IMG/VR virus record: IMGVR_UViG_3300029914_000004
Source: a virus
Taxonomy: Duplodnaviria; Heunggongvirae; Uroviricota; Caudoviricetes
Length of the DNA stretch: 64,000 nucleotides
Strand: one strand, 5' to 3'
In this document: positions 1 to 64,000 of the stretch, piece by piece
How the letters are laid out: each line of letters opens with the position of its first letter
Numbering within the stretch: the first letter of the stretch is position 1
Translations under genes and position numbers: made by a program
The notes under the pieces: generated by a model
Told to the model about the DNA's origin: nothing
What the model saw: the letters and a program-made list of their open reading frames with translations, nothing else
Database searches by the model: none

Positions 1-47
1 ATCCTTCCTAACGCACCAAAAGTTTTAAAATACGAAGGGGAAATATA

Positions 48-332
48 ATGACACTGGAAAATGAAAAGCTTATTGATTTAGCAACTAATGGATTGGAACT
101 TTCAAATAAAATAAACGATCTTAATGACAGAATTAATATTCTTCAAAGAGATTTAAACGAGTTAAATCAAAGAAAAATGAATGCAACTTTTCAAAAGCAA
201 ATTATATTAACAGAATTAGTTCGCAGAAAGTGTCATGATATTGGCGGAGCGTTAACATTAATTAACAAAGGCGAAATTGACGGAAATAGCACTGAAATTT
301 TTGACAGAGAGAGAAACAAAGTTAAGAAGTAA
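48..332 (+). CDS. hypothetical coiled-coil protein
   Basis: 94-aa ORF rich in heptad-like L/I/N repeats; no recognisable motif. Confidence 0.4.
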   Translation: MTLENEKLIDLATNGLELSNKINDLNDRINILQRDLNELNQRKMNATFQKQIILTELVRRKCHDIGGALTLINKGEIDGNSTEIFDRERNKVKK

Positions 333-337
333 AATAA

Positions 338-434
338 GGGCAGTTGGGGGAGTGGCTTAACCCAAAAGTTTGCTAAACTTTCGGACCAGAATTAAATACT
401 GGTTCCATTCGTTCAAATCGAATACTGCCCGCCA
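338..434 (+). tRNA. tRNA-Ser(GCU), type II with long variable arm
   Basis: Acceptor GGGCAGT/ACTGCCC followed by discriminator G and CCA; D-loop AGTGGCTTAA; anticodon stem AAAGT/ACTTT with loop TTGCTAA (anticodon GCT); long variable arm; T-arm ATTCG-TTCAAAT-CGAAT. Confidence 0.7.
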
Positions 435-463
435 AGTTTAAATTTATAAAAGGAGAAAAAGAC

Positions 464-634
464 ATGCTCGATTATCGACTGTTACATTGTGAATGTGCCT
501 GCCACTTTTTTCCAACAGTTATCAAACATACTGAACCTTGTTGTGATGCAGTAAAATTATTTAAAAAAGACATTGAGATAAAGACTAAGAAAGAAAAGGT
601 AAATACAAAGAAGAATACACAGATGGATGCGTGA
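464..634 (+). CDS. small Cys-rich hypothetical protein (56 aa)
   Basis: ATG preceded by AGGAGAAAAAGAC RBS; Cys-rich (HCECACH...PCC); shorter than the ORF-track cutoff. Confidence 0.35.
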   Translation: MLDYRLLHCECACHFFPTVIKHTEPCCDAVKLFKKDIEIKTKKEKVNTKKNTQMDA

Positions 635-976
635 GTGGTTTATACGATCAGTTTATAAAAACTAACAACCCATTCCATCTGATACAAATTAAATGGAGGT
701 ATTGGGCATTGGCAAGCCCTTCTGTCTCGAAAACAGACGTACCGAAAGGACTTGGGGATTCGACTTCCTCTGCCTCCGCCACTTGGAGAAATAATGGCTT
801 GGACAAATAGAAAATTTTATAAACGACATTCAAAAACGAATTTTTTAATGCTTTATTTGGAAAAGATTAAAAATGAAGAAAGAAGATTGCATGACATTCT
901 TTGTGAACAACTTGCTTATTTGGAAGACGAAGAATGTATAGAAAATTTTAATGATGATGATTGGATAAGTTGCTAA

Positions 977-1489
977 ATGAAAACTATTTTTTTATTTCTG
1001 TTAATATTATCATGCTCTGTTAGCATAGCTCAATCACCAGATTTTTCTGTCCCTAAAAAACATATTATTCCAATGATTTTTAATTATCCGGGATATAATA
1101 TAACCAATGATAATAAACAAAGAAAAATGTTATTCATTGAACGATCAACATTTTTGCTGGATGAAACCACAACTTATATTGCAATTAATAAAACACCAAA
1201 GATAATAACATTAGCAGATGGTTCCAACCATACTTTTCCATTGCAGGAAGGTAATCCCATAATGTCAATATTTGGTAATAGAAATACTATTGGAATTTTG
1301 GGTTCTGGTATTTTTTGGGATAGTGTTTATAATATTAGCACCAGCGAATTATATAAATATTCTGATCATCATTATAGCAATAAAACTAGAAAAGTTATCC
1401 ATGCTGGAATAATTATTATTGGATGCTATTACACTGAAGAACATATTAGGGCTGGAATTACGAATATTAATAATATTAAAAATTATTAA
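977..1489 (+). CDS. hypothetical secreted protein
   Basis: 170 aa; N-terminal signal-peptide-like MKTIFLFLLILSCSVSIAQS. Confidence 0.45.
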   Translation: MKTIFLFLLILSCSVSIAQSPDFSVPKKHIIPMIFNYPGYNITNDNKQRKMLFIERSTFLLDETTTYIAINKTPKIITLADGSNHTFPLQEGNPIMSIFGNRNTIGILGSGIFWDSVYNISTSELYKYSDHHYSNKTRKVIHAGIIIIGCYYTEEHIRAGITNINNIKNY

Positions 1490-1491
1490 AT

Positions 1492-1586
1492 GGAGAGGTG
1501 GCAGAGAGTCTTATTGCGATAGTCTAGAAAACTATTGGGCTTACTAATAATAAGTCCCGTGGGTTAAAATCCCACTCTCTCCTCCA
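1492..1586 (+). tRNA. type II tRNA (long variable arm); anticodon read as AGA (Ser-like), atypical
   Basis: Acceptor GGAGAGG/TCTCTCC with G-U at pair 7, discriminator T and CCA; D-stem GCAG/TTGC; anticodon stem ATAGT/ACTAT with loop CTAGAAA; roughly 22-nt variable arm; T-arm GTGGG-TTAAAAT-CCCAC. Confidence 0.5.
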
Positions 1587-1592
1587 TTTTAT

Positions 1593-1684
1593 GTGCTGAT
1601 ACGGAAGTGGCTTAACCGGGCGGTCTGCAAAATCGCTATAATCATTAATTTGATTCGTGGGTTCGAATCCCACTCAGCACTCCA
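1593..1684 (+). tRNA. type II tRNA-like; anticodon read as GCA (Cys) with a 20-nt variable arm, atypical
   Basis: Acceptor GTGCTGA/TCAGCAC with discriminator T and CCA; D-arm CGG-AAGTGGCTTAA-CCG; anticodon stem GCGGT/ATCGC with loop CTGCAAA; extra arm AATC...GATT; T-arm GTGGG-TTCGAAT-CCCAC. Confidence 0.45.
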
Positions 1685-1704
1685 AAATTCAAAAAGGAAA
1701 AATA

Positions 1705-2643
1705 ATGTTAGATTATTTGCTTTTAATAGTTGCATTGCTTATCAGTTGCGTTTCTGGTTTTTATTCCATTAGCGGATTAGTAAGCATTTTCTCAGGAGCA
1801 TTTATTCCTGTAATTCTAATGGGATCAGTTCTTGAATTAGCAAAAGTAGTGATCGTTTTGTGGTTGCATTCTAATTGGGCAAAAACAAAAACATTTCTGA
1901 AAATTTATTTAACATCAGCAATTTTTATCCTAATGCTTATTACCAGCATTGGGATTTTTGGTTTTCTCAGCAAGGCGCACGTTGCTCAATCAATCACAGG
2001 TTCTGAAATTCAATCTAAAATTTCCATTATTGATGAACAAATTGCAAGTATTAAAAATGAAAAAAATGCAAATCAAGCAACATTATTACAATTAGATAAT
2101 GCAATTACTCAAGTAGTTTCTCAAAGCAAAAATGAAGAAGGGGCAGCAAAAGCATTAAGAATTCGAAATGACCAGCAAAAAGAAAGAATTCAAATTAATA
2201 TTTCTTTGAAAGACGAACAGGAAAATATTGTTAAACTTCAACAACTAGAAACGCCATTACAATTACAATTGGAGAAAAATGAAGTTGATGTTGGCCCAAT
2301 TAAATATATTGCTGCTATGATTTTTGGAGACAATCCAAATAAAAATCTTCTGGAAAGAGCAGTTCGATATATGATTATTTTGCTAGTGGCTGTATTCGAT
2401 CCATTGGCAGTAGCAATGCTTTTAGCATCTGATTTACACAAAACACCAATTGAAAATCCAATTGATATTCCATTAAAAAAGAAAAAGAAAAACTTTGTAA
2501 ATAAAATTGCAGATAAGTACACAGATGATTTAATCTATAAATTATCCAATGAAATAATTACAGTTGATGAACTTTCTGAATCTGAGCAGAACGCGGTTTT
2601 GAAAAAATTGAGTAAACAAAACAATGAAAATCGTGAGTCATAA
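1705..2643 (+). CDS. membrane protein with C-terminal coiled-coil region
   Basis: ORF-track frame 1657..2643 trimmed to the ATG after the tRNA (AAAGGAAAAATAATG); three or four hydrophobic helices followed by a Q/E/K-rich coiled-coil. Confidence 0.5.
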   Translation: MLDYLLLIVALLISCVSGFYSISGLVSIFSGAFIPVILMGSVLELAKVVIVLWLHSNWAKTKTFLKIYLTSAIFILMLITSIGIFGFLSKAHVAQSITGSEIQSKISIIDEQIASIKNEKNANQATLLQLDNAITQVVSQSKNEEGAAKALRIRNDQQKERIQINISLKDEQENIVKLQQLETPLQLQLEKNEVDVGPIKYIAAMIFGDNPNKNLLERAVRYMIILLVAVFDPLAVAMLLASDLHKTPIENPIDIPLKKKKKNFVNKIADKYTDDLIYKLSNEIITVDELSESEQNAVLKKLSKQNNENRES

Positions 2644-2813
2644 TGAATATATTTTGTAGTCCAAAAGAAGAGACGCTGGCAGTACTCGAAAGACGAAACT
2701 GGGGCTAAAAATATCAAATGGTAATTTGCAGTATAGCGTAACGGAATGAGGGTGCAAGACCCTTCGAAATATATTCATTATAAGTTGTTGATTTTAAATA
2801 CTTTATTTTCTTA

Positions 2814-2842
2814 TTGACATTTAAATTTATTTGGGATATACT
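2814..2842 (+). promoter_or_regulatory. sigma70-like promoter (TTGACA-N17-TATACT) of the repeat-gene family
   Basis: TTGACA then a 17-nt spacer then TATACT, followed by 6 nt and ATG (leaderless architecture); upstream T-rich CTTTATTTTCTTA element is shared by all copies. Confidence 0.6.
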
Positions 2843-2848
2843 TTGTAT

Positions 2849-3088
2849 ATGAATGAAATTGAACAAATGGCTGCTGTACAACAATATGGCTGTGCAATTC
2901 AATACATCAAGAATCCAAGTGAAGCTGTGCAAATGGCTGCTGTACAACAATATGGCGAAGCAATTGAATATATAAAGAATCCAAGTGAAGCAATGCAAAT
3001 GGCTGCTGTACAACAAGATGGCCATTTCATTCAATACATCAAGAATCCAAGTGTGAATGCCAAATTAATGGCAAAATTGCTCTCATAA
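2849..3088 (+). CDS. DUF4116-like 20-aa tandem-repeat protein (short copy, about 3 repeats)
   Basis: Repeats PSEAVQMAAVQQYG.AI.YIKN and the family C-terminus INAKLMAKLLS; true ATG is 7 nt after the -10, within ORF-track frame 2831..3088. Confidence 0.65.
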   Translation: MNEIEQMAAVQQYGCAIQYIKNPSEAVQMAAVQQYGEAIEYIKNPSEAMQMAAVQQDGHFIQYIKNPSVNAKLMAKLLS

Positions 3089-3118
3089 GTTGTTAATTTT
3101 AAAGACTATATTTTCTTA

Positions 3119-3147
3119 TTGACAGTTGAATTTATTTAGGATATGCT
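3119..3147 (+). promoter_or_regulatory. second copy of the family promoter (TTGACA-N17-TATGCT)
   Basis: Same 5' T-rich element and spacing; ATG 6 nt downstream. Confidence 0.5.
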
Positions 3148-3153
3148 TTATAT

Positions 3154-3330
3154 ATGACATTGAAAGATAAACTCGAAAAGTATATTGATTCATTGCTAAC
3201 TGAAGAATGCTTTGATCCAATTAGTTATTCCAGTGATGCTTATTACAAGAGATGTGAAATAAAAGCAGAAGTGTTAGAAGATGTAATTTATTGTCTGAAA
3301 GAGATTCTGAAGGAGAGCAATGAAAATTAA
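3154..3330 (+). CDS. small hypothetical protein (58 aa)
   Basis: Leaderless-style ATG behind the family promoter; MTLKDKLEKYIDSLL...; below the ORF-track cutoff. Confidence 0.4.
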   Translation: MTLKDKLEKYIDSLLTEECFDPISYSSDAYYKRCEIKAEVLEDVIYCLKEILKESNEN

Positions 3331-3508
3331 TTACACCAAATTAAGCTATGAAGAAATGGCAGCAATTGTGAAAAACATTTCTGAAGAAACGAAGAATCGA
3401 AATCCTCTATTTGTTAATTCATATATGCAAGATTTTTATGAAGTTGTGAATATTCTACGTTACTTTCATGAAAGAAAACAAGAAAGCCCTGGATTTGACG
3501 AACAATAG
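3320..3508 (+). CDS. hypothetical protein
   Basis: 62-aa ORF; ATG overlaps the preceding stop. Confidence 0.4.
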   Translation: MKINYTKLSYEEMAAIVKNISEETKNRNPLFVNSYMQDFYEVVNILRYFHERKQESPGFDEQ

Positions 3509-3526
3509 AATTCGAAAGGAAAAATA

Positions 3527-3931
3527 ATGTCAATAGCTGCCAAAGATTTTTGTCGTGTAGTAAAACATGGAGACATTGCTGTTGTTCGTCTCTCAAATCG
3601 AGACTCTGCATGTGGCTGCGCTCCTGATTGGTCGCTCACCCAAACTGTGAAATTACACGTTCAACGTAGAGAAAGAGCATATAAAGAACGTGGCGTAGTT
3701 CACCCCGCTGGAGAAATTTGTGTTTTAGCCATTCAAAATGGTGGATGGGCAGAATATCGTGAAGAAGATTGGGAACCAGATTTTGCTTTATTCATTACTG
3801 AAGAATATCGCATGGAAATTCAGAGTCTGAATGGTGAAGATGTTATTCCTGCAAAGCCCTCAATTAATATTCAAAATGAAATTGTTGCCATGCAAAAATC
3901 AATTCTAAAAAATTTGAAGGGACAATTATGA
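3527..3931 (+). CDS. hypothetical protein
   Basis: 134-aa ORF; RBS AGGAAAAATAATG; elevated GC. Confidence 0.5.
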   Translation: MSIAAKDFCRVVKHGDIAVVRLSNRDSACGCAPDWSLTQTVKLHVQRRERAYKERGVVHPAGEICVLAIQNGGWAEYREEDWEPDFALFITEEYRMEIQSLNGEDVIPAKPSINIQNEIVAMQKSILKNLKGQL

Positions 3932-4122
3932 CATTCACAGATGAATTGCTCAGAGTTTTTAGTCTTGCAGCTATTGTAATTGGATTTTTTTGCCTAGTTT
4001 CTCTATCGTCATTAGCAATCATGCCTTATCCTGGAATATGGCTATTATTTGCCATACCAGGAATTATTTCTGGACTTATTGGTTTAGCATATATTTACTG
4101 GAAGGATAAAACTGAGGAATAA
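3928..4122 (+). CDS. small membrane protein
   Basis: 64 aa with two hydrophobic helices; ATGA start/stop overlap with the upstream gene. Confidence 0.45.
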   Translation: MTFTDELLRVFSLAAIVIGFFCLVSLSSLAIMPYPGIWLLFAIPGIISGLIGLAYIYWKDKTEE

Positions 4123-4126
4123 AATT

Positions 4127-4369
4127 ATGTATGATATTATCATAACAAATGCAGATTCCAACAAACCATTAAGAATGTTTGATAGTAATGGTATTACTTG
4201 GAATCTATTTGACTGGTGTGTTGAATATTTTGACGAAGAGCCATCTATTCTTCGCTATGAAGAATATGTTCCAGAAAATGAACAACCCAGTAAATTTATT
4301 CATGGCAAATATGGCCCATTTATTCTTGGAAATCTCACTGGAGTAGTTTGGTCAAGAAAGAGGAAATAA
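4127..4369 (+). CDS. hypothetical protein
   Basis: 80-aa ORF. Confidence 0.4.
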   Translation: MYDIIITNADSNKPLRMFDSNGITWNLFDWCVEYFDEEPSILRYEEYVPENEQPSKFIHGKYGPFILGNLTGVVWSRKRK

Positions 4370-4591
4370 ATGAGTGTTGGAAAGTATTCACCTACAATTC
4401 GAGAAATTTATCCTACTCAAGAACTTTTTGATCTGCAATTTCATCAGTCGGATAGTTCAATTTATGACGATGATGGTTATGACATGTATGGTTATGATGA
4501 AAATGATCTTGATCGAGACGGCCATGATCAATTTTATTATGAGCAGGAAGCTTTGCGTGAAGAATTGGGAGAGGATTATGGTTCTTTTTAA
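4370..4591 (+). CDS. hypothetical acidic protein
   Basis: 73 aa, D/E/Y-rich. Confidence 0.4.
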   Translation: MSVGKYSPTIREIYPTQELFDLQFHQSDSSIYDDDGYDMYGYDENDLDRDGHDQFYYEQEALREELGEDYGSF

Positions 4592-4808
4592 AGCAAAAAC
4601 AAATAAATTAGGAGATAAAAGAACTGTAATCAGTTTTGCATTATTTCCTACCAGAGTTTCTCAAAATAATACATCATCTGGTCCTATAATTTGGTTGGAA
4701 CGATACATAAAATTTCAAACTTATTTTATCGCCGAAGGTGTAAATGAATGGCAAACTTATGATAAGGTAAGATATGACGAAGCATTAATTGAAAAGTTGA
4801 GCGAATAA
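4578..4808 (+). CDS. small protein of the EKLSE C-terminal-motif family
   Basis: In the frame of ORF 4374..4808 from ATG 4578; FALFPTRV...IIWLERYI...YDEALIEKLSE; paralogous to 4810..5058. Confidence 0.5.
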   Translation: MVLFKAKTNKLGDKRTVISFALFPTRVSQNNTSSGPIIWLERYIKFQTYFIAEGVNEWQTYDKVRYDEALIEKLSE

Positions 4809-4809
4809 A

Positions 4810-5058
4810 ATGATAATTAAATCTCGAAAAATAATCATAAAAGTAAAAAATGACCAAATTCGACAGCGAATCAAATTTGCGTGGTTTCCTACAAGAATGA
4901 AGTTATCAATAGAAGACAAATATGGCGAAATAATTTGGTTGGAAAAATATATAATTTTTGAAAAATATCAACATTCTCCATATGATTCTATAAAAGGATG
5001 GAAGTTGCATCAGAAAGTAAGAATTTCCGATGCAACTATTGAAAAATTGAGCGAATAA
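4810..5058 (+). CDS. small protein of the EKLSE C-terminal-motif family (paralog)
   Basis: FAWFPTRM...IIWLEKYI...ISDATIEKLSE. Confidence 0.55.
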   Translation: MIIKSRKIIIKVKNDQIRQRIKFAWFPTRMKLSIEDKYGEIIWLEKYIIFEKYQHSPYDSIKGWKLHQKVRISDATIEKLSE

Positions 5059-5068
5059 GGAGAAATAA

Positions 5069-5365
5069 ATGTTTGTAGCATGTTATTTACCAGTTCTATC
5101 ACCGAATCAAACCGAAGACCCATCACGAAAAGGGTTTAAAACTAAAAAAGATGCGTGGAAATATGTATTTTCTCAAATGTGCAACATGTGTAAAAATGTT
5201 CGGCAAAATGCATTGAATGGCGAAACTTCCAACTCCAAAGAAGATTGGGAAGATGGACTTGAACCTCCAAATTTGTATCCTGCTTGCACATGTGAGTGGG
5301 CAGTTTGCACAGAGCAAGAAATTGATTCAGTTGAACTTGAAAAATTATTGGTTATTGACATTTAA
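5069..5365 (+). CDS. Cys-rich hypothetical protein (putative zinc-binding)
   Basis: 98 aa with CNMCKNV and CTCEWAVC. Confidence 0.4.
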   Translation: MFVACYLPVLSPNQTEDPSRKGFKTKKDAWKYVFSQMCNMCKNVRQNALNGETSNSKEDWEDGLEPPNLYPACTCEWAVCTEQEIDSVELEKLLVIDI

Positions 5366-5391
5366 TATATTTTAAGTTATAATATATTTAG

Positions 5392-6483
5392 GTGAATAAT
5401 ATGAATGAAACTACTTGCTCTCTCGAAAATTACCTTATTCTTCCTGATAATACAATGGATGAGAGAATCGCCAATGCTAAAAAACAGCTTGGCGATTCTC
5501 TCATTATTTTGGGTCATCACTATCAAAGGGATGAAGTCATAAGATTTGCTGATGCAATTGGAGATAGCTACAAACTATCTAAAATTGCTGCCGAAACAAA
5601 CGCAAAATATATTGTATTTTGCGGCGTTCATTTTATGGCAGAAAGTGCTGATATTTTAAGTAAACCTGAGCAGATAGTAATTTTGCCTGATTTAAATGCT
5701 GGTTGTTCCATGGCTGATATGGCGGATATTTCTCAAGTTGAACATTGCTGGGAAGTTCTTGAACAAATGGGAATAGCAAATCATATAATGCCTATTACAT
5801 ATATGAACAGTTCTGCGGCAATTAAAGCATTCTGCGGAGAGCATGAAGGATTGGTTTGTACTTCTTCCAATGCTGATAAAGCATTTGCATATGCTTTTGC
5901 ACATGATAAAAAAATTCTGTTTATTCCTGATCAACATCTTGGAAGAAATACTGGATCAAAAATGGGAATTTCTTTGAATGAAATGACTATTTGGGACCCT
6001 TGGACAATTCAATATGGCAAGAATTTTCTATTCAAAAAAATTATTTTGTGGAAAGGCCATTGTTCAGTTCATCAGAGATTTCTTCCTTCTCACGTTGAAA
6101 CAATTCGTGAGAAGTATCCCAACATGAAAATCATTGTTCATCCTGAATGTAGAATAGAAGTTTGCGAGAAAGCTGACGATATTGGCTCCACTGAAAAATT
6201 AATTTCTTTGATTGAATCTGCTCCTGATGGATCATCTTTTGCAATTGGAACTGAGATACATCTGGTAAATAGGTTAGCTAAAAAATTTCCAAATAAACAT
6301 ATTATTACGTTGGATGACTCTGGTTGTGGATGCCTTTGCACAACAATGTACAGAATCACTCCTCAGCATTTATGCTGGGTATTGGAAAATCTTGTTGATG
6401 GAAAAGTTGTCAATCATATCAAAGTTAAAGACAGCGTTAAACATTGGGCAAACATTGCTCTAAATAGAATGTTGGAGGTTTAA
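5392..6483 (+). CDS. nadA: quinolinate synthase (NadA)
   Basis: 363 aa; blocks VHFMAESADILS, YMNSSAAIKA, CTSSNA, IPDQHLGRN, GHCSVHQRF, IIVHPEC and IGSTEKLI match NadA throughout. Confidence 0.8.
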   Translation: MNNMNETTCSLENYLILPDNTMDERIANAKKQLGDSLIILGHHYQRDEVIRFADAIGDSYKLSKIAAETNAKYIVFCGVHFMAESADILSKPEQIVILPDLNAGCSMADMADISQVEHCWEVLEQMGIANHIMPITYMNSSAAIKAFCGEHEGLVCTSSNADKAFAYAFAHDKKILFIPDQHLGRNTGSKMGISLNEMTIWDPWTIQYGKNFLFKKIILWKGHCSVHQRFLPSHVETIREKYPNMKIIVHPECRIEVCEKADDIGSTEKLISLIESAPDGSSFAIGTEIHLVNRLAKKFPNKHIITLDDSGCGCLCTTMYRITPQHLCWVLENLVDGKVVNHIKVKDSVKHWANIALNRMLEV

Positions 6484-7155
6484 ATGAGTTATTTATATGA
6501 CAATTGGTTGAATATTCAGTATTCATATAGCTCCTCTTCTTGGTTTATTTTAAATCAAGCATACTCTGAGCGGCATCGCGCATATCACACTTGGGATCAT
6601 ATCGAAACCATGTTGCGAAGATTAGATGAATTACAACATTTAGCTACTGCCCCAAACATAATTAGAAGCGCAATTTTTTGGCATGATTCAGTTTATAACA
6701 CTGGATCAGTTATTGAAACCAAAAGTGAAAAACACTATAATCTCATTCCTGATTCTGTCAATGTAATTCAGAGCGCTGAACTTTTTATGAATCATGAAAA
6801 GGCAAAACTTTCTTATTATAAAAATGCTGTCCTTTCCATGATTTTGGGAACAGTAGATCACATTCATGCAAGCCCAACGTTTGAATATTATCCTGGATTT
6901 TCTAACGACTATAAACTTTTTCTTGATCTTGATCTGAGTGGTTTTGCTGATTCATACGATAAATTTATGGAAAATGGAAATAATATTCGCAAGGAATTTT
7001 CATTCGTATCTGATGAAGATTTTATTGTTGCACGAAAACAAATTTATATGAAGTTTTTACATGCTTTTCCGTTATACAAGCTACCAGAAACGAATGAACT
7101 TTGGGGCAAAAAAGCATATGATAATTTACTTAAAGGATATAAGGATATAAAATGA
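6484..7155 (+). CDS. HD-domain metal-dependent phosphohydrolase (COG4339-like)
   Basis: YHTWDH...FWHDSVYN (H..H/HD motifs); immediately downstream of nadA. Confidence 0.45.
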   Translation: MSYLYDNWLNIQYSYSSSSWFILNQAYSERHRAYHTWDHIETMLRRLDELQHLATAPNIIRSAIFWHDSVYNTGSVIETKSEKHYNLIPDSVNVIQSAELFMNHEKAKLSYYKNAVLSMILGTVDHIHASPTFEYYPGFSNDYKLFLDLDLSGFADSYDKFMENGNNIRKEFSFVSDEDFIVARKQIYMKFLHAFPLYKLPETNELWGKKAYDNLLKGYKDIK

Positions 7156-7316
7156 CAACTGTTACTTGTGATACAGGAATTGGAGCAGGAACAAAAAATC
7201 AATTTATCTGAATCAATTAATATTGATTGTGAAGACGATCCCACAGTATATAGTGATTATATTTCTTTAAAAATTGTATCTCAAAATTATTTTAATATAA
7301 AAACTGGTGAAAAAGA

Positions 7317-7703
7317 TTGATTAAAAAATTTAAGCATATTAGACAGCCAAAAGATTCATTGTTGTGTGGTCAAGCATGTTTAGCAATGATTACAAAACAG
7401 TCATTGGAAGAAAGTATTAAACATATTGGTCATTCACATGGAACTATAACAAAGGAATTAGTTAAAGTTCTTAAAAAATTCAAATATAAAACTCCCAAAA
7501 AACTACTTAGATTATCATATATTCCAAAATATGCAATTGCCAAAATCCCTCATAAAAATATTAAAGGATATCCAAAAAACGCTCGTGGATGGCACTGGGT
7601 AGTTTATTGGAATGGAAAACGTTATGATCCAGATTGGAATTCTCCTTCATTTTGCTATAATGTAAAAGCATCATCTTTTTTACCAATTTTAAATTTGAAA
7701 TAA
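7317..7703 (+). CDS. peptidase C39-like (papain-fold cysteine peptidase) domain protein
   Basis: Q-x5-CGQACLAMI and downstream GWHWVVYWNG (catalytic Cys and His motifs of the C39 family); apparent TTG start. Confidence 0.55.
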   Translation: MIKKFKHIRQPKDSLLCGQACLAMITKQSLEESIKHIGHSHGTITKELVKVLKKFKYKTPKKLLRLSYIPKYAIAKIPHKNIKGYPKNARGWHWVVYWNGKRYDPDWNSPSFCYNVKASSFLPILNLK

Positions 7704-7742
7704 ATACAATATGAACTTAATTAAATTTCCAATTGATTAAAA

Positions 7743-8528
7743 ATGAAATATTCAGAAATTAAAAACGGAGATAAAAGAAGCAAATATGTTGATCAGAATG
7801 ATTATTCTTCTGCTCAAATATTTGCTGCTATGAAGGAAAATGCTTCAGAAGCTATCGCTGCTTTTAGCACTGGTCATGCAATATTTAAAGGACTGTTTTC
7901 AAATAAAAATACTCTTTCGGATATAATGCTATCTGATCCGAAATTGATAGAAAGAAAAAGCCAAAATACATCAAATCATTATACGGTGTTATTAGACAAT
8001 TTGCCAAGTTGGAGAAATTTTCCAAAGAGAAGTAGAAGTTTGATTTGCGCAACTAAAAAATATATTGCATCCGGATTTGGAGACGTATTTTTGGTGTTGC
8101 CATTCGATGGAGCAAAAATAGCAGTGTGCCCCGCAGCAGACATTTGGGCAATTAAATTTGAAAAATTAGGAACTAGTCTAGAAATTTTTAACAATATCAT
8201 GAGTAAATATCATATATCAGATTATGATTATGAATCTGTAATTACTACAATATTAATGAACAGAAAAGATATATTATCTAGTACTTCAGCAGAAGATACC
8301 TTAGAACCAACCTTTTTGGCTGGGTTAGCTGCATGTAAAAATAGAAATGATTTAATTTCTTTGTTGAATGATGCGTTGAATCCTATTCCTAATGATTTTG
8401 AATTGACTGATATTTTCAACACTCCAGTAGATGAAAATAAAGAAGTATGGACTGATAGCAAATCATATCTTGTTGATATTGATTCTAGTTTTTATCAATT
8501 AATTCTCGAACATTGTATGTTGATATAA
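7743..8528 (+). CDS. hypothetical protein
   Basis: 261-aa ORF. Confidence 0.5.
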   Translation: MKYSEIKNGDKRSKYVDQNDYSSAQIFAAMKENASEAIAAFSTGHAIFKGLFSNKNTLSDIMLSDPKLIERKSQNTSNHYTVLLDNLPSWRNFPKRSRSLICATKKYIASGFGDVFLVLPFDGAKIAVCPAADIWAIKFEKLGTSLEIFNNIMSKYHISDYDYESVITTILMNRKDILSSTSAEDTLEPTFLAGLAACKNRNDLISLLNDALNPIPNDFELTDIFNTPVDENKEVWTDSKSYLVDIDSSFYQLILEHCMLI

Positions 8529-8533
8529 TTTTC

Positions 8534-8562
8534 TTGACATTTATATCAAGATTTGCTATTAT
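8534..8562 (+). promoter_or_regulatory. promoter (TTGACA-N17-TATTAT), first of a duplicated pair
   Basis: CTTGACATTTATATCAAGATTTGCTATTAT is nearly identical to the copy at 8863. Confidence 0.45.
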
Positions 8563-8579
8563 ATACTTAATGCTTCAAA

Positions 8580-8860
8580 CAAATATAATGTGACCAGCAG
8601 GTGAAATTGGTGAGGATGGCAACCAGTATTTTTCTAGATTATTCTCCAATTTCAAAAATTTCATTGTGGTGGAATAGACATGCTTGCAGATAATAATTGC
8701 CTCTTAATATGGTTAGAAGGATAAAGCAAGCGAAAGTAGACGCAAGGGTTTGGCACCACGAATCGTTTGGTCAATGGCAAACGGGCCCAAAAATTCCAGA
8801 GTGAAACGGTGGAAATCTCTGGCAATGAAATATCTTCTTTATTTTCAATAACTTAAAAAT
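8580..8860 (+). ncRNA. candidate structured non-coding RNA (unclassified)
   Basis: 280 nt with no ORF of 60 aa or more on either strand; GC richer than the flanks; several stable hairpins (CCAGAG...CTCTGG, GTTTGG...CAAAC); bracketed by duplicated promoters. Confidence 0.25.
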
Positions 8861-8862
8861 CA

Positions 8863-8891
8863 TTGACATTTATATTCAGATTTGCTATACT
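8863..8891 (+). promoter_or_regulatory. promoter (TTGACA-N17-TATACT), second of the duplicated pair
   Basis: CATTGACATTTATATTCAGATTTGCTATACT. Confidence 0.45.
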
Positions 8892-8910
8892 GGATTTGTG
8901 ATGGTTATCT

Positions 8911-9183
8911 ATGCATGATTTTACTGAAAGACTCAATGAATTGGCAACAATAGTAGTGGCTCGGAATAGCCCTACTATAACCGAAAAACGATGTAAGAGA
9001 ATATTTAAAATATTTCCAGTTCCATTGAAAAAGTTGTCAAATAATTATTTTGAAGGCTATCACAATTCCCATTGGTTTTCTACTGTATATATTTTTCAAG
9101 AAAAATTTTCAACTGGTAGAGGCTGGTACACAATGGCAGTTTTGGACAAAGATAGAGCAATTGAATATTTGCTGGAACGATAG
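8911..9183 (+). CDS. hypothetical protein
   Basis: 90-aa ORF. Confidence 0.4.
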   Translation: MHDFTERLNELATIVVARNSPTITEKRCKRIFKIFPVPLKKLSNNYFEGYHNSHWFSTVYIFQEKFSTGRGWYTMAVLDKDRAIEYLLER

Positions 9184-9192
9184 GAGAAACCA

Positions 9193-9813
9193 ATGAAGCA
9201 AGATTTTGAAAAGATCAGAATTGCGATACGACATTGGCAACTTGGTCGTAATTATTTTACTGCTGTTCGTGCAATGAATTTTGCTCAAAGCAAACATGTT
9301 GGATTGCGTAAAGATAAGATCACGCCAGAATTTCAACATCAAGTATCTCAGACAAACTTTGCCAGAACTTTGATCAATTCATATATGTTTCCAGAAGAAA
9401 CTCTAGCAACAATCTGGCTGCACGATGTAGTGGAAGATTGCGGCGTTACTATTTCAGAAATAGAAAAAATGTTTGGGGCGCGTATTGCTTTCAGCGTTGA
9501 ATTAATGACCAATCAAGTTTCTGGAGTAAAGAAACCATTAGATAAATATTATTCTGCGATGATTGCTGATCCTATTGCAAGTTTAGCGAAGGGAATTGAT
9601 CGTATGCACAATCACCAATCAATGAATGGAGTTTTCAGTATTACAAAACAAAAGTCATACATTGAAGAATCTGAAACTTACATTTTTCCTATGCTCAAAG
9701 CTGCTCGTAAGACTTTTCCAGAACAGGAAAGTGCATATCAAAACATTCGTCATATCCTGCAAATTCAAATTGAACTTGTAAGAGCAATGATTGAAAACTC
9801 AGAAAGGGCATAA
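9193..9813 (+). CDS. HD-domain (p)ppGpp hydrolase-like protein (SpoT/Mesh1-type small alarmone hydrolase)
   Basis: TIWLHDVVEDCGVTISEIEKMFGARIAFSVELMT resembles the RelA/SpoT HD block LHDVIEDT...FG..VA.LV. Confidence 0.55.
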   Translation: MKQDFEKIRIAIRHWQLGRNYFTAVRAMNFAQSKHVGLRKDKITPEFQHQVSQTNFARTLINSYMFPEETLATIWLHDVVEDCGVTISEIEKMFGARIAFSVELMTNQVSGVKKPLDKYYSAMIADPIASLAKGIDRMHNHQSMNGVFSITKQKSYIEESETYIFPMLKAARKTFPEQESAYQNIRHILQIQIELVRAMIENSERA

Positions 9814-10142
9814 TGAAAAATTTAGGTAAATTCGCATTTCCATATTTCGGAGACTTTTTTCTTCTATTGAAATTTGGATCAGTAGTAGCTATATCGTGGT
9901 GGTGGCTAGTCCCGTTATTTATTCTAGATCAAATTATGGGATCGATTATTATCAAACAAACAGAATCATATTTTAGACTTGCATTTCCATTTTTCTCTGT
10001 AATATTTTTGGTGTTGAATTTAACTGCAACTATTTCTGTGCCGTATTGGTGGCTTATTTGGTTTTTTGCTACTGATTTAACGAGTGTTGGCATTGGGTAT
10101 ATAACTAAAAAAAATAAGAAAGATGCATTGAAAACTGCATGA
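9813..10142 (+). CDS. membrane protein
   Basis: 109 aa with three hydrophobic helices, W-rich. Confidence 0.45.
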   Translation: MKNLGKFAFPYFGDFFLLLKFGSVVAISWWWLVPLFILDQIMGSIIIKQTESYFRLAFPFFSVIFLVLNLTATISVPYWWLIWFFATDLTSVGIGYITKKNKKDALKTA

Positions 10143-10396
10143 CTAGCACTCCACAACAAAGACTTGAAAAATCCAAAAAGTTGCTTTCGATATTAATCGG
10201 AGACAATAAAGAATACCTGTTCAGACGAAGACCAAGAACTCTTCCTTCTGGCATGAATTTTACTAACCATGAATGGCTTGCTATTAATATGGCTCGTACA
10301 GCTACAAACAATATATCAATTAAAACCATATTTGACTTAGAAGAAATGGTCGAAAAATATAAAAATCCTTTACTTATGGTAAAGTTGGAGAGTTAA
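10139..10396 (+). CDS. hypothetical protein
   Basis: 85-aa ORF; ATGA overlap. Confidence 0.4.
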   Translation: MTSTPQQRLEKSKKLLSILIGDNKEYLFRRRPRTLPSGMNFTNHEWLAINMARTATNNISIKTIFDLEEMVEKYKNPLLMVKLES

Positions 10397-10538
10397 ATTG
10401 GGCAATTTTTTCTATTTTTTATTTATCGTTACTTTTATGACTTGGGAATTAATCAAAGAATGTATTTGCCATCCCATCAAAACATTATATACATTAATAG
10501 TTCATGGCTTTGGAAAATTAAATTAAAGGAGAATTAAA

Positions 10539-10877
10539 TTGAAAATTAGAGATGGTTTTGTATCAAATTCAAGTTCAACAAGTTTTTCGATTTATGGTAT
10601 TAACATCGACGGATCAAAATTGCGCAGTCTATTATGCGGTGGACCAGAAGAAGATTTTCCAGATGACGATGGAATTTATGAACTTCTTGAAAATTTAGAA
10701 GGATTAAATACCTATCATGATTATGAAAGCGGCGGCGCATATATTGGTCTTCCTTGGGATTCAATTAAAGATAATGAAACTGGAAAAGAATTCAAAAATA
10801 GAGTTCATGATCTTATAAGAGAACAACTGCACGAAGATTTGACTTGTAGCACAATCAGCGAAACAATTAGCTCATAA
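10539..10877 (+). CDS. KIRxGFVSNSSSxSF-family small protein (paralog 1)
   Basis: TTG start; N-terminus MKIRDGFVSNSSSTSFSIYG; shares YIGLPWD..DNET..EFK.RV..LI with paralog 2. Confidence 0.5.
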   Translation: MKIRDGFVSNSSSTSFSIYGINIDGSKLRSLLCGGPEEDFPDDDGIYELLENLEGLNTYHDYESGGAYIGLPWDSIKDNETGKEFKNRVHDLIREQLHEDLTCSTISETISS

Positions 10878-10887
10878 AGGAAGAATA

Positions 10888-11997
10888 ATGAATCGCATTA
10901 AAAAAATTTCGTTTCCCGATTACAATCGCATTTTTGACCGCAAAACTGGTTTAACAATTGAATATGGAAAAACCATTGATGAAGACCCACCAATGTCTCC
11001 TGATGGCCCATCTATTGCTGATATTGAAATTTCTACTATTTGTAATGGATTTTCTCCTGATGGTGATATTACAAAAAGCAAACCTTGTGCTTGGTGTTAT
11101 AAAACAAACACAGCAAAAGGCACAAATATGTCATTGAATGAATTCAAACATATTTTGAAATTACTTGGGAATGTAGACCAAGTAGCATTGGGGTTAGGTG
11201 ATATTGAAAGTAACCCAGATATATGGAATATGTTATCCTATAGTCGTTCATTGGGAATAATTCCGAATTTGACAGTTAATGGTATGGGAATTACTCCAGA
11301 AATTGCAGATAAGTTAGCAAAGTTTTGTGGGGCTGTGGCGTGTTCTCATTATTCTGACAAAATTTGTTTTAATACTGTAAAAGCACTAACTGATGCTGGG
11401 TTAACTCAGGTGAATATTCACGCCCTTCTATCCAAAGAGACACTATCAAAATGTTTTGATTTGATTGATAAAGTATTCGAGTCAAAAAATGGTGGGGAAG
11501 ATAAAAGTCTCTCTGGATTAAAAGCAATTGTTTTTCTATTGCTCAAACCGAAAGGAGCTAGAAATAAATTTCATCCAGTGGAAAAATTAGAAGATTATAA
11601 AAAATTAATGGATTATGCCAGAGAGAAAAATGTTGCAATTGGAATGGATTCATGCTCTGCTCCAATGGCGTTGAAAACATTGCCATCTGAGTGCATTCCC
11701 TCCATTATTTGTTGTGAGTCAACATACACTTCAATTTATATTGACGTGAATTCTGAAGTATTTCCGTGTAGTTTTGCTGCTGGAACCCCAGGTTGGGAAA
11801 CTGGTATCGATATGAAAAATATCAATAATTTTTTAAATGATGTATGGTTTCATACCAAAATGATAAAATGGAGAGATGGATTAATAAAATCATCCAGTGA
11901 TTGCTCAAATTGTTCAACTCAAAAACATTGCAGAAGTTGCCAGATTTATGATGTGACTATTTGCAAAACAAAATTAGTTAATTTGGAGGTATTATAA
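10888..11997 (+). CDS. radical-SAM-like enzyme (CX14CX2C variant) with a C-terminal Cys-rich SPASM/twitch-like region
   Basis: IEISTIC-x14-CAWC; possible degenerate GGEP-like motif GLGDIESNP; C-terminal CSFAAG...CSNCSTQKHCRSCQIYDVTIC cluster. Confidence 0.45.
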   Translation: MNRIKKISFPDYNRIFDRKTGLTIEYGKTIDEDPPMSPDGPSIADIEISTICNGFSPDGDITKSKPCAWCYKTNTAKGTNMSLNEFKHILKLLGNVDQVALGLGDIESNPDIWNMLSYSRSLGIIPNLTVNGMGITPEIADKLAKFCGAVACSHYSDKICFNTVKALTDAGLTQVNIHALLSKETLSKCFDLIDKVFESKNGGEDKSLSGLKAIVFLLLKPKGARNKFHPVEKLEDYKKLMDYAREKNVAIGMDSCSAPMALKTLPSECIPSIICCESTYTSIYIDVNSEVFPCSFAAGTPGWETGIDMKNINNFLNDVWFHTKMIKWRDGLIKSSSDCSNCSTQKHCRSCQIYDVTICKTKLVNLEVL

Positions 11998-12300
11998 ATG
12001 AAAATTCGGAGCAGCTTCGTAAGCAATTCAAGTTCATCGAGTTTTTTAATCTATGGAACTTTTATTGAAGATTATAAATTTGATGAGTTAAATGTAAAAG
12101 AGAGTGATCTGAAAAAATCCGGTCTTGAAGTAATTTCGACTCCTGGGGACGATGATAAATATATTGGGCTATCGTGGGATGCCACAGAAGATAACGAAAC
12201 GAGGTTGGAATTTAAAGATAGAGTTAAAAATCTTATTATATCTTCTTTAGGAAAAGATATGCCATTGGCTACTTACAGCGAAGCGTGGTACGATGGTTAA
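11998..12300 (+). CDS. KIRxGFVSNSSSxSF-family small protein (paralog 2)
   Basis: MKIRSSFVSNSSSSSFLIYG...YIGLSWDATEDNETRLEFKDRV. Confidence 0.5.
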   Translation: MKIRSSFVSNSSSSSFLIYGTFIEDYKFDELNVKESDLKKSGLEVISTPGDDDKYIGLSWDATEDNETRLEFKDRVKNLIISSLGKDMPLATYSEAWYDG

Positions 12301-12311
12301 AGGAGATAATT

Positions 12312-12599
12312 ATGGCAAAAATACGCAAAGGCTTTGTAAGCAACAGTAGTTCAAGTTCATTCATTATAAAAACACAAAATTTAACTTGTGAGCAAGCAAA
12401 TATGATTTTAAATCATATGGATTATGCAGAAGAACTGGGACTCAAAGATGAATATGTTAATGACTATGATGAATGGCACATCTCTTTTATAGGAGAGTCT
12501 ATTACAGGATATACGTCTATGGATAATTTTAATATGCACGAATTTTTAATTAAAATTGGAGTATCTCCAAACAATATTGAAATGGAGTATAATGGCTAA
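12312..12599 (+). CDS. KIRxGFVSNSSSxSF-family small protein (paralog 3, N-terminal motif only)
   Basis: RBS AGGAGATAATTATG; MAKIRKGFVSNSSSSSFII; in the frame of ORF 12285..12599. Confidence 0.45.
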   Translation: MAKIRKGFVSNSSSSSFIIKTQNLTCEQANMILNHMDYAEELGLKDEYVNDYDEWHISFIGESITGYTSMDNFNMHEFLIKIGVSPNNIEMEYNG

Positions 12600-13656
12600 A
12601 ATTATTAATGATTTAAAACTTAACTTTGATGATGTATTAATTGTGCCGAAATCAAGTTCTTTAGATTCTAGAAAAGACGTAAATTTAAATGTAAATTTTA
12701 AATTTCCTCATTCCAAAGCAACTTGGAGTGGAATTCCCATAATTGCTTCAAATATGACGACTGTTGCAAGTTTTGAAATGGCAAATGCTTTGGCAAAGCA
12801 TAATATTATGACAGCAATTCACAAGTATTATTCTATTGAAGAGCTTAAAAACTTTTTTAATACTAAAATTGCTTGTGACTACGCTTGGTATACATTGGGA
12901 ACCAGCAAAGATGAGTGGGAAAAACTTAAAAAAGTAAATACAAATAAGCTAAGTATAGACAAAATTTGTATCGATGTTGCAAATGGATATCGAGATTCAT
13001 TTGTTGATGCTGTTAAAAAACTTCGTGATGAATATCCATTTGTAACTATTATGGCAGGAAATGTTGTTACTCCTGAGCAGACTGCTGTACTAATTAATGC
13101 AGGAGCAGACATTATTAAAGTAGGGATTGGCGGGGGATCAGGCTGTCTTTCAAGAGTCAAAACAGGAATTGGTTACGGGCAAATTAGCGCAATTTTAGAA
13201 TGTTCAGAAGCTGCGTATGAACTGGATGCATTTATTTGTAGTGATGGTGGATGCAGAAATCCCGGAGATGTTTGCAAAGCATTTGGGGCAATGTATGGTA
13301 AAAATTTTGTAATGCTTGGTTCAATGCTTGCTGGTCATGATGAAACTCAAGCAAAAAAATTTATCAAAGATGGCAAGGAATTTGTAGAATTTTACGGTAT
13401 GAGCAGCGAAAAAGCAATGAGAGAACACAATAATGGAATGGCAGAATATCGAACAAGCGAAGGACGGCATATTTTACTTCCTGCTCGTGGCCCAGTAGAA
13501 AATACCATTTTGGACTGTCTCGGTGGAATTCGCAGTTGTTGCACGTATACAAACACAAAAAATTTGTCTCATCTATCTGAAAACACTACTTTTATACGAG
13601 TGAATGAGACTCACAATAAAATCTATGAAAAACTTGACTTGAACAATCAAATATGA
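12592..13656 (+). CDS. guaC: GMP reductase (GuaC; IMPDH/GMPR family)
   Basis: Near-collinear with E. coli GuaC: VPKSS..SR.DV, IPIIASNMTTV, CIDVANGY, GNVVT, IKVGIGGGSGC..RVKTG.GY.Q, SDGGC..PGDV.KAFG, MLG.MLAGH.E, FYGMSSE.AM, RGPVENT. Confidence 0.85.
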   Translation: MAKIINDLKLNFDDVLIVPKSSSLDSRKDVNLNVNFKFPHSKATWSGIPIIASNMTTVASFEMANALAKHNIMTAIHKYYSIEELKNFFNTKIACDYAWYTLGTSKDEWEKLKKVNTNKLSIDKICIDVANGYRDSFVDAVKKLRDEYPFVTIMAGNVVTPEQTAVLINAGADIIKVGIGGGSGCLSRVKTGIGYGQISAILECSEAAYELDAFICSDGGCRNPGDVCKAFGAMYGKNFVMLGSMLAGHDETQAKKFIKDGKEFVEFYGMSSEKAMREHNNGMAEYRTSEGRHILLPARGPVENTILDCLGGIRSCCTYTNTKNLSHLSENTTFIRVNETHNKIYEKLDLNNQI

Positions 13657-13682
13657 TATAATTAATACAGATTGGAGCAAAA

Positions 13683-13961
13683 ATGATTGAAAAAGCAGTC
13701 AGTCTGCACAATGATATTGGCAACCACGATAAAGTTTATTACATTCAAATCGTGTCGGCTGAAAATAATAAGTTTACTGTATGTTTTCAATATGGCAGAC
13801 GCGGAAAGCATTTGACATATGGCACAAAAACTGACATCCCAGTATCTCTTTGGGAAGCTGAACGACTTTTTAGTGACAAATTAAATCATGAACTGAAAAA
13901 GGGATATCACGTTATTCCAAATCCTGTCGATCTGCTGACAATTATTGGATTTTCATACTAA
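13683..13961 (+). CDS. WGR-domain protein
   Basis: 92 aa; DKVYYIQIV...FQYGRRGKHLTYGT resembles the WGR core (W-G-R-x-G). Confidence 0.4.
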   Translation: MIEKAVSLHNDIGNHDKVYYIQIVSAENNKFTVCFQYGRRGKHLTYGTKTDIPVSLWEAERLFSDKLNHELKKGYHVIPNPVDLLTIIGFSY

Positions 13962-14043
13962 AATATGTTGAAAATCCAATTAGAACTTTAAAAATTACGT
14001 TACAAAATATTTCCTTAACCAAAATAAAGATGAGGACAACTGA

Positions 14044-14778
14044 ATGAATATTACATGGCATACTGAGCAAAAATCACGACCATATCAAGAGGATAGATTT
14101 TTTGTCCAGAAGCTGACTTCTGGAGAAACCATTCTTGGAGTATTTGATGGTCATGGTGATTCTTGGACTTCTGAGTATGCTGCAAAACATACCCCATATA
14201 TTTTTCGGGCATTATTGAAGAATAATCCTTATTCTTATTATTTAACAATGGAAAAAGTAATTAATAGACTTGATAAAAAAACACAAAATCATTATTGCGG
14301 AAGCACTGCATCATTGGTTTTGATCGACAAAGATCAAAAATTTGCATACGTTGCCATTCTTGGCGATAGCCCTGTGATTATTAAAGATGCAGAAGAAAAT
14401 ATTTGGATTGCTCCAGAGCACAATGTTCGATCAAATAAAGCAGAAGCTGATGCTGCTATAAAAGATGGCAAAGCATTTATTTCTGATGGATATTTATTTG
14501 ATCGAAGCAAAGGTCGTGATAGCACCGGCTTACAAATGTCCAGAGCATTAGGGGACAGAAGTTTAGATAATATCTTAAATCGAACTCCAGAAGTTTTTGA
14601 AATCGAATTAAATAAAAATAGCTGGATTTTATGTGCATCTGATGGCTTAACTGATCCTGGCCATTCTTCATCTAATTTTGATAATATCATTGCAAAAATT
14701 TCAACCGCAACTGCTAGAAGCTTAACTAAAGAAGCCGGAATTTATGACAATGCAACAGCTATTTTAGTAAAACTGTAA
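14044..14778 (+). CDS. PP2C-family (PPM) Ser/Thr protein phosphatase
   Basis: GVFDGHGD (motif 1), ILGDSPVII, CASDGLTD (metal-binding Asp motifs). Confidence 0.7.
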   Translation: MNITWHTEQKSRPYQEDRFFVQKLTSGETILGVFDGHGDSWTSEYAAKHTPYIFRALLKNNPYSYYLTMEKVINRLDKKTQNHYCGSTASLVLIDKDQKFAYVAILGDSPVIIKDAEENIWIAPEHNVRSNKAEADAAIKDGKAFISDGYLFDRSKGRDSTGLQMSRALGDRSLDNILNRTPEVFEIELNKNSWILCASDGLTDPGHSSSNFDNIIAKISTATARSLTKEAGIYDNATAILVKL

Positions 14779-15016
14779 AATTTTTACTTTACGATAAATA
14801 AGTATAGATTCAATTTATTTCATAAGCGAGAATTAGCAAGAATGTTACTTTCAATTTTGAAACATTTACCAATATCTATTTTTATAAGTATATCACTATT
14901 ATGCCAGAATACTTTGATTTTCAGTATATTGGTATTTTTATTAATTTGTTTATGTAGTATGTGGTTTTTCTTAGCGTATAAGTTTATTAAATTTCCTTTA
15001 TTCAAAGCGACTATGT

Positions 15017-16294
15017 ATGAAAAATACTAATCTAGATATTAAATGTATTTTCTGTGGCAAAACTAGGGCCGAAAGTTCCAAAATTCTCGTGAGTGGAGAA
15101 TTTTCAATTTGTGATAAATGTGTGTTACTTTTCAATGGTCTTTTAGAAAATAGTAAACCTTCAGAAAAAAAAGCTAAAGAGAAAGAAATTAAGCAAGAAT
15201 CTGAATTAATATCTGAGGAAATTATTCCTCAATTAAATTCCATTGAAATTAAAAAATTTCTTGATAAGAATGTTATTGGGCAAGAAGAAGCAAAAATTGC
15301 ATTGAGCGTTAGTATAGTAAATCACTATAAAAGAATGCTATATGAAACAACTAATTATACACAATTAGACAAAAGTAATTTAATTATCACTGGACCGAGC
15401 GGAAGTGGAAAATCTCTTCTCATTAAAACAATTTCTAAATTTTTAAATGTTCCCTTCGTATCAATAGATGCTACTACATTGACCGAAGCTGGTTATATTG
15501 GAGAAAATGTAGACACTATCATTTCTCGGCTTCTTGCTAATGCAGATGGTGATATTGAAGCTGCTCAACAAGGAATTGTTTTTATTGATGAAATAGATAA
15601 AATTGCCACTGGAAAAACTAGAAGTAGCACAAGCGACAAACATGTATCTGGAGTTCAAGCTGCATTATTAAAAATGGTAGAAGGATCTATTGTAAGAATT
15701 CCATCGCCTTCAATTAAAAAATCATTTATTCCCCAATTAGTCGAAGTTGATACAACAAATATATTGTTCATTTGCGGCGGGGCATTTGAGGGATTAAATG
15801 AAATAGTTATTAATAGATTGAAAAAGAAATCAGGAATGGGGTTTACTGATGCTCCTATAAATAATAAAACTTTAGAAACAGAATATTCTACAGAAGATTT
15901 TATTGAATATGGAATAATTCCTGAATTTATTGGAAGATTTCCATTACATACATATACTACTGCATTGAGTACTGAAGAATTAATTAAAGTTTTAACAGAT
16001 TTAGACAATAATATGCTTTTTCAATATAAATTTTATTTTGAAATTGATGATATTGATATAGAATTTACTGATGAATTTATTGCCAAATTAGCCGCAAAAG
16101 CAAAAATGAATAAAACTGGAGTTCGTGGCCTTAAAGGATTGTGTGATTCAATAATGTCAGATCATTTATTTTTACTTCCTGAATATAAAAAACGTGGAAT
16201 TTTTAAATTAATATTTGACGAAAGTTGTATAGATAAAAAATCTATACCCAAATTTGAATTCACTACATTCAAAGAAAAAGTAAAAACTTCTTGA
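15017..16294 (+). CDS. clpX: ClpX-like AAA+ unfoldase
   Basis: N-terminal C4 zinc-binding domain CIFCGK...ICDKCV; Walker A ITGPSGSGKSLL; Walker B VFIDEIDKI; ClpX-like region GYIGE.V; about 425 aa. Confidence 0.8.
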   Translation: MKNTNLDIKCIFCGKTRAESSKILVSGEFSICDKCVLLFNGLLENSKPSEKKAKEKEIKQESELISEEIIPQLNSIEIKKFLDKNVIGQEEAKIALSVSIVNHYKRMLYETTNYTQLDKSNLIITGPSGSGKSLLIKTISKFLNVPFVSIDATTLTEAGYIGENVDTIISRLLANADGDIEAAQQGIVFIDEIDKIATGKTRSSTSDKHVSGVQAALLKMVEGSIVRIPSPSIKKSFIPQLVEVDTTNILFICGGAFEGLNEIVINRLKKKSGMGFTDAPINNKTLETEYSTEDFIEYGIIPEFIGRFPLHTYTTALSTEELIKVLTDLDNNMLFQYKFYFEIDDIDIEFTDEFIAKLAAKAKMNKTGVRGLKGLCDSIMSDHLFLLPEYKKRGIFKLIFDESCIDKKSIPKFEFTTFKEKVKTS

Positions 16295-16354
16295 TAGAAA
16301 TATTTCAGATACGCTAATACCATAAACAATTAAAATAAACTGAAAGAGGATATA

Positions 16355-16657
16355 ATGACAGTAAATACTTTGAAAAAGGTAAAAATTAATATTGATGTAA
16401 AAGAACCAACTCTATATCAGGTAGTTTATTACAATGACGAAATCACTCCTGCTGTTTTTGTTGCAGAAACATTAATCCAAATTTTCAATTATGAAATTGA
16501 AGATGCTGTTGCATTAACTACAGTTATTAATGATTCTGGGTCAGGTATTGCTGTGAGCGGAATATCAAAAGAATTAGCCACTCATCTGAAGGACCTAGTG
16601 TTGGTATCTGCGCAAGTTGCAAAATACCCACTCAAAGTAGAAGTAAAAGCGAAATAA
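16355..16657 (+). CDS. clpS: ClpS-like Clp protease adaptor
   Basis: 100 aa; YQVVYYNDEITPAVFVAETLIQIFNYEIEDAVALTTVINDSGSGIAVSG fits the ClpS core pattern Y.V.L.NDD.TPMEFV..VL...F......A..LML.VH..G.G..G. Confidence 0.7.
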   Translation: MTVNTLKKVKINIDVKEPTLYQVVYYNDEITPAVFVAETLIQIFNYEIEDAVALTTVINDSGSGIAVSGISKELATHLKDLVLVSAQVAKYPLKVEVKAK

Positions 16658-16690
16658 AAATGGAGAGTTAAACTCTCCATTTTTATTTCT
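16653..16690. terminator. bidirectional rho-independent terminator
   Basis: GGAGAGTT-TA-AACTCTCC hairpin flanked by an A-run and a T-run, between convergent genes. Confidence 0.7.
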
Positions 16691-17003
16691 TTTTGGATGT
16701 AGTTTTTGCTTTTTTTGTTTTACTAATTACAGTATTGTTTGCAATAGCATTAATCGCGTCTTTTTCAATCTCTGCAACTGTTTCAACCACAATTTTTTTT
16801 ACTTTTGTCTTTGCAGCCGTGACCACTTCTTTCGCTGCTGGGGTCGCAATATCAATTAATTCCTGCTCTGCAACCAAAAAAACTTTTGTAGCAGAATTTT
16901 TTAAATCTGATTTTTCAGTTTCTTCTGATTCCTCGGACCTAATAAACTTAACAATTGCTCCTGCTACTACCAATAAAACCAAAATTATGATAACTGTATA
17001 CAT
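16683..17003 (-). CDS. small secreted or membrane-anchored protein
   Basis: 106 aa; N-terminal hydrophobic helix; A/K/T-rich. Confidence 0.45.
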   Translation of the reverse strand: MYTVIIILVLLVVAGAIVKFIRSEESEETEKSDLKNSATKVFLVAEQELIDIATPAAKEVVTAAKTKVKKIVVETVAEIEKDAINAIANNTVISKTKKAKTTSKKK

Positions 17004-17116
17004 TTTGCACCACCTTATAAAATAATTACAAATCTATTTATCTTTTTACTTGACATCATGCATCAAACTTGTTACTATTATATATATAGAAACATATATT
17101 AAAGGAGAATTAAATT

Positions 17117-17365
17117 ATGGCTTTTACAAATATTCAAGGAACACAGACTGCGTTTTTGCACAACTATCTTAGGGGTACAAATCGCACACTAACAGAGAAG
17201 CAAGCACTTAGTTTGTTCGGGATCAAAAATCTTCGTGCAAGATTGAGTGAACTTCGTCTTCTTGGTCTTCGAGTTCGCTCTGAAAAGACTCTTGATGGTC
17301 GTGCAAAGTATAGCGTGAGCCGTCGAGACGTTTACGGCAGTGAATTCAGCTTGGTTTCTAAGTAA
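17117..17365 (+). CDS. small basic protein, putative DNA-binding
   Basis: 82 aa, GC-richer than the surroundings, R/K-rich; RBS AAGGAG. Confidence 0.4.
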   Translation: MAFTNIQGTQTAFLHNYLRGTNRTLTEKQALSLFGIKNLRARLSELRLLGLRVRSEKTLDGRAKYSVSRRDVYGSEFSLVSK

Positions 17366-17383
17366 ATTTTTACTTCGATAATC

Positions 17384-17420
17384 ATAATGGCGGGCTAAAT
17401 TAGCCCGCCATTATATTGTT
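17384..17420 (+). terminator. rho-independent terminator
   Basis: ATAATGGCGGGC-TAAAT-TAGCCCGCCATTAT followed by T-rich sequence. Confidence 0.75.
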
Positions 17421-17444
17421 CAAAACAAAGCACTTATTTTCTTA

Positions 17445-17473
17445 TTGACAAATAAATTTATTTAGGATATTCT
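17445..17473 (+). promoter_or_regulatory. family promoter (TTGACA-N17-TATTCT, leaderless)
   Basis: CTTATTTTCTTATTGACAAATAAATTTATTTAGGATATTCTTTATATATG. Confidence 0.6.
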
Positions 17474-17479
17474 TTATAT

Positions 17480-18181
17480 ATGGATGAAAAAGCACAACTA
17501 GCTGCTGTTCAACAAAATGGTTATGCAATTCAATACATCGACAAGCCAAGCGAAGCTGTGCAACTGGCTGCTGTTCAACAAAATGGTTGTGCAATTGAAT
17601 ACATCAGCAAGCCAAGCGAAGCTGTGCAACTGGCTGCTGTTCAACAAAATGGTTGTGCAATTGAATACATCAGCAAGCCAAGCAAAGCTGTGCAACTAGC
17701 TGCTGTTCAACAAGATGGTTGGGCAATTGAATACATCAGAAATCCAAGCGAAGCTGTGCAATTGGCTGCTGTTCAACAAGATGGTTGGGCAATTGAATAC
17801 ATCGACAATCCAAGCGAAGCTGTGCAAATGGCTGCTATTCAACAAAATGGTTGGGCAATTGAATACATCGACAATCCAAGCGAAGCTGTGCAAATGGCTG
17901 CTATTCAACAAAATGGTCGTGCAATTGAATACATCAGCAAGCCAAGCGAAGCTGTGCAAATGGCTGCTGTTCAACAAGATGGTTGTGCAATTAAATACAT
18001 CGACAAACCAAGCGAAGCTGTGCAAATGGCTGCTGTTCAACAAAATAGTGCGGTAATTCAATACATCGACAAGCCAAGCGAAGCTGTGCAACTGGCTGCT
18101 GTTCAAGAAAATAGTGCGGTAATTCAATTCATAAAAAATCCAACAATTAATGTCAAATTAGTGGCTAAATTGCTATCTTAA
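17480..18181 (+). CDS. DUF4116-like 20-aa tandem-repeat protein (about 11 repeats)
   Basis: Eleven near-identical 60-nt (20-aa) units PSEAVQLAAVQQNGxAIEYI(S/D)K; C-terminus INVKLVAKLLS. Confidence 0.7.
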   Translation: MDEKAQLAAVQQNGYAIQYIDKPSEAVQLAAVQQNGCAIEYISKPSEAVQLAAVQQNGCAIEYISKPSKAVQLAAVQQDGWAIEYIRNPSEAVQLAAVQQDGWAIEYIDNPSEAVQMAAIQQNGWAIEYIDNPSEAVQMAAIQQNGRAIEYISKPSEAVQMAAVQQDGCAIKYIDKPSEAVQMAAVQQNSAVIQYIDKPSEAVQLAAVQENSAVIQFIKNPTINVKLVAKLLS

Positions 18182-18212
18182 CATATTCAAAACAAAGCAC
18201 TTATTTTCTTAT

Positions 18213-18240
18213 TGACTTTACTCTTAAACGTTGATATACT
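18213..18240 (+). promoter_or_regulatory. promoter (TTGACT-N16-TATACT) variant
   Basis: Same 5' T-rich element; near-duplicate at 43097. Confidence 0.45.
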
Positions 18241-18483
18241 ATATTTGTAAGATAAATGGAGTTTTAGGTGTAGTAAAAATCCAAATGCAATTTAAAAGCA
18301 GATTTCGCCAAAAACTTATCATAAAGCGTCCACTGCTGCCAAAGTTTGGTCAGAACATGTATCTTTGTATATAGCACAAGATTTTGTACAGTTTGTTTGG
18401 GATTCTGTGCAATACCAACTAGCGTATCAGCGTAGTATCAAGATTTTCCAACAAATTCTACCATAATCAAAGGGGAATAAACA

Positions 18484-18663
18484 ATGAAGAAATCAAATCT
18501 TGTTGTATCGTCAGAGAATCAAGAACGCAAGCCAATTCAGACTGAAATAACTGTTGGCATGGCTCATACTATTCGCGGTGAGGGCACTCACATTATCATT
18601 CGTCCTGATGGAAAGATCAATCCACTCGATCCAGATAACGATTTGGCAATTCTGATCAGCTAA
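18484..18663 (+). CDS. small hypothetical protein (59 aa)
   Basis: RBS AAAGGGGAATAAACAATG; MKKSNLVVSS...; below the ORF-track cutoff. Confidence 0.4.
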   Translation: MKKSNLVVSSENQERKPIQTEITVGMAHTIRGEGTHIIIRPDGKINPLDPDNDLAILIS

Positions 18664-18695
18664 TTTATATCAATATCAAATAGTGAAAGGAAAAG

Positions 18696-19430
18696 ATGAT
18701 CGACAAAATATTTCCGCAAGATGAAGTTTGGGCTGCTGCTGTAGCAGCTCAAAGAATCAATGGCGTATATGTCAAGAGAGTAAACCACTTATATACACGA
18801 AATGCATCTTTTATTTCTTTTGATAACCCAAAAAATATCGTATCAGAAAATGATTCAAAGCCAACTAATGTTTCTTTAATAAGAGCATTTCTAAATTCTG
18901 ACAAGTCTAACCTCACACTTGAAGATTTTGAAAATGGTCAAAAGATTCGTGAATATTTTTGTACTCTAATATCTTTGATATTTTCTGGTGAAGCCAGAGA
19001 ATATATTAAGATGGCAGTCGCAGCGGCTGCATTGCAAACAATTTCTTTGACTGGAAAAGAGCTACCTTTAATTGCTTCAATGCCAGAGGCATATCAAAAG
19101 AATATGGAAAGAGAAAAAGTTCGATCTTTTCTTTCAGTAATGCAAGCAAATAGTGTTTCTATACCAAATTGTTCTAGTGCTTCCCCGAGTAGTTTTATAT
19201 TTACAGTAGTTGATTGCAAATTTAATAAAAAGTTTTGCCATACTCCATGGGCAATTAATGCTATCGTTTCAAACAAAGATGGCAGCAATTCTTTAGTGTA
19301 TTTTTTTGATTTTAAAGAATGGAAAGTTGGACAAACATATTCTGCTAGTGCATATGTAAAAAGAATAAATGAACAAATAACACAACTTGAATATGTAGCT
19401 CTGGAAAGTAAAATAAATGACAAAAAATAA
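18696..19430 (+). CDS. hypothetical protein
   Basis: 244-aa ORF. Confidence 0.5.
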   Translation: MIDKIFPQDEVWAAAVAAQRINGVYVKRVNHLYTRNASFISFDNPKNIVSENDSKPTNVSLIRAFLNSDKSNLTLEDFENGQKIREYFCTLISLIFSGEAREYIKMAVAAAALQTISLTGKELPLIASMPEAYQKNMEREKVRSFLSVMQANSVSIPNCSSASPSSFIFTVVDCKFNKKFCHTPWAINAIVSNKDGSNSLVYFFDFKEWKVGQTYSASAYVKRINEQITQLEYVALESKINDKK

Positions 19431-20037
19431 ATCATATGTTCAATGGTCAGTGGCCGCTGAATTTTCATTTGAAGAATTTCTAGAATTCTCTGGAGAAGTT
19501 GCAGTAAAAATTGAAAATGATTTATATCATGGCAGCACTGATTCTACCAGAATCAAATGTATTAAAAGAAGTTGCAAATGTGTCTTGTGTGGAATTACTG
19601 CCACTATAGTAAGATTGGAGAGACAAAAAGAAGCAACTGCTGGCAAACGAGATGGATTTCATTTCAATGTTTACGCAAAAGTTGAAGATAGGTCCAACGA
19701 AATTGGATATCGATATGTGTTATTGACTCAAGATCATATTTTTCCAAAATCACTTGGAGGGCCAACCACATTGAATAATCTTCAAACAATGTGTTCTGCC
19801 TGTAATCATAAAAAAGGAGATATCATAGATTTTAATAATCTTCCAGTGTTGGATGAAGATACGAAAAAGAATATCTGGGGGAAATTATGCCATGATGGAA
19901 CGACTTTCAAAACTATCGCATATCTTTTATGCTCTTCAAATGTCAAACTAAATCAAGAATTTGCAAAAGAATTGGGATGTGTTAGTTTATCCAGAATGAA
20001 ACAACCAGAACATCTATTAAAATTGTTTTTAATTTAA
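19417..20037 (+). CDS. HNH endonuclease
   Basis: LTQDHIFPKSLGGPTTLNNLQTMCSACNHKKGD (H-N-H motif) plus N-terminal Cys pairs. Confidence 0.75.
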   Translation: MTKNKSYVQWSVAAEFSFEEFLEFSGEVAVKIENDLYHGSTDSTRIKCIKRSCKCVLCGITATIVRLERQKEATAGKRDGFHFNVYAKVEDRSNEIGYRYVLLTQDHIFPKSLGGPTTLNNLQTMCSACNHKKGDIIDFNNLPVLDEDTKKNIWGKLCHDGTTFKTIAYLLCSSNVKLNQEFAKELGCVSLSRMKQPEHLLKLFLI

Positions 20038-20049
20038 GAGGAATATAAT

Positions 20050-21015
20050 ATGGCACACACTCGAAAATTACTTTTGATCCAAGGAGAATCAGGATCTGGA
20101 AAATCAACCTTTGCTAAAAAATATGTCGAGGATCATCCCAATTATATTAGAATAAATCGTGATGATTTACGCATCGAATTGGCTGATGAACCAAATGCCC
20201 CAAAAGGCGGAAAATTTGAACGCTTTGTTTCTTTGGTTGAAAAAAGCAGAGTTGATAAAGCTTTAAAGGAAAATAAATCAGTAATATTAGATAATACTCA
20301 TTTAAATTCAAACACTGTCGATGGATGGCGTAATTTCGCTCGTCATAAAGCAGAATTTGATATTTATCGAATGCAAACTCCAATGGAAGAGTGTATTTTG
20401 CGTGATTCAAAAAGAATTGGCAAATCACATGTGGGAACGGCTGTAATTCATCGTCAATTTCTTATGTCTGGTAGATTGCCCATTGATCTTTCAAAGAAAA
20501 TAGTGTTGTCTGATGTGGATGGAACTTTGATGGATTGCCATGGAATCCGCAGCCCATATGATGAAAGCAAAGTGTTGTTAGATAAACCTTTTCAAAATAT
20601 CATCAATGAAGTTAATAAATATCATGATGCTGGAAATACTGTTATTATTGTTTCTGGTCGGCATAGCACTTGCGGAGATGATACCATCACTTCACTTACT
20701 AAACATGGTGTAAAATTTGATTTTATTTTTATGCGCCACATGTGGGATAATAATCACGATTATATCGTGAAACAACAAATTTTGGACCAATTACTTAATG
20801 TTGTCCCAAAAGAGCAAATTATTAAAATATGGGATGACCGTCCACAAGTTGTAAAACAAGTGTGGCTCAAAAATAATTTACCAATTCAACCAGTTTTTAA
20901 AAATCAATTAATTCCTATCAATGAATGGACTACTGTTCATGATAAGAATTGCAAATTCATTGCAACCAATAGATTTGGTCGATGCCCTGATTGTGAAGCA
21001 TTGGAGGATTTTTAA
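20050..21015 (+). CDS. polynucleotide 5'-kinase/3'-phosphatase (T4 Pnk/PseT-like)
   Basis: N-terminal P-loop LLIQGESGSGKST and C-terminal HAD phosphatase motif VLSDVDGTL, in the same domain order as T4 Pnk. Confidence 0.65.
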   Translation: MAHTRKLLLIQGESGSGKSTFAKKYVEDHPNYIRINRDDLRIELADEPNAPKGGKFERFVSLVEKSRVDKALKENKSVILDNTHLNSNTVDGWRNFARHKAEFDIYRMQTPMEECILRDSKRIGKSHVGTAVIHRQFLMSGRLPIDLSKKIVLSDVDGTLMDCHGIRSPYDESKVLLDKPFQNIINEVNKYHDAGNTVIIVSGRHSTCGDDTITSLTKHGVKFDFIFMRHMWDNNHDYIVKQQILDQLLNVVPKEQIIKIWDDRPQVVKQVWLKNNLPIQPVFKNQLIPINEWTTVHDKNCKFIATNRFGRCPDCEALEDF

Positions 21016-21321
21016 ATGGAAGGAAACGCAGTGGTTCCTTGCCCAAATTGCAAATTTATGCTTAATGTAGAAGAAGATAAACTTGCAAAATCATATGGGA
21101 ACATTCTAATGGATGATTTTTTGGCTAAAGAAGCAAAAATCAATGTAGACCGTCGTGGGGTACTGGATAGTTCTTTGTCATTAACCTCAGAAGTGAATTT
21201 TAATTATGATAAATTTAAAATAATCATTACTGCTCATTGCGGCAGATGTAAATATGACTACCGCTTCAATCACGAAGAAAATATGAAAGATTTGATCTTA
21301 ATACAAAAATTGGCGAAATAA
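21016..21321 (+). CDS. zinc-ribbon protein
   Basis: CPNC...CGRC Cys pairs. Confidence 0.4.
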   Translation: MEGNAVVPCPNCKFMLNVEEDKLAKSYGNILMDDFLAKEAKINVDRRGVLDSSLSLTSEVNFNYDKFKIIITAHCGRCKYDYRFNHEENMKDLILIQKLAK

Positions 21322-21322
21322 A

Positions 21323-21580
21323 ATGGCAAAATTTGTTGTAGATTTATGGCTAGATGGATATGATTCTGAAGAAGAAATGATCGTGGCTTGTAAAGAATTC
21401 ATATATGAATCACTTAATATGACTGCTAGTTCTGTAAAAGTTGCAGATTTTTATCAATATACAAAAACAGCATGTCCTGCTTGTCTTGCCAATGATCATT
21501 CCCAGCATGATACTAGTGTCTATAAATTAGGTTGTCAAGATCAAACTACAGAAAAACCATGCGAATGCATGGTAGAATAA
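21323..21580 (+). CDS. hypothetical Cys-containing protein
   Basis: 85-aa ORF; ATGA overlap. Confidence 0.4.
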   Translation: MAKFVVDLWLDGYDSEEEMIVACKEFIYESLNMTASSVKVADFYQYTKTACPACLANDHSQHDTSVYKLGCQDQTTEKPCECMVE

Positions 21581-21592
21581 GAGGATATTATT

Positions 21593-22693
21593 ATGGCTTT
21601 GTGGCGAACTTTTGCTTGTAAAATTCAATTGCTTCCACATCCAAACGCAGATAGAATGGAAATTGCTCGTTGCAATTTCAATCAACTTGTGGTTGCTAAA
21701 GGAAATTATCAAGACGGTGATGTTATTGTCTTCGCACCAGAACGAGCAATTTTGCCTGATTCTTTGAAAGGCGAATATGTAAATTCTGAAACTGGAATCA
21801 GTTATCTTACTGGATCAGAGAAAAATAGAGTCAAAGCTATCAAACTGAGAGGAGAACCATCAGACGGAATTTCCCTTCCTATTGAATGGGTATTGGAGCA
21901 AGTTCCTGAATGGAATTCTGTCAAAGATATTCCTTTGGATATTGACATTTCAGAAAAACTTGGTATTTCAAAGTATGAACCTCCAATTCCTTATAATATG
22001 AGCGGAATTGTAAAATCTGTCGATACTTTAAATTTTGCACCGAAAGTCGCTCATCACGATGTTGAACAATTTCGTTTGTTCGCTGATGAATTTGATAAAA
22101 ATGAAGCTGTAATTTGCAGCGAAAAGTTGCACGGAACGCAAATCAATGTCTTTTTCTCTAAAACTGGAGAAATTGGAGTGTCTAGCAAAGGATTCAATTC
22201 CAGAGATTTGATCATTGAACAGGATGCAAAGAATCTCTACTGGCAAGCACTGGAAAATTCTGGTCTAATTAATTTTGTTAAATGCGAAATTCTTGAGTCA
22301 AATGCTCCAGAACTATACAAATCAGATGTTCAATTGGTTGGAGAAGTAATTCCTTGCCAAAAGAATTTTACATATGGTCAAACCAAACCAATTCTGAAGC
22401 TATTTCGTTTTATTGTAAATGGCAAGGAATATTCAGTTCTTGATCTTAACAGAATTTATGGAAAACAGTTCTTGAAAGATCATTGGGTGCCAATTCTTTA
22501 TCACGGAAAATTTGATCCTGAAATATTTGCAAAACTATCTTCTGGAAATGAAACTGTCTCTGGAAAAGGTTTGCACATCAAAGAAGGCATTGTTATTGCT
22601 CCAGAAATTCCGCGAGTAGCGCGAAGAGGATTTCTCCTTCTTTTAAAATGGCTAAATAAGAATTATAAACCAACAGATGAGGATTTTTCTTAA
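21593..22693 (+). CDS. RNA ligase with an N-terminal OB-like domain plus a nucleotidyltransferase domain (Rnl5/DraRnl-NgrRnl-like)
   Basis: Motif I KxHG (SEKLHGTQ) around residue 180, preceded by a roughly 110-aa domain, as in the Deinococcus and Naegleria ligases. Confidence 0.5.
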   Translation: MALWRTFACKIQLLPHPNADRMEIARCNFNQLVVAKGNYQDGDVIVFAPERAILPDSLKGEYVNSETGISYLTGSEKNRVKAIKLRGEPSDGISLPIEWVLEQVPEWNSVKDIPLDIDISEKLGISKYEPPIPYNMSGIVKSVDTLNFAPKVAHHDVEQFRLFADEFDKNEAVICSEKLHGTQINVFFSKTGEIGVSSKGFNSRDLIIEQDAKNLYWQALENSGLINFVKCEILESNAPELYKSDVQLVGEVIPCQKNFTYGQTKPILKLFRFIVNGKEYSVLDLNRIYGKQFLKDHWVPILYHGKFDPEIFAKLSSGNETVSGKGLHIKEGIVIAPEIPRVARRGFLLLLKWLNKNYKPTDEDFS

Positions 22694-23055
22694 TGTTTAA
22701 TATTTGTGAAGACGATTTGACCAATTCAAATTTATTAACTTTAAATTATACTAGAAGTGGAAAAATTGCATGTGCAATTCGTCAACTGTTTAACTGGTAT
22801 TGCCATATTCAAAATAAGGAATATAATCTTCCTTATAATGATGGGTATATCAACTATATACATGCTGATAAAAATTGGATTAAAGTTGATGGACTTATTA
22901 GTGGAAATGAATATCGATGGAATATTCCGATCCCATATAGAAATGAAATGAATATCCCTACTAAATGGTTATTTCAGGAAAACTGGAAAGAATTAATTGA
23001 ACAACAAATTAAACGAGATAAAAATGAATATCTCATAAAAAAATTAAGTGAATAA
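22693..23055 (+). CDS. EKLSE-family small protein
   Basis: C-terminus ENWKELIEQQIKRDKNEYLIKKLSE. Confidence 0.45.
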   Translation: MFNICEDDLTNSNLLTLNYTRSGKIACAIRQLFNWYCHIQNKEYNLPYNDGYINYIHADKNWIKVDGLISGNEYRWNIPIPYRNEMNIPTKWLFQENWKELIEQQIKRDKNEYLIKKLSE

Positions 23056-23279
23056 TGGAGAGTTTTATGATTTTATTTTTAGTAATTTTATATCTAATTT
23101 CTACAATTGAAGCCACGTATTTTTTCAGTAAATCTTGGTTATTCTATAACGATTTATATTTGGGAAATTTGATTTTTTGTTTTATACTGGGACTTTTACC
23201 TTGTGCTTTCGTTCCAGCGTTTATATTATATTTAATAACATATTCCAAGTTGCCAGCCCTTTTAATAAAGAAGAGATAA
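23055..23279 (+). CDS. small membrane protein
   Basis: 74 aa with two hydrophobic helices. Confidence 0.4.
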   Translation: MESFMILFLVILYLISTIEATYFFSKSWLFYNDLYLGNLIFCFILGLLPCAFVPAFILYLITYSKLPALLIKKR

Positions 23280-23602
23280 TGATTCCAGACGAATTAACGA
23301 GAGCATTACAATTGGTGGGGAAAGATCATCAATTAATTAATAACGAAGTTTCTATAATTTATAAAAAATTTCAAGAACTCAAATTGAAAATTTTGGGATA
23401 TTCATGGAACAATAAATGTGTGTCTATTTTTGATGTAATTGAATTAGATTATAATAATAAATTATTTTTCATTAATAAAAAACGTGGATGTTATTTATCA
23501 TTTCCAATTCGTTGGCTCAGCGATCCAAATTGGGAAAAAGAAGCAATAGAAGGGATCAAAATTGAGAGAGATTATGCTCTAATTGACAAACTACAATCAT
23601 AA
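23279..23602 (+). CDS. EKLSE-family small protein (variant C-terminus IDKLQS)
   Basis: ATG after AAGAGATA; NWEKEAIEGIKIERDYALIDKLQS; in the frame of ORF 23177..23602. Confidence 0.4.
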   Translation: MIPDELTRALQLVGKDHQLINNEVSIIYKKFQELKLKILGYSWNNKCVSIFDVIELDYNNKLFFINKKRGCYLSFPIRWLSDPNWEKEAIEGIKIERDYALIDKLQS

Positions 23603-23665
23603 GAAAACAAATGATTTATTTTGACTTTTAGGTTTATATTTGCTGTTCTAGATTAGAGGATCAAA

Positions 23666-24763
23666 ATGATTGTTTTAAATAAACTGCTGAATGTCGAGAC
23701 TTTGGAGCAATTAATTGCTGATGGATATATTTCTCGAAAATTTCACTCCAAATTTCCTTTGGCAATTTTGAACTATTCTCATAAAGCCAACTTTGATCCA
23801 AACTTGATATGGGGCAATGAGTTAAATTTCTGCCGAGGATTGATTTACAATACTGAAACTTTAGAAATTGTTAGTCGTCCATTTTCCAAATTCTGGAACA
23901 TTAATGATACTCGCCATCCTGAAACTATGGAAGAGAATCTTCCCAACGATATTCCTCTAATCACATCAAAGATGGATGGGAGCATGGGAGTATTTTATCA
24001 CTGGGATGGTGTAAATTATATTGCAACTCGTGGAAGTTTTGAGTCTGACCAATCAAATTGGGCCAATGAATGGCTTCATAAAAATTATCCTAATTTGATT
24101 CTTCCAAAAAATTATACTCTGCTATCAGAAATCCTTTTCAAATCTAATAGGATAGTCGTAGAATATGATTTTGAAGGACTTGTAATTTTGGGAGCAGTTC
24201 ATAAAGAAACTGGCCAGGAATTATCACGTCAAAATCTTGTAGATTATTGCGATATTACTAATCTAAACATCGTTCAAGACCACACCAAGTCTTTATCTGA
24301 GTGTGTTTCTGAAGACTTACCCAATTTTGAGGGATATGTCTTAACTTATTCAAATGGGTTAAAAGTTAAAATCAAAGAATTGACTTATTGCACCCTCCAT
24401 AAGATTATTACAGGTCTCAATCCTAAAGCAATTTGGGAATTGAAGCGTGATGGAAAAAATGAAACTATTGATAGTTGGTTGAATGATAAAATAATGCCGA
24501 TTGAATTCAAGAATTGGCTAAACAAGTGGGATGATCAATTATCCAATGATTTCTACAAAATATTGATGACGGCTGAATCTATTTTTAATAAGCAACCAAA
24601 AACTAATTCTCGTAAGGAAATTGCAACATATTTCTTACAAGGAGAAAACAAAGAGTATTCATCTATTTTATTCGGATTATTGGATGGCAAAGATGTTTCT
24701 CAAACAATTTGGAGAATGATTGAGCCAAAATTCAATGACGTATTTAGAGAAGATGGAGAGTAA
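23666..24763 (+). CDS. RNA ligase 1-like (T4 RnlA family)
   Basis: Motif I K-x-D-G (ITSKMDGSMGVF) around residue 100; 365 aa, similar in size to T4 Rnl1. Confidence 0.55.
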   Translation: MIVLNKLLNVETLEQLIADGYISRKFHSKFPLAILNYSHKANFDPNLIWGNELNFCRGLIYNTETLEIVSRPFSKFWNINDTRHPETMEENLPNDIPLITSKMDGSMGVFYHWDGVNYIATRGSFESDQSNWANEWLHKNYPNLILPKNYTLLSEILFKSNRIVVEYDFEGLVILGAVHKETGQELSRQNLVDYCDITNLNIVQDHTKSLSECVSEDLPNFEGYVLTYSNGLKVKIKELTYCTLHKIITGLNPKAIWELKRDGKNETIDSWLNDKIMPIEFKNWLNKWDDQLSNDFYKILMTAESIFNKQPKTNSRKEIATYFLQGENKEYSSILFGLLDGKDVSQTIWRMIEPKFNDVFREDGE

Positions 24764-24780
24764 AATCTCCATCTGATTTT

Positions 24781-25188
24781 TTATGTAATCCAATATTGAT
24801 AAAACAAATTATCAGTTGTTGCTGGAACAGTTGTAAATGTTATTGTTGTTCCGATTAAGGTATATCCAACACCAGGAATTAATGGAAAATTTTGCCATAA
24901 AATTAAAGTATTTGGTATTGGAATTGAAGGCAAAGAAAATATATTATTTATGCCATCTTGACTACCAACTGGAACTCCAGCAACTGGGATAATATTTCCG
25001 CTTCCCTCAGACACTGTTGTTAAAATTTCTGTATTTCCAACAAATGGCGCTCCATCATCGATATCACCATTTCCAATAAAAAGTCTCTGAGAATCGATTG
25101 CCCAACCAAGTTCTCCAGTAGAAAGTTGCGGCAAATTTATTTGCAGTCCGTGGCGAACTTCAATTTTGCTTGTCTGTTTTATGGCCAT
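24781..25188 (-). CDS. Gly-rich hypothetical protein (possible virion or fibre-related)
   Basis: 135 aa, G/P/T-rich. Confidence 0.4.
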   Translation of the reverse strand: MAIKQTSKIEVRHGLQINLPQLSTGELGWAIDSQRLFIGNGDIDDGAPFVGNTEILTTVSEGSGNIIPVAGVPVGSQDGINNIFSLPSIPIPNTLILWQNFPLIPGVGYTLIGTTITFTTVPATTDNLFYQYWIT

Positions 25189-25220
25189 TTGTTAAAATCC
25201 TCTATTGTATTTATTCAGAC

Positions 25221-25249
25221 TTGACATTTTGATTTGATTTTGGTATACT
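25221..25249 (+). promoter_or_regulatory. promoter with extended -10 (TTGACA-N17-TGgTATACT), copy 1
   Basis: 47-nt exact duplicate of 25485..25513. Confidence 0.55.
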
Positions 25250-25258
25250 GTATTTGTA

Positions 25259-25462
25259 GTGAGAAAGAGAGAAAAAATGGAAAGTGGAAAGTGGAAATAT
25301 GTATGGTTCGATTTATCTTTTATTTTGTTCATCTTTGCATGTACATTTTTGGCGTTTTTTCCTCCTATTGTGGCTGGATTTTGCTTGGGATTTTCTATTT
25401 TATGGGCTTTAATGGGAATTGGCGCAACTTTGCAAGAAATTCTTGAGCATCTAAAGCGTTGA
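25259..25462 (+). CDS. small membrane protein
   Basis: 67 aa with two hydrophobic helices. Confidence 0.45.
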   Translation: MRKREKMESGKWKYVWFDLSFILFIFACTFLAFFPPIVAGFCLGFSILWALMGIGATLQEILEHLKR

Positions 25463-25484
25463 TTCTATTCAACTTAAAAAATAC

Positions 25485-25513
25485 TTGACATTTTGATTTG
25501 ATTTTGGTATACT
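25485..25513 (+). promoter_or_regulatory. promoter with extended -10, copy 2
   Basis: Identical to copy 1. Confidence 0.55.
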
Positions 25514-25539
25514 GTATTTGTAGTGGAAAATAGGAAAAT

Positions 25540-25677
25540 ATGAAATTTCTACTTGGAATGGTTATTGGATTTCTTCTGGTACTATTCATTTGGTTTTTCT
25601 TGATACCTGTCCTCGAATTTCTTGCAGTAATGGTAAGTTTGGCTATTATTTGCCTACCTAAGCACCGTTTTGATTGA
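25540..25677 (+). CDS. small membrane protein (45 aa)
   Basis: MKFLLGMVIGFLLVLFIWFFLIPVLEFLAVMVSLAIICLPKHRFD. Confidence 0.4.
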   Translation: MKFLLGMVIGFLLVLFIWFFLIPVLEFLAVMVSLAIICLPKHRFD

Positions 25678-25776
25678 CAAACAATTTGGATTCTGTTATA
25701 CTAATTTTGTATTGTAATATTGCCTTGGATCAACGATTGATTGGCCAATGAGCAAAACCTCAACTGAGCAACAAAG

Positions 25777-26367
25777 TTGCTCCAAACCATAAAGGACAAA
25801 TTATTTATGAGTATTGTATTGGATGCACGCACTTTTTCGCACGCTGGCTCAACTCTTCACAACGGCACATATAAGGCCCGTTTTGCAAATCATCCTGCTG
25901 TTCGCACCAAGATTCTTACTGGAGAGGGACACACAGAAATCGTTCTGGTTGAACTTCCAACTCCAATGAGCAAGCTTGAAGCAATTGCTTGGCTAAAGGA
26001 AAATAAGCCTGCTGGTGTAAATTTGGCATCACTTGATGCCAAGGAAAATTACATCAATAACCAGATTGCAACCATCACAAAGCAAAGTCTCCCAAAGACA
26101 CCAAAGGTTGCGAAGGTGCCATCTGGTCGCAAGCGCGGTCGCCCTCGTCTGAGTGATGAAGTTAAGGCTGCTCGTCTTGCTGCGAAACGTGCTTCAAATC
26201 CAGTAAAGTCAGTAACTCCTGTAGTTGCTGAAGTTGTTCCAACTGTTGCAACCACCTCAAATCCTGTCGTAACTTCGATTGTTTCTGCTGTGAAGAAGTC
26301 GCGGTCAGGGTCAATTCGCGCCAAAGCTGCTTCTGTGGCTGCTGTAGCTACTGCTAATACAAAGTAA
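25777..26367 (+). CDS. AT-hook-containing, Ala/Val-rich basic protein (putative DNA-binding)
   Basis: SGRKRGRPRLS AT-hook; GC-richer than the background. Confidence 0.45.
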   Translation: MLQTIKDKLFMSIVLDARTFSHAGSTLHNGTYKARFANHPAVRTKILTGEGHTEIVLVELPTPMSKLEAIAWLKENKPAGVNLASLDAKENYINNQIATITKQSLPKTPKVAKVPSGRKRGRPRLSDEVKAARLAAKRASNPVKSVTPVVAEVVPTVATTSNPVVTSIVSAVKKSRSGSIRAKAASVAAVATANTK

Positions 26368-26421
26368 ATTCAAACACAGAGCCAGTAGAATTCACTTTCT
26401 GCTGGCTCTGAAAGGTTATAT

Positions 26422-26613
26422 ATGAAACTATTTTGGGGATTAATTGAAACTGAGCCTAAACACAAACATACTTTTGATGGTGGTAAGTGGAATAATACAA
26501 ATACATTGACCATGACTGCTTTTGGACAACCTGCTGGAAGCATCGATTATTATCAAAATACATGCTTGACTTGCGGAGAGTTAGTTGAAAAGGGATATAA
26601 AAGAGTGTCTTAA
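26422..26613 (+). CDS. hypothetical protein
   Basis: 63-aa ORF. Confidence 0.35.
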   Translation: MKLFWGLIETEPKHKHTFDGGKWNNTNTLTMTAFGQPAGSIDYYQNTCLTCGELVEKGYKRVS

Positions 26614-26852
26614 TGGAAGATTATCAAAAAGCAGTTGAATTAAATTTGACAAAAATCGATAGATGTAGTACTGGTCAAGATCATCATCCAATGTCTGAGC
26701 GCATAATGAGATTTTTAGCGGAACATGCTTATAAAGATCATAATGATTACTTTTGTTGGAAATTGGGCGGGGATGGAGATAACGGAGAAGAACTAATGTT
26801 TGAATTGGATACATTTTTTGAATTATTAAATAAAATTGAACATAAATTATAG
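26613..26852 (+). CDS. hypothetical protein
   Basis: 79-aa ORF. Confidence 0.4.
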   Translation: MEDYQKAVELNLTKIDRCSTGQDHHPMSERIMRFLAEHAYKDHNDYFCWKLGGDGDNGEELMFELDTFFELLNKIEHKL

Positions 26853-26858
26853 AGGACA

Positions 26859-27518
26859 ATGAATAGAGAAATTTTTAAACCTAAAGTAAGTTTGATTTCA
26901 ATTACTCCAGATGCTGAAAAAGTTATTACTTATATTGCCAGAGTTTCAAATCCAGATAATCAAAATAATCCAAATATTGCAAAATTATTAAAATATTGTC
27001 TCGATGAAGGCCACGTTTCAATTTTTGAGCAAGCGTCTATTACAATAGAAGTCGAAACACACTTGGCAATTGCAACTCAAATTTTACGACACAGAAGTTT
27101 TTGTTTTCAACAGTTCAGCCAGCGATATGCTGATGTTGGATTGTTAAATGAAAGTATTCCTTTATTTGAATTAAGAACTCAAGATACAAAAAATCGCCAA
27201 AATAGTTTAGACACACTAGACGAAAAAATAAAAGATCAATTCTTGTTTAAAATAGAAAATCATTTTGTAGACGCAATGAGATTATATAATGAAATGATTG
27301 TATCAGGAATTGCAAAAGAATGCGCTAGATTTGTACTGCCTCAAGCAACAACAACTAGAATGTATATTACTGGAAATATTAGAAGTTGGATTTTTTATTT
27401 ACGAGAGCGTCTCAAAGATGGTGTCCAAAAAGAACACCGAGATGTTGCAAAATTATGCCAAAATATTTTTATAGAACAATTGCCTGTCGTTTCGACAAGC
27501 TTAGGATGGAATAAATGA
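26859..27518 (+). CDS. thyX: flavin-dependent thymidylate synthase (ThyX)
   Basis: ThyX signature RHRSFCFQQFSQRY (RHR-x7-S-x-RY); 219 aa. Confidence 0.8.
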   Translation: MNREIFKPKVSLISITPDAEKVITYIARVSNPDNQNNPNIAKLLKYCLDEGHVSIFEQASITIEVETHLAIATQILRHRSFCFQQFSQRYADVGLLNESIPLFELRTQDTKNRQNSLDTLDEKIKDQFLFKIENHFVDAMRLYNEMIVSGIAKECARFVLPQATTTRMYITGNIRSWIFYLRERLKDGVQKEHRDVAKLCQNIFIEQLPVVSTSLGWNK

Positions 27519-27793
27519 CTATTGAACAGCACGAAAAAATTGTTGGAAATCGATTCACACTCACGCATTTAATTATCAAAAGAACCAAAGAACTAATGAA
27601 TGGCGCTAGAAGTTCAAAATCGATATGCCAAAAATTTGGCATTCGCGGAGAAATTCCTAATCATCTAATGGCCAAAATTGCCTTGGAAGAATTAAGATTA
27701 GGAAAGTTACATTGGACTCAATCAAGTAATACAAATCCAGAACCTCTTATTTCAGATATTGCCAAGTCAAATAGCATTATTTTTGAAGGTTAA
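27515..27793 (+). CDS. hypothetical protein
   Basis: 92-aa ORF; ATGA overlap. Confidence 0.4.
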   Translation: MTIEQHEKIVGNRFTLTHLIIKRTKELMNGARSSKSICQKFGIRGEIPNHLMAKIALEELRLGKLHWTQSSNTNPEPLISDIAKSNSIIFEG

Positions 27794-27814
27794 TAAAATT
27801 TACAAATTAAATTA

Positions 27815-27876
27815 CTTTACATACATCGACAATCCAACAATTAATGTCAAATTAGTGGCTAAATTGCTGTCTTAAA
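27815..27876 (+). repeat. orphan 3'-end fragment of a DUF4116-like repeat gene (recombination remnant)
   Basis: ...YIDNPTINVKLVAKLLS* coding tail with no gene body, directly upstream of the next family promoter. Confidence 0.6.
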
Positions 27877-27904
27877 ATATTCAAAACAAAGCACTTATTT
27901 TCTT

Positions 27905-27933
27905 ATTGACAAATAAATTTATTTAGGATATTC
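27905..27933 (+). promoter_or_regulatory. family promoter
   Basis: TTGACAAATAAATTTATTTAGGATATTCT. Confidence 0.6.
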
Positions 27934-27940
27934 TTTATAT

Positions 27941-28474
27941 ATGAATGAAAAAGTACAAATGGCTGCTGTTCGACAATATGGTCGTGCAATTAAATACATC
28001 GACAAGCTAAGCGAAGCTGTGCAACTGGCTGTTGTTCGACAATATGGTCGTGCAATTAAATACATCGACAAGCCAAGCGAAGCTGTGCAACTGGCTGCTG
28101 TTCAACAAAATGGTTGGGTAATTCAATACATCAGCAAGCCAAGCGAAGCTGTGCAACTGGCTGCTGTTCAACGAAATAGTTGTGCAATTGAATACATCGG
28201 AAATCCAAGCGAAGCTGTGCAACTGGCTGCTGTTCGACAATATTGTTATGCAATTCAATACATCGACAAGCCAAGCGAAGCTGTGCAACTGGCTGCTGTT
28301 CAACAAGATTGTTATGCAATTCAATACATCGACAAGCCAAGCGAAGCTGTGCAACTGGCTGCTGTTCAACAAGATGGTCGTGCAATTAAATACATCGACA
28401 AACCAAGCGAAGCTGTGCAAATGGCTGCTGTTCAACAATATGGTCGTCCAATTAAATACATAAGGAAAAGATAA
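27941..28474 (+). CDS. DUF4116-like tandem-repeat protein (about 8 repeats)
   Basis: Repeats as in 17480..18181; C-terminus diverges (YIRKR). Confidence 0.7.
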   Translation: MNEKVQMAAVRQYGRAIKYIDKLSEAVQLAVVRQYGRAIKYIDKPSEAVQLAAVQQNGWVIQYISKPSEAVQLAAVQRNSCAIEYIGNPSEAVQLAAVRQYCYAIQYIDKPSEAVQLAAVQQDCYAIQYIDKPSEAVQLAAVQQDGRAIKYIDKPSEAVQMAAVQQYGRPIKYIRKR

Positions 28475-28478
28475 TATT

Positions 28479-29099
28479 ATGATTGTAATTATAGGCGATG
28501 TTCATGGAAAATGGAATGAGTATAGTAAAATACTCAATAAATATCCAAATGAAATAAGTATTCAAATCGGCGACTGTGGTGTTGGCTTCCCAAAATCACC
28601 AGAATTAATATTACCAAAAAATGCATTTTGGTTTAGAGGAAATCATGATAATCCTGATACTGCAAAAAATCACCCCAATCATTTAGGAGACTTCGGATCA
28701 AAAATTATTGACGGAATAAAGATTTTTTGGGTGGCTGGAAGTTGGAGCATTGATCAACAATTTAGAATTCCTGGATGGACTTGGTGGGAAGACGAAGAAT
28801 TGTCAATCAGAGAACTTGAAACTGCGATGGAGCAATATCTAAAAGTCAAACCAGATGTCATGCTAACTCATGATACTGCTGGACCGTTTGCATCCAAAAT
28901 ATTGTCAAAATATTCAATTATGGGTGACGGACTTGTTTATCCTACGAGAACTGGTCAAGCATTATCTGCTATGTTTGAAGCTTATCAACCAAAACTTTGG
29001 GTTTGCGGTCATTATCATGCTTCTGTTACTGAAATTATCAAAGGAACAAAATTTATTTGCTTAAACGAATTAGAATCACTGGAACTTACAAATGTTTAA
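28479..29099 (+). CDS. calcineurin-like metallophosphoesterase
   Basis: IIGDVHGKW and RGNHDNP motifs. Confidence 0.65.
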   Translation: MIVIIGDVHGKWNEYSKILNKYPNEISIQIGDCGVGFPKSPELILPKNAFWFRGNHDNPDTAKNHPNHLGDFGSKIIDGIKIFWVAGSWSIDQQFRIPGWTWWEDEELSIRELETAMEQYLKVKPDVMLTHDTAGPFASKILSKYSIMGDGLVYPTRTGQALSAMFEAYQPKLWVCGHYHASVTEIIKGTKFICLNELESLELTNV

Positions 29100-29218
29100 G
29101 AGTTTTACATTTATTTCCGTGAAATCTTGTATAACTTGAACAATATATTGTATTATTGCAATGTTCACAAATTTTGGCATTTTTTATTTCTATTGCTTTT
29201 AATTATTAAAAATTATTA

Positions 29219-29638
29219 ATGAATTGGAGTAGTATGAACTTACAATCATTTGAAATTATTAAAAAAAGCTATTATAATGATAATATTTCTTTAATTTTAT
29301 CCATTGAAGAAATTAATACTCTTTGTGCGGCAGTAAATGAAGATCCGAGTTTATTAGCATGGATTTATAATTCCAATGATGATATTCAAATTGCAGCAAT
29401 TAATTCAACATCAACAAAGGATTATAAAGATGGAAGAATTCTTCAAGTTATTAAAAATCCGTCTGAAAAAGTTCAATTGATTGCTGTCCAAAAAGATGGA
29501 GAATGTATTCGTTATTTGAGGAATCCATCTGAAGCTGTTCAACTAGTAGCGATTAATCAAAATAAATTGGCAATTCGATATATTCGAGAACCATTCCAAA
29601 GTGTAAAAAATGCTGCAAAAATTTTTGTAGATAAATAA
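29219..29638 (+). CDS. protein with degenerate DUF4116-like repeats
   Basis: NPSEKVQLIAVQKDGECIRYLRNPSEAVQLVAINQN. Confidence 0.5.
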   Translation: MNWSSMNLQSFEIIKKSYYNDNISLILSIEEINTLCAAVNEDPSLLAWIYNSNDDIQIAAINSTSTKDYKDGRILQVIKNPSEKVQLIAVQKDGECIRYLRNPSEAVQLVAINQNKLAIRYIREPFQSVKNAAKIFVDK

Positions 29639-29789
29639 TTATGAATTTTATATCTGAAGACGCATTACGTTATCGTGAATTAATGAAAGTATGGCACGAT
29701 CAAACAGCGTATATCAATCTTTCTGGCATCAATGATCATCCAACATTTTATGAAATAATTGAGAATTACTCTTTTGAAGGAAAGAAACG

Positions 29790-30254
29790 ATGATTAAGTA
29801 CGTGGCAGGATTTTTGTTTGATGAAGAGCAGAACCATGTAGCGCTGATTCTTAAAAATCGTGGCCCTGCGGTGCTTGTCGGAAAGTGGAACGCTATCGGC
29901 GGCAAGCGGATAGACAATCACGACTTGGGCCTCCCTGACGAAAGCAGCGCAGCGGCGATGTGGCGCGAATTCGCAGAGGAAGCAGGTGTCTATATCGAGA
30001 ATTGGGAACCATTTTTGATTCTCAAGGCGAGGGGGCCGAACCCTGAATGGCAAGTGGATTTCTTCCACGCTTTCAGCACTGAAAAACTCGCTCAAGTTAA
30101 GACAATGGAGCAAGAACAAGTGATGGTTTGGCACCTCGATGAGCTACCGGCTATTGTTCCTAATCTTAGTTGGATCATCCCAATGGCTCTAAACCACAAA
30201 AATGAGCATGTTTGGGTGTACGAAGTGATCGAAAAGGAAACTTTTGCAGCGTAA
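29790..30254 (+). CDS. Nudix hydrolase
   Basis: Nudix box GGKRIDNHDLGLPDESSAAAMWREFAEEAGV; about 50% GC, so likely acquired. Confidence 0.65.
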   Translation: MIKYVAGFLFDEEQNHVALILKNRGPAVLVGKWNAIGGKRIDNHDLGLPDESSAAAMWREFAEEAGVYIENWEPFLILKARGPNPEWQVDFFHAFSTEKLAQVKTMEQEQVMVWHLDELPAIVPNLSWIIPMALNHKNEHVWVYEVIEKETFAA

Positions 30255-30369
30255 GGAATCAAGTATATAAGTACCAAATCCCAAAAATAAATTATAGATC
30301 AAAGTGAAATACTAGAAATTTGGTATATTTGAGGTAAAAATAATAATTACTTATAATTAAAAATTTAGG

Positions 30370-30603
30370 TTGAAAATCATTCCAAACTTTGTTATATGTA
30401 ATTTACTGGAGAAAATTATGAGCAGATCAAAGAAAAAAGACGTTTTCAGCAAAGTGGCGGCTGTGAAATCAAACGCCCGTGATAGAATAGGTATGCCAAA
30501 GTCCTCTTTTGTCATTACTCCCAAAAGTGAAAAACCTGCTCGTTATAAGCCATCACTGAGAGATTTGCTGCGTGATGATTATGAAAATGAAGATAATAAA
30601 TGA
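30370..30603 (+). CDS. small basic protein
   Basis: 77 aa, K/R-rich. Confidence 0.4.
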   Translation: MKIIPNFVICNLLEKIMSRSKKKDVFSKVAAVKSNARDRIGMPKSSFVITPKSEKPARYKPSLRDLLRDDYENEDNK

Positions 30604-30715
30604 ATCTAATTTATATAGTATTTGCGATTTTAATACTTATCAAATTGCCATTTGAAATCATTTCTTTTCGTCGTGATAAAAATGATAAGTTATTCAGAAC
30701 AAAAATTATAAATCA

Positions 30716-30970
30716 TTGGATTACAACCATTGGGTTAATATTAGCTATGTTTATATTAACATTTCTTTAGGAAAGACAAAAATGATATTTTTTCTCACAG
30801 TTTATTTGATGGTTGGTGCAGGAATATCTGCGACTATTTTAGATGGAGTCATTGATTATTTAATTAATCTTGACTCAACAAAGTATACAAATAATTTTTC
30901 ATTGAAATTATTTGTAGTTAGTTTAATTGTATTTTTTTGGCCAATTATTTTTATGTCTGGGAGAAATTAA
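30716..30970 (+). CDS. small membrane protein
   Basis: Two or three hydrophobic helices; the true start may be a later ATG. Confidence 0.4.
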   Translation: MDYNHWVNISYVYINISLGKTKMIFFLTVYLMVGAGISATILDGVIDYLINLDSTKYTNNFSLKLFVVSLIVFFWPIIFMSGRN

Positions 30971-31681
30971 ATGCATTATATTCTTGCAAAATGTTGGAAT
31001 AATCATACATGGGAAGGCAGAACAACTTCTCTGGAAAAATCAACATCTTTTAATAATCGAGGCGAACTAGAAAAGATGGTTCCTAGATTATGCCCAGAAT
31101 GTGGCAACGCATGTTATAATTATATTCTGGAATATAATGATCCATCATTTATTATTAATAAATTTAATGTTAGGACATTTGCTGGTGTTTTACATACAGA
31201 TATTCAGGCCTTAAAAAATTATCCCAGTGATGAAATTTTGCGTGTTCTATATTCTGAAAATTTTGTAATTACAAAAACAGAAGGAAGTTATCCAACCAAA
31301 ATCTATTTAGAAAATAATAAAAAGCAAACTGCAATGATTGAATCTGAATATAGAAAAAAAATTGGAAAATTATATTTGGCTACACCAATAAATGATCCAA
31401 TTATTAAAAAAATAAAAGCATCAGTAAAACTTGAAAACCAAAAAATAATAAAAACTAAAATTAAAATTACATCGATGCCAGATGTTATTGGCACTGATTT
31501 AAAAATTGGAGATTGGGTTGCATTCGTTAAACACAACACTATTAATGTTGCAAAAATTATAAAATTCAATGAAAAGACTCTTGGATTAAAAGATAAAAAA
31601 GGGCGCACATATTCTGCATATTCTCACAATTCATCTTTGTTAAACGAACAACAACTTTTAGTTTTTCTATTATCTAATTAA
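30971..31681 (+). CDS. hypothetical protein
   Basis: 236-aa ORF. Confidence 0.5.
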   Translation: MHYILAKCWNNHTWEGRTTSLEKSTSFNNRGELEKMVPRLCPECGNACYNYILEYNDPSFIINKFNVRTFAGVLHTDIQALKNYPSDEILRVLYSENFVITKTEGSYPTKIYLENNKKQTAMIESEYRKKIGKLYLATPINDPIIKKIKASVKLENQKIIKTKIKITSMPDVIGTDLKIGDWVAFVKHNTINVAKIIKFNEKTLGLKDKKGRTYSAYSHNSSLLNEQQLLVFLLSN

Positions 31682-31707
31682 ATTTAACCGACAGCAGAGA
31701 AGCTGTA

Positions 31708-32580
31708 TTGAAAGGTATTATGCGAAAATTATTTACAATTATTATGTTGGCTATTGTATCATATGGAGTTATGGGATGTTCTGTTGCTACACCAGATGCT
31801 GGGCATCAAGCAGTATGGATGGAAAAACCAATGTTTTTGGTCATGGCGGAGTTGATGCAAATCCAGTGCAAGCTGGGCGTGAATATGGTGCTTTTACGAG
31901 CGATGCTATTGATGTAAATATGCTACCTCAGCGAATGGATATGGAATTTGACGACATGATGACCAAGAGTGGTGTTCCAGTGAATTTTCATGTGGTCGCA
32001 ACATTTACTATTATTGATTCTGTAAAGCTTGTAAGCCATTATGGTGCTGACAGGGAATGGCTATCTTGGCAATGTCCAAAAGCTGGAGAGAGTTGCAATG
32101 GAGAGCCAGAAGGCTGGGGTTTCTGGGATCGAAACATCGATCAGCCTCTTCGTACTGCTGTTCGTGATTCAGTGAAGAAACGCGATATGCAAGAAATGGC
32201 AATTTCACAAACTGCGGCAGATGTAGTTGGAGTTGAAATTTCAGCAGCAGCTATTAAAATTGTTCAGCAAACTGGAGTTCCAATTCTATTCTCTGCCATT
32301 AATGTTGGTCGTGTAAATCCTCCTGATGCTATTAAAAATTAACGAATTGAAACTGCTGCTCAGGAGCAGAGAGCAATTACTGAACAACAAACTAAGCTTG
32401 CTGAAGATCAACGAAAAGCAGCAGAGCAAAGTAGAGCCAGCGCAGACAACGCTTACAGGAAAGATATGGAGTTGTCACCAGATCAATTTTTACAACTGGA
32501 ACGTATTAAGATGCAGCGCGATGTTTGCTCACATGGAACAACTTGCACATTTTTCATTAGCGGCGGGCCAAATCCAGTGA
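31708..32580 (+). pseudogene. disrupted SPFH/band-7 (stomatin/HflKC-like) lipoprotein gene
   Basis: Lipobox signal (VMGCS) in one frame; SPFH core (TKSGVPVNFHVVATFTII, GRVNPPDAI) in the -1 frame with the switch at a T5 run near 31835; in-frame TAA at 32340, followed by a typical band-7 coiled-coil tail (RIETAAQEQRAI...). Confidence 0.55.
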
Positions 32581-32612
32581 TCGATGTTGGCAGAAAGTAA
32601 TTAAAAATAACC

Positions 32613-32648
32613 AAAAAAATCCCAGCCAAATGGCTGGGATTTTTTTGG
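32613..32648. terminator. rho-independent terminator
   Basis: AAAAAAATCCCAGCC-AAAT-GGCTGGGATTTTTTT. Confidence 0.75.
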
Positions 32649-32754
32649 TTATTGAAAATTTTCCTGCTTTATCCTTTTCATAAATTTTCTACCAAAAGTA
32701 ATATCTTTAGCTAAAAAATGGTATATTCAACAAAATAAAGAACTTATTTTCTTA

Positions 32755-32783
32755 TTGACAAATAAATTTATTTAGGATATTCT
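32755..32783 (+). promoter_or_regulatory. family promoter
   Basis: TTGACA-N17-TATTCT. Confidence 0.6.
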
Positions 32784-32789
32784 TTATAT

Positions 32790-32963
32790 ATGGATGAAAA
32801 AGCACAACTGGCTGCTGTTCAACGAAATGGTTGGGCAATTCAATTCATCAGAAATCCAAGCGAAACTGTGCAACTGGCTGCTGTTCAACAAGATGGTCAT
32901 GCAATTGAATTTATCGACAATCCAACAATTAATGTCAAATTAATGGCTAAATTGCTGTCTTAA
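32790..32963 (+). CDS. DUF4116-like repeat protein (minimal two-repeat copy, 57 aa)
   Basis: MDEKAQLAAVQRNGWAIQFIRNPSETVQLAAVQQDGHAIEFIDNPTINVKLMAKLLS. Confidence 0.6.
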   Translation: MDEKAQLAAVQRNGWAIQFIRNPSETVQLAAVQQDGHAIEFIDNPTINVKLMAKLLS

Positions 32964-32994
32964 CATATTCAAAACAAAGCACTTATTTTCTTAT

Positions 32995-33023
32995 TGACAA
33001 ATCACCTAAAGTTTAGTATACTT
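32995..33023 (+). promoter_or_regulatory. family promoter with a conventional leader (TTGACA-N17-TATACT)
   Basis: Followed by a 22-nt leader with a GGAG RBS. Confidence 0.55.
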
Positions 33024-33041
33024 ATTTTAGTGGAGAAAACT

Positions 33042-34367
33042 ATGACCAAGATGAATCAAAATGCGCTGGCAGTAATGGAGACTCTTGAAAATGCAGGGTA
33101 CGATGCCTTTTTATGCGGGGGCGCGGTCAGAGATTTGCTTCTTGGCTTGACTCCACACGATTGGGATGTAACTACTTCTGCCCCTGCTGAAGTCGTGGAT
33201 TCTCTCTTTCCCAATACAAAGATGGTGGGAGAAAATTTTGGCGTTTCTCTTGTTGAATACAATGGAGAAACATTTGAAGTTGCGCGATTCCGTCGTGATG
33301 GAGATTATAGCGATAATCGCCGCCCAGATTTTGTGGACTTCACTTTGTCTGCTGAAGAAGATGTTGCTAGAAGAGATTTTACCATGAATGCTTTGCTCAT
33401 GGATCGAAACGGAAATGTTTACGATTTTGTTGGTGGACAGACTGATTTGCAGAATGGTTTGCTCCGGGCTGTTGGAAATCCTGAAACTCGTTTCACTGAA
33501 GATGCATTGCGTTTACTTCGAGCTGTCCGTTTCGCAGCGCGATTTAATCTTCGATTTGATCGGGAAACTCATGAAGCAATAGAAAAGAGGGCTTTTTCTG
33601 TTGAAACTCTTCCGCCTGATCGTGTTAGCGGAGAACTTGTCAAGATGCTGACTGGTGGCAATGTCAATGTTGCTTTCAAGCTTATGGACAACACTGGATT
33701 GCTTCAGCATGTTTTGCCTGAAGTCAATGCAATGCGTGGTGTGGATCAAAATAGCAAATTTCATCCAGAAGGAGATGTTTTTCAGCATACTCTGCTCATG
33801 CTGTCTAAGCTTCCTGCGAATTGCAGCGTCACTCTTGCCTTGTCTGTCCTTCTTCATGATGTGGCAAAACCAACAACTGCTGTTCGTAACGTAAAGACTG
33901 GTGAAAATCAGTTTTTTGGCCACGAAACAGTCGGTGCTGAAATGGCTGCAAAGATGCTTCGCAATCTTCGATTTTCAAATGAAGTTGTAGATGCTGTTAG
34001 CAGCCTTGTTTCTCAGCACATGAAGTTTTTCAACGTAACGAAGATGAATGATTCCAAGTTGAAGAGATTCGTTCGTCAGGAAAATTTCAGCGAATTGCTT
34101 GAACTGAATCGTCTTGATAGTCTTTGCAGTAATGGTGATCTCACTGATTTCAATTTTGCTGTTGATTTTCTTGCAAGTGTCACTGAAGAGTCTTTGAATC
34201 CTGTTCGTCTGCTTACTGGAAACGATTTGCAGGCAATGGGGTTGAAGCCTGGCCCGATGTTTAAGACTTTGCTTACTGCACTCGAAAATGCGCAGCTTGA
34301 CGGGCGTGTAACAACTCGTGACGAAGCTGTATTTTTCGTTGAATCTTTGACTGGCGGAGACAGGTAA
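33042..34367 (+). CDS. cca: CCA-adding enzyme (tRNA nucleotidyltransferase, head domain plus HD domain)
   Basis: Pol-beta nucleotidyltransferase motif LCGGAVRDLLLG..DWDV; RRDFTMNAL; C-terminal HD domain LLHDVAKP; about 45% GC. Confidence 0.8.
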   Translation: MTKMNQNALAVMETLENAGYDAFLCGGAVRDLLLGLTPHDWDVTTSAPAEVVDSLFPNTKMVGENFGVSLVEYNGETFEVARFRRDGDYSDNRRPDFVDFTLSAEEDVARRDFTMNALLMDRNGNVYDFVGGQTDLQNGLLRAVGNPETRFTEDALRLLRAVRFAARFNLRFDRETHEAIEKRAFSVETLPPDRVSGELVKMLTGGNVNVAFKLMDNTGLLQHVLPEVNAMRGVDQNSKFHPEGDVFQHTLLMLSKLPANCSVTLALSVLLHDVAKPTTAVRNVKTGENQFFGHETVGAEMAAKMLRNLRFSNEVVDAVSSLVSQHMKFFNVTKMNDSKLKRFVRQENFSELLELNRLDSLCSNGDLTDFNFAVDFLASVTEESLNPVRLLTGNDLQAMGLKPGPMFKTLLTALENAQLDGRVTTRDEAVFFVESLTGGDR

Positions 34368-34388
34368 ATCCTGTCTCCGCTTTATTTT
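34354..34388 (+). terminator. rho-independent terminator overlapping the cca stop
   Basis: GCGGAGACAGG-TAAAT-CCTGTCTCCGC followed by TTTATTTT. Confidence 0.75.
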
Positions 34389-34591
34389 GGAGGAATAATG
34401 CTAATTAAAACCAATAAAGATTATTCATACTTCTTGAATGTGTACCAAAACAAGACTGGAAAACATCCCACGTTTGTTGAGAGAACTGAAGCATTTTTCT
34501 GTGCAAAGGACGGGACTTTGCCAAATTGGATGTGGTGGTAATATATGAGCCATCACTTACGTTGAGTTCAAAACAGTTAAAAGGAGAAACA

Positions 34592-34804
34592 ATGCTTTAT
34601 CTTGTAATAATTTATGTATTCATCGGTTTTACTGTGGCTGGACTAGCAACTGATTTGACTATTAAAACTACGTTGGATCAAAAGCCTGAACTGACAGAAT
34701 TAGTTCAAAAATCCATTTTTATATATAGATCAGTTTTAATTTTGTTTTTTGTAGTTGGTTGGGGGCCAATTCTCATTACATATTTTATTAAAAATAAACA
34801 ATAA
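34592..34804 (+). CDS. small membrane protein
   Basis: RBS AAGGAG; two hydrophobic helices; in the frame of ORF 34526..34804. Confidence 0.45.
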   Translation: MLYLVIIYVFIGFTVAGLATDLTIKTTLDQKPELTELVQKSIFIYRSVLILFFVVGWGPILITYFIKNKQ

Positions 34805-34851
34805 TTTGGGATATCATTGACTTTCACGATAAATACTGATACACTGTTAGT

Positions 34852-35133
34852 ATGAGGTGGAAAATGAATTGGATTGACGCTATTACCATTGAAAGCAATA
34901 AAAAAATTCGAGAAGCTGGCAAGCATGTTGTGGTAATTCCTGCTCAAAATGTCTCTGCTCCAATCGATACATTCGATGTATTTGACGGAAATACCTGCCA
35001 ATTTATTGCCACTAATGTTTCAGAAAAGACCGCAAGCGAATTTGCATTAATTTGGAATGGATTGATTGATAATGGAGAAAGTGTGGAAAATATTAGTCGA
35101 ATCAATTTGGGATGGCTGACTGGAGTGAAGTAA
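34852..35133 (+). CDS. hypothetical protein
   Basis: 93-aa ORF. Confidence 0.45.
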   Translation: MRWKMNWIDAITIESNKKIREAGKHVVVIPAQNVSAPIDTFDVFDGNTCQFIATNVSEKTASEFALIWNGLIDNGESVENISRINLGWLTGVK

Positions 35134-35316
35134 ATGTATATTCCAGAAGAGATGTTTGCAATTCGTTCACACGCTCCAAACCGAAAATTTGAAATTTTTG
35201 GCACAATAGTTTGTTTAACTTCTTCTTCTGAAATAGGTAGTATAATTGAAACTTTTAAATTTTCATCTAATCAAGAAGCTAAAGATGCAGTACTTTTGGT
35301 GAAATTATCAACATGA
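35134..35316 (+). CDS. small protein with the C-terminal EAKD..LVKLS motif (family variant)
   Basis: FKFSSNQEAKDAVLLVKLST. Confidence 0.4.
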   Translation: MYIPEEMFAIRSHAPNRKFEIFGTIVCLTSSSEIGSIIETFKFSSNQEAKDAVLLVKLST

Positions 35317-35531
35317 AAATTGATCTACAAGACGATTGTGATTTTCACAATATTGATTTTCATATCGGTAACGCTTGGAGAAGAAAGTTTTCTGTTGACT
35401 TATATAGAAGTTTTTGGTGTGTTAAAGTAACACATATTTCACGAACATTCCTTGCAACTAATTCGTATGTAAAATGTTCTTCAAAACAAGAAGCAACATT
35501 ATTGGCATTAGAATGCTCTTTATCAGAATAG
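35313..35531 (+). CDS. small hypothetical protein (family variant)
   Basis: VKCSSKQEATLLALECSLSE tail. Confidence 0.35.
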   Translation: MKIDLQDDCDFHNIDFHIGNAWRRKFSVDLYRSFWCVKVTHISRTFLATNSYVKCSSKQEATLLALECSLSE

Positions 35532-35540
35532 AAAGGTAAT

Positions 35541-35735
35541 ATGGAGAAGAAAGTAACGAAAGATTTCTCATCAACAAAAGAAGCATTGGATTTTATCACT
35601 GCTCTGGAAAACCAAAAAATTAATGGTTTACTAAATTGTTTCTTGAACAAGGACAAAACATATAATTGGCTTGTAACATATATCCCAAAAACAACAGTAA
35701 AGGAAAAGAAAAATGAAGATCGAAAGATTGCTTGA
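35541..35735 (+). CDS. small protein carrying the family motif at its N-terminus
   Basis: FSSTKEALDFITALENQK. Confidence 0.35.
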   Translation: MEKKVTKDFSSTKEALDFITALENQKINGLLNCFLNKDKTYNWLVTYIPKTTVKEKKNEDRKIA

Positions 35736-36681
35736 AGTTCCAACTGGCCATATTTGTATTGCTCAAGGTAGTGAAGGGAAAATTGAATTTTTATCTCTCG
35801 GAGATTATGGGCAAGATGTAAATTTGAATCAACACAAAGCTGTTGCTCACCAAGAAATTATGCCTTTAACAGAAAAATGGGTAATTACAGTGTCAACGCA
35901 ATTTGGGTGCAGTATGGGATGTAGTTTTTGCGATTGCCCCAAAGTTGGACCTGGAAAGAATGCGTCTTTTTACGATCTCACTGGTCAAATTTTGTGTGCG
36001 CTAAAACTTCATCCAGAAATTACTGGCACAAAGAGATTGAATGTTCACTTCGCCAGAATGGGAGAACCTACTTGGAATCCTAACGTCCTTGATTGTGGAA
36101 AGTGGCTCCATACTCACATGAACGACACTTTTCATATTCATCCAGTAGTGTCAACAATGATGCCGCGTAGGAATATCTGGTTGAAGACATTCATCCACAA
36201 CTGGATGAGGATGAAGAACCGTTTGTACAACGGAAATGCAGGACTTCAACTGTCGATCAACTCAACGAGTAAGAGTGAGCGCGACAAGATGTTTCATAAC
36301 AACGCTTGCACGTTTGAAGAGATCGCAAGGATTATGGAAGGAATTATTCCTGTAGGAAGAAAGATCACTCTCAATTTCGCTGTTGCCGGTTACGAGATTG
36401 ATCCAACCGTGCTATTGAACTACTTCGATCCATCGCTTTACGTGTGCAAGCTAACTCCGATGCATAAGACGCACACTGCTCTTGATAACGGGATTCAAAC
36501 GGAAGGTGATTACACTGACTTCCATCCGTACATCCACCACGAGGATGCTTTGAAGAAGGCAGGGTATGATGTGCTCACTTTCATCGCTTCCGTAGAAGAG
36601 GATTTAGGTAGGATCACTTGTGGAAATGCCATTTTAAGTGGAACGCTTCCGCTGGTTGATTATAAAGAGACTTATTTATGA
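35713..36681 (+). CDS. radical SAM RNA methyltransferase-like (RlmN/Cfr family-like)
   Basis: STQFGCSMGCSFCDC (CX3CX2C in an RlmN-like context), ARMGEPTWN (MGEP-type SAM motif), later conserved Cys ITCGN; GC-richer than the background. Confidence 0.5.
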   Translation: MKIERLLEVPTGHICIAQGSEGKIEFLSLGDYGQDVNLNQHKAVAHQEIMPLTEKWVITVSTQFGCSMGCSFCDCPKVGPGKNASFYDLTGQILCALKLHPEITGTKRLNVHFARMGEPTWNPNVLDCGKWLHTHMNDTFHIHPVVSTMMPRRNIWLKTFIHNWMRMKNRLYNGNAGLQLSINSTSKSERDKMFHNNACTFEEIARIMEGIIPVGRKITLNFAVAGYEIDPTVLLNYFDPSLYVCKLTPMHKTHTALDNGIQTEGDYTDFHPYIHHEDALKKAGYDVLTFIASVEEDLGRITCGNAILSGTLPLVDYKETYL

Positions 36682-37310
36682 GTAACTTTGATAAACTGAA
36701 GAAACAATTAGATAAAGCAGAGGAAAATGCTTCTATTAAACGTGAAGAATTTTATGGTTTAATCACAGAAGTATTGTCTGTATTTAATTTGAATAATGAT
36801 CATTACGACGATGTATGGTCAAATGAAACTCATGTAATTGTGAACTATAGCTGGAGGGCTGCTGGATGTAACTGCTCAGATTCTATTACTCTCCCAAAGT
36901 CAATTTTTGATGCTGCTGATCCTGTTGCCGTCGCAAAAATTTATAAAAATGATCTTGATAATAGCAAGAAAAAGTCTGAACGTTCAATAAAATTAGAAGA
37001 ATTTAATGCTTTAAAGAAAGAACTTGGTGTAAAAATAATGAAAGCAACTCATCCAATACAACCATTAGTTAGCGACAAAGTTGGAACAACCAGATTTAAA
37101 GAAAATGCTATTGTTAGCTATCTTATTGACATTGCAACACAAAAAGGCATAGCAGACATGAATTCTCTGGCTATTATGAATTTCTCAAATGAAGATCGTG
37201 AGCAATTTGCTCAACTGATTGGATATTCATTGGACGGATTTGGTGAATTATCATATGTAAGTGATGAGACATATGATTTGGCTGCAAAGCAAAAAGTTTT
37301 TAAGGAATAA
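36678..37310 (+). CDS. hypothetical protein
   Basis: 210-aa ORF. Confidence 0.5.
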   Translation: MSNFDKLKKQLDKAEENASIKREEFYGLITEVLSVFNLNNDHYDDVWSNETHVIVNYSWRAAGCNCSDSITLPKSIFDAADPVAVAKIYKNDLDNSKKKSERSIKLEEFNALKKELGVKIMKATHPIQPLVSDKVGTTRFKENAIVSYLIDIATQKGIADMNSLAIMNFSNEDREQFAQLIGYSLDGFGELSYVSDETYDLAAKQKVFKE

Positions 37311-37329
37311 ATACAAGTGTTAAATAACG

Positions 37330-37700
37330 CTCGTGAAAGGACAGTATAAAATCAACGGACAACACACCGGTTCAACTCCGGTCAGGTCCACCAAATTTAT
37401 GATTCAATGTTTTATTTGGGCCTGTCATGGTATCGATTGACGTGTGGTTGGACTACTGACGAGCCGACTGGTGTGGCCATCGTAAATGGACACATAAACA
37501 ATAATTGCTACCTCTGGTATCAATGGCAGTGCAAAGATTTTCACGTATTCTGTGAATCTCCGCAACACTGAGCTAGTAAACGCCTAATAAGCTTTACTCC
37601 GAGGAGTTGTTCCGTCCTTGTAAAAGAAACGGAACTATAAAATTTCCTTTAACAACTCAGTAGATCACTGCATATAGGACAATTTTATTTTGCATCTAGA
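37330..37700 (+). ncRNA. ssrA: candidate circularly permuted (two-piece) tmRNA-like RNA
   Basis: T-arm plus 3' acceptor plus CCA (ACCGGTTCAACTCCGGT-CAGGTCC-A-CCA; GGTTCAACTCC is identical to the E. coli tmRNA T-arm) with no 5' acceptor upstream; perfectly complementary 5' acceptor GGGCCTG 14 nt downstream, followed by ATCGATTGACG (compare tmRNA GGATTCGACG); 420-nt ORF-free, GC-richer, hairpin-rich region; possible tag frame ending AAC GCC TAA TAA. Confidence 0.4.
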
Positions 37701-37741
37701 AAATAATGTAGATATTTCATTCTTATAGATAAGTTATCATC

Positions 37742-37924
37742 ATGAAAAAATTAATATATAAAATTCGTTTTGATCTTGGTTTCCTTTATCCATATGTTGT
37801 ATATAACTTTTTAGAAGGAACCACTATGGTTGATGACTTTCCTGAGCATGTGGAACATATAGAATTTTTTAAAACTGAGCAAGAAGCCAAAGATTTTATT
37901 CTAATAGAAAAGTTGGCAGCATGA
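37742..37924 (+). CDS. small-protein array gene 1 (C-terminus EQEAKDFILIEKLAA)
   Basis: Conserved roughly 45-nt 3' block; ATGA overlap with the next gene. Confidence 0.55.
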   Translation: MKKLIYKIRFDLGFLYPYVVYNFLEGTTMVDDFPEHVEHIEFFKTEQEAKDFILIEKLAA

Positions 37925-38097
37925 AAATAATATATACAATCGTCCCTCCATTTGAAGAAGAAATGAAATGGATGGTTATGAAAAGATGGATATCATCACA
38001 GGATGCATGTGTAGATTATAAAATACCAAGATTTTACAGATTTGAATCTGAGCAAGAAGCTGAAAATTTCATTTTATTAGAAAAGTTAGCATCATGA
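37921..38097 (+). CDS. small-protein array gene 2 (C-terminus SEQEAENFILLEKLAS)
   Basis: 58 aa; ATGA-coupled; below the ORF-track cutoff. Confidence 0.5.
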   Translation: MKIIYTIVPPFEEEMKWMVMKRWISSQDACVDYKIPRFYRFESEQEAENFILLEKLAS

Positions 38098-38285
38098 AAT
38101 ACTCATATCGTATAGATCATATTAAATATAGAACAATCTTTCAATGGTCAGTTAGAAAATATTCAAATTATTCTCATCCAAACAATAACAATTCGTGGGC
38201 GTGGAATTTATTATCAGAAAGTTTTTATTTTGAAACTGAGCAAGAAGCCAAAGATTTTGTTCTAATAGAGAAATTATCATCATGA
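38094..38285 (+). CDS. small-protein array gene 3 (C-terminus TEQEAKDFVLIEKLSS)
   Basis: ATGA-coupled. Confidence 0.55.
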   Translation: MKYSYRIDHIKYRTIFQWSVRKYSNYSHPNNNNSWAWNLLSESFYFETEQEAKDFVLIEKLSS

Positions 38286-38455
38286 AAATAACATATGAGC
38301 TACTTGAATTAGATAATGGATGGGGAGTAGCTGCGCGGCAGCAAAAAACTCCGCAAGATGCATTTCTTCGTCAAGAGGCAAGAACAAATATGTTTTGGTT
38401 TTCAAATAGAAAAGAAGCAGAAGATTTCATTTTAATAGAAAAGTTGGCAGAATGA
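38282..38455 (+). CDS. small-protein array gene 4 (C-terminus NRKEAEDFILIEKLAE)
   Basis: 57 aa; ATGA-coupled. Confidence 0.5.
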   Translation: MKITYELLELDNGWGVAARQQKTPQDAFLRQEARTNMFWFSNRKEAEDFILIEKLAE

Positions 38456-38637
38456 AAAAATATACAATCATCCCTCCACAGGAATACAATGATAAATGGA
38501 TAGTCCGGGAAAGACTATATGTTGGAGATACTGAATGTGTGATTAATACCATTGAACTTAAAATTCCTAAAGTTTATATATTTGATTCTAAGAAAGAAGC
38601 AGAAGATTTCATTTTAATAGAAAAATTATCATCATGA
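38452..38637 (+). CDS. small-protein array gene 5 (C-terminus SKKEAEDFILIEKLSS)
   Basis: ATGA-coupled. Confidence 0.55.
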   Translation: MKKYTIIPPQEYNDKWIVRERLYVGDTECVINTIELKIPKVYIFDSKKEAEDFILIEKLSS

Positions 38638-38774
38638 AACGAAAATATAATCTTTATCATCTTACAAAATGGTATGTAGAAGTATGGGCTGAAAGTTTAT
38701 GCCCTCTTTTATATTCATTTGATTCTAAGAAAGAAGCAGAAGATTTCATTTTAATAGAAAAATTATCATCATGA
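38634..38774 (+). CDS. small-protein array gene 6 (C-terminus SKKEAEDFILIEKLSS)
   Basis: 46 aa; its 3' 45 nt are identical to gene 5. Confidence 0.45.
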   Translation: MKRKYNLYHLTKWYVEVWAESLCPLLYSFDSKKEAEDFILIEKLSS

Positions 38775-38798
38775 AACTAAGAAAGAGGCAGAAAAATT

Positions 38799-39056
38799 AT
38801 GTCAATGAAAATTTTATGCACGCCAACAAAATCAGCGAGTGATTTTGGAGAATATAATCCAATCAGAAAATGGAAAATTGAACCAAAAATTTATGAACCA
38901 GAAAAATTTCTTTACAAAACATGGTTTGAATTAAATAGCGAGGATACTAAAAGAAACTATGGTGTTTCATTCTTACTGGGAACATTATTTACAGCAGAAT
39001 TCACCTCCAAAAAAGAAGCTGAAATTTTTTCAGTAATAGATAAACTCATAAGTTGA
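38799..39056 (+). CDS. small-protein array gene 7 (C-terminus SKKEAEIFSVIDKLIS)
   Basis: 85 aa; overlaps the start of the next gene. Confidence 0.55.
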   Translation: MSMKILCTPTKSASDFGEYNPIRKWKIEPKIYEPEKFLYKTWFELNSEDTKRNYGVSFLLGTLFTAEFTSKKEAEIFSVIDKLIS

Positions 39057-40483
39057 TAAATACTAATATGAGATTCAATGAACTATTAACGGAATACAAT
39101 TCAAGTCCATCAAATTTGATAAATTTAGCATCTCAAATAGATGCTAGGGTTGGAATTGAATTTGAAATGATAGTTCCAGGAATTTTGAAGAAACTTGTAA
39201 AAGAACGCGATAGTGATGCTGATGTTTATTGTACATCAATTGATCAAATTGTAGATTTCTTTGATCATGATCAAATAAATTCGCCTCATGATTTGCGATA
39301 TTTACGAACTAGCCTTGAAACAAATTTTAGAGAATATCTTGAGAATAAAGCTGACAAAAACTGGGATAAAGAAGAAGATATTGTTCTTCATAAATATGCT
39401 GAAGAACAAACTGGAGAAGACGAAGAATGCGAGGAGTTATATAACGATCTTCTTCGTGGAAAAAGCAGAGAGTTTTTTAATATTAAAGAAGATTGGATTC
39501 AAGAGTGGATTCTAGATAATAAATATTCTCTGGAATCTGATTGGTTGGACGATGCTGGCTATGTAACTATGGAAGAAGTAAACAGAGAACATGATATTGA
39601 CTGGCCATACTTTCTTGAAGTTAATTCAGGAGGAGATTTGGATTTAGATGATTTGGCTGATGAATTTGAATATGTAATTCAAAATAAAGTATCAGTCAAT
39701 AATGAATATCATAATCAAACCAAAAGATTGGATAGTTGGTATCTAGAGCCTGATGAAAGTATTATTCCCAGCGGGAATGATTCAACTGGCTTGGAATTTG
39801 TATCTCCTCCAATGCCATTTTTAGAAATGGTAGTTTCTATTAACAAAATTATTTCATGGGCAACGAGCAATAACTATTATACTAATAAATCTACTGGACT
39901 GCATGTTAACGTAAGTATAAAAAATGGTAAATTGCTCAACATAGATTATGTCAAATTAGTTCTATTGCTTGGTGATAATTATATTCTAGATAAATTTGGC
40001 AGAGGAGCAAATAGCTACTGTAGACCAGCATTGGGAAAGATTAATGCTGCGATTAAGCTTCATCCAGAAATGATTAGAAATTATTTAATGCAAATGAAAC
40101 AACAATTAAATAATTTTTCTATGAAACTTATAACAACTACAGACAAGTACACCAGCATCAATTTAAAAAGCGGTTATGTTGAATTTAGAAGTCCAGGCGG
40201 AAATTGGTTAAAAGAAGATATTACGGTGCTTCAATCAACCATTGCCAGATTTATTGTTGCATTAGATGCTGCATGTGATCCCACTAAATATCAAAAAGAA
40301 TACGCAACAAAATTATATAAATTAATTCAAGGATCTACACCTACTGATGAAAACTCTGATACTATTTCATATTTTTCTCAGTACGCTGCTGGAAAATTAA
40401 GCAAAGAAGAATTAGTATCAATCATAAAACAAATACAATCTAATAGAAATTATACCAAATATAAACCTACAATAGAAAGTTGA
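39053..40483 (+). CDS. hypothetical acidic protein
   Basis: 476-aa ORF, D/E-rich. Confidence 0.55.
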   Translation: MINTNMRFNELLTEYNSSPSNLINLASQIDARVGIEFEMIVPGILKKLVKERDSDADVYCTSIDQIVDFFDHDQINSPHDLRYLRTSLETNFREYLENKADKNWDKEEDIVLHKYAEEQTGEDEECEELYNDLLRGKSREFFNIKEDWIQEWILDNKYSLESDWLDDAGYVTMEEVNREHDIDWPYFLEVNSGGDLDLDDLADEFEYVIQNKVSVNNEYHNQTKRLDSWYLEPDESIIPSGNDSTGLEFVSPPMPFLEMVVSINKIISWATSNNYYTNKSTGLHVNVSIKNGKLLNIDYVKLVLLLGDNYILDKFGRGANSYCRPALGKINAAIKLHPEMIRNYLMQMKQQLNNFSMKLITTTDKYTSINLKSGYVEFRSPGGNWLKEDITVLQSTIARFIVALDAACDPTKYQKEYATKLYKLIQGSTPTDENSDTISYFSQYAAGKLSKEELVSIIKQIQSNRNYTKYKPTIES

Positions 40484-41064
40484 AATACATGTCGCAAAAA
40501 TTATCATCCACTAAAATCCAATATATGGATTTAGAAATGCAATGTTGGGAAGATGGAAATTGCCCCATAGATCAAACAAATCATATAATTCAAATTGGAT
40601 TAGTTGAAGTTGATGCAACTGACCTAGTGATAATTCGTCAAGAAAATTATTATATCAGACCAAAAAATAAAAATTTTGATATTAGTAATTATTGTACAAA
40701 TCTTACTGGTATTACCAAAGAAAAAATTATTTCAGAAGGACGAAGATTTTCGGATGTAATGCAGACGATAAAAAATGAATTCAGCCCCAGGAATAAAGTA
40801 TCATATTCTTGGGGATCAGACAATGATGCAATCATAAGTCATTGTAAAGATTATAACTGTTATAATCCATGGCAAAATACAGGAATTTGGGATTTAGGAA
40901 TTATATTTCAAAGTACATTCTTATTGAAACGAAAACTTGCTTTGGGAAAAGCATTGGAATTTTTAAATGTGCCTTTTAATGGCACTCCTCATAATGCTGT
41001 TTGGGATGCTGCTTCATTGGCTGATTTGCACATAGAAATGATGAAGAGATTGAGAGAGAAATAA
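40480..41064 (+). CDS. DEDDh 3'-5' exonuclease (DnaQ/RNase T-like)
   Basis: Motif I YMDLEM and motif III HNAVWDAASLADL (H-x4-D). Confidence 0.55.
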   Translation: MKYMSQKLSSTKIQYMDLEMQCWEDGNCPIDQTNHIIQIGLVEVDATDLVIIRQENYYIRPKNKNFDISNYCTNLTGITKEKIISEGRRFSDVMQTIKNEFSPRNKVSYSWGSDNDAIISHCKDYNCYNPWQNTGIWDLGIIFQSTFLLKRKLALGKALEFLNVPFNGTPHNAVWDAASLADLHIEMMKRLREK

Positions 41065-41158
41065 TGATAGAAGATATAGACAGTATTATTCCAATGGAAG
41101 CAACAACAGAAGAAGATGCATTTCTTTGGTATCTTAATGGAGAGTTGGCGGATAAAAA

Positions 41159-41599
41159 ATGAAAATAGAATTATATCATTCCGAACTTGCTACTTTATTA
41201 AAAGCATTGAGTCCATTTACTAATCCACAAGAATGGGAAAGCGAAGAATTCGAGAATATTAATAATATTCTAAAAGAAAAAATTGCTGATCCTTTTATTA
41301 GAAGTTGTGCTTCTGGACACGCTAAAATTTTTTATCCTGGTGAATGGAATATTTCTACAATAATTGATACAGTACGAGAAAGAGAATATTTTAATATTTT
41401 GATTGTTGGTGATGAATATAAATATAACGAAATATATAATATCTGCAACTCAGTTGATAATCCACATATAAAAATCGCAAATAAAACAAGAAATTTTATT
41501 GATTTTTATTCAGGGCCAATGTGCCATTTTTTAAATTGTAAAGATGAAAATATTGAAAATAAAATACGAGGTACGAGATACGATTGTATGTTTTTATAA
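41159..41599 (+). CDS. hypothetical protein
   Basis: 146-aa ORF. Confidence 0.45.
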   Translation: MKIELYHSELATLLKALSPFTNPQEWESEEFENINNILKEKIADPFIRSCASGHAKIFYPGEWNISTIIDTVREREYFNILIVGDEYKYNEIYNICNSVDNPHIKIANKTRNFIDFYSGPMCHFLNCKDENIENKIRGTRYDCMFL

Positions 41600-41644
41600 T
41601 TGACATTATGAAAATTTATATGTATGATAAATTAAGAGGAATAA

Positions 41645-42196
41645 ATGAATATTATATATAAAGAAATTGAATTTGATTATGGACATAGAGTTGCACTACA
41701 TGAAACTTTTGACGGCAAGCCAGGAAAATGTAGTTCATGTCATGGCCACAGAGGGAAAGTGATTGCTTATCTTTCTGGAAAATTATTTGAGAGTGGCCCC
41801 CAAACTCAAATGATTTTTGATTATGGTTTTCTAAAAAATTTACTTGTTGAAAATATTGATGCTCATTGCGATCATGCTATGATATTGTCGTTTAAAGATG
41901 AAAAATTTATGGGAATGGCATATAGTGATCGATTGACTAAAGAAATTTATATAGATTGGCATAATAATATCAAAAAATCAATTAAAATTGATAGTTTTTG
42001 GTTTGGTCAAACAAATTTTGGAAAAACATATATCATAGCAGATTACCCAACAGCAGAATCTTTGGCCAAACATTTTTTTGAAATTTTAAGACCAAAAATT
42101 TTAGTTGCTACAAACAATCAAGCACGACTAGATTCTATAGTATTCAAAGAAACTCCTACTTCTGGCGCTGAATACAAAGGAAATTATGTGGATTAA
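41645..42196 (+). CDS. queD: 6-pyruvoyl-tetrahydropterin synthase family (QueD-like)
   Basis: FDYGHR...CSSCHGH (C-x3-HGH zinc motif), DAHCDHAMIL (compare DHHYLN). Confidence 0.65.
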   Translation: MNIIYKEIEFDYGHRVALHETFDGKPGKCSSCHGHRGKVIAYLSGKLFESGPQTQMIFDYGFLKNLLVENIDAHCDHAMILSFKDEKFMGMAYSDRLTKEIYIDWHNNIKKSIKIDSFWFGQTNFGKTYIIADYPTAESLAKHFFEILRPKILVATNNQARLDSIVFKETPTSGAEYKGNYVD

Positions 42197-42389
42197 TCCA
42201 ACAAATGTGACAGGTCCTATTGAATATCACTATGATCGTCGAGAGAAAATTCCTGAAGAACATAGATGCAAACAGTGCGATGGCCTTGGTATATATCGAT
42301 GGCGACATAGTTGTTTTGTGACAGATGAAGGAGATTGGAAAGAATGTTGGTCTTGTAACGGAAGTGGAATAAAAACTGTACGTTTTTAG
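42186..42389 (+). CDS. DnaJ-type zinc-finger (CxxCxGxG x2) small protein
   Basis: CKQCDGLGIY and CWSCNGSGI. Confidence 0.5.
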   Translation: MWINPTNVTGPIEYHYDRREKIPEEHRCKQCDGLGIYRWRHSCFVTDEGDWKECWSCNGSGIKTVRF

Positions 42390-42463
42390 TTGGCATTTCA
42401 TGTTTATCATGATACTATTACTTCAGTGAGTAAATAAACCACTCATAGATATGCATATAACGC

Positions 42464-42494
42464 CAAAATCCAGAGCATTTGCTCTGGATTTTCG
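42464..42494 (+). terminator. rho-independent terminator
   Basis: AATCCAGAGCA-TT-TGCTCTGGATTTT. Confidence 0.7.
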
Positions 42495-42528
42495 ACATTT
42501 GGTTGATTCTAAAGAACTTATTTTCTTA

Positions 42529-42557
42529 TTGACAAATAAATTTATTTAGGATATTCT
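42529..42557 (+). promoter_or_regulatory. family promoter
   Basis: TTGACA-N17-TATTCT then 6 nt then ATG. Confidence 0.6.
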
Positions 42558-42563
42558 TTATAT

Positions 42564-43046
42564 ATGAATGAAAAAGCACAACTGGCTGCTGTTCAACAAA
42601 ATGGTTATGCAATTCAATACATCGACAAGCCAAGCGAAGCTATGCAAATGGCTGCTGTTCAACAAAATGGTTGTGCAATTGAATACATCAGCAAGCCAAG
42701 CGAAGCTGTGCAAATGGCTGCTGTTCAACAAAATGGTCGGGCAATTTACTACATCGACAAGCCAAGCGAAGCTGTGCAACTGGCTGCTGTTCAACAAAAT
42801 GGTTATGCAATTGAATACATCGACAAGCCAAGCGAAGCTGTGCAAATGGCTGCTGTTCAACAATATGGTCGTGCAATTGAATACATCAGCAAGCCAAGCG
42901 AAGCTGTGCAAATGGCTGCTGTTCAAGAAGATAGTTGGGCAATTTGCTACATCGACAAGCCAAGCGAAACTGTGCAAATGGCTGCTGTTCAACGAAATTA
43001 TTGGGCAATTCAATTCATAAAAAGCCAACAATTAATGTCAAATTAA
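42564..43046 (+). CDS. DUF4116-like tandem-repeat protein (about 7 repeats; frameshifted C-terminus)
   Basis: An A-run one nt shorter than in sister copies converts ...KPTINVKLMAKLLS into ...SQQLMSN*. Confidence 0.65.
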   Translation: MNEKAQLAAVQQNGYAIQYIDKPSEAMQMAAVQQNGCAIEYISKPSEAVQMAAVQQNGRAIYYIDKPSEAVQLAAVQQNGYAIEYIDKPSEAVQMAAVQQYGRAIEYISKPSEAVQMAAVQEDSWAICYIDKPSETVQMAAVQRNYWAIQFIKSQQLMSN

Positions 43047-43096
43047 TGGCTAAATTGCTGTCTTAAAATATTCAAAACAAAGCACTTATTTTCTTA

Positions 43097-43125
43097 TTGA
43101 CTTTACTCTTAACCTTTGATACAAT
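43097..43125 (+). promoter_or_regulatory. promoter (TTGACT-N17-TACAAT)
   Basis: Near-duplicate of 18213; leader carries GGAGAG RBS. Confidence 0.5.
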
Positions 43126-43143
43126 ATATTTATTGGAGAGTAT

Positions 43144-43455
43144 ATGACTGATATGACAGTTGCAAAGACGATTCTAGAACAGCTCGGCGGCCCTCGTTTT
43201 TTGGTAATGACTGGCGCTCGTGGTCTGGTTGGCTCCGAAAATTCTCTTAGTTTCAAAGTTCCAAATGCCGCAAAGAAGATTACACAAGTGATTATAACTA
43301 TAATGCCTTCAGATACTTACAAGATGGAATTCATAAATTGCCGAATGGCGGCGCATGGGTTAAAACGTGAAATTATCAGTTCATTTGATGATGTTTATTG
43401 TGATCAACTTCAAAAAATCTTCACTGAAGAGACAGCTCTTTATACTCATATTTAA
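43144..43455 (+). CDS. hypothetical protein (GC-richer cassette)
   Basis: 103-aa ORF. Confidence 0.45.
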   Translation: MTDMTVAKTILEQLGGPRFLVMTGARGLVGSENSLSFKVPNAAKKITQVIITIMPSDTYKMEFINCRMAAHGLKREIISSFDDVYCDQLQKIFTEETALYTHI

Positions 43456-43496
43456 ATTATACATATTATCATATATAATCCATCCATAAAGTAAAC

Positions 43497-43526
43497 AAAA
43501 GCCCCATGAGATTGTCATGGGGCTTT
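43497..43526 (+). terminator. rho-independent terminator
   Basis: AAAAGCCCCATGA-GATTG-TCATGGGGCTTTC. Confidence 0.75.
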
Positions 43527-43720
43527 CTGCTACGCCAAAATACCTTTTTAAGTCATTGATTCTAAAGACCCAAAAACAAGAAAAATGCCCTATAACCCGC
43601 TCTAAGCCCCTCAGACATGTCCAAGTGCCATAAAGCAAATAATATTGCTTAAAAGGCATTTTTAAGCTCTTTGTTTTGTGTTTGTTACAAATTGTTGATT
43701 GCAAAGCACTTATTTTCTTA

Positions 43721-43749
43721 TTGACAAATAAATTTATTTAGGATATTCT
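43721..43749 (+). promoter_or_regulatory. family promoter
   Basis: TTGACA-N17-TATTCT. Confidence 0.6.
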
Positions 43750-43755
43750 TTATAT

Positions 43756-44127
43756 ATGAATGAAAAAGCACAACTGGCTGCTGTTCAACGAAATTATCGT
43801 GCAATTCAATACATCGACAAGCCAAGCGAAGCTGTGCAAATGGTTGCTGTTCAACAATATGGTCGTGCAATTTACTACATCGACAAGCCAAGCGAAGCTG
43901 TGCAACTGGCTGCTGTTCAACAAGATGGTCGTGCAATTCAACACATCGACAAGCCAAGCGAAGCTGTGCAAATGGCTGCTGTTCAAGAAACTAGTCGGGC
44001 AATTTGCTACATCGACAAGCCAAGCGAAACTGTGCAAATGGCTGCTGTTCAACGAGATAGTTGGGCAATTCAATTCATAAAAAAGCCAACAATTAATGTC
44101 AAATTAATGGCTAAATTGCTGTCTTAA
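43756..44127 (+). CDS. DUF4116-like tandem-repeat protein (about 5 repeats)
   Basis: Repeats plus canonical C-terminus PTINVKLMAKLLS. Confidence 0.7.
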   Translation: MNEKAQLAAVQRNYRAIQYIDKPSEAVQMVAVQQYGRAIYYIDKPSEAVQLAAVQQDGRAIQHIDKPSEAVQMAAVQETSRAICYIDKPSETVQMAAVQRDSWAIQFIKKPTINVKLMAKLLS

Positions 44128-44157
44128 CATATTCAAAGCAAAGCACTTATTTTCTTA

Positions 44158-44186
44158 TTGACAAATAAATTTATTTAGGATATTCT
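44158..44186 (+). promoter_or_regulatory. family promoter
   Basis: TTGACA-N17-TATTCT. Confidence 0.6.
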
Positions 44187-44192
44187 TTATAT

Positions 44193-44828
44193 ATGGATGA
44201 AAAAGCACAACTGGCTGCTGTTCGACAAGATGGTCGTGCAATTAAATACATCGACAAGCCAAGCGAAGCTGTGCAAATGGCTGCTGTTCGACAAGATGGT
44301 TGGGCAATTAAATACATCAGCAAGCCAAGCGAAGCTGTGCAAATGGCTGCTGTTCAACAATATGGTCGTGCAATTTACTACATCGACAAGCCAAGCGAAG
44401 CTGTGCAAATGGCTGCTGTTCAACAATATGGTCGTGCAATTTACTACATCGACAAGCCAAGCGAAGCTGTGCAACTGGCTGCTGTTCAACAAACTAGTCG
44501 TGCAATTCAATACATCGACAAGCCAAGCGAAGCTGTGCAAATGGCTGCTGTTCAACAATATGGTTGTGCAATTTACTACATCGACAAGCCAAGCGAAGCT
44601 GTGCAACTGGCTGCTGTTCAACAAGATGGTCGTGCAATTCAACACATCGACAAACCAAGCGAAGCTGTGCAACTGGCTGCTGTTCAAGAAGATGGTTGTG
44701 CAATTAAATACATCAGCAAGCCAAGCGAAGCTGTGCAAATGGCTGCTGTTCAACAAAATGGTTGTGCAATTGAATGCATAAAAAAGCCAACAATTAATGT
44801 CAAATTAATGGCTAAATTGCTGTCTTAA
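44193..44828 (+). CDS. DUF4116-like tandem-repeat protein (about 10 repeats)
   Basis: Repeats plus canonical C-terminus. Confidence 0.7.
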   Translation: MDEKAQLAAVRQDGRAIKYIDKPSEAVQMAAVRQDGWAIKYISKPSEAVQMAAVQQYGRAIYYIDKPSEAVQMAAVQQYGRAIYYIDKPSEAVQLAAVQQTSRAIQYIDKPSEAVQMAAVQQYGCAIYYIDKPSEAVQLAAVQQDGRAIQHIDKPSEAVQLAAVQEDGCAIKYISKPSEAVQMAAVQQNGCAIECIKKPTINVKLMAKLLS

Positions 44829-44858
44829 CATATTCAAAGCAAAGCACTTATTTTCTTA

Positions 44859-44887
44859 TTGACAAACAACCCAAACTTTGGTATTAT
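44859..44887 (+). promoter_or_regulatory. family promoter (TTGACA-N17-TATTAT), leaderless
   Basis: Same architecture; ATG 6 nt after the -10. Confidence 0.5.
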
Positions 44888-44893
44888 CTTTAT

Positions 44894-44986
44894 ATGGAGG
44901 AACACATGACGACTTTTCTGATCAAAGAAATCAAGATTTTGGCAATTCTTACACTCGCTACCATTCTGTTTGCTGCGTTTACCTAA
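44894..44986 (+). CDS. tiny membrane peptide (30 aa)
   Basis: MEEHMTTFLIKEIKILAILTLATILFAAFT. Confidence 0.3.
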   Translation: MEEHMTTFLIKEIKILAILTLATILFAAFT

Positions 44987-45011
44987 AATCTGAAAATTCT
45001 GAATTTTTAGG

Positions 45012-45040
45012 TTGACAAACACCACCAACTTTGTTATGAT
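45012..45040 (+). promoter_or_regulatory. family promoter (TTGACA-N17-TATGAT) with a leader and GGAG RBS
   Basis: Same spacing. Confidence 0.5.
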
Positions 45041-45062
45041 TAAAACACTGGAGAAAACAACG

Positions 45063-46142
45063 ATGGCTACAGTAACAATCATGAATGGCTCGTGTAAAGG
45101 TCAACGAATCAAGAACCAAACTTTCCGTCTCATTCAAGGCTTTAAAATTGAGCACGGAATTGGTTTCGTAACTGTTGATGGCACATCACTTACTGGTCGG
45201 ACTGCCGCTCGTGTCAAAGTTGGTCGTAATGATTTTGTGGTAAATGGAGAAGCATCTGGAAAGCGCGGCCGCAAGCCAAATGCAGTGAATGCAACAACTG
45301 GCAGCGTATCTATTGTTGATCGCCAGCTTGAAATTGAGCCTGAGCCAGAATCCACTGAGACTGATGAAGAAATTTTGACTCGCATCAGCAAACGTTTTGA
45401 TATTCTCAACAAGATGACTCTTGGCGCACGTAATGGAGATATTCGCGCTCTCTTTGTTGTTGGCGCTCCTGGTGTTGGCAAAACGTACGGAGTCGAAAAG
45501 ACTCTTGAAGACGCTGGCTTGATCGAAACATTTTCTGGAGAATCAAAAAAGTTTCAAATTATTTCTGGCGCAGCTAGTGCAGTTGGGTTGTATATGAAGC
45601 TTTATGAATTCCGTGAAGATAACAACGTTCTTGTTTTTGACGATTGTGATTCTATTTTCACAGACGAATTAATGCTGAATCTTATGAAAGCTGCTTTGGA
45701 CACCTCTGCAAAGCGCATGATTCACTGGAATGTGGATTCAGTTTCTCTTCGCCGTGGCGATGTGCCGAATTCATTTGAATTCAAAGGAAGCGTGATCTTC
45801 ATTTCAAACGTTAACTTCCGCAAGATTCGCTCTGAACGTATGCGCGGCCACATCACTGCCCTTGCTTCGAGAAGTCATTTTTTGGACTTGACTATCAGTA
45901 CTGACCGCGAAAAGCTGCTTCGTATTGAAGACTTGGTTACTAACAAAGGAATGCTGAAGCAGTTTAAGCTTTCTGATAAAACTTCAGCAAAAGTTATGAA
46001 GTTCATTCGTGATCATGCCGCTGAGTTCAACGAATTATCTCTTCGCACCGTAATTAAACTTTCTGGATTAGCCCGAACTTTTGAAGATAATGACGAGTGG
46101 ATGGATGTTGCTCGTATGAGTCTTATGGGAAATATAATCTAA
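45063..46142 (+). CDS. P-loop (AAA-type) ATPase, GC-richer cassette
   Basis: Walker A VVGAPGVGKTYG; Walker B VLVFDDCD; about 45% GC; in the frame of ORF 45012..46142. Confidence 0.55.
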   Translation: MATVTIMNGSCKGQRIKNQTFRLIQGFKIEHGIGFVTVDGTSLTGRTAARVKVGRNDFVVNGEASGKRGRKPNAVNATTGSVSIVDRQLEIEPEPESTETDEEILTRISKRFDILNKMTLGARNGDIRALFVVGAPGVGKTYGVEKTLEDAGLIETFSGESKKFQIISGAASAVGLYMKLYEFREDNNVLVFDDCDSIFTDELMLNLMKAALDTSAKRMIHWNVDSVSLRRGDVPNSFEFKGSVIFISNVNFRKIRSERMRGHITALASRSHFLDLTISTDREKLLRIEDLVTNKGMLKQFKLSDKTSAKVMKFIRDHAAEFNELSLRTVIKLSGLARTFEDNDEWMDVARMSLMGNII

Positions 46143-46155
46143 AAACAAAAACAAA

Positions 46156-46185
46156 AAAGCAGAGATAAAAGTCTCTGCTTTTTGT
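46156..46185 (+). terminator. rho-independent terminator
   Basis: GCAGAGA-TAAAAG-TCTCTGC followed by TTTTT. Confidence 0.7.
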
Positions 46186-46266
46186 GCATAGTATGTTGCA
46201 CACTTCATTATTTATTCTAACAAATATAAATTTGACTTTATTTTTGATATCTGATACACTAATTTA

Positions 46267-46569
46267 GTGATGAATAAAAATAAATCCGATATCAGTTTTA
46301 CAAATTCTTGGCTCTTAACAAAAGATGATGAAGTCGTACATCTTTTGTTTTTTAGGGCAGAAGATGGAGTAAATTGGTATGGAACATTTTCTGGAAAACC
46401 AGAAAATTTATCATTTGAATTAGACAACGGCGGCAATGGATTAAAACTGAGAGAAAGAATTATAAAATATGAAGAGCAAGGATTCAAGAGAAGTGTGAAA
46501 TCTGTTCCCCAAAAATTAATCCTAAGAGCAAATATCGATTTACAAATTTACATAAAGCTGCTGTCATGA
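46267..46569 (+). CDS. small protein, EKLSE-family variant (C-terminus IKLLS)
   Basis: 100 aa. Confidence 0.45.
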   Translation: MMNKNKSDISFTNSWLLTKDDEVVHLLFFRAEDGVNWYGTFSGKPENLSFELDNGGNGLKLRERIIKYEEQGFKRSVKSVPQKLILRANIDLQIYIKLLS

Positions 46570-46847
46570 ATAAAAAATTAATTTCACATTATGATCAAAA
46601 AATGATCAACAAGCATGAGAAGTTAAATGCTTTGCAGAATTATATATTTGTAACGAACAATGATAAACAAAAATCATGTGACGAACTTATGTTGGAAGAA
46701 TTTGATCAGAAAAATTATGATATCATTTACATAAATAATCCAATAAAAGAATTACAACTCGCAGCTATTCAAAAAGATGTTTATGCAATTAACTATATTA
46801 GAAAACCATGCAAAGAAGCGAAACTATTAGCGAAGATAATGTCATGA
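46566..46847 (+). CDS. small protein with a DUF4116-like repeat fragment (LQLAAIQKDVYAINYIRKP) and C-terminus AKIMS
   Basis: 93 aa; ATGA-coupled. Confidence 0.45.
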   Translation: MNKKLISHYDQKMINKHEKLNALQNYIFVTNNDKQKSCDELMLEEFDQKNYDIIYINNPIKELQLAAIQKDVYAINYIRKPCKEAKLLAKIMS

Positions 46848-47041
46848 ATGAAAAAATAAAAGTGCTAAAAATATTTCCTGAAGCAAATGAGTATTTTTAT
46901 AAACATAATAATAGAAATTATATTCTATCTGATCTATCTTCTGATTGTATGATTTTGGGGTCTGCGTCAGATACAGAAAACGCTCGGATAGATGCTTATA
47001 AGCAAATGCTCGTTAATCTTGAAGGGAAATTAACACAATGA
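46844..47041 (+). CDS. small protein of the array
   Basis: ATGA-coupled; MNEKIKVLKIFPEANEYFYK. Confidence 0.4.
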   Translation: MNEKIKVLKIFPEANEYFYKHNNRNYILSDLSSDCMILGSASDTENARIDAYKQMLVNLEGKLTQ

Positions 47042-47247
47042 CAGAAGAAGCAAATCACGCAAAACAAAAAGTTTTGGAATATTATCCAGATGCCATAGAA
47101 CATATTTGGGATGGTGCTGGGAATCCAGACGTGTATATTAGTACAAAATTTTGTCCAATTAGTTATTGGAATACTTCAGAAGAAAAAGCATGGATAGATG
47201 CTTGGTATGCAATTCAACAAAAAATAATAGAGAAATTATCTAAATGA
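47038..47247 (+). CDS. EKLSE-family small protein (..AWIDAWYAIQQKIIEKLSK)
   Basis: ATGA-coupled; conserved core KQKVLEYYPDA. Confidence 0.5.
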   Translation: MTEEANHAKQKVLEYYPDAIEHIWDGAGNPDVYISTKFCPISYWNTSEEKAWIDAWYAIQQKIIEKLSK

Positions 47248-47450
47248 CTTCTGCATATTACAAAGAGCAAGTGCTAAAAATTTATCCAAACGCTAAAGCT
47301 TATGTAGGAAATAAAAATTCTGCTCAAGTTCTCATCTTTGATCAAGATAAAAATCCCCAAAATGGTTTGTGGACGTATTGCCCAGAATCAATATGGGAGG
47401 AAGGATGGAAATATATTCAAGAAAAAATTATGGAGAAATTATCTGAATGA
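47244..47450 (+). CDS. EKLSE-family small protein (..WKYIQEKIMEKLSE)
   Basis: ATGA-coupled. Confidence 0.5.
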   Translation: MTSAYYKEQVLKIYPNAKAYVGNKNSAQVLIFDQDKNPQNGLWTYCPESIWEEGWKYIQEKIMEKLSE

Positions 47451-47671
47451 TTTCAGAAGCAGAAGAAGCAAAACAAAAAGTTCTCAAAATATATCCTGAT
47501 GCACATGAATATAGATACTATGTAGCAATGGATAAATTGTCAGAAGACGTTTTAATTACATGTTATCTAAACAAATCTCTTGAAGGAAGATGGCAACCCA
47601 ATTCTGAAAGGGCATGGATAGATACATGGAAAAGAATACAAGAAAAATTAATAAAGAAATTAGAGGAATAA
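47447..47671 (+). CDS. EKLSE-family small protein (..AWIDTWKRIQEKLIKKLEE)
   Basis: ATGA-coupled. Confidence 0.5.
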   Translation: MISEAEEAKQKVLKIYPDAHEYRYYVAMDKLSEDVLITCYLNKSLEGRWQPNSERAWIDTWKRIQEKLIKKLEE

Positions 47672-48187
47672 ATGAATACTTGGATATCGTCAGATGCACA
47701 CATGTCACATTTTAGAATATGTGAATATTGTTCTCGTCCATTTCACGAAATAAATGAAATGAACGAATTTTTAATCAACGAATGGAATAGTGTAGTCGAA
47801 CCTGAAGATCATGTTTATTATTTGGGTGATTTTGGTTTGGCTGGCCCCGAAAAATTAATGCCATATCGAGAAAGAATGAATGGAATTTGGAAACTATTTT
47901 TAGCAGGGAATCACGATAGAAATTCAATGGTTAAAATTCCGTCACTAGCAGAAACTATAATTAAATATTCGCCAACAAAACGATATGAAATTGAACTTGA
48001 AGGAATTCCATTTGTCATGAGTCATTGTCCAATTCCAAGAGATATCAAAGATGATAGAGTTTACTTATTTGGGCATACACATTCAACAATTGCAAAAGAA
48101 AATTCAAAAGTAAATAATATTAATATTGGCGTAGACGCTTGGAATTATAGTCCTGTTTCTATCACACAGTTAAAGGAAATTATTTAA
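47672..48187 (+). CDS. calcineurin-like metallophosphoesterase
   Basis: YYLGDFG, GNHDRN and FGHTH motifs. Confidence 0.6.
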   Translation: MNTWISSDAHMSHFRICEYCSRPFHEINEMNEFLINEWNSVVEPEDHVYYLGDFGLAGPEKLMPYRERMNGIWKLFLAGNHDRNSMVKIPSLAETIIKYSPTKRYEIELEGIPFVMSHCPIPRDIKDDRVYLFGHTHSTIAKENSKVNNINIGVDAWNYSPVSITQLKEII

Positions 48188-48209
48188 GATTGCATAAATT
48201 CAGGAAATA

Positions 48210-48240
48210 AAAAAGCTGACCAAATTTGGTCAGCTTTTTT
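48210..48240. terminator. bidirectional rho-independent terminator
   Basis: AAAAAGCTGACCA-AATT-TGGTCAGCTTTTTT. Confidence 0.8.
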
Positions 48241-48871
48241 ATGCGCCTTCATCAACTTTAAAAAAATTTGAAACTATATCAACATAATATCGACTAATAG
48301 CAAAATATTTTCCATGAATAGAAATTTCATTTCCTGATTCTAAAGCAGCAACCATATTTTCATTTTGAAATTCCCACTTATTCACAAATTCTTCTGCTCC
48401 CCACTCAGCTACTTTTTCTTTATTTGCCCTTATTTTGGCAGCATGAGAAGCATCCCATATATCCAATGATCTTGACAATATTTCATTACTTCCCACATCG
48501 GATATTAATTTGCTCCAAGTAAAATCAAATCCATTAATTGGAAATATTATATAAGGTCTGCCGAATCTTGAGATTTCAGCCAATGTGGATGAGCAAGATG
48601 CACTATTAGATCGCACAGCTTCATATCCAGACAAAGACAAAAGCAAATCCAATATACGCTGTTCATGAAAAGTTTGTCCTTTTGGCAATCTATTTTCTGG
48701 AGAATTAGCCATAAAAATTGGAGAAGGAGTAATTGAATAATCAACTCCGCGATATAAAAACATCTGTGCTTTTTTCATATCAGAAACAAATTGAGAACAT
48801 TGAACGATTATCTTTCGACAACAAGCAATGACATCTTTTTCTGATAATTCTTTTATCTCATTAATTCTCAT
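48239..48871 (-). CDS. FLYRG/FPINGFD-family protein (paralog 1); possible ADP-ribosyltransferase fold
   Basis: Shared blocks FLYRG, R.NS..C(S/T)S, IFPINGFD(F/Y).W, EISIHG with 48932 and 50310. Confidence 0.35.
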   Translation of the reverse strand: MRINEIKELSEKDVIACCRKIIVQCSQFVSDMKKAQMFLYRGVDYSITPSPIFMANSPENRLPKGQTFHEQRILDLLLSLSGYEAVRSNSASCSSTLAEISRFGRPYIIFPINGFDFTWSKLISDVGSNEILSRSLDIWDASHAAKIRANKEKVAEWGAEEFVNKWEFQNENMVAALESGNEISIHGKYFAISRYYVDIVSNFFKVDEGA

Positions 48872-48931
48872 ATTAGTATTTATTGCTTTTGAATAAATAC
48901 TAATATAGCAATTGTAAATTTTTGGAGGAAA

Positions 48932-49606
48932 ATGAATTTAACTGAATTGTTTGAACCAACTGATCTTCCACATAACAATGTTGTAGAATTTGTTCAAGAA
49001 AAATGCTCTAATATAATTGACACATATAACGACACTGAAAGATTATTATATCGTGGATTTAAAATTCCAATTGAAAAAGATGTTTTTATTTCAGAATCTC
49101 CAATAAAAAGAAAGCCAATAGACTCTTCAGAAATAGCATCTAAAATATTTGATATGGCATTGAAGCAAGATGGCATAAGAGCGTTGAGAAGTAATAGTAT
49201 CTTTACAGTTGCTCATTTAGTGAGAGCAAATTCATACACCAGAGACACAAATCAAATTTTCGCCATATTTCCAATTAATGGATTTGATTATTGTTGGTCT
49301 GCATCAGAAGATGATATGGTAATAACAAATAATAGAATGCTAATATCATTGAAAATTGATTTCAATATAGATCCTACTATGACTGGCGGTAAAATGCGTG
49401 ATGCTGCTGGGAAAAAATTAAAAAACGAAATTATTGAAAATAATAAAATAAAAGATGAATATTTGCAAAAAATACTTGATCGCTACGAACCTAGAAATTT
49501 TGATATCAAGACAGCAATTATGAAAAAGCATGAAGTTTGGATTCACGGATCATATGTTGCAATTAGACAAACTGAAGGAAAATTAATTTATCAAATTTTA
49601 GCATAA
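48932..49606 (+). CDS. FLYRG/FPINGFD-family protein (paralog 2)
   Basis: LLYRG, LRSNSIFTVAH, IFPINGFDYCWS, EVWIHGSY. Confidence 0.35.
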   Translation: MNLTELFEPTDLPHNNVVEFVQEKCSNIIDTYNDTERLLYRGFKIPIEKDVFISESPIKRKPIDSSEIASKIFDMALKQDGIRALRSNSIFTVAHLVRANSYTRDTNQIFAIFPINGFDYCWSASEDDMVITNNRMLISLKIDFNIDPTMTGGKMRDAAGKKLKNEIIENNKIKDEYLQKILDRYEPRNFDIKTAIMKKHEVWIHGSYVAIRQTEGKLIYQILA

Positions 49607-50301
49607 CGCCTTCCTAATCCATCATACTGTTTATTGGAAATACCTTTGAGAATAGCTTGTGCTTCTGGACTTGCAGGAGTTAATAAAAATTTATTTAATT
49701 TCTTTCTGGCCACTTCAAAATCTGGAGCAAGTAAATTAAAATCATCATTTCTTACTAATGCAAAATTTCTTTCTTCAAACATAGATGAATATTGCTTTAA
49801 ATTATTTTTAACTGAAGAATATGCTGTATTAAAATAATCCATATCTACTTGTCTATTTTTATCTTCTGGACTTGTAGTAGTCATTTGCCTAGATAAAATC
49901 CTTTCTTTTGCTATTTTTTCATCTACATCTACATACAGCATAAAAGTATTATAATAAGATGATTTCAAGTTTTCATTTAATTTTGAAATTGTATTTAAAT
50001 TTCTTCCAGTAGTATTGAGTACCAATCCCAAATAATCATTTCTCCATACATGAAATCTTCTTTCAGTGGTGGCACCAGCATGTGGGTAATCTTGATTATT
50101 CATTGATGGTCGAATATTTTTCAATCGTAGCATAGTGCTATCAGCATTCAAAGATTTTAAGCCACGAGCTTCAAGTCCCAAATTTCTTTCTATAGTTGAT
50201 TTTCCGCTACCCGGAGCGCCGACGACAAAAATAGCCTTGAAAACGTATGGATCATGAACGCCTTCATCTAATACGTCGAATTTTATTTCTTCTGGATTCA
50301 T
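49591..50301 (-). CDS. P-loop nucleotide/nucleoside kinase-like protein
   Basis: Walker A VVGAPGSGKST near the N-terminus; 236 aa. Confidence 0.45.
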   Translation of the reverse strand: MNPEEIKFDVLDEGVHDPYVFKAIFVVGAPGSGKSTIERNLGLEARGLKSLNADSTMLRLKNIRPSMNNQDYPHAGATTERRFHVWRNDYLGLVLNTTGRNLNTISKLNENLKSSYYNTFMLYVDVDEKIAKERILSRQMTTTSPEDKNRQVDMDYFNTAYSSVKNNLKQYSSMFEERNFALVRNDDFNLLAPDFEVARKKLNKFLLTPASPEAQAILKGISNKQYDGLGRRYAKI

Positions 50302-50309
50302 ATTTGTAT

Positions 50310-50990
50310 TTATTCCGTAAATGCTTTCATTAATATTTTTGATCCCATTATTTCATCACGTTGAATTCCAACATATTGACCATGAATTGAAATTTCTGTT
50401 TCTGCTGACATAGCTTCTACAAAATCTTCATTTGTAAATCCCCATTTTTCCACAAAAGCTCTAGCTGTTTGTTTGTTTAATGGAGTTTGAATTCTTCCAC
50501 TCTCTTTAGTAAAGTCCATAAGCGATCTTTCCAAAGAAAAATCTCCGCCAATATCATGTATATTTTCGCACCACATATAATCAAAACCATTGATTGGAAA
50601 TATAATATGCAAATTTCCCCATTTTGAGGCATTTTTTATATCTGAAGTGCATGGGACAGAATTAATACGCAAAGCCTTAAATCCAACTAGTTTGAATATT
50701 CTATCCAAAATATGTTGTGCTTTAGTACTCTGCCCTATAGGAACTCTATGTAATGGAGTGGTAGCCAAGTATACTACTGGAACTTTTTCTAGTTTATCAA
50801 TACCTCTATACAAGAAATTTCCAGTTCTTCTCATTTCTCTTAAAAATTTAGAACAATTCTTTTCTATGAACTTAACGATTTTTTCATCTTTTTCTTCTTC
50901 GTGATTATTAAATCCGCCATAGCCAGCTGACCAAACATCAAGCTTGTCCTTCTTCATATCAATTTGTTTCATTAGTTCATTTAGGCGCAT
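50310..50990 (-). CDS. FLYRG/FPINGFD-family protein (paralog 3)
   Basis: FLYRG, LRINSVPCTSD, IFPINGFDYMWC, ETEISIHG. Confidence 0.35.
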   Translation of the reverse strand: MRLNELMKQIDMKKDKLDVWSAGYGGFNNHEEEKDEKIVKFIEKNCSKFLREMRRTGNFLYRGIDKLEKVPVVYLATTPLHRVPIGQSTKAQHILDRIFKLVGFKALRINSVPCTSDIKNASKWGNLHIIFPINGFDYMWCENIHDIGGDFSLERSLMDFTKESGRIQTPLNKQTARAFVEKWGFTNEDFVEAMSAETEISIHGQYVGIQRDEIMGSKILMKAFTE

Positions 50991-51040
50991 ATATGTATTT
51001 ATTGCTTGACATTAATTATTGAAATGTATATAATCATAAT

Positions 51041-51586
51041 ATGATTACTTCATCAAAAATGATAGATATCGAAACACTTTCTACTCAACCAAATGCTGCA
51101 ATTCTTTCTATTTCAGCAGTTGCTTTTGATCCATTTGAAATAACCACTGACTTTTCTTTAAATCCTAAATTTGATGTGTTAATTGATTTAGAAAGTCAAC
51201 CAAATAGAGAAATTTCTGAAGAGACACTTGAATGGTGGAGCAAGCAATCTCCTTTAACAAGAGATAAAATATTTGGAGATGAAAATAGAATTTCTCTTAA
51301 AGAAGCACTTGAACAATTAACTAAATTTGTTTGGAATACGACCAATAAGATTTGGGTTCAAGGAGTTTCTTTGGATATACCTGTTCTTGACCATGCATTT
51401 CATGAACAAAATATATCAGTTCCATGGGGATATCATCAAATTAGAGATTCTCGTACTTTACTTGATCTAGTATTTGTCGAGCAGCCATCAGTGTCTCATG
51501 ATAGTATTGATGATTGCTATCGTCAAATCATAGGAGTACAAAGAGCATTACAAAAACTTGGAATTACACAATTTGTAAGGAAATAA
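51041..51586 (+). CDS. DEDDh 3'-5' exonuclease
   Basis: Motif I MIDIETL; motif III SHDSIDD. Confidence 0.5.
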   Translation: MITSSKMIDIETLSTQPNAAILSISAVAFDPFEITTDFSLNPKFDVLIDLESQPNREISEETLEWWSKQSPLTRDKIFGDENRISLKEALEQLTKFVWNTTNKIWVQGVSLDIPVLDHAFHEQNISVPWGYHQIRDSRTLLDLVFVEQPSVSHDSIDDCYRQIIGVQRALQKLGITQFVRK

Positions 51587-51613
51587 AAACGGAGCCAATT
51601 GGCTCCGTTTTAT
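51584..51613. terminator. bidirectional rho-independent terminator
   Basis: AAAAACGGAGCC-AATT-GGCTCCGTTTTAT. Confidence 0.8.
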
Positions 51614-51978
51614 GCTTGTTTTATTTCAAATTTAAATCTCTGGAAAACTTCAGGAAAATGTTCTTTCGATATTTTTAACATTTCTGCAAAATCAAAAGTC
51701 CCTTCTGCTAGAAAATTGCTATTACTTTTATGTCTAGAATCAATGCTTCTATCCCAAAATGATAATACAGTCCACCCATCTTTCTGATGAATTGAAGAAA
51801 GTCCTTCAGTTTCATAACCAATAGTTTTTGGGCATAAACCTGAATCAATTTCATATCCCCATGGATTTTTATCTACAAATTCATGCTCTTCAGTCGAATA
51901 TCTTAATTTTCCATTAGCATCTGATGCTCTCATAAAATGGCCGTGATCTTTATAACATCCAAAATAAAATACTTTCAT
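51610..51978 (-). CDS. hypothetical protein
   Basis: 122-aa ORF. Confidence 0.45.
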   Translation of the reverse strand: MKVFYFGCYKDHGHFMRASDANGKLRYSTEEHEFVDKNPWGYEIDSGLCPKTIGYETEGLSSIHQKDGWTVLSFWDRSIDSRHKSNSNFLAEGTFDFAEMLKISKEHFPEVFQRFKFEIKQA

Positions 51979-52469
51979 TGTCTCTTTTCCTTTGTTTCAG
52001 AAATTATAATGGGAATTATTTCTAAATTTTCATTATAGAAAATAATTCCATATTGGCATCCATTCTTTACTTTATTAAGCTGCATTATTCCCATAATTTT
52101 TCCTGATAACAATTCATGTTGATATTTATTAACATCAGCTAAATCATTAATGCTTCTATCTAAAAATTCTTTGGCATCCCAATTACTATATTTCAGTGGG
52201 CCGCCAGGATGAGTATGAATATTTCCAAAATATTTATAAGGAGATCCTTCTTCCAATTCAATTTCTGGGCATTCATAGGATATGGATATTTCCTCTTTAT
52301 TATTAATTCTTTTTGATACACTCATATCATAAAAAGCACATATATTTAAACGATTTCCTATTTGTTTTCCCAGCACTGCTTGAATATGTTCTTTTGGATA
52401 AAAGTTTAACGCCGCTTTTTTAAATTTATCTATGATTGATTTATGGATAACTATTTCGGTTATTGGCAT
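51975..52469 (-). CDS. JAB/MPN+ (JAMM) metalloprotease-domain protein
   Basis: E...HTHPGGPLKYSNWD (H-x-H-x7-S-x2-D). Confidence 0.55.
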   Translation of the reverse strand: MPITEIVIHKSIIDKFKKAALNFYPKEHIQAVLGKQIGNRLNICAFYDMSVSKRINNKEEISISYECPEIELEEGSPYKYFGNIHTHPGGPLKYSNWDAKEFLDRSINDLADVNKYQHELLSGKIMGIMQLNKVKNGCQYGIIFYNENLEIIPIIISETKEKRQ

Positions 52470-52480
52470 AATCCTCTACA

Positions 52481-52927
52481 TTACTTTTTCCATTCAATTC
52501 CATCTTCATCATAATAATATCCTGATGCATAACTATTTATAGAAAAACCAAAAGACTTTAATAATTTTTGACTTGGATAATTTGTCATTCGTGTATGAGC
52601 AAATAATGTAGTTATTCCCATTTTAGTTAAATCTTCTATATTGTAAGTTAACAATTTTTTTGCATTTCCTTTTCCTTGATACTTTGAGAGTATAGCAATA
52701 CTTGCCAAATATGCTATTCCAGAAATTCTATTTATATCCCAAACAATATAACCTATAATTTTATTATTTTCAGACATAAAATATACTTCAATGGTATCTG
52801 AAAAATAAGATAACCAATCTTTTTTGGACCATGCATCCTTCAAAAAACAAACCTTATCCAATTTGGCTAAGGTTTTTGCTGTTTTTTCGTTAAGCAGAGG
52901 CGAGGAAATCATTTTTCTCCTTAACAA
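52481..52927 (-). CDS. GNAT family N-acetyltransferase
   Basis: YQGKGNAKKLL (Q/R-x-x-G-x-G/A acetyl-CoA motif); 148 aa. Confidence 0.6.
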   Translation of the reverse strand: MLRRKMISSPLLNEKTAKTLAKLDKVCFLKDAWSKKDWLSYFSDTIEVYFMSENNKIIGYIVWDINRISGIAYLASIAILSKYQGKGNAKKLLTYNIEDLTKMGITTLFAHTRMTNYPSQKLLKSFGFSINSYASGYYYDEDGIEWKK

Positions 52928-53180
52928 GATTCATAGCCATATCTAATTGTTTTGGATACTGCACATAAAAACTATTAAATAAATTATCATAATTTGGTTC
53001 AGTTACAACTTTTCCATCTTGTTGATAATCTCTGCACTTTACTACTTCTTTCTTCTTCAAATCTAGAATTAAATTTGCTCGTTTGAGATCAGTTAAACGC
53101 ATATTGCGAACTATTGCAACACTCTCTTCTTTCAATTCGCTATTATAACTTCTCTTTAAATATGTAGCAGTTAAAAACAT
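52890..53180 (-). CDS. hypothetical protein (positionally equivalent to a clamp-loader small subunit)
   Basis: 96 aa, directly downstream of the gp44-like gene. Confidence 0.3.
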   Translation of the reverse strand: MFLTATYLKRSYNSELKEESVAIVRNMRLTDLKRANLILDLKKKEVVKCRDYQQDGKVVTEPNYDNLFNSFYVQYPKQLDMAMNLVKEKNDFLASA

Positions 53181-53190
53181 TTGTTTCTCC

Positions 53191-54129
53191 TTATTGATTA
53201 TCTTTTTGAAATAATTCTATTAATACTGCTGAAATTAATATTTCAGCATCAGCGACGAGTGGAATCTGAACTAAACCTTTCCTAATTTTTAGAATTGCAG
53301 AATCTTTTTCTTGATCAGTTGTCCCAAATAAATCTAAATTATCGTATAAAAATCTAAAAAAATCTTCTAATTCTTCTACTCGTATTTGATTACAAATCAA
53401 TTGCCTTGCTTCTCTAATTTTTCCTGCTTTAAATAATTCTATTGCGTCAATTTTATAATCTTTAGTATTAGTACTACTGTCATCGTCTGCTATAAGTTTA
53501 TTATTGATACTATTTAATTGGCAAGTCCCAATGGCTTTTCTCATGTCGGGCCAATATTTTTTAACATAATCATCTAGAACATCTAATTCAAATTCAACAT
53601 TCTCATTCATCAAAATTTCAGCTATTTTTACAGTGAATTCTGTAACATCCATCTTATTAATTTTTAATGATTGTGTTCTTGAATGAATTGCTGGAAGAAT
53701 TTTATGGGGATAATTACACGTTAAAATGAATCTACTCGTAGAAGAATATTGTTCCATGATTCCACGCAAAGCTGGCTGAGCATAAAGCTGATTCAACCCA
53801 TCTGCCTCATCCAAAACAACAATTCTCATTTTTCCAAAAGGAATTGTACTTACAAATGAAGTGATTCTATCTCTCATGGTATCAATATTTCTTTCTCGAC
53901 TTGCATTGATCCATAATACATCATAAGGATCAATATTCAATTCGTTAATGAGAACATAAGCAATTGTACTTTTTCCAGTTCCAGCAGGACCGCTCGCCAA
54001 AATATGCGGAATATCTTGGTCTTTGACCCATTTTTCTATTTGTAATTTTTGTTGCGCATTACTGAAAACATATTCAGATAATGTTTTCGGCCTATATTTC
54101 TCAACCCACAAACTATTTTCAATATTCAT
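53191..54129 (-). CDS. sliding-clamp loader large subunit (T4 gp44/RFC-like AAA+)
   Basis: Walker A ASGPAGTGKST; DEAD-box-like VVLDEADGL; SRC-like motif HSRT. Confidence 0.75.
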   Translation of the reverse strand: MNIENSLWVEKYRPKTLSEYVFSNAQQKLQIEKWVKDQDIPHILASGPAGTGKSTIAYVLINELNIDPYDVLWINASRERNIDTMRDRITSFVSTIPFGKMRIVVLDEADGLNQLYAQPALRGIMEQYSSTSRFILTCNYPHKILPAIHSRTQSLKINKMDVTEFTVKIAEILMNENVEFELDVLDDYVKKYWPDMRKAIGTCQLNSINNKLIADDDSSTNTKDYKIDAIELFKAGKIREARQLICNQIRVEELEDFFRFLYDNLDLFGTTDQEKDSAILKIRKGLVQIPLVADAEILISAVLIELFQKDNQ

Positions 54130-54160
54130 AATTAAATTGTATCAAAATGTTCAATACAAA

Positions 54161-54517
54161 TCAAGCTTTTTCTATACCTGGATCGCTATTTCTTATTCCC
54201 AAAATACATTTTGGGTCTACTCTTCGGACTGTAATATTTAAATCTTCTATATCAATTCCCCTAGACCATCTACCATGCTCAATTAAAATCCACTGTTCTG
54301 AAACGATATCTTTTTGATCTGGGCCAACTGCATATACTTTTGCCCAACGAGGATGGATTCCTCGTTCTTTCTTATCGTCATCTAAAATAATAATGCCAGC
54401 CGAAGTGACAGTTTCTCCAAAATACATATCATAAACCAATACATCTTTATGCAATGGTATGAGTTGTTTGGCTGAAATTACTGGACGGATTTCTTCCTGT
54501 TTCATTTCTATATCCAT
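54161..54517 (-). CDS. GroES-like co-chaperonin (T4 gp31-like)
   Basis: LIPLHKDVLV...TSAGIIIL...KVYAVGP fits the GroES beta-barrel pattern (P.-.RVLV...T.GGI.L....VVAVG). Confidence 0.45.
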   Translation of the reverse strand: MDIEMKQEEIRPVISAKQLIPLHKDVLVYDMYFGETVTSAGIIILDDDKKERGIHPRWAKVYAVGPDQKDIVSEQWILIEHGRWSRGIDIEDLNITVRRVDPKCILGIRNSDPGIEKA

Positions 54518-54519
54518 TA

Positions 54520-54768
54520 CTATTCTCCTTTAGACTTTTTCAATTTGGTAGTTTGTTTTTCATCCACTTTTTCGGTAACTGTTACTGGAGAAAGGGATGG
54601 AACCACAGCTTTTAATTTAGCTGGCTCATTAACTATAATATTTTTCAATTCAAGTTTGGTTGATGTTCTTGCTCTTACATTTTTAATTAGAGTAGCTTTT
54701 TTCTGAGAAGTTTTCAAACCTTCCATGTCTAATTTTTTACCTGTTGCTGTAATTGTATATTGTGTCAT
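54520..54768 (-). CDS. small basic protein
   Basis: 82 aa, K/T-rich. Confidence 0.4.
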   Translation of the reverse strand: MTQYTITATGKKLDMEGLKTSQKKATLIKNVRARTSTKLELKNIIVNEPAKLKAVVPSLSPVTVTEKVDEKQTTKLKKSKGE

Positions 54769-54777
54769 TGTTTTCTC

Positions 54778-55299
54778 CTAATTTCTTAAAAATTCATTTA
54801 TGTCCAATTGATAATACAAACTATCAACTTTGTGTATGTCGAGGAGAAAAAGACAATAGCTACTACAACTTGATCCGCGCCCCACTCCCCAAACTATATT
54901 ATTTTCTTTAGCCACATCTCTTAAATATTTTAAATAACGAAGCAGATTAATTAAATTAAACTTCTTATATAAATTTAATTCCAATTCAACTCGCTCTTTT
55001 TCATTTGTATTTTTACATTTATCTAATAAATATTTTTCAATATCTAATTTTTTATATTCGTTAGGCATCAACCAATTACTTTGCAAAGTTGCAATATATT
55101 CTTCTTTAGATACAGAGTTATCTTTACTATCCCAATTATTTGTTTTTGGCATTGGTATGAAAGTATCTTGCTCAGCTTTAGAATATTGGTCATAGTCAAT
55201 AATAAACACGTTGCTATAATCCAAAGCAGGATTTTTTCTAAGAGCTTCTATTATTTCCTCCTGAAAAAATCCCATTCTGCCATATGAGTCAGTTATCAT
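54778..55299 (-). CDS. protein carrying a DnaE (Pol III alpha) palm-like segment
   Basis: GVGRGSSCSSYCLFLLDIHKVDSLYYQLDINEFLRN resembles DnaE [35 protein letters not shown]; the protein ends there. Confidence 0.4.
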   Translation of the reverse strand: MITDSYGRMGFFQEEIIEALRKNPALDYSNVFIIDYDQYSKAEQDTFIPMPKTNNWDSKDNSVSKEEYIATLQSNWLMPNEYKKLDIEKYLLDKCKNTNEKERVELELNLYKKFNLINLLRYLKYLRDVAKENNIVWGVGRGSSCSSYCLFLLDIHKVDSLYYQLDINEFLRN

Positions 55300-55925
55300 T
55301 ATTTTTCCTCTGGATCATCTGATTTTATATCTTTCCCGCCTTCTAAAATAAAAATTGATGGAATTTTTCTATCAGCAGGAAAAACAATTTCAGTGCCATC
55401 TTCATCCACTTTCCATGCCAAATCCAAGTCTTTCCAAGTAATATTATTCTCTTCTAAAATACTATTAGTCGATATGTCAGATCTATCCCACCACTGTTCT
55501 TTATCATTTTCTAAATTATCAAAATCACTGAAATCATCTATAGTATATATTATATTATCTGAGTCTTTACTGCTAATTGTTATAGTATCTACTTCAAATT
55601 TACCTTCAGTAATTGCTGTGATTTTATGAAACAATATAAAACCAATTACTTGATCATATGGGTCTTCAGGAAGAATTATAAAATGATTGTTTCCTAATAG
55701 TTGCTTAATAGCCAATAAATTTGGATTTTTATAATTAATAAAAATACTATTATTAAATATTTCTTTGATTAAAAATAAAATTCGTTGAAATGCAACATTT
55801 TGCTCATAACTATCGTCTGTGGCAGTAATTACATTAATCTGCAAATTAAATGTATTTGGAAACATTTTTCTTTCGTCTATGACAATGGCAACAAAATCAA
55901 TATCATAACTTAGTTTAACATTCAT
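55299..55925 (-). CDS. hypothetical acidic protein (possible sliding-clamp-like by position and size)
   Basis: 208 aa; MKLS-like N-terminus and acidic C-terminus. Confidence 0.3.
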   Translation of the reverse strand: MNVKLSYDIDFVAIVIDERKMFPNTFNLQINVITATDDSYEQNVAFQRILFLIKEIFNNSIFINYKNPNLLAIKQLLGNNHFIILPEDPYDQVIGFILFHKITAITEGKFEVDTITISSKDSDNIIYTIDDFSDFDNLENDKEQWWDRSDISTNSILEENNITWKDLDLAWKVDEDGTEIVFPADRKIPSIFILEGGKDIKSDDPEEK

Positions 55926-55929
55926 TATA

Positions 55930-56211
55930 TCATCCTATATTAATGGGACTATCTTCATTATTTTCAATATTTTTATTGCGTTTTTTAAAATGTTCTGTTA
56001 ATTTTTTATCTAATCTAAGTTCTTGTTCATATTTATACTGCTCTAAGATATCCCTGGCTTGCATAGATAAATTCATATTAGTTGAATATAATATTCTTTG
56101 CAATTTTACGATTTTTTGTTCCAATTCTTCATCGTTTAATTTTTCAAATTCTTTATTAATCATTTTTACCTCCCTATTTTCTATCAGTTGACCCAAAGCC
56201 GCCTGAACCAC
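55930..56211 (-). CDS. hypothetical coiled-coil protein
   Basis: 93-aa ORF. Confidence 0.4.
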   Translation of the reverse strand: MVQAALGQLIENREVKMINKEFEKLNDEELEQKIVKLQRILYSTNMNLSMQARDILEQYKYEQELRLDKKLTEHFKKRNKNIENNEDSPINIG

Positions 56212-57469
56212 GACTACTTTCTTCTAAAGATTCAACTTCTATAACTTCGCCACAATGAATTGCAGGAATTGGAATTAATTGAGCAAGTTTGCAAGGTAAC
56301 TGAATATCTGGCATATCTTTATTAACCTTTCTCAAAGCCACAATTATATTTCCTACATAAGAACGATCAATTATACCAAGTTCATTAGCAAAAGTATAGC
56401 CAGTTTTTGACATGGAACTTCTTGGTGCCATCATTAGCCAATATCCATATGATATTTGTGCTTTTATACCAGTATCATAATATTCAACATCACCCAGTTG
56501 TTTAATTTTTGAAAGCAATGTTAAATCATATCCAGAATCGCTTGGATTGGCTTTTGATGGCAAAATTGCATCTTGACAAGTTTTGACACATTTAAATTGA
56601 ATATTATTACTATGAGTTCCTGAACCGCTCAATCCAGGGACCCATAATTTCCATTGAAAATAAAGTTCATATTTTCTTTCTAAATAATAGTTTGCATTAT
56701 CATACATTTTCCCCAAAACATCTAATGCATTGTTTCCATCCCATTCCAATATTGATCTTTTTGCAGCATTCCTTCCAGGAATATTTATAAATGAAAATAT
56801 ATCTTCCCTAAATTTTGGAGAGCTTGAAGCTATATTAATTGTGGGATAAGAAAATCCATGAGATTGTTTATTCCATGGTCTATTTACAGAACCATCCCCA
56901 TCAAACACTCCTCGTATAAATGCCCAACCCAAAAAATTATTATAATAAATACTTTTGGGAAATTGAACTGTAAATGATTTTGCTCCAGGAGGAATTTCTA
57001 AATGTTTGCAAATATCTTTAACAATTTTTCCAGAGCAAAATCTAAATGTTTTCATAGGACGTGATTTATGTAATTTGGCAGCAAAATTTATTCCTAATAT
57101 TTTATTAAAAGAATTAAATATTTTAGTATCTTTATTATGAATTTCAATAGCTATTTCTCCATTTTTATTAATAGCTCCATAACTTGCAATCCATCCCAAT
57201 AGATACGCTTTCCCTTCTGAATCAATTTCATTAAAAAAATTATCATCTAATAAATATTTGCAATTTGGATTGTTTCTTCCAGAATGTTTTAATTGCCTTG
57301 AACAATTCAAGCATATATCTTTTCCATTATTATTCTCTCGGCAAATCATCCCAGTTCTATAATCTGATTTATAAATATTTTTACATTTTTCGCTTAATTT
57401 AATATCGCACTCTACTATTATTTTTCTATGAGATTTTTCAGAAAATCCAGTAACATCATTTAAAAACAT
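56174..57469 (-). CDS. dut: dUTPase fused to an N-terminal Zn-finger/LAGLIDADG-like module
   Basis: C-terminal 150 aa carry all five dUTPase motifs (SDSGYDL, PRSSMS, GIIDRSYVGN, KLAQLIP, RGSGGFGSTD); N-terminal 280 aa carry CxxC pairs and two LAGLIDADG-like motifs (YLLGWIASYG, FLGWAFIRGVFDGDGS). Confidence 0.65.
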   Translation of the reverse strand: MFLNDVTGFSEKSHRKIIVECDIKLSEKCKNIYKSDYRTGMICRENNNGKDICLNCSRQLKHSGRNNPNCKYLLDDNFFNEIDSEGKAYLLGWIASYGAINKNGEIAIEIHNKDTKIFNSFNKILGINFAAKLHKSRPMKTFRFCSGKIVKDICKHLEIPPGAKSFTVQFPKSIYYNNFLGWAFIRGVFDGDGSVNRPWNKQSHGFSYPTINIASSSPKFREDIFSFINIPGRNAAKRSILEWDGNNALDVLGKMYDNANYYLERKYELYFQWKLWVPGLSGSGTHSNNIQFKCVKTCQDAILPSKANPSDSGYDLTLLSKIKQLGDVEYYDTGIKAQISYGYWLMMAPRSSMSKTGYTFANELGIIDRSYVGNIIVALRKVNKDMPDIQLPCKLAQLIPIPAIHCGEVIEVESLEESSRGSGGFGSTDRK

Positions 57470-57553
57470 TATTTCTCCAACATTATTTAATTTGTAGGAA
57501 TATTTCTCCTATCTATACATTAATTATATATAGAAGAAATAATAATGTCAAGA

Positions 57554-58330
57554 TTAAAAAGTTGATGCAGCAAGTCTTTTCCAAATTTCTGTTGCTCCAT
57601 TATAATTAGCAATACATATATAAATGTAAGTAGCATCATACGCAATCATCCCAGCCGTATCACCAACTGCTCCTAGGCTTGATACTGGAGTATATGCTTT
57701 AGCAACAGCACTATTATCTTTAACAGATAATAACCAATTAATTCCATCAATACTTCCCAAAGTAAGTTCATATGGAATATTAACAGAGGATAAAGTAAAT
57801 ATATTTGTAACTGAATTATAACCAGCAACATTATTAGCAAAAATATTTCCTGATACTGACAAATTATTTAAACTAATAAATTGCGGAGCAGATGTTGTTG
57901 ACGCGCCAATAACTATTTCTGAATATCCAAGATTTGGAAAATTTACAGGATTAACAACAATAGTAGTTCCAGATCCTTCAATATCAACATTATGATAGTA
58001 ACCTTGAGTAAAATCAAATGCTATCGTTCCTGATGTTGATATTGTGCCATGATTTAATACTCCATAGCCAAAATCTGTTATACCAACATTATTAATTGGA
58101 GAACCTGCAAAATTATTAATATTTGAATTTGAACCATATGTTAAAGGGGCTGATACAATTACTTTATTAAGTAAATCATTAATTTCATTTTCAGTTTCAA
58201 TAAAATTATTTTGAATTCCAAGAAAATTTGATCTAAATCCTTGCGTTGATTGGTTAACCCCAGCCACAGGATAGGCAGAGTCGATATTATATGGATTTAT
58301 TTGACTTGACATAGTTAACTCCTCAAACAC
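57554..58330 (-). CDS. tail-fibre-like protein
   Basis: N/G/S/T-rich, beta-rich composition; adjacent to the large fibre gene. Confidence 0.5.
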   Translation of the reverse strand: MFEELTMSSQINPYNIDSAYPVAGVNQSTQGFRSNFLGIQNNFIETENEINDLLNKVIVSAPLTYGSNSNINNFAGSPINNVGITDFGYGVLNHGTISTSGTIAFDFTQGYYHNVDIEGSGTTIVVNPVNFPNLGYSEIVIGASTTSAPQFISLNNLSVSGNIFANNVAGYNSVTNIFTLSSVNIPYELTLGSIDGINWLLSVKDNSAVAKAYTPVSSLGAVGDTAGMIAYDATYIYICIANYNGATEIWKRLAASTF

Positions 58331-60977
58331 TAATGATACTTTGATTTACAAAAGTTGAATTTTTAAATTTTAAATAAATGCTATTTTCATCTGGATATAA
58401 AAAGTTATTTTCATTAATATATCCATAGTTCCAAATATATCTATCTGTTTCTGCTTTAATTGTATTTAAAGCTGGACCAGTTGAATTATAATATTTCTGA
58501 AGATAGAATAAGATTCGTTTTCCACAACCAGGATTAACATAAACTAAAGGTATTGCTGGTATAAACCCAATTACATTATTATCTGGCTGCACATCTCTCA
58601 TCCATGTTGGGAGAAAGTTATTATCTACTGCTCCCAATGTTTCTGCAATTTGATTCATCATATTGGGAAGAGTTGCTGGATATAATTCCAATTGATTATT
58701 ATTACTAACCTTATATATATAAGAATCAGCCATATATAAATTAGAATCAACTGTTATTTCTGGTGCAAAAATAGCTGGATATATATTTCCTTGATATGTA
58801 GCTCCATTAATATCTGTAAATTCATCAATTGGTTGTATATAAATTACTTCATAATTATCTGTTGTACTTCGAGCCCACTTTAAATTATTCAATAAGAATG
58901 TTTTATTATGATGATATTTGGCAATAGTGACGATAACATTTTCTGGTAATACTGGAGGGATTCCATATGCTATTAACATTCTCATGGTTTGTTGTTTCCC
59001 AAAATAAAAATCACCGTCTCTATAAATATCTAAATTTGAAATTATTGATTGATTACTAATTGGACTAAACAAAGTATTATAATCGTTATCAGATAATAAA
59101 AATTCCAATGATAAATTGGTCTGCGGGACAATTGATTCTGAGTTATTTACTATGAGAGAAAAATTCTGAGTTGATTGTACTAATGTCTGAAAATCTTCTA
59201 TAACTACATTTCCTGGCCCTGGAATATCTGGTTCAGTATAATTAATTTCTTTATTTGTCCCAATTGATGCTGTAACAGCAAAATTATATATGTTTGATGA
59301 TGAATATGCATTTGCTAATCCAACAATCAAACCATTAGATAAAAATTCAAGTCCAAGCGGCAATGTTCCATTTGATAAATTATAGCTAATGGGATTGGTT
59401 GGTTTAATAACTGTTGATCCATTTATTGTTACTTCTGGGATTTCTTGATAATTGTTGCCAGTTAAAGTTACAATTGCTTTTGATATTGAATTATTAAAAA
59501 TAATAGCATTTGCTTGCGCTTGAACTGTTTCGCCAGTATAACTAAATCCAATGGTGGCAGAATCACAAAATCTTCCGCTATTAATAATGTTTATATTATC
59601 TACACCAAAATCTAAATTAAATAATGCATTGTATCCATTTGAATTTTCCCACGCAATATTATTCAATATTGGGAGTTCTGTATATTCTTGCACTCCTGAT
59701 TTAATAATAATATTTGTTATCACACCAGAATTTACCCCGCTAATTATAATGTTAGCTGGATAAGTAAATTTTCCTCCTGGTATATTTAAATATTCTCCAA
59801 TACTAAAATTATTCCCTCCATTCACTATTTCTGCGCCGACTAATTTCAAAGTCGCAGAGGCAGTTGGATTTATTGTTGGTGGGATTATAAACGGATCTAT
59901 AATTTCTGCATTAATTCGTAATGTGCTAGGAATTCCAGCAGTAATATTACTTAATTGTGTTTGTGTTTTCCATTGAATGCTTTTTTCTAATGGCGATTGA
60001 ATTGTAAAAGTAACAGGCATTATTGTTTGATATGGATTTATATTTGGACCAGATAATGGTTCAGTTATTGATTTGTACGCCCTAATATCAAAAGTATATG
60101 GCAAAACTAAATCGTCATTCAAATTAATATATCCTGTTAGCCATCCAGTATTGGAATTTAAACTGACATTTCCAGGAATAGCATTTCCATTGATAAGTTG
60201 ATATTTTACCAAATCATTTTCAAAATCTTCAGTGATAAATTGATAGTAAATAGAATCACCACAAATATTGCCCAAATTAATATTCGCTGAATTTGGATTT
60301 TGATAAAAGTTAGCATCGATGAAAATTGGCGCATGATAAACTGGCCTCAACACGTTTGCGTTGGAATTAGCATATAAATCAGCCCGCATAACGGTCATTG
60401 AATAATTAGATGTTATATTGGCATCATAACCAACCATAAAAGAAAATGATTTGGTGTTTGCGCTATTGTAACCATTAGCAGTAGGTGTAGTATAAAGATT
60501 ATTTGGATTTATGTAACCAGAAATCATACCAATAGAATCTATTGATAAATTGCCAGGCAATACTCCTGAAATTATGGAAATATTGCCATTAAATAGAGAA
60601 ATAGGAGCAACATTAGCAAACATCCAAAATCCATCTGGAAAAATTCCAAGATTACTATTTGGAAATATGTTCCCTGTTTCATCATCATTAACTATTAATG
60701 AAAAAGTCCTGTCATCAATGCCAACATTACTTATTGCTCTAATAGTAAACGAATATTCTTTTGAATTTTCATTTGTTGGAACTATTCCGTATATAGATGG
60801 ATATGGAAGAGTTTGATTATTTCCTGGTGCTGATAATGTCAACCCATTAGGTAATTCTCCAGAAATAACAGAATATTTTATTAATGGATATGTTGTTTGA
60901 TATTGCAACGAAATATTTGCTAACTCTCCTCTATCTAAGTTAGCCAATAAACCAGAAGATGTTATCCATGAAGACAT
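58323..60977 (-). CDS. large tail-fibre/baseplate-distal structural protein (884 aa)
   Basis: Length; N/G/S/T/I-rich low-complexity beta-type repeats typical of phage fibres. Confidence 0.55.
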   Translation of the reverse strand: MSSWITSSGLLANLDRGELANISLQYQTTYPLIKYSVISGELPNGLTLSAPGNNQTLPYPSIYGIVPTNENSKEYSFTIRAISNVGIDDRTFSLIVNDDETGNIFPNSNLGIFPDGFWMFANVAPISLFNGNISIISGVLPGNLSIDSIGMISGYINPNNLYTTPTANGYNSANTKSFSFMVGYDANITSNYSMTVMRADLYANSNANVLRPVYHAPIFIDANFYQNPNSANINLGNICGDSIYYQFITEDFENDLVKYQLINGNAIPGNVSLNSNTGWLTGYINLNDDLVLPYTFDIRAYKSITEPLSGPNINPYQTIMPVTFTIQSPLEKSIQWKTQTQLSNITAGIPSTLRINAEIIDPFIIPPTINPTASATLKLVGAEIVNGGNNFSIGEYLNIPGGKFTYPANIIISGVNSGVITNIIIKSGVQEYTELPILNNIAWENSNGYNALFNLDFGVDNINIINSGRFCDSATIGFSYTGETVQAQANAIIFNNSISKAIVTLTGNNYQEIPEVTINGSTVIKPTNPISYNLSNGTLPLGLEFLSNGLIVGLANAYSSSNIYNFAVTASIGTNKEINYTEPDIPGPGNVVIEDFQTLVQSTQNFSLIVNNSESIVPQTNLSLEFLLSDNDYNTLFSPISNQSIISNLDIYRDGDFYFGKQQTMRMLIAYGIPPVLPENVIVTIAKYHHNKTFLLNNLKWARSTTDNYEVIYIQPIDEFTDINGATYQGNIYPAIFAPEITVDSNLYMADSYIYKVSNNNQLELYPATLPNMMNQIAETLGAVDNNFLPTWMRDVQPDNNVIGFIPAIPLVYVNPGCGKRILFYLQKYYNSTGPALNTIKAETDRYIWNYGYINENNFLYPDENSIYLKFKNSTFVNQSIISV

Positions 60978-60978
60978 T

Positions 60979-61527
60979 TTAATTACCGCTAGTTACTAAT
61001 GGAGTTGTTCCATAAAATATATTTGAAATATTTGCATATAAAAATTTTTGAGTGCTATATGTGTTGGGAGAAGTATTAACATTTCCGATTGAAATATTTC
61101 CTGCTCCTGCAAAATTATTTGGCCAAGACCAGCTAAAATTTCCTGTAACCCCTTGTTCAATTAAAAAAGTATATTCTATTCCATCAACACCATTAATTGC
61201 AATACTTGATGATACATTACTAGTTAATGTAATAAATTGTTTATTACTAATAGAAAGATCAATTACAGGATGAGCATTAGCCATTGTATAATTTATTGGC
61301 TGGATACTTGAAAATGTTCCCCAAAATGTAGCTCCATTTCCATAAGAAATCAAACCTTGATCAAGTGTGCCGACTCCACTAGGAAATGAAAAAGCTACAT
61401 TTGCTAAATTGCCATTGCCTGATACATTAGCAAAATTAGCATTAATTTTTTGAAATGCTGTGCGTAAATTATCGCCAGTTCCATCATTAGCAAATTCACC
61501 AACAGCTATAGGTATATATCCAGACAT
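60979..61527 (-). CDS. tail-fibre-like protein
   Basis: G/N/S/T-rich; heads the fibre operon. Confidence 0.5.
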   Translation of the reverse strand: MSGYIPIAVGEFANDGTGDNLRTAFQKINANFANVSGNGNLANVAFSFPSGVGTLDQGLISYGNGATFWGTFSSIQPINYTMANAHPVIDLSISNKQFITLTSNVSSSIAINGVDGIEYTFLIEQGVTGNFSWSWPNNFAGAGNISIGNVNTSPNTYSTQKFLYANISNIFYGTTPLVTSGN

Positions 61528-61555
61528 GTAGAAGTTCCTCTAATATATTTATGCA

Positions 61556-61590
61556 AAAAGCAATGGCTGCATTATGCAGCCATTGCTTTT
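61556..61590. terminator. bidirectional rho-independent terminator
   Basis: AAAAGCAATGGCTGCAT-TATGCAGCCATTGCTTTT. Confidence 0.8.
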
Positions 61591-61657
61591 ATAAGAATAA
61601 TTTTTCTGCTAATAGTCTTTTAGTTTCTTTCCAAGCTGTTTTCCACGACTGACCGAT

Positions 61658-61849
61658 TTATTGCATTAATAAGTATTCAAGGTCTGCTTGAATACCTTCC
61701 CATGCATCTTTCCACTCCCAATATGGACTGTATCCAACTCCGAATTTATAAGAGTCATCAGCCAATCCAATAACTGATACTACTCCAGGTTTTATTATAG
61801 TGCATTTGGCGCTGGGATATACTGCTAGAACTTTTTCTCGGTAATTCAT
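61658..61849 (-). CDS. EKLSE-family-like small protein (..WKDAWEGIQADLEYLLMQ)
   Basis: Conserved core KVLAVYPSAK similar to 47038..47671. Confidence 0.4.
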   Translation of the reverse strand: MNYREKVLAVYPSAKCTIIKPGVVSVIGLADDSYKFGVGYSPYWEWKDAWEGIQADLEYLLMQ

Positions 61850-61851
61850 AG

Positions 61852-62067
61852 TTAGAAACGATAAACTATTCTTGCCTTCTCAAGAGAATATGGAGACAAT
61901 TCTAACTGAACATTATCTCCTGGTTCAATTCTAATATTATTTTTTCGTAATCGACCACCAAGATAAGCAAGGACAATCTGCCCTCCTGGAATTTCAACTT
62001 CCCAAATTGTATTTGGTAATGCTTTTACTACTTTTCCTTTAATACTAACTTGATCTGCTTGTGCCAT
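61852..62067 (-). CDS. infA: translation initiation factor IF-1
   Basis: 71 aa; near-collinear with E. coli InfA (GKVVKALPNTIWEVEIPGGQIVLAYLGGRLRKNNIRIEPGDNVQLELSPYSLEKARIVYR compared with [60 protein letters not shown]). Confidence 0.85.
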   Translation of the reverse strand: MAQADQVSIKGKVVKALPNTIWEVEIPGGQIVLAYLGGRLRKNNIRIEPGDNVQLELSPYSLEKARIVYRF

Positions 62068-62083
62068 ATTCTCCTTTCTTATT

Positions 62084-62302
62084 TTACTTATTTAGTTTAT
62101 TTATTAATTGATTATTTACAACTTTTTTTGCCCAAATCCAAGCTGTTTTCTCATTTACAAAACTAACCGCTAAAATATTTCTACAATTATAAATCTCATA
62201 TCTAAGTGATACATTTTTATTTTTTACAATTCTCATTTTGGCTTCTGGGATTACAGACAAAACAAATTGTTTGTCTATTGAATCGAAAACTTCTTTTTTC
62301 AT
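62084..62302 (-). CDS. EKLSE-family-like small protein (..INKLNK)
   Basis: 72-aa ORF. Confidence 0.4.
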   Translation of the reverse strand: MKKEVFDSIDKQFVLSVIPEAKMRIVKNKNVSLRYEIYNCRNILAVSFVNEKTAWIWAKKVVNNQLINKLNK

Positions 62303-62411
62303 GGTTCAAATTTCTCCTAAAAATTTTCTACATTTCAAAAGACCAGCTCCAAAGTATATACGTCTCTTGCAAAGTACTCCTAAATATATTGTTTTACAAA
62401 CTGTTCGCCGG

Positions 62412-62560
62412 TCATGATAACAATTTTATAACTACTTTCGCTTCTGTCATTGAATTAAAAATACCAACTAATGTGTCAGATCGATTCCAAGACGATTCAT
62501 AAACTTTAACTTTTAACCACAAAAATCCACAACGATAATAATTATATTTTCGAGTCATTG
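62412..62560 (-). CDS. small protein (MTRKYNYY...; C-terminus TEAKVVIKLLS)
   Basis: Internal Met chosen to avoid overlap with 62597..62848; in the frame of ORF 62412..62654. Confidence 0.3.
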
Positions 62561-62596
62561 TGTATCTAAATAATTCTGCATCGTGTGTTGTTTTAA

Positions 62597-62848
62597 TTAT
62601 GATTCCAACTTTCTCATCAACTCTTCTTCGATGTGTTGTCTCGACCACATCCATGCATAATACTCAGCTTCAATTCCAGAATTATCCCACTTGGTTTTAT
62701 TCAAAATTTCTTGCACGTCATCATTTCCAGTTGCGTAAATAGCACCATCACAAAATTCTGCGTTTGGATAAATCGATTGCACGAATTGCTTATGATTTTC
62801 CATTGCTGGAATCATCCAAGTTTTCATAAATGATTTATCCAAACGCAT
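62597..62848 (-). CDS. EKLSE-family small protein (..HIEEELMRKLES)
   Basis: 83-aa ORF. Confidence 0.45.
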   Translation of the reverse strand: MRLDKSFMKTWMIPAMENHKQFVQSIYPNAEFCDGAIYATGNDDVQEILNKTKWDNSGIEAEYYAWMWSRQHIEEELMRKLES

Positions 62849-62850
62849 AG

Positions 62851-64000
62851 TTATTTTACCGACCTAAGCAAAATACTATCTTTGTTTAAGCATTCTTTCA
62901 AACGAGTTGCCACCGCACGAATATCATTGAACCACTTGATAACGCCTGGCTTTCCATAATTATTGAATTGTTTCAGTTGCTCTGCTGGCTTACGCAAAGT
63001 TTTTTGAACACTTTTCACTGTATCGAGATTAAGAATTCGCGTTCCTTTTACATCAAGAGTTGAATTGGACAATGCAACATAATGTCCCAACTTCTTTGTG
63101 CGAGTATTATATGTCCAAATTTCAGAACTCTTCAAAATCTGAGTTGGATCAAAACTTTCCAACTTCAACCCAGCGAAAGTCTTAGTAAACTTCAACTTAC
63201 CAACAACTTTAGCAGGAGCAATAATCTTCTTTTTTCGTGCTTTGCGTGTACTTTTCTTGAGTTGCCCAAAGCTATTAAAATCATTGATAGCTTGTTCCCA
63301 CCATGCGATAGCAGCTTTTATTTCTCGCTTTCCCAAATGAGAATACGCTTCAGAAATTTGTTCATCTTTTCCAGTTTGAGCCAATTGATATTCGCTCAAG
63401 TAACGAGTTGCATAATCAATCAAGTCTTTCATTCGATTGCTGGGAGCAGATGTTTCTGGTTTTGCAAGAATCGCCATTACTGGGCGTGAAGAAATTGGTG
63501 TTCGATAATCAGCAACAATAAACTGATCAAATGCAGCATCGATCTCTCCCTTTACCACTTTCAATTTTGCTGAAATGTATTCTTGAATGTTTGGCTTTGT
63601 ATTTTTTGCGTCAGAAGATTCCACTGATACTTTTTGATTGTCTAAGCATTCACGCAGCGCCTTGACAATTCGCCTGCGCTCTGCAAAACGCAAAACTAAT
63701 CCCATTCTCGCCATGCGAATCAAACAAGCTGATGTATGCGCGATTGGCAAAGTGCTATTTTTAATCCCCACAATTAGATCAGGAAAATGACCGCTTGCGC
63801 TGAGAGCAGACAATGCTAAATCATTGATATTCTTATCTTCTTGCAAAGAATTTGAATACCAATTAAATGCAATTAACATATGATTTTCATAATCATTTTT
63901 GCTCCACAACTTTTGCTCTTCAACAGAAGGATAAAGATGTTCCTCTTCGCCAATAAACTTGGCGCCGTCTGCTTTGAACTTGAGAGTCTGTGTGGTTTTT
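62851..64000 (-). CDS. hypothetical protein, 5'-partial (ORF continues beyond the window end)
   Basis: The reading frame stays open upstream of the listed TTG/Met to position 64000. Confidence 0.5.
   Translation of the reverse strand, partial: KTTQTLKFKADGAKFIGEEEHLYPSVEEQKLWSKNDYENHMLIAFNWYSNSLQEDKNINDLALSALSASGHFPDLIVGIKNSTLPIAHTSACLIRMARMGLVLRFAERRRIVKALRECLDNQKVSVESSDAKNTKPNIQEYISAKLKVVKGEIDAAFDQFIVADYRTPISSRPVMAILAKPETSAPSNRMKDLIDYATRYLSEYQLAQTGKDEQISEAYSHLGKREIKAAIAWWEQAINDFNSFGQLKKSTRKARKKKIIAPAKVVGKLKFTKTFAGLKLESFDPTQILKSSEIWTYNTRTKKLGHYVALSNSTLDVKGTRILNLDTVKSVQKTLRKPAEQLKQFNNYGKPGVIKWFNDIRAVATRLKECLNKDSILLRSVK

Follow-up and report, generated by a model that had tools for sequence, protein, structure and literature searches.

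Promoter-flanked DUF4116 repeat genes in a jumbo phage, probably resized and moved as cassettes by homologous recombination

Here we describe a family of small repeat genes in a 64,000-nt stretch of DNA (hereafter the window) from an uncultivated jumbo (giant) phage that is not a close relative of T4; its best clamp-loader match (54%) is to the PA5oct group. At least seven genes, all on the + strand, are composed solely of DUF4116 helical repeats of 22 residues per unit. The explanation that we find probable for the whole is that these are amplified DUF4116 cassettes, resized and moved by homologous recombination. The window would be part of the early, accessory-gene region of the phage, in whose lineage a small DUF4116-only gene would have been amplified to at least seven copies.

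A sequence-only reading had proposed seven intact genes and a 3′ remnant, and open reading frames are indeed present at all seven proposed starts, with a tail remnant at 27815–27875. Its assignment of the genes to DUF4116 also stands: the five genes scanned against Pfam (A, B, C, D and G) match PF13475 with E-values of 1e-5 to 1e-32 and scores of 33.8, 111.5, 83.2, 25.0 and 92.4 bits, respectively, all above the curated gathering threshold of 24.9 bits that sets membership, and genes E and F are built of the same units as the other members. The unit is 66 nt or 22 residues long (period 66 in TRF), not 60 nt and 20 residues as first given with a consensus that itself has 22 positions, and the genes hold 2–10 units rather than 2 to 11. 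A gene normally ends in a half-repeat cap (the tail). The members and related features are:

2849–3088, + strand: gene A, a diverged member; 3 units and tail PSVNAKLMAKLLS; invariant across samples
17480–18181, + strand: gene B; 10 units and tail; found with both flanks in two other assemblies
27815–27875, + strand: solo remnant without a gene body; 18 nt from the end of a unit, then the 42-nt tail and a stop
27941–28474, + strand: gene C; tail-less, with 8 units in the window and different internal unit counts in other assemblies
32790–32963, + strand: gene D; 2 units and tail; identical in L014
42564–43066, + strand: gene E; 7 units; stop at 43046, then out-of-frame tail sequence to 43066
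43756–44127, + strand: gene F; 5 units and tail; protein identical in five other assemblies
44193–44828, + strand: gene G; 9 units and tail
46566–46847, + strand: eighth, diverged relative; non-repeat N terminus, about one unit and tail PCKEAKLLAKIMS

Searches for the 5′ and 3′ end motifs, allowing 3 mismatches, returned six matches each, all on the + strand, where none is expected in shuffles; gene A was missed at both ends. The claim that all copies share identical ends holds for most genes, and fails for gene A, which has diverged at both ends, and for gene C, which lacks the common tail. The units of gene A are at least 11 of 66 nt away from those of every other gene. Distances between units are nearly equal within genes (7.8) and between genes (8.3), and the pI values of the paralogs span 4.4 to 9.2. 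The eighth relative, which carries the family beyond the range first delimited (2800–44830), matches gene D in BLASTP (E 4e-13) and scores below the Pfam threshold for PF13475. A C-terminal ...KLxS ending is common to the family and about 20 other small early proteins of the phage.

The shared promoter proposed earlier is present at all seven genes. Their predicted promoter is TTGACA-17-TATTCT (the −10 of gene A is TATACT), with the ATG 6 nt after the −10 hexamer; these sites match 10–11 of 12 consensus positions and, by sequence match, carry an upstream element, TTATTTTCTTA. In all, the + strand holds about 25 TTGACA-17-TAnnnT sites. The 16-mer TTATTTTCTTATTGAC of the upstream element occurs in 12 exact copies and one with a single mismatch, every one adjoining a DUF4116 gene, 7 upstream and 6 downstream. 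The earlier account had missed the downstream copies: a segment of about 35 nt, comprising the upstream element and −35 hexamer, recurs directly 3′ of six of the seven genes, where it heads the promoter of the next gene. With the same promoter segment before and after it, each gene forms a cassette between direct repeats. The corresponding features are:

2803–2848, + strand: predicted promoter of gene A; upstream element, −35 at 2814–2819, −10 TATACT at 2837–2842, 6 nt, ATG
3089–3153, + strand: second full DUF4116-type promoter, one mismatch in the 16-mer; precedes an unrelated 58-residue gene (3154–3330)
17434–17479, + strand: predicted promoter of gene B; TTGACA at 17445, TATTCT at 17468–17473
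18182–18240, + strand: upstream/−35 segment repeat after gene B, with a different spacer and −10 (TTGACT-17-TATACT); predicted promoter of the downstream region
27876–27940, + strand: predicted promoter of gene C; 16-mer and hexamer matches
32744–32789, + strand: predicted promoter of gene D; 16-mer and hexamer matches
32964–33022, + strand: upstream/−35 segment repeat; forms the predicted promoter of the CCA-adding enzyme gene
42518–42563, + strand: predicted promoter of gene E; 16-mer and hexamer matches
43067–43125, + strand: upstream/−35 segment repeat, 94% identical over 64 nt to the segment after gene B; forms the predicted promoter of the open reading frame 43144–43455
43545–43700, + strand: intergenic segment, conserved ahead of the promoter in several related contigs; collinearity with the strain variant L026 reaches no further left
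43701–43755, + strand: predicted promoter of gene F; 16-mer and hexamer matches
44128–44192, + strand: predicted promoter of gene G; 16-mer and hexamer matches
44829–44887, + strand: upstream/−35 segment repeat; predicted promoter (TTGACA-17-TATTAT) of a 26-codon hydrophobic open reading frame (44906–44986)

A cassette would thus read as the segment of about 35 nt that includes the −35 hexamer, a fixed spacer and −10 hexamer, an ATG 6 nt on, N units and a tail, followed 18 nt on by the same segment as the −35 half of the next promoter. Tail and promoter together make a 107-nt unit (for example 44086–44192, the tail of F plus the promoter of G), in keeping with the portable unit of roughly 110 bp suggested before. 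This unit folds no better than its shuffles (z = +0.57) and contains no stable stem-loop, and no + strand terminator was found between the family genes and the next promoter. Morons in the sense of Hendrix et al. are said to be inserted genes with both their own promoter and their own terminator; the family genes have the promoter, but no terminator follows the gene, and we rejected this identity. Judged from their sequence, the promoters are presumably active and early. Downstream of cassettes, GGAG and a start codon come after the predicted promoters; the family genes themselves may begin leaderless or with a poor Shine–Dalgarno sequence. This last reading is uncertain, since the −10-to-ATG distance in related contigs is 4 nt rather than 6, and one copy in L083 lacks the −35 hexamer and has an AGGAG leader.

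Two distant syntenic relatives (L072 and L073; 42–72% amino-acid identity over about 12 genes) have no DUF4116 genes and display the corresponding empty sites. In one, a terminator, a promoter and the phosphatase gene come after an Rpb6-like gene. In another, the promoter orthologous to the segment at 18182–18240 after gene B lies directly after the homolog of 17117–17365. The family is kept in the related phages L002, L004, L013 and L026.

In assemblies of this phage from other samples, the flanks match the window at 100% identity but the arrays differ by 1–3 units, which bears out the active unequal recombination that had been proposed. All of these comparisons use short-read assemblies, most of which break inside arrays and some of whose joins are possibly chimeric, so that some unit counts may be distorted. 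For gene E, the window shows 7 units and L053 shows 8, between 100% identical flanks of 919 and 701 nt; the additional unit agrees with units 2/3 of gene G at every nucleotide. For gene G, the 9 units of the window compare with 11 in L084 (a 2-unit tandem duplication, with 2,209 nt of flank at 100% identity) and 8 in L026, where there is one unit fewer and the first unit is replaced; the cassette limits in L026 fall at the TTGACA hexamer. Variants of gene B are present in L061 and L065, with at least 11 units in L065 against 10 in the window, and for gene C at least 11 units, against 8, are inferred from L070 together with 5′ contigs. In L083, gene G is apparently missing between identical units, in a join that is possibly an assembly chimera, as may also be the gene order in that assembly and a join in L045.

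Short-read assembly of one or a few repeat loci could instead have produced the dispersed copies along with their order and unit counts, the artefact that the sequence-only reading had itself named as its refutation. Contigs from many samples terminate inside arrays, L045 runs from the first part of gene C straight into the last part of gene F, and the identical tail–promoter–start stretch is close in length to the k = 141 of several assemblies; the unit 2/unit 3 junction of gene C in the window is not reproduced in other assemblies, and L041, L042 and L044 disagree with it. However, unique flanks bound every locus on both sides and several loci recur in other assemblies: the 10-unit gene B with both flanks in L057 and L059, the F–G tandem in L026, L084, L085 and L086, gene A at nucleotide identity in five assemblies, the frameshift of gene E in L049 and L053, and the remnant junction in six assemblies. 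The loci are thus reproduced in part, with L045 looking chimeric, and we consider a wholesale artefact very unlikely.

Genes E and C depart from the normal gene end. The single-nucleotide contraction noticed earlier in an A run of gene E is real (5 A against 6 in the others; CATAAAAAGCC versus CATAAAAAAGCC), and this deletion causes the frame to be lost ahead of the tail. Gene C ends in ...KYIRKR and a stop, 4 nt before a metallophosphatase gene (28479–29099), and a tail and promoter sit upstream of this tail-less gene, both junctions falling at ATACAT of the unit. The junctions recur in six assemblies on the 5′ side and four on the 3′ side, and the chance that both breakpoints coincide within the unit is about 1 in 8. 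The permuted copy (27815–28474) looks like the re-insertion of an excised circle, which would make a circular intermediate a candidate step in cassette movement, and it could also come from two separate deletions.

Under the recombination model, the direct repeats and the near-identical 66-nt units would be substrates for the homologous recombination of the phage. Exchange between flanking segments would insert, delete or duplicate whole cassettes, possibly via excised circles, and unit-to-unit exchange, whether inside one gene or across paralogs, would add, remove or swap units in frame. A dedicated machine (a site-specific recombinase, homing endonuclease or diversity-generating retroelement) that moves or mutates the cassettes would account for their ending at a defined sequence, and an HNH endonuclease gene (19417–20037) lies 1.2 kb downstream of gene B. 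Yet that gene is near a single copy only, a scan of roughly 40 larger open reading frames turned up no integrase or transposase, and the sequence shared at boundaries ranges from 18 to about 68 nt, as homologous exchange predicts. A retroelement in particular was rejected: the scanned frames include no reverse transcriptase, there is no template/variable repeat pair, and the variable sites carry all four bases and are not adenine-specific. We give a dedicated machine hardly any credence.

The AlphaFold2 (AF2) model is an all-helical, periodic α-solenoid (pLDDT 97.3, pTM 0.85), as had been expected from the repeat and as is predicted for the DUF4116 family (PMC8078820). Each unit forms a long helix (residues 3–12), a short helix (14–19) and a loop. 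Foldseek matches the model to DUF4116 proteins of giant viruses and Atu_ph07 (E 1e-10 to 1e-8, TM up to 0.85); searches of PDB, PADLOC and NCBIfam returned nothing on binding partners. Core positions of the repeat are invariant, and variable residues occur at positions 13, 15, 18 and 21, which the model places on the short helix and neighbouring loops. Of 42 inferred non-synonymous steps, 20 fall at five positions that also vary in the wider family (binomial P = 3e-4). We make no claim of positive selection, because the overall non-synonymous excess falls short of significance (ratio 1.7, P = 0.14) and the variable positions are also generally unconstrained in DUF4116.

The promoter repeats and in-frame units might expand and contract without adaptive role, the proteins being dispensable passengers. 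Unit gain or loss keeps the frame automatically, since 66 = 22 × 3; two copies (E and C) have lost the normal C terminus; the family is absent from more distant relatives; and the non-significant excess points the same way. By contrast, the invariant core with variation limited to surface positions, the consensus promoter kept at each copy, the persistence of the family in the four related phages and its recurrence in expanded form in other very large viruses argue against this, and we regard a purely neutral origin as unlikely.

The arrangement resembles the PeSL (promoter-early stem-loop) shuffling and mini-circles of T4-like phages (Arbiol et al. 2010, PMC2839356; Comeau et al. 2014, PMC4122927). 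Both have predicted strong sigma-70-type consensus promoters with AT-rich upstream regions, repeated in an accessory region and flanking small genes; in both, promoters bound indels between close relatives, and the empty sites of the more distant L072 and L073 retain theirs; and the circles expected from recombination of flanking copies fit the permuted copy at gene C. The differences are that the shared unit here lacks a stem-loop terminator, that the phage is not T4-like, that the cargo is one paralogous repeat family instead of unrelated ORFans, and that the conserved linker includes the gene 3′ tail. The T4 internal-protein loci likewise hold small, highly variable accessory genes in which promoter-containing repeats confine shuffling (PMC2839356), but internal proteins are packaged and cleaved after a capsid-targeting leader that this family lacks. 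Multiple DUF4116 genes with the same repeat and predicted solenoid are found in giant eukaryotic viruses and the largest jumbo phages (Klosneuvirus, Hokovirus, Marseillevirus LCMAC201, Atu_ph07 and SCTP-2). There, DUF4116 mostly makes up one domain within a longer protein, such as an F-box fusion or the 300–470-residue proteins of SCTP-2, whereas here it forms bare arrays of 2–10 near-identical units, each array with its own promoter. Ankyrin repeats and DARPins, and the leucine-rich repeat variant 1LRV, are similar in their short helical repeats, stacked solenoid, conserved core and variation limited to a few surface positions per repeat.

The products may be early proteins made in abundance, which would bind variable targets in hosts or competitors. 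A broader reading, which we consider unlikely, joins a recombination-driven repertoire of modular binders, a counterpart of antigenic variation or variable receptors, to the KLxS ending as a mark of common fate. Dispersed cassettes would exchange 22-residue units and whole genes via their promoter linkers, new binding surfaces would keep arising against changing host defences or receptors, and KLxS may mark small early proteins, for example for a phage ClpX-like ATPase.

Promoter-mediated modular shuffling, so far described from T4-like phages, would under the recombination model extend to an unrelated jumbo phage, with support from natural populations in arrays that change between 100% identical flanks and in a permuted copy resembling a re-inserted circle. 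In practical terms, the cassettes break short-read assemblies of the phage. DUF4116 is large (about 7,900 clusters at 50% identity match at E ≤ 0.001), and our literature search found no published account of its expansion or function in phages. The bare arrays, predicted strong early promoters, defined variable positions and natural size variants described here offer a tractable setting for this family, and open possible roles for DUF4116 proteins in host takeover or counter-defence.

Seven genes on the + strand of the window (A to G, listed below) are composed of DUF4116 repeat units. By translation the unit is 66 nt or 22 amino acids long, PSEAVQ(L/M)AAVQQxGxAIxYIxK, and TRF returned a period of 66 in all arrays; the 60 nt and 20 amino acids given by the sequence-only reading were a miscount. 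Its DUF4116 assignment holds, with Pfam scores above threshold in all five genes scanned. PHROGs matches were to unknown-function families only, and PADLOC and NCBIfam returned nothing meaningful.

DUF4116 genes and solo tail in the window
2849-3088, + strand: gene A, 3 units, tail PSVNAKLMAKLLS
17480-18181, + strand: gene B, 10 units, tail PTINVKLVAKLLS
27815-27875: solo tail
27941-28474, + strand: gene C, 8 units, without tail, ending ...KYIRKR and stop
32790-32963, + strand: gene D, 2 units, common tail
42564-43046, + strand: gene E, 7 units, frameshift ahead of the tail
43756-44127, + strand: gene F, 5 units, common tail
44193-44828, + strand: gene G, 9 units, common tail
46566-46847: eighth, diverged DUF4116 relative; N-terminus without repeats, roughly one unit, tail PCKEAKLLAKIMS and stop

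The common tail is 13 residues long (PTINVKLMAKLLS) and aligns with the first half of the unit, and is thus a half-repeat cap. The 5' and 3' gene ends had been described as identical. Both motifs indeed match six times each on the + strand, where none is expected by chance, but gene A is a diverged member (at least 11 of 66 nt differ between its units and all others), gene C has no tail and gene E is frameshifted. The run of A before the tail is one A shorter in gene E, as had been noticed, and the frameshift is real, since it recurs in two other assemblies (L049 and L053). The eighth relative lies outside the range covered earlier; it matches gene D (BLASTP E 4e-13) and is under the Pfam threshold. 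A similar gene is present in the relative L005 (~11075-11326).

All DUF4116 genes share one promoter version, ...CAAAGCAC TTATTTTCTTA TTGACA aataaatttatttagga TATTCT ttatat ATG. The 16-mer TTATTTTCTTATTGAC, which the sequence-only reading missed, occurs in 13 copies (12 exact, one with a single mismatch), each beside a DUF4116 gene, 7 of them upstream and 6 immediately downstream. The stop codon is followed by 18 nt and then by a repeat of the ~35-nt upstream/-35 segment, here fused to another spacer and -10 hexamer, which are used by the following gene. Direct repeats, 18 to ~68 nt long, thus flank each gene. After gene A it is the entire promoter that recurs, spacer and 6-nt gap to ATG included, before an unrelated 58-aa gene. 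The + strand has about 25 TTGACA-17-TAnnnT sites. Behind the sites that lie downstream of cassettes come GGAG and a start codon, and these sites therefore look like sigma-70-type early promoters. The cassettes resemble the promoter-early stem-loop (PeSL) cassettes of T4-like phages in their manner of working (PMC2839356, PMC4122927). However, we do not file them as PeSL: a defining feature, the stem-loop, is absent from the shared unit of tail and promoter (fold z = +0.57), and all of them carry members of one repeat family. No terminator was found after the DUF4116 genes. Between the end of the -10 hexamer and the ATG lie 6 nt in the window, a distance suggestive of a leaderless mRNA; we hold this reading loosely because the spacer contains AGGA, the gap is 4 nt in related contigs, and one copy elsewhere has an AGGAG leader without a -35 hexamer.

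Duplicates of other promoters also occur, with the spacer and the first transcribed stretch identical (25219-25274 and 25483-25538, 91% identical over 56 nt with different small ORFs behind; also 8861-8916), and portability is thus a general property of this phage's promoter units, beyond those of the DUF4116 genes. The motif (G)TTGATTnnAAAG is found repeatedly in the window (for example at 2781-2797, 3089-3106, 42497-42513, 43552-43568 and 43686-43704) and in relatives (L005 9735-9752; intergenic in L072/L073), in either orientation, shortly before promoters and behind terminators; to our eye its reverse complement may resemble an IHF-type site. An intergenic segment of ~190 nt upstream of the gene F promoter (43545-43734) is conserved (68-97%) in five other contigs, where its counterparts always precede a promoter, and forms the left end of collinearity with the strain variant L026. 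A structured RNA in this segment was rejected (no Rfam match, no covariation). Past the promoter after gene B, ~240 nt (18241-18483) are free of convincing ORFs up to the gene at 18484; a small RNA or a long leader may account for this stretch. A hydrophobic 26-codon ORF (MTTFLIKEIKILAILTLATILFAAFT, 44906-44986) with its own promoter and GGAGG site lies between gene G and 45012-46142.

The window belongs, as we read it, to an uncultivated jumbo phage. It has a G+C content of 33% and carries tRNA genes, a permuted tmRNA, a long + strand accessory block (NadA, IMPDH/GMP reductase, PP2C, ClpX-like ATPase, HNH, PNKP, two RNA ligases, ThyX, Rpb6-like protein, metallophosphatase, CCA-adding enzyme, amidoligase, RNase T and PTPS) and a - strand block that includes replication genes, among them a clamp loader with 54% identity to its counterpart in PA5oct-group jumbo phages. 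A syntenic relative sits on a 360-kb viral contig. Near-identical DNA was absent among GenBank phages, the CCA-enzyme gene as synteny anchor gave no relatives in IMG/VR, and gene G had no relatives, close or distant, in 185,579 bacterial genomes, a comparison that thus gave no hint of the host. The tmRNA, of the two-piece type (37329-37534; Rfam RF04321, 73 bits against a threshold of 47; also called by ARAGORN at 37297-37678), may be a clue to host lineage. Four long tRNA genes cluster at 338-1684, three for Ser and one, 92 nt long, for Cys; only two of the four are above the Rfam threshold. Six paralogous genes of ~60 aa stand in tandem at 37742-38774 (also 38799-39056 and 35134-35316) and form a second amplified small-gene family; stop and start codons overlap in ATGA, and the 69-nt 3' end, which encodes ...(E/K)EA(E/K)DFILIEKL(S/A)S and stop, is conserved.

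Across the whole window, the ending hydrophobic-hydrophobic-x-(K/R)-L-x-x-stop is shared by 24 of the 128 non-overlapping ORFs, against ~1.5 expected by chance (for example 4374-4808, 4810-5058, 21016-21321, 22693-23055, 37742-39056, 46267-46569 and 47038-47671). Endings include ...LIEKLSS, ...IIEKLSK and ...YIKLLS, each before the stop, and the DUF4116 tail, ...AKLLS, is one instance. The codons differ, so the constraint acts on the protein. Present in the relatives L004 (9/26), L005 (6/37) and L072 (5/35) and absent from L073, SCTP-2 and Atu_ph07, this ending may be a shared C-terminal signal or helix. AAA+ ATPase genes lie near DUF4116 genes: a ClpX-like gene (15017-16294) 1.2 kb before B, a weak AAA match (45012-46142) immediately after G and, in L026 (2387-3577, - strand), a MoxR-like gene between DUF4116 genes. 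This nearness may be coincidence.

Two more distant relatives, L072 and L073, are collinear with the window over ~12 genes (42-72% aa identity) and contain no DUF4116 in 12.6 kb. Only a terminator and a promoter separate their Rpb6-like and phosphatase genes, and the ortholog of the post-gene-B promoter directly follows the homolog of 17117-17365. Nearer relatives (L002, L004, L013 and L026) carry the same cassette, flanking promoter segment included, at 87-91% DNA identity; the ORFs next to it in L002 and L004 are without homologs in the window, and two cassette limits in L026 coincide exactly with the TTGACA hexamer. Such comparisons provide evidence that the DUF4116 cassettes are insertions. 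SCTP-2 and Atu_ph07 were rejected as examples of the same design, their repeats lying within larger proteins.

Exact-protein look-ups located the same phage in at least 10 JGI metagenomes, and also in other assemblies from ENA and Logan.

Unit numbers in the window and in other assemblies
Gene A: 3 in the window; nucleotide-identical in five assemblies
Gene B: 10 in the window; 10 in L057 and L059, confirmed with both flanks; at least 11 in L065
Gene C: 8 in the window; three more in L070, one fewer in L071
Gene E: 7 in the window; 8 in L053, flanks of 919 and 701 nt 100% identical
Gene G: 9 in the window; 11 in L084 (units 6-7 duplicated in tandem, 2209 nt identical flank); 8 in L026, first unit different

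The active unequal recombination proposed from the sequence is borne out by these differences in genes E, G, B and C, which for E and G (L084) are found on identical flanks. The extra unit of gene E in L053 is nucleotide-identical to units 2/3 of gene G, and gene B in L061 has other units at its N-terminal end. Unit-to-unit differences are 7.8 within genes and 8.3 between genes, as expected if paralogs exchange units. The sequence-only reading had itself named assembly artefact as the explanation that would overturn it. Most contigs stop inside the arrays, in L045 the beginning of gene C is joined to the end of gene F, L083 has F in the place of G, and the stretch that is identical between copies, from tail through promoter to gene start, is close in length to the k-mer of the assemblers. 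For these reasons some joins may be chimeras, and the number of units that the window shows for gene C is doubtful. A pure assembly artefact is nevertheless unlikely, since the loci are reproduced in other assemblies. We have no evidence for a dedicated recombinase or retroelement as driver, neither being found among the roughly 40 larger ORFs scanned in the window.

Locus C is circularly permuted: a unit end, a tail and the promoter lie upstream, and the gene body then runs tail-less into the phosphatase gene. Both junctions are at the ATACAT of the unit and recur in independent assemblies (6 for the 5' side, 4 for the 3' side). The arrangement is suggestive of an excised circle re-inserted at short microhomology, and two separate deletions could also account for it. 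Overall, it is well supported that the promoter-bracketed cassettes have expanded specifically in this lineage and that homologous recombination resizes and moves them.

AlphaFold2 (49-sequence alignment; pLDDT 97.3, pTM 0.85) predicts for each unit two helices, of 10 and then 6 residues, with a one-residue break between them, followed by a 5-residue loop. This regular helical model agrees with the alpha-solenoid anticipated from the sequence, a fold also predicted earlier for DUF4116 in a modelling paper (PMC8078820). Good matches among predicted viral structures were DUF4116 proteins from giant viruses (several of these being F-box fusions), from Atu_ph07 and from one further phage. The family comprises 7,902 clusters (E <= 0.001), most members having the array within a much longer protein; the N-terminal domains of longer homologs contained no Pfam families except F-box, DUF7666 and DUF3945 in a few. 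We found no literature on DUF4116 function or phage expansion.

Variation among 44 units is concentrated at codons 7, 12-15, 18, 21 and 22, and synonymous sites are nearly invariant. Nearly half of the inferred non-synonymous steps (20/42) fall at the five positions that vary in the wider family (p = 3e-4). Whole-array dN/dS gave no proof of positive selection, the non-synonymous excess being not significant (ratio 1.7, p = 0.14). Clustered steps without a significant overall excess thus indicate protein-level constraint with a variable face, positive selection not being proven. The paralogs range in pI from 4.4 to 9.2. From the predicted fold, the variable surface and the F-box fusions among homologs of eukaryotic viruses, in which the repeats would be substrate receptors, we infer that the products may be abundant early binders of variable targets; that they are a neutral by-product seems to us rather improbable. 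The promoter-bracketed DUF4116 expansion is real and can be carefully described; it is of moderate interest for phage genome plasticity and offers an entry point to DUF4116.

What the first reader, a model, noticed from the sequence alone, without database searches (positions are those of the whole stretch)
10539..12599. RiPP-like locus: variant radical-SAM/SPASM-like enzyme flanked by three paralogous small proteins
The 369-aa protein has a CX14CX2C cluster (IEISTIC-x14-CAWC), a spacing reported for some radical SAM enzymes in place of the canonical CX3CX2C. It also has a C-terminal Cys-rich SPASM/twitch-like tail (CSFAAG...CSNCSTQKHCRSC...C). It sits among three small ORFs of 95-112 aa that share a near-identical N-terminal 20-mer MKIR.GFVSNSSS.SF.IYG but diverge afterwards; two of them also share YIGL.WD...DNET..EFK.RV. 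A conserved leader-like N-terminus, variable remainder and adjacent radical-SAM maturase is the architecture of ribosomal peptide modification clusters. The nearby C39-like peptidase at 7317 is the peptidase class that removes such leaders. I know of no described phage system with this composition.
Basis: partly seen in the sequence, partly recalled or inferred. Interest (0 to 1): 0.75.

Follow-up and report, generated by a model that had tools for sequence, protein, structure and literature searches.

The report
Radical-SAM enzyme with N-terminally tagged proteins
This phage encodes a radical-SAM/SPASM enzyme flanked by three proteins that start with the same near-invariant 16-residue serine-rich tag, and the same undescribed enzyme-plus-tag pair recurs in hundreds of phages and in bacterial immune-type (STAND NTPase) gene cassettes.

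Summary

The link between enzyme and tag holds well beyond this window:
- 71 of 80 enzyme-seeded viral loci carry 1-10 tagged ORFs. All 274 are on the enzyme's strand, and the median nearest distance is 289 bp.
- 75 of 116 tag-seeded stretches from cellular genomes carry the enzyme.
- In plasmids the two co-occur 7 of 7.
- About 172-175 cultured T4-like phages, including RB16, carry both genes roughly 20 kb apart.

The tag always starts at the start codon. It is conserved at the protein level while synonymous codons vary freely. AF2 predicts it as a flexible N-terminus ahead of a folded domain. The remainders fall into at least 115 unrelated families of 60-300 aa. No protease, transporter or RRE co-occurs, and the C39-like gene is unrelated.

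My best reading is a dedicated radical modification of a universal N-terminal tag on folded proteins, closer to anSME than to a classical RiPP. The chemistry is unknown. In bacteria the pair sits in a four-gene cassette with an Avs2-like STAND NTPase, which suggests a role in phage-host conflict. I found no description of it in the searchable literature.

The parts
10539..10877 (+). Tagged protein A (112 aa), subfamily 'YIGLxWD...ETGxEFKxRV'
   Evidence: ORF. TTG start with an AGGAG site upstream. Falls in C-terminal cluster 1, which has 41 members from 35 loci.
10539..10586 (+). N-terminal tag of A: (M)KIRDGFVSNSSSTSF
10888..11997 (+). Radical-SAM/SPASM enzyme (369 aa), member of phrog_7293
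11041..11097 (+). Radical-SAM cluster motif C52-x14-C67-x2-C70
   Evidence: All three Cys invariant in 56 of 56 homologues. Loop length n = 3-14 across the family.
11653..11964 (+). Auxiliary-cluster (SPASM-type) cysteines C256, C276, C294, C339, C342, C348, C351, C359
   Evidence: Conservation. Weak SPASM hits: Pfam, TIGR04085 and BtrN.
11998..12300 (+). Tagged protein B (100 aa), same subfamily as A. Its ATG directly follows the enzyme's stop codon.
   Evidence: AF2 model pLDDT 78.5: residues 5-12 are below 50 and the folded domain starts at residue 13.
11998..12045 (+). N-terminal tag of B: MKIRSSFVSNSSSSSF
12312..12599 (+). Tagged protein C (95 aa), a different subfamily ('LTxEQ...NH...GYTSMDNF')
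   Evidence: Same subfamily as cluster 0 (42 members from 41 loci). AAGGAG site upstream of the ATG at 12312.
12312..12362 (+). N-terminal tag of C: MAKIRKGFVSNSSSSSF, with one extra Ala
   Evidence: By the established Met-excision rule (Met is removed before Ala and kept before Lys), the mature N-terminus would be in the same register as MKIR. That step is an inference.

Best explanation
This is a two-part protein-modification module. The 369-aa radical-SAM/SPASM enzyme recognises the flexible N-terminal tag M-K-I-R-x-G-F-V-S-N-S-S-S-S-S-F on a set of otherwise unrelated folded proteins. There are three such proteins here and up to ten in other phages. The enzyme uses a 5'-deoxyadenosyl radical to modify a residue inside the invariant F-V-S-N-S-S-S stretch. 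It would bind the tag directly in its barrel, as anSME, SuiB and CteB bind their substrates, without a separate leader-binding (RRE) domain. The tag is therefore the recognition and modification site, not a leader to be cut off. The variable remainder is the working part of each protein.

The module probably serves phage-host conflict. In phages it lies among accessory genes, here next to tRNA-repair genes. In bacteria the same enzyme-plus-tag pair is the downstream half of a four-gene cassette headed by an Avs2-like STAND NTPase.

Shown here: the fold and cluster ligands of the enzyme, the anatomy and protein-level conservation of the tag, the predicted disorder of the tag in one model, and co-occurrence in four independent collections.

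Inferred: that the tag is the enzyme's substrate, that it binds directly in the barrel, and the conflict role.

Unknown: the chemistry. Candidates are Ser C-beta oxidation of the anSME type, an F7-x-S9 cyclophane of the triceptide type, epimerisation, or another crosslink.

For: Linkage. 71 of 80 enzyme-seeded IMG/VR loci hold at least one tagged ORF within 8 kb. All 274 tagged ORFs are on the enzyme's strand, and the median nearest distance is 289 bp. Tagged proteins are the only gene family that recurs near the enzyme. In the reverse direction, 43 of 118 tag-seeded viral fragments, and at least 55 of 108 contigs, show the enzyme. So do 75 of 116 tag-seeded 8-kb stretches of cellular genomes. 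In 72,556 plasmids the tagged protein occurs in 7 records, and these are the same 7 that hold the close enzyme homologue. In 50,697 cultured phages the enzyme occurs in 172 records and two tagged families in 175 and 174, with the same genus distribution, although the genes lie about 20 kb apart in RB16.

Tag. In the unbiased, enzyme-seeded set, 246 of 248 tags begin at a start codon exactly six codons before F7. K2 is present in 240, R4 in 248 and G6 in 233 of 248, and none of these positions was imposed by the search pattern. Ser codons switch freely between AGY and TCN, and Arg between AGA and CGN. The remainders split into 115 clusters with no detectable similarity between them and have no Pfam family. 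AF2 places residues 5-12 at pLDDT below 50, ahead of a folded domain.

Co-variation. A bacterial enzyme subclade with CX7CX6C or CX6CX6C pairs with the tag variant GFVTNSSSTNF.

Conflict context. Of 44 bacterial loci that hold both the TAG137 family and the enzyme, 39 also carry the STAND gene, and 38 show the compact arrangement: STAND NTPase, a ~125-aa protein, the tagged protein directly upstream of the enzyme, all on one strand.
Against: There is no direct evidence that the enzyme touches the tag. No complex could be modelled and no mass data exist. The enzyme's Pfam and NCBIfam scores fall below the curated thresholds, so family placement rests on structure prediction and Cys conservation. 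The disorder of the tag rests on one AF2 model of one subfamily, and low pLDDT can also reflect a low-complexity stretch. Nine of 80 enzyme loci have no tag within 8 kb, and in the T4-like clade the genes are not adjacent, so adjacency is not obligatory. Many tagged families also have conserved extreme C-termini. This hints that N- and C-termini may form a shared site, so the tag could be part of each protein's own functional centre. Much of the co-occurrence comes from related genomes and is not phylogenetically independent. The conflict role rests on gene neighbourhood only.
Confidence: 0.55

Rival explanations
1. Classical RiPP. The conserved N-terminus is a leader that guides the enzyme to modify residues further downstream. 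A protease then releases a small bioactive peptide.
For: The nearest structural relatives include RiPP maturases: SuiB, SkfB, CteB, TigE and ChlB. Several precursor-like paralogues sit next to one maturase.
Against: The tagged proteins are 60-305 aa (median 129), and the one modelled has a folded domain. No protease, transporter or RRE recurs near the enzyme. The C39-like gene is absent from all related loci. The 'cores' belong to at least 115 unrelated families, so a single enzyme would have no common target site outside the tag.
Confidence: 0.1
2. The tag is a docking, targeting or degradation signal that the enzyme does not modify. The enzyme acts on a small molecule or nucleotide, as viperin does, and the tagged proteins are partners, regulators or cargo.
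Against: The pVip hits cover only the generic radical-SAM core. The enzyme has a SPASM-type C-terminal Cys domain, typical of peptide- and protein-modifying members, and SPASM enzymes outrank viperin. For the possibly related Avap1, Bechon et al. found no viperin-type nucleotides and no NTP pocket (PMC11564622). Capsid targeting cannot explain the bacterial and plasmid cassettes.
Confidence: 0.17
3. The tag is an intrinsic structural or catalytic element of one very divergent protein superfamily, for example a first beta-strand plus a Ser-rich ligand-binding loop that pairs with the conserved C-terminus. The radical-SAM enzyme makes the ligand or cofactor that these proteins bind.
For: Residues 13-24, including the end of the tag, form the first beta-strand of the model. 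Many subfamilies have conserved extreme C-termini such as ...EAWYDG...GGNDN...G.GRNG and ...SHH.
Against: Near-invariance of 16 residues, while the rest diverges beyond detection across 115 clusters and lengths of 60-305 aa, is not how fold cores evolve. Residues 1-12 are not part of the predicted fold. Foldseek finds no significant match for the modelled domain.
Confidence: 0.12
4. The grouping is incidental. The small ORFs are local paralogues from gene duplication and have no functional tie to the enzyme.
For: A and B are paralogues, 45% identical.
Against: Co-occurrence is seen in four independent collections and in both search directions. C belongs to a different subfamily yet carries the same tag.
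Confidence: 0.02

Closest known systems
anSME / AtsB (anaerobic sulfatase-maturating enzymes)
   Different: The substrate motif C/S-x-P/A-x-R is absent from the tag. There is no NCBIfam hit to anSME models. The substrates here are many unrelated small proteins, not sulfatases.
SuiB / StrB, SkfB, CteB, TigE, ChlB (SPASM or twitch RiPP maturases)
   Different: Those enzymes carry an N-terminal RRE or leader-binding domain and act on short peptides that are later cleaved and exported. Here there is only a 40-residue, three-strand N-terminal element, no protease or exporter, and folded substrates.
FxsA/FxsB: FxSxx-COOH peptides with a radical-SAM/SPASM enzyme in STAND/VMAP conflict systems (Kaur et al. 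2020, PMC7159879); triceptide three-residue cyclophanes (from my own knowledge)
   Same: A short conserved F-x-S-containing motif at a protein terminus, a dedicated radical-SAM/SPASM enzyme, and association with STAND NTPase conflict systems. The tag contains F7-V8-S9.
   Different: The Fxs motif is C-terminal and processed by a peptidase, whereas this tag is N-terminal. The enzyme gives no NCBIfam hit to FxsB. This is a resemblance only and homology was not shown.
KpAvs2 operon accessory proteins Avap1 (radical SAM) and Avap2 (Bechon et al. 2024, PMC11564622)
   Same: An Avs2-family STAND NTPase encoded with a radical-SAM protein of unknown role and a small accessory protein. The bacterial cassette found here has an NTPase that matches PADLOC Avs2 models (E down to 1.9e-22), a small protein, a tagged protein and the radical-SAM/SPASM enzyme.
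   Different: KpAvs2 is a three-gene operon with an Mrr-nuclease Avs2 of more than 1350 aa. Here there are four genes, and the STAND protein is 690-960 aa with SMEK, trypsin-like or other N-termini. Neither the tagged protein nor the ~125-aa protein hits DUF6375, the family matched by Avap2, with HMMER.
QueE (CX14CX2C radical-SAM enzyme)
   Same: The same 14-residue spacing between the first two cluster cysteines.

Membership tests
Radical SAM superfamily | Three-Cys motif (canonically CX3CX2C) that ligates the [4Fe-4S] cluster | tested here: met
   C52, C67 and C70 are invariant in 56 of 56 homologues. Spacing is CXnCX2C with n = 3 (9 sequences), 6, 7, 8, 12 (33 sequences) or 14 (2 sequences).
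Radical SAM superfamily | Partial TIM-barrel fold | tested here: met
Radical SAM superfamily | Score above the curated Pfam threshold for PF04055 | tested here: not met
   22.5 bits against a cut-off of 29.5 for the window protein. Bacterial homologues pass, at 55.6 and 56.5 bits.
SPASM / twitch subfamily | C-terminal Cys-rich domain (CX9-15GX4C ... CX2CX5CX3C ... C) that binds auxiliary Fe-S clusters | tested here: inconclusive
   The pattern C276-x17-C294 ... C339x2C342x5C348x2C351 ... C359 is present. C276, C294, C348 and C351 are invariant and the others occur in 44-47 of 56. Pfam SPASM scores 18 bits against 21.5, and TIGR04085 scores 23.1 against 27. The T4-like members lack the first CxxC and so look twitch-like. 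The best structural matches are SPASM enzymes.
RiPP biosynthetic cluster | Short precursor peptide with a leader and a core | tested here: not met
   The tagged proteins are 60-305 aa with a median of 129, and the one modelled has a folded domain.
RiPP biosynthetic cluster | RiPP recognition element (PqqD-like) in or next to the maturase | tested here: not met
   No Pfam or NCBIfam hit to such a domain. The N-terminal 40 residues form only three short strands. No conserved neighbour besides the tagged proteins.
RiPP biosynthetic cluster | Leader peptidase and/or exporter | tested here: not met
   No recurrent neighbour family besides the tagged proteins. The C39-like gene has no homologue in about 320 related loci.
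anSME | Substrate motif C/S-x-P/A-x-R and membership in the anSME models | tested here: not met
   The tag lacks the motif. No anSME model appears among the NCBIfam hits.
FxsB / triceptide maturases | FxsB-type enzyme acting on a C-terminal FxSxx-COOH or repeated aromatic-x-x motif | tested here: not met
   No FxsB hit. The motif here is N-terminal and single. Only the F-x-S triplet is shared.
Peptidase C39 (protein at 7317-7703) | Pfam PF03412 above threshold, and association with the cluster | tested here: not met
   15.5 bits against a cut-off of 22. A CGxxC-like motif and a later His are visible by eye, but the gene is not found in any related locus.
Avs2-associated Avap1/Avap2 module | Homology of the enzyme to Avap1 and of a small partner to Avap2 (DUF6375) | not testable with these tools
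   The Avap sequences are not held and no supplement text is available. HMMER gives no DUF6375 hit for 22 bacterial partner proteins.

The most novel reading that the evidence does not exclude
A widespread, undescribed post-translational system of phage-host conflict. One dedicated radical-SAM/SPASM enzyme installs a radical modification on a universal 16-residue N-terminal tag, and that tag is carried by thousands of otherwise unrelated effector-like proteins. A profile built on one subfamily already finds 8,949 protein clusters at 50% identity. Phages carry arrays of up to ten such proteins, and bacteria have wired the same enzyme-plus-tag pair into Avs2-like STAND immune sensors. The modification may be a chemistry not yet seen on proteins.
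Probability: 0.4. Interest if true: 0.9.

Novelty: new variant of a known kind. Interest (0 to 1): 0.8.

Why it matters
If the enzyme does modify the tag, this would be a protein-tagging and modification system of a kind I did not find described for phages. One enzyme would serve a whole, rapidly diversifying repertoire of proteins through a fixed N-terminal address. Three things would follow. First, thousands of 'hypothetical' phage proteins would gain a shared handle for study. Second, radical-SAM protein chemistry would be linked to antiviral STAND (NLR-like) immunity, where a radical-SAM accessory gene of unknown role has already been reported. Third, the question can be tested in tractable phages that grow on laboratory enterobacteria, since RB16, RB43 and the Klebsiella/Enterobacter T4-like phages carry both parts. 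A 16-residue tag recognised by a single enzyme could also be useful as a protein-engineering tool.

Tried and rejected
- DNA similarity of the locus to cultured phages found nothing.
- A single-sequence scan of viral contigs with the enzyme found nothing. An alignment was needed.
- Literature searches for the motif string and for radical SAM with phage, SPASM, STAND or RiPP found no description. Ophion, a radical-SAM defence system, has different partners. The marine RiPP-phage paper is unrelated.
- Pfam, PHROGs and NCBIfam on 74 diverse tagged proteins gave only sporadic single hits, plus phrog_7397 through the tag itself.
- Foldseek of the small-protein model found no significant match.
- A DNA-level repeat or recombination cassette is rejected because synonymous codons vary freely.
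- The C39 link is rejected.
- The QueE relationship is rejected.
- Promoter and terminator scans were no better than shuffled sequence.
- Radical-SAM genes on E. coli and Klebsiella plasmids that weakly matched the bacterial enzyme are unrelated genes, with no tagged or STAND gene among their annotated neighbours.
- The attempt to equate the bacterial partners with DUF6375/Avap2 by HMMER gave no hit and remains open.
- A complex of the enzyme with a tag could not be modelled, because only single chains from the window or from the database may be submitted.
Full report
**What is in the window.** Four tightly packed + strand genes occupy 10539-12599.
- Protein A: 10539-10877, 112 aa.
- The enzyme: 10888-11997, 369 aa.
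- Protein B: 11998-12300, 100 aa. Its ATG directly follows the enzyme's stop codon.
- Protein C: best read from the ATG at 12312 (95 aa), which has an AAGGAG site upstream.

A, B and C begin (M)KIRDGFVSNSSSTSF, MKIRSSFVSNSSSSSF and MAKIRKGFVSNSSSSSF. A strict search finds the motif at no other ORF in the 64 kb. The three DNA copies differ at synonymous sites.

**The enzyme.**
- Sequence profiles are weak. Pfam Radical_SAM gives 22.5 bits and SPASM 18 bits, both below threshold. NCBIfam gives only sub-threshold hits to MftC, NirJ2 and the SPASM domain. The protein belongs to the unannotated phrog_7293 (E 2.7e-63).
- A database search found 177 homologues. In an alignment of 56 of them, C52, C67, C70, C160, C189, C256, C276, C294, C348 and C351 are invariant. 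C339, C342 and C359 are present in 44-47.
- The spacing between the first two cluster cysteines is 3, 6, 7, 8, 12 or 14 residues. The window's CX14CX2C is thus one length variant of a loop inserted into the canonical motif.
- AlphaFold2 with this alignment gives pLDDT 93.3 and pTM 0.90.
- All the top matches are SPASM or twitch radical-SAM enzymes that modify peptides or proteins.
- Ahead of the barrel there are only three short strands (residues 4-26, highly conserved) and no RRE-like domain.

**The tag.** I extracted 581 tagged ORFs from about 200 related loci, of which 427 are unique and complete. Lengths run from 20 to 305 aa, with a median of 129.
- In the enzyme-seeded set, which is not biased by the DNA pattern used later, 246 of 248 tags begin at ATG, GTG or TTG exactly six codons before F7.
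- In that set K2 is present in 240, R4 in 248 and G6 in 233 of 248. The search pattern imposed none of these positions.
- Serine codons alternate between AGY and TCN, and arginine between AGA and CGN. Selection therefore acts on the peptide and not on the DNA.
- After residue 18 the proteins fall into 115 clusters with no detectable similarity between clusters.
- A and B belong to one cluster (YIGLxWD...ETGxEFK...EAWYDG). C belongs to another (LTxEQ...NH...SMDNF).
- Seventy-four diverse members have no Pfam family. PHROGs recognises only the tag itself (phrog_7397).
- A profile built on the A/B subfamily finds 8,949 proteins at E ≤ 1e-3 among 1.84 billion cluster representatives.
- AlphaFold2 of B with 79 sequences gives pLDDT 78.5. 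Residues 5-12 are below 50, and a beta-alpha-alpha-beta-beta-alpha-beta domain starts at residue 13. This domain has no significant match in the PDB.
- C starts M-A-K-I-R. By the Met-excision rule its mature end would be in the same register as M-K-I-R. This is an inference.

**Is the pairing real?** Five independent tests say yes.
1. Of 80 IMG/VR loci found with the enzyme alignment, 71 carry 1-10 tagged ORFs within 8 kb. All 274 are on the enzyme's strand, 207 lie downstream, and the median nearest distance is 289 bp. No other gene family recurs there, so there is no protease, exporter or RRE.
2. A degenerate DNA pattern for MKIRxGFVSNSSS found at least 120 viral stretches. Of the 118 new fragments, 43 contain the enzyme, as do at least 55 of 108 contigs. 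Both figures are lower bounds, because only short fragments of each contig were available.
3. The same pattern in one genome per prokaryotic species found 116 stretches, and 75 hold an enzyme homologue within 8 kb.
4. Among 72,556 plasmids, the bacterial tagged protein occurs in 7 records (Agrobacterium, Rhizobium, Rhodobacter). These are the same 7 that hold the close enzyme homologue.
5. Among 50,697 cultured phages, the enzyme is in 172 records and two tagged families are in 175 and 174, with matching genus counts. In RB16 the enzyme (RB16p156) and the tagged proteins (RB16p106, RB16p111) lie about 20 kb apart on the same strand.

The enzyme and the tag also co-vary. A bacterial enzyme subclade with CX7CX6C or CX6CX6C goes with the tag variant GFVTNSSSTNF.

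**Bacterial counterpart.** Forty-four bacterial loci hold both the ~137-aa tagged family and the enzyme. Thirty-nine of them also carry a STAND gene, and 38 show the same compact cassette. Its gene order is:
- a STAND/NACHT NTPase of about 690-960 aa;
- a ~125-aa protein;
- a ~137-aa tagged protein (MKIRxGFV[ST]NSSST[SN]F ... FYxNGxNCxW);
- the radical-SAM/SPASM enzyme, here with a canonical CX3CX2C.

The NTPase matches PADLOC Avs2 models (E down to 1.9e-22). Its N-terminal domains vary: SMEK, trypsin-like, or others. In some loci an MBL-fold gene similar to Avs1a/LmuA sits next to it. Examples are Veillonella parvula, Acetatifactor muris, Lachnobacterium bovis, Verrucomicrobia MAGs and the Agrobacterium plasmid pAt2, where it lies next to an integrase.

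Bechon et al. 2024 (PMC11564622) described an Avs2 operon with a radical-SAM accessory protein (Avap1), needed against some phages, and a small Avs2-binding protein (Avap2). The function of both is unknown. This may be the same module. I could not test that, because the sequences are not held and HMMER gives no DUF6375 hit for the partners found here.

Kaur et al. 2020 (PMC7159879) described a thematically similar pairing: a terminal FxSxx peptide with a radical-SAM/SPASM enzyme in STAND-containing conflict systems.

**Interpretation.** The best-supported reading is a dedicated enzyme-substrate pair. The radical-SAM/SPASM enzyme binds the free, flexible N-terminal tag and modifies a residue in the invariant FVSNSSS core. 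The variable folded remainder is the functional cargo. In logic this is closer to anSME acting on sulfatases than to a leader/core RiPP.
- Shown: the fold, the ligands, the tag anatomy, protein-level selection and the co-occurrence.
- Inferred: the substrate relationship and the conflict role.
- Unknown: the chemistry.

The window's surroundings fit an accessory or counter-defence region. They include NadA, an HD protein, GMP reductase, a WGR protein, PP2C, a ClpX-like protein, a PNKP with two RNA ligases and a CCA-adding enzyme, and four tRNA genes.

**Rivals.**
- A classical RiPP is disfavoured by the size and fold of the substrates and by the missing protease, exporter and RRE.
- A non-substrate address tag with a small-molecule-making enzyme is disfavoured by the SPASM architecture, but it is not excluded.
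- The tag as an intrinsic active-site element is disfavoured by its invariance against total divergence elsewhere, and by its predicted disorder.
- Chance paralogy is excluded.

**Verdict.** The C39 link and the idea that the CX14 spacing is special are wrong. The locus is a member of a large, apparently undescribed enzyme-plus-tag system shared by phages and bacterial STAND cassettes. It is a new variant of radical-SAM/SPASM peptide or protein modification. It is of high interest and can be tested directly in RB16-type phages.

Noticed in passing
window 338-1684: Three tRNA-Ser genes (anticodons GCT, CGA, AGA) and one tRNA-Cys lie in a row. Several Ser tRNAs in a genome that encodes Ser-rich tags may be coincidence.
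   Followed up: no
window 37297-37678: ARAGORN reports a 'tmRNA*' with a tag peptide ATSGINGSAKIFTYSVNLRNTELVNA. It was not checked against Rfam and may be a false positive.
   Followed up: no
window 20050-24763 and 32994-34367: An RNA-repair gene set: polynucleotide kinase-phosphatase, two RNA ligases (an RNA_ligase/PHA02142 type and a T4 Rnl1 type) and a CCA-adding/poly(A) polymerase-HD enzyme. From my own knowledge this is typical of tRNA repair against host anticodon nucleases.
   Followed up: partly
window 56174-57469 (-): A dUTPase of 431 aa with a LAGLIDADG-type insert, which may be an intein or homing-endonuclease insertion.
   Followed up: no
window 5392-6483, 12556-13656, 13683-13961, 14044-14778, 15017-16294: Auxiliary genes around the locus: quinolinate synthase NadA, a GMP reductase/IMPDH-family enzyme, a WGR-domain protein, a PP2C phosphatase and a ClpX-like ATPase with the ClpX zinc finger. 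A related contig has PP2C, an AAA ATPase, HSP20 and ClpS downstream of the same module.
   Followed up: partly
window 7317-7703: A 128-aa protein with a C39-like Cys motif (LLCGQACLAM) and a later His, scoring below the Pfam threshold. It has no homologue in any related locus.
   Followed up: yes
L178, L245, L278, L308 and about 25 further loci: A mostly bacterial subclade of the enzyme replaces CXnCX2C with CX7CX6C or CX6CX6C (for example GHCLHGLSGKCRMSGVEC). This unusual radical-SAM cluster spacing goes with the tag variant GFVTNSSSTNF.
   Followed up: partly
L222 5265-7418 (-), L238, L250, L282: Firmicute proteins of 717-811 aa carry the tag followed by a hydrophobic, membrane-like segment (MKIRKGFVTNSSSTNFGTMLVSSLGAVGISS...). 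The tag is therefore not restricted to small proteins.
   Followed up: no
related loci, e.g. L026, L079, L084, L085; L206 (RB16) 6489-7001 (-): Many tagged subfamilies also have conserved extreme C-termini (...EAWYDG...IQGGNDN...FGAGRNG...YSDNDG..MEHG..SHH...GTRxC). This suggests the two termini may work together.
   Followed up: no
L055 9679 and four other viral loci: A second, canonical radical-SAM gene (CNKNCEYC) lies just downstream of the enzyme in five IMG/VR loci.
   Followed up: no
L145 (IMG/VR contig of 547,943 bp); MAG contigs L236, L253, L260, L276: Contigs deposited as Asgard, Nanoarchaeota, Omnitrophota or Patescibacteria MAG sequences carry arrays of up to nine tagged ORFs with the enzyme. 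They look like large phage genomes binned into MAGs.
   Followed up: no
window about 48000-50000: GC skew and AT skew change sign here, which matches the switch from + strand to - strand genes.
   Followed up: no

Follow-up and report, generated by a model that had tools for sequence, protein, structure and literature searches.

A largely ordinary clpX-clpS locus of an uncultured jumbo phage with an unusual ClpS

Background

In bacteria, clpS is linked to clpA, and clpP is linked to clpX. Residues Asn34, Asp35, Thr38 and His66 of ClpS bind the N-terminal alpha-amino group of a substrate, the gatekeeper Met40 excludes beta-branched residues, and Lys84 is said to contact ClpA, as reported in the 2002 papers on the structure of E. 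coli ClpS with the ClpA N-domain. Our literature search on the ClpS mutants E79A and K84A returned no match among the papers searched. We know of no interaction between ClpS and ClpX. The adaptor ClpS docks onto the N-domain of ClpA or ClpC (PMC9663308; bioRxiv 10.1101/2024.06.12.598358), where it promotes the degradation of N-degron substrates and inhibits that of ssrA substrates (PMC9663308). The roles of its His, Asp and Glu residues have been described, including the acidic pair Glu79/Glu82, which contacts the N-domain of ClpA (bioRxiv 10.1101/2024.06.12.598358).

Clp components have already been annotated in several jumbo phages, and the presence of ClpS and ClpX in phages has been noted in print (PMC6102473, PMC7824862). 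One of the published cases, Agrobacterium phage Atu_ph07, is a jumbo phage with both ClpX (gp2) and ClpS (gp708), which also encodes ClpA (gp292), ClpB (gp492) and ClpP (gp676), that is, a complete protease system (PMC6102473). The closest cultured relative of the phage described here that we identified is Pseudomonas phage vB_PaeM_PA5oct (Arenbergviridae; PA5oct below). It encodes ClpX (gp255, position 169742), bS21 (gp256), a heat-shock protein (gp259), ClpS (gp260, position 172602), FtsH (gp266) and, 7.5 kb beyond clpS, ClpP (180397-181005). We found no experimental study of phage-encoded Clp components in the literature; the PA5oct omics paper nowhere mentions Clp, and a 2026 review of jumbo phages does not contain the terms Clp, ClpX, ClpS, proteostasis or chaperone.

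Here we analyse a locus from the IMG/VR record IMGVR_UViG_3300029914_000004; by "the window" we mean the whole stretch of 64,000 nucleotides that was analysed. Like PA5oct, it carries clpX 5' of clpS, on the same strand and in the same order, and the ClpX proteins of both phages bear an MGF loop. The identity between the two phages is 41% for ClpX, 33% for ClpS and 54% for the clamp loader. On the other hand, the window lacks several components of the PA5oct locus: bS21, FtsH, the two hypothetical genes and a nearby ClpP are missing, and so is the small heat-shock protein (sHSP; best E = 0.54 in the window with an IbpA-like profile HMM, no match with tblastn). Furthermore, at the positions of His66 and Met40 the alignment shows His and Met in the ClpS of PA5oct, as against Asn and Ala in that of the window. 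The ClpX of Atu_ph07 is 38.5% identical to that of the window, in which none of the ClpA, ClpB and ClpP of Atu_ph07 has a counterpart that we could find. In summary, the clpX-clpS locus is real but largely ordinary and does not represent a new class of system; its one unusual twist is in ClpS.

Results

Layout of the locus

The features of the locus are as follows.

14842-15030, + strand: small hydrophobic ORF, 62 amino acids, overlapping the start of clpX by 14 nt
15017-16294, + strand: clpX, full length, 425 amino acids
15041-15148, + strand: C4 zinc-binding domain of ClpX, residues 9-44 (PF06689, 29.9 bits, cut-off 27)
15392-15415, + strand: Walker A motif of ClpX, GPSGSGKS, residues 126-133, aligned to E. 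coli ClpX
15491-15502, + strand: pore-1 loop of ClpX, GYIG, residues 159-162 (GYVG in E. coli)
15836-15844, + strand: MGF tripeptide of ClpX, residues 274-276, at the site of the ClpP-docking IGF loop of E. coli
16295-16354, + strand: spacer between clpX and clpS, 60 nt; ribosome-binding site AAGAGG at 16344-16349, neither hairpin nor terminator
16355-16657, + strand: clpS, divergent, 100 amino acids, with ClpS fold
16651-16689, both strands: bidirectional intrinsic terminator, 18-bp stem, T-runs on both strands

A first-pass annotation of this DNA had described clpX and clpS as adjacent genes with a common terminator, and the sequence is consistent with this description: the spacer is free of hairpins, and the hairpin at 16651-16689, which spans the stop codon of clpS, is the only one that closes the two genes. 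The same hairpin also terminates a convergent ORF (16683-17003, - strand).

Possibly the operon starts with the small hydrophobic ORF. Its orthologues (52-65 amino acids) occupy the same position in the related loci L012, L009, L014 and L037 and share a conserved Pro10, Cys21, Trp41 and the motif Ala45-x-Lys47; they are missing from L096 and L097, which belong to the same clade. Altogether, the ORF abuts or overlaps the start of clpX in five of the seven clade members, and in this clade WGR, PP2C and the small ORF stand 5' of clpX. The gene calls of the metagenomes omit the ORF at 14842-15030. As a candidate promoter we considered the motif SATAAATA, which is conserved 5' of the small ORF in the relatives. 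With 16 matches in the window where 15.8 are expected, however, the motif shows no enrichment there, and we do not call it a promoter.

ClpX and the search for ClpP

The protein encoded by clpX had been described as a full-length ClpX with a zinc-binding and an AAA+ domain, and all profile comparisons agree. It exceeds the equivalog cut-offs of the NCBIfam models NF003745 (408.7 bits, cut-off 359) and TIGR00382 (393.2 bits, cut-off 370.75) and matches the Pfam domains zf-C4_ClpX and AAA_2. The best match among solved structures is E. coli ClpX (PDB 8e91, E = 1.9e-92), with which it shares the domain architecture, the C4 zinc domain, Walker A and B, the pore-1 Tyr, a ClpP-docking tripeptide loop and the equivalents of Arg307 and Arg370. 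In the translation, the zinc ligands can be read as Cys10, Cys13, Cys32 and Cys35 (CxxC...CxxC), and the further motifs are the Walker B FIDEID, the arginine finger EFIGRFP and the sensor-2 GVRGL. The differences from the E. coli protein are GYIG for GYVG in the pore loop, MGF for IGF in the docking loop and KKS at the position aligned with the RKH loop, which is thus absent; this loop is typical of proteobacterial ClpX and not universal. Unlike its E. coli counterpart, the gene is encoded by a phage and has no adjacent clpP. The protein has no ClpA-type N-domain.

In the phage ClpX clade P0009-P0041, the residue before GF in the docking loop is I, L or M (F in P0038), and the loop is also retained in phage lineages without a nearby clpP. 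Since all motor motifs and the [I/L/M]GF loop are kept, the phage ClpX could, judging from its sequence, use a ClpP.

The first-pass annotation had seen no clpP in the window, and neither did we. The best match had E = 3.3 in a tblastn search with ClpP of E. coli and of B. subtilis as queries, and E = 2 when the window was scanned with a profile HMM that we derived from 44 viral ClpP sequences. Contigs that reach about 9 kb to the left and 7.5 kb to the right of the window, that is, some 17 kb of additional flank, contained no member of the ClpP family. In total, the search ran from about 24 kb upstream of clpX to about 55 kb downstream of it, which makes approximately 80 kb; the genome is at least 148 kb long. 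A search for the N-domain of ClpA/ClpC gave no match within the window.

The divergent ClpS

The ClpS-like ORF is a member of the fold. It matches Pfam PF02617 with 54.2 bits (cut-off 23), the alignment spanning all 80 positions of the profile, and an AF2 model (mean pLDDT 73) could be superposed on the ClpS of C. crescentus and E. coli with a target-normalised TM score of 0.94-0.96 and an rmsd of about 1 A. Using this model as a Foldseek query, we found that the top 30 matches were all ClpS. As in the E. coli and C. crescentus structures (PDB 1mbx, 3o2b, 3dnj, 3g19), the fold is preceded by an N-terminal extension that is predicted to be disordered; in the model it has about 17 residues (pLDDT below 50 for residues 1-15), and the core begins around Pro18.

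While the fold is retained, the sequence is only 27% identical to E. coli and C. crescentus ClpS, and all NCBIfam equivalog cut-offs for ClpS are missed (best 39.6 bits, cut-off 149). The N-degron pocket is kept in part: Asn27, Asp28 and Thr31 correspond to Asn34, Asp35 and Thr38 and are invariant across the clade to which the ClpS of the window belongs. On the other hand, the position of His66 is taken by Asn59 (Ser, Asp or Asn throughout the clade), that of the gatekeeper Met40 by Ala33 (across the clade, Ala or Ser in most cases) and that of Met62 by Thr. On the surface that contacts ClpA, Glu79 is preserved as Glu73, whereas Glu82 is replaced by Thr and Lys84 by Leu. The latter two changes (Glu82 to Thr, Ser or Asn, and Lys84 to Leu) occur together in exactly this clade. 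Most viral ClpS proteins keep the canonical ClpA-contact residues, though their genes also lie beside clpX; the ClpS of actinobacteria is likewise variable on this surface. Because His66, Met40, Glu82 and Lys84 are replaced and the equivalog cut-offs are missed, the label of N-degron adaptor, which the first-pass annotation had given to this protein, is not established.

Orthologues represented by DNA sequences are 57-68% identical in protein sequence, a divergence at which synonymous sites would be saturated. In every member of the clade that we saw, clpS lies within about 0.7 kb 3' of a phage clpX. Except for two weak partial matches, signature peptides of the clade were absent from 185,579 species-representative genomes, an absence from cellular genomes that is not absolute, because the search depends on short signature peptides.

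Phage origin and the viral Clp module

PHROGs for a T4-type clamp loader, RNA ligase and DNA polymerase occur in the window, besides tRNAs and a tmRNA. The cultured phages nearest to it are the jumbo phages of the PA5oct group, as seen in the clamp loader, and related contigs are found in IMG/VR. We conclude that the window comes from an uncultured jumbo phage related to PA5oct, which can be seen in metagenome assemblies from JGI, ENA and Logan; the locus is thus phage-encoded, as had been assumed. Neither a nucleotide megablast of the locus nor a tblastn search with its ClpS gave a match among the INPHARED phages. The ClpS genes of phages surfaced only when we took a canonical viral ClpS, rather than that of the window, as the query.

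We retrieved loci from IMG/VR using either protein as a seed. ClpS was present in 73 of the 80 loci seeded with ClpX, and the 80 loci seeded with ClpS contained ClpX in 57, an sHSP in 72, ClpP in 40 and ClpA in a single case. Where ClpS is of the non-His type and the downstream flank measures 8 kb or more, clpP was present in 0 of 7 loci. Direct adjacency of clpX and clpS was seen in the window and in L014/L100, L037/L098 and L096. Thus viruses repeatedly combine clpX, an ibpA-like sHSP gene and clpS, frequently together with clpP, into one module, and the locus of the window is a two-gene remnant of this widespread arrangement, clpX-(bS21)-ibpA-like sHSP-clpS-(clpP). The pairing of clpX with clpS is not new, as it is annotated in PA5oct and widespread in IMG/VR.

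Discussion

The first-pass annotation had interpreted ClpX and ClpS as an unfoldase and its adaptor. The genes are indeed linked, but ClpS is known to serve ClpA and ClpC and not ClpX; therefore the two phage proteins are probably not a cognate pair. We favour an explanation in which they would act in parallel, ClpX on ClpP and ClpS on the ClpA or ClpC of the host, and assign it as a whole a probability of roughly 0.55. Hexamers of the phage ClpX would dock on a ClpP tetradecamer, supplied either by the host or by a phage copy outside the approximately 80 kb examined, and would add unfolding and degradation capacity under phage control during infection. That the phage re-targets the ClpP of the host, as the first-pass annotation proposed, is one of these two possibilities, and the cultured PA5oct encodes a ClpP of its own. 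ClpS would use its core and N-terminal extension to engage a ClpA/ClpC-type unfoldase of the host and would alter what the protease degrades. The two genes would then address two unfoldases that compete for ClpP. Given that His66, Met40, Glu82 and Lys84 are replaced, the substrate range, the docking surface or both would differ from those of canonical ClpS.

Two observations run against this explanation. The ClpS of the window is without His66 and two of the ClpA-contact residues, which weakens a canonical role as adaptor of ClpA. Furthermore, viral clpS is linked to clpX and the sHSP gene and almost never to clpA, which could hint at another partner.

Among the alternatives, the one that survives best, although we consider it unlikely, is that ClpS has lost the recognition of N-degrons and now only inhibits the ClpA/ClpC protease of the host or serves it as a decoy, for example with its extension as a pseudo-substrate, and so shields phage proteins or tmRNA-tagged products. 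The replacements at His66 and Met40 across the clade and the missed equivalog cut-offs fit a loss of recognition, and even canonical ClpS inhibits ClpAP in the degradation of ssrA substrates and reduces its rate of ATP hydrolysis (PMC9663308). On the other hand, the invariance of the Asn34, Asp35 and Thr38 equivalents suggests that the pocket is still under selection, and an Asn, Ser or Asp in place of His66 could still form a hydrogen bond with the alpha-amino group. Moreover, the changes at Glu82 and Lys84 are not what one would expect in a protein that inhibits ClpA.

It is rather doubtful that the phage ClpX is mostly a remodelling chaperone that works independently of ClpP, be it on complexes of replication, transposition or assembly or, together with an sHSP, on aggregates, with ClpS being functionally unrelated. 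Such a role would agree with the lack of clpP in the searched part of the genome and, throughout the clade, at distances of up to 10 kb, and with the aggregate-binding sHSP in the module of related phages; Iyer et al. have suggested that phage ClpX might act as a translocase or in assembly (PMC7824862). However, the conservation of the [I/L/M]GF loop across the clade is hard to explain without docking to ClpP. In addition, clpP is present in 30 of the 58 viral loci that have a His-type ClpS and a downstream flank of 8 kb or more.

Another possibility is that ClpS was rewired to feed substrates to the phage ClpX, so that the two would form a true unfoldase-adaptor pair after all. The tight linkage to clpX, up to direct adjacency, the single ClpA among the 80 viral ClpS neighbourhoods and the joint change of Glu82 and Lys84 would all be in line with it, but we regard it as highly improbable: ClpX lacks the ClpA-type N-domain and is not known to interact with ClpS, most viral ClpS proteins encoded beside clpX retain the canonical ClpA-contact residues, and the co-regulation of two host-directed factors explains the linkage equally well. 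Finally, the idea that the locus is cellular DNA, namely a bacterial clpX with a neighbouring clpS, can practically be dismissed, since, although ClpX passes the bacterial equivalog models and an exact-pattern search did not retrieve the contig from IMG/VR, the window carries the phage genes listed above, its best matches are in the PA5oct group, clpS and clpX have other neighbours in bacteria (clpA and clpP, respectively; this is also where the window differs from E. coli and C. crescentus), and the signature peptides of the ClpS clade are absent from the species-representative genomes.

A more speculative thought, in which we place little confidence, concerns the ClpS clade as such. It may be a virus-restricted subfamily with four linked changes that has changed both its ligand and its partner, either bringing new substrates to the phage ClpX or acting as an anti-ClpA/ClpC factor, and the product of the small membrane ORF might then be a third component.

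Turning back to the module, its recurrence points to a common strategy of controlling Clp proteolysis in the long infections of jumbo phages. The window shows this module in a stripped-down form, with a ClpS that does without a residue considered crucial for the binding of N-degrons, and it would be a handy natural variant with which to study the function of viral ClpS proteins.

Several other genes had been listed together with clpX and clpS in the first-pass annotation. For the SpoT-type hydrolase there is a weak match to HD_4 at 9193-9813. The other elements are present in the window: the tmRNA-like RNA is a permuted tmRNA with a tag ending in ELVNA, the PP2C phosphatase is there, and an IF-1-type gene lies at approximately 61852-62067 on the - strand.

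Gene identity and layout

The two Clp genes lie in the following neighbourhood:

13683-13961: WGR-domain protein, gene of the conserved block
14044-14778: PP2C phosphatase, gene of the conserved block
14842-15030, plus strand: small hydrophobic ORF of 62 aa upstream of clpX, overlapping the clpX start by 14 nt
15017-16294, plus strand: clpX, 425 aa
16355-16657, plus strand: clpS, 100 aa
16651-16689, both strands: bidirectional hairpin of 18 bp, which overlaps the clpS stop codon and faces the convergent ORF
16683-17003, minus strand: convergent protein with a hydrophobic N-terminal segment, gene of the conserved block
17117-17365: HTH_39 protein, gene of the conserved block

clpX and clpS are found on the same strand, precisely at the positions first reported. 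As the first-pass annotation had described, they are neighbours with a single hairpin 3' of clpS; the 60 nt spacer between them has an AAGAGG ribosome-binding site and is free of hairpins. This layout is consistent with co-transcription.

The identification of ClpX is clear. The ORF exceeds both NCBIfam equivalog cut-offs (NF003745, 408.7 vs 359 bits; TIGR00382, 393.2 vs 370.75 bits), it matches zf-C4_ClpX and AAA_2 in Pfam, and its best match among solved structures is E. coli ClpX (8e91, residues 8-412, E = 1.9e-92). Aligned to E. coli ClpX and to 119 relatives from the databases, it shows the zinc-finger cysteines (Cys10, Cys13, Cys32 and Cys35), Walker A (GPSGSGKS), Walker B (FIDEID), the pore-1 loop (GYIG), the arginine finger (EFIGRFP) and sensor-2 (GVRGL). 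MGF stands where E. coli has the IGF tripeptide that docks on ClpP, and the proteobacterial RKH loop is not kept, with KKS in its place.

The ClpS assignment made from the sequence also stands at the level of family and fold. The ORF matches the whole Pfam ClpS profile (54.2 bits, cut-off 23), and it falls far under every NCBIfam ClpS equivalog cut-off (best 39.6 vs 149 bits). An AlphaFold2 model, calculated from an input alignment of six sequences, shows a beta-alpha-alpha-beta-alpha-beta core preceded by a disordered N-terminus (residues 1-15), at a mean pLDDT of 73. When this model was compared with the PDB using Foldseek, the top 30 hits were all ClpS, with a target-normalised TM of 0.94-0.96 and an rmsd of about 1 A. 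The results that would have overturned the first-pass assignment, a ClpX-like protein of another AAA+ clade lacking the pore and IGF loops and a ClpS-like ORF failing fold recognition, were therefore not obtained.

Conservation and frequency of the pairing

The nearest relatives of the window (related contigs and viral loci carry L-numbers) are 55-70% identical in ClpX and 57-80% identical in ClpS, and form a clade with a shared gene block. Both genes are shown to be intact, with motifs conserved over a diverged clade. The conserved block, which is specific to the clade, is WGR, PP2C, (small ORF), clpX, (sHSP), clpS, convergent membrane ORF and HTH_39; the order in the window (13683-17365) is also that of L009, L012, L014 and L037. 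The 62-aa ORF is missing from the metagenome gene calls; alignable orthologues of 52-65 aa occur at the same position in these four loci, sharing Pro10, Cys21, Trp41 and Ala45-x-Lys47, and no counterpart was found in L096 or L097. The sHSP was lost in the window, L014/L100, L037/L098 and L096, and clpX and clpS are therefore directly adjacent there.

In the ClpX-seeded search of IMG/VR, 73 of the 80 best loci had a ClpS 1-4 kb downstream (few further) and 20 had a ClpP. With ClpS as the seed, an IbpA-like sHSP was found about 100 nt upstream of clpS in 72/80 loci, ClpX in 57/80, ClpP in 40/80 and ClpA in only one. The tightest linkage among viral contigs is that of the sHSP with clpS (L095-L174; also 172055-172904 in the Pseudomonas jumbo phage PA5oct, MK797984). 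The sole ClpA-bearing locus of these 80, L107 (IMGVR_UViG_3300029922_000161), is a 38.8 kb viral contig on which ClpX, sHSP, ClpS, ClpP and a ClpA-like gene all fall inside 12 kb; the sample it comes from, 3300029922, also contained the locus of the window in identical form. In PA5oct, a cultured phage, the annotated order is ClpX, 30S ribosomal protein S21, two hypotheticals, a heat-shock protein and ClpS, with FtsH 2.3 kb and ClpP 7.5 kb past ClpS.

Phage ClpS, ClpX, ClpP and ClpA are mentioned in print for the Agrobacterium jumbo phage Atu_ph07 (PMC6102473) and in a jumbo-phage survey covering 224 phages, which proposes that phage ClpS delivers targets to host ClpAP (PMC7824862). "Clp" does not occur in the PA5oct omics paper, nor do the terms Clp, ClpX, ClpS, proteostasis or chaperone in a 2026 jumbo-phage review. 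The viral Clp module is therefore known by annotation and functionally unstudied, and the present locus is a reduced variant of it with an atypical ClpS.

Altered residues of ClpS

In reference ClpS numbering, the window protein retains Asn34, Asp35, Thr38 and Glu79, and carries four substitutions: His66 to Asn59, Met40 to Ala33, Glu82 to Thr76 and Lys84 to Leu78. Work on Mycolicibacterium ClpS assigns to the histidine at the His66 position the stabilisation of the amino terminus of the peptide, and to the two acidic residues that of docking on ClpA (bioRxiv 10.1101/2024.06.12.598358). Among 118 distinct viral ClpS sequences, whose counts are not phylogenetically independent, His66 is kept in 107, all of them with Glu/Asp at 82 and Lys/Arg at 84, and missing in 11, six of which are the window's clade; these six also have Leu for Lys84 and Thr, Ser or Asn for Glu82. 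Where 8 kb or more of sequence follows clpS, clpP was present at 30 of 58 His66-type loci and at none of the seven non-His loci. A pattern-limited search of 185,579 species-representative genomes did not find the signature peptides of the window's ClpS clade. With its pocket and docking residues altered, this ClpS could differ in specificity, act purely as an inhibitor or have acquired another partner.

Functional interpretation

The window contains no detectable clpP, as first reported: neither tblastn (best E = 3.3) nor a profile HMM of 44 viral ClpP proteins (best E = 2) revealed one, and contigs that continue the window for about 9 kb on its left side and 7.5 kb on its right were negative as well. 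We also found no ClpA/ClpC N-domain, sHSP, bS21 or FtsH in the window. Since the (I/L/M)GF loop is conserved, it is implied that the phage ClpX may still dock on some ClpP, either that of the host or a phage copy beyond the visible region.

The observation of a ClpX and a ClpS is thus confirmed, while its interpretation as an unfoldase with its own adaptor, re-targeting host ClpP, is supported in part only. ClpS docks on the N-domain of ClpA/ClpC, where its N-terminal extension is threaded into the unfoldase pore, promoting N-degron substrates and inhibiting ssrA-type substrates (PMC9663308). The N-domain of ClpX, on the other hand, is a zinc finger. The most economical reading would be that the two products work side by side, each on one of the two unfoldases served by ClpP, and are not an unfoldase with its adaptor. 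The locus is of modest interest and mainly points to a widespread, unstudied phage strategy.

Genome context

The DNA of the window is that of a phage. Besides tRNAs and a permuted tmRNA, its genes include two RNA ligases, a CCA-adding enzyme, a clamp loader, a dUTPase and a fragment of a DNA polymerase. Among cultured phages, the Pseudomonas jumbo phages of the PA5oct group are the best relatives (clamp loader 54% identical). Both Clp proteins are also encoded, in exact copy, on several metagenome contigs from JGI, ENA and Logan, of which the longest measures 148.6 kb.

The other members of the proposed host-takeover set could be located as well. Besides the PP2C phosphatase, there is an S1-fold IF-1-type gene at about 61852-62067 (minus strand; PF01176, from precomputed hits on identical contigs), a weak HD_4 match of SpoT/RelA type at 9193-9813 (plus strand) and the tmRNA, a permuted, two-piece RNA at 37329-37590 (plus strand; Rfam RF04321, 73-75 bits). 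Its encoded tag, ATSGINGSAKIFTYSVNLRNTELVNA, ends in -VNA; ClpX normally recognises tags ending in -LAA or -VAA.

A cluster at 338-1684 (plus strand) consists of four tRNA genes of unusual length (87-97 nt), three for tRNA-Ser and one for tRNA-Cys; the Rfam tRNA gathering score is reached by only two. An RNA repair and maturation set at 21593-24763 and 32994-34367 (plus strand) comprises a PHA02142 OB-domain RNA ligase, a T4 Rnl1-type ligase and the CCA-adding enzyme, which has an HD domain; relatives additionally have a PNKP beside an HNH endonuclease. The 431-aa dUTPase ORF (56174-57469, minus strand) contains an insertion that resembles a LAGLIDADG homing endonuclease and may be an intein, and a 233-aa protein at 17480-18181 (plus strand) is a tandem array of DUF4116 repeats, each about 24 aa long (Pfam, 111 bits).
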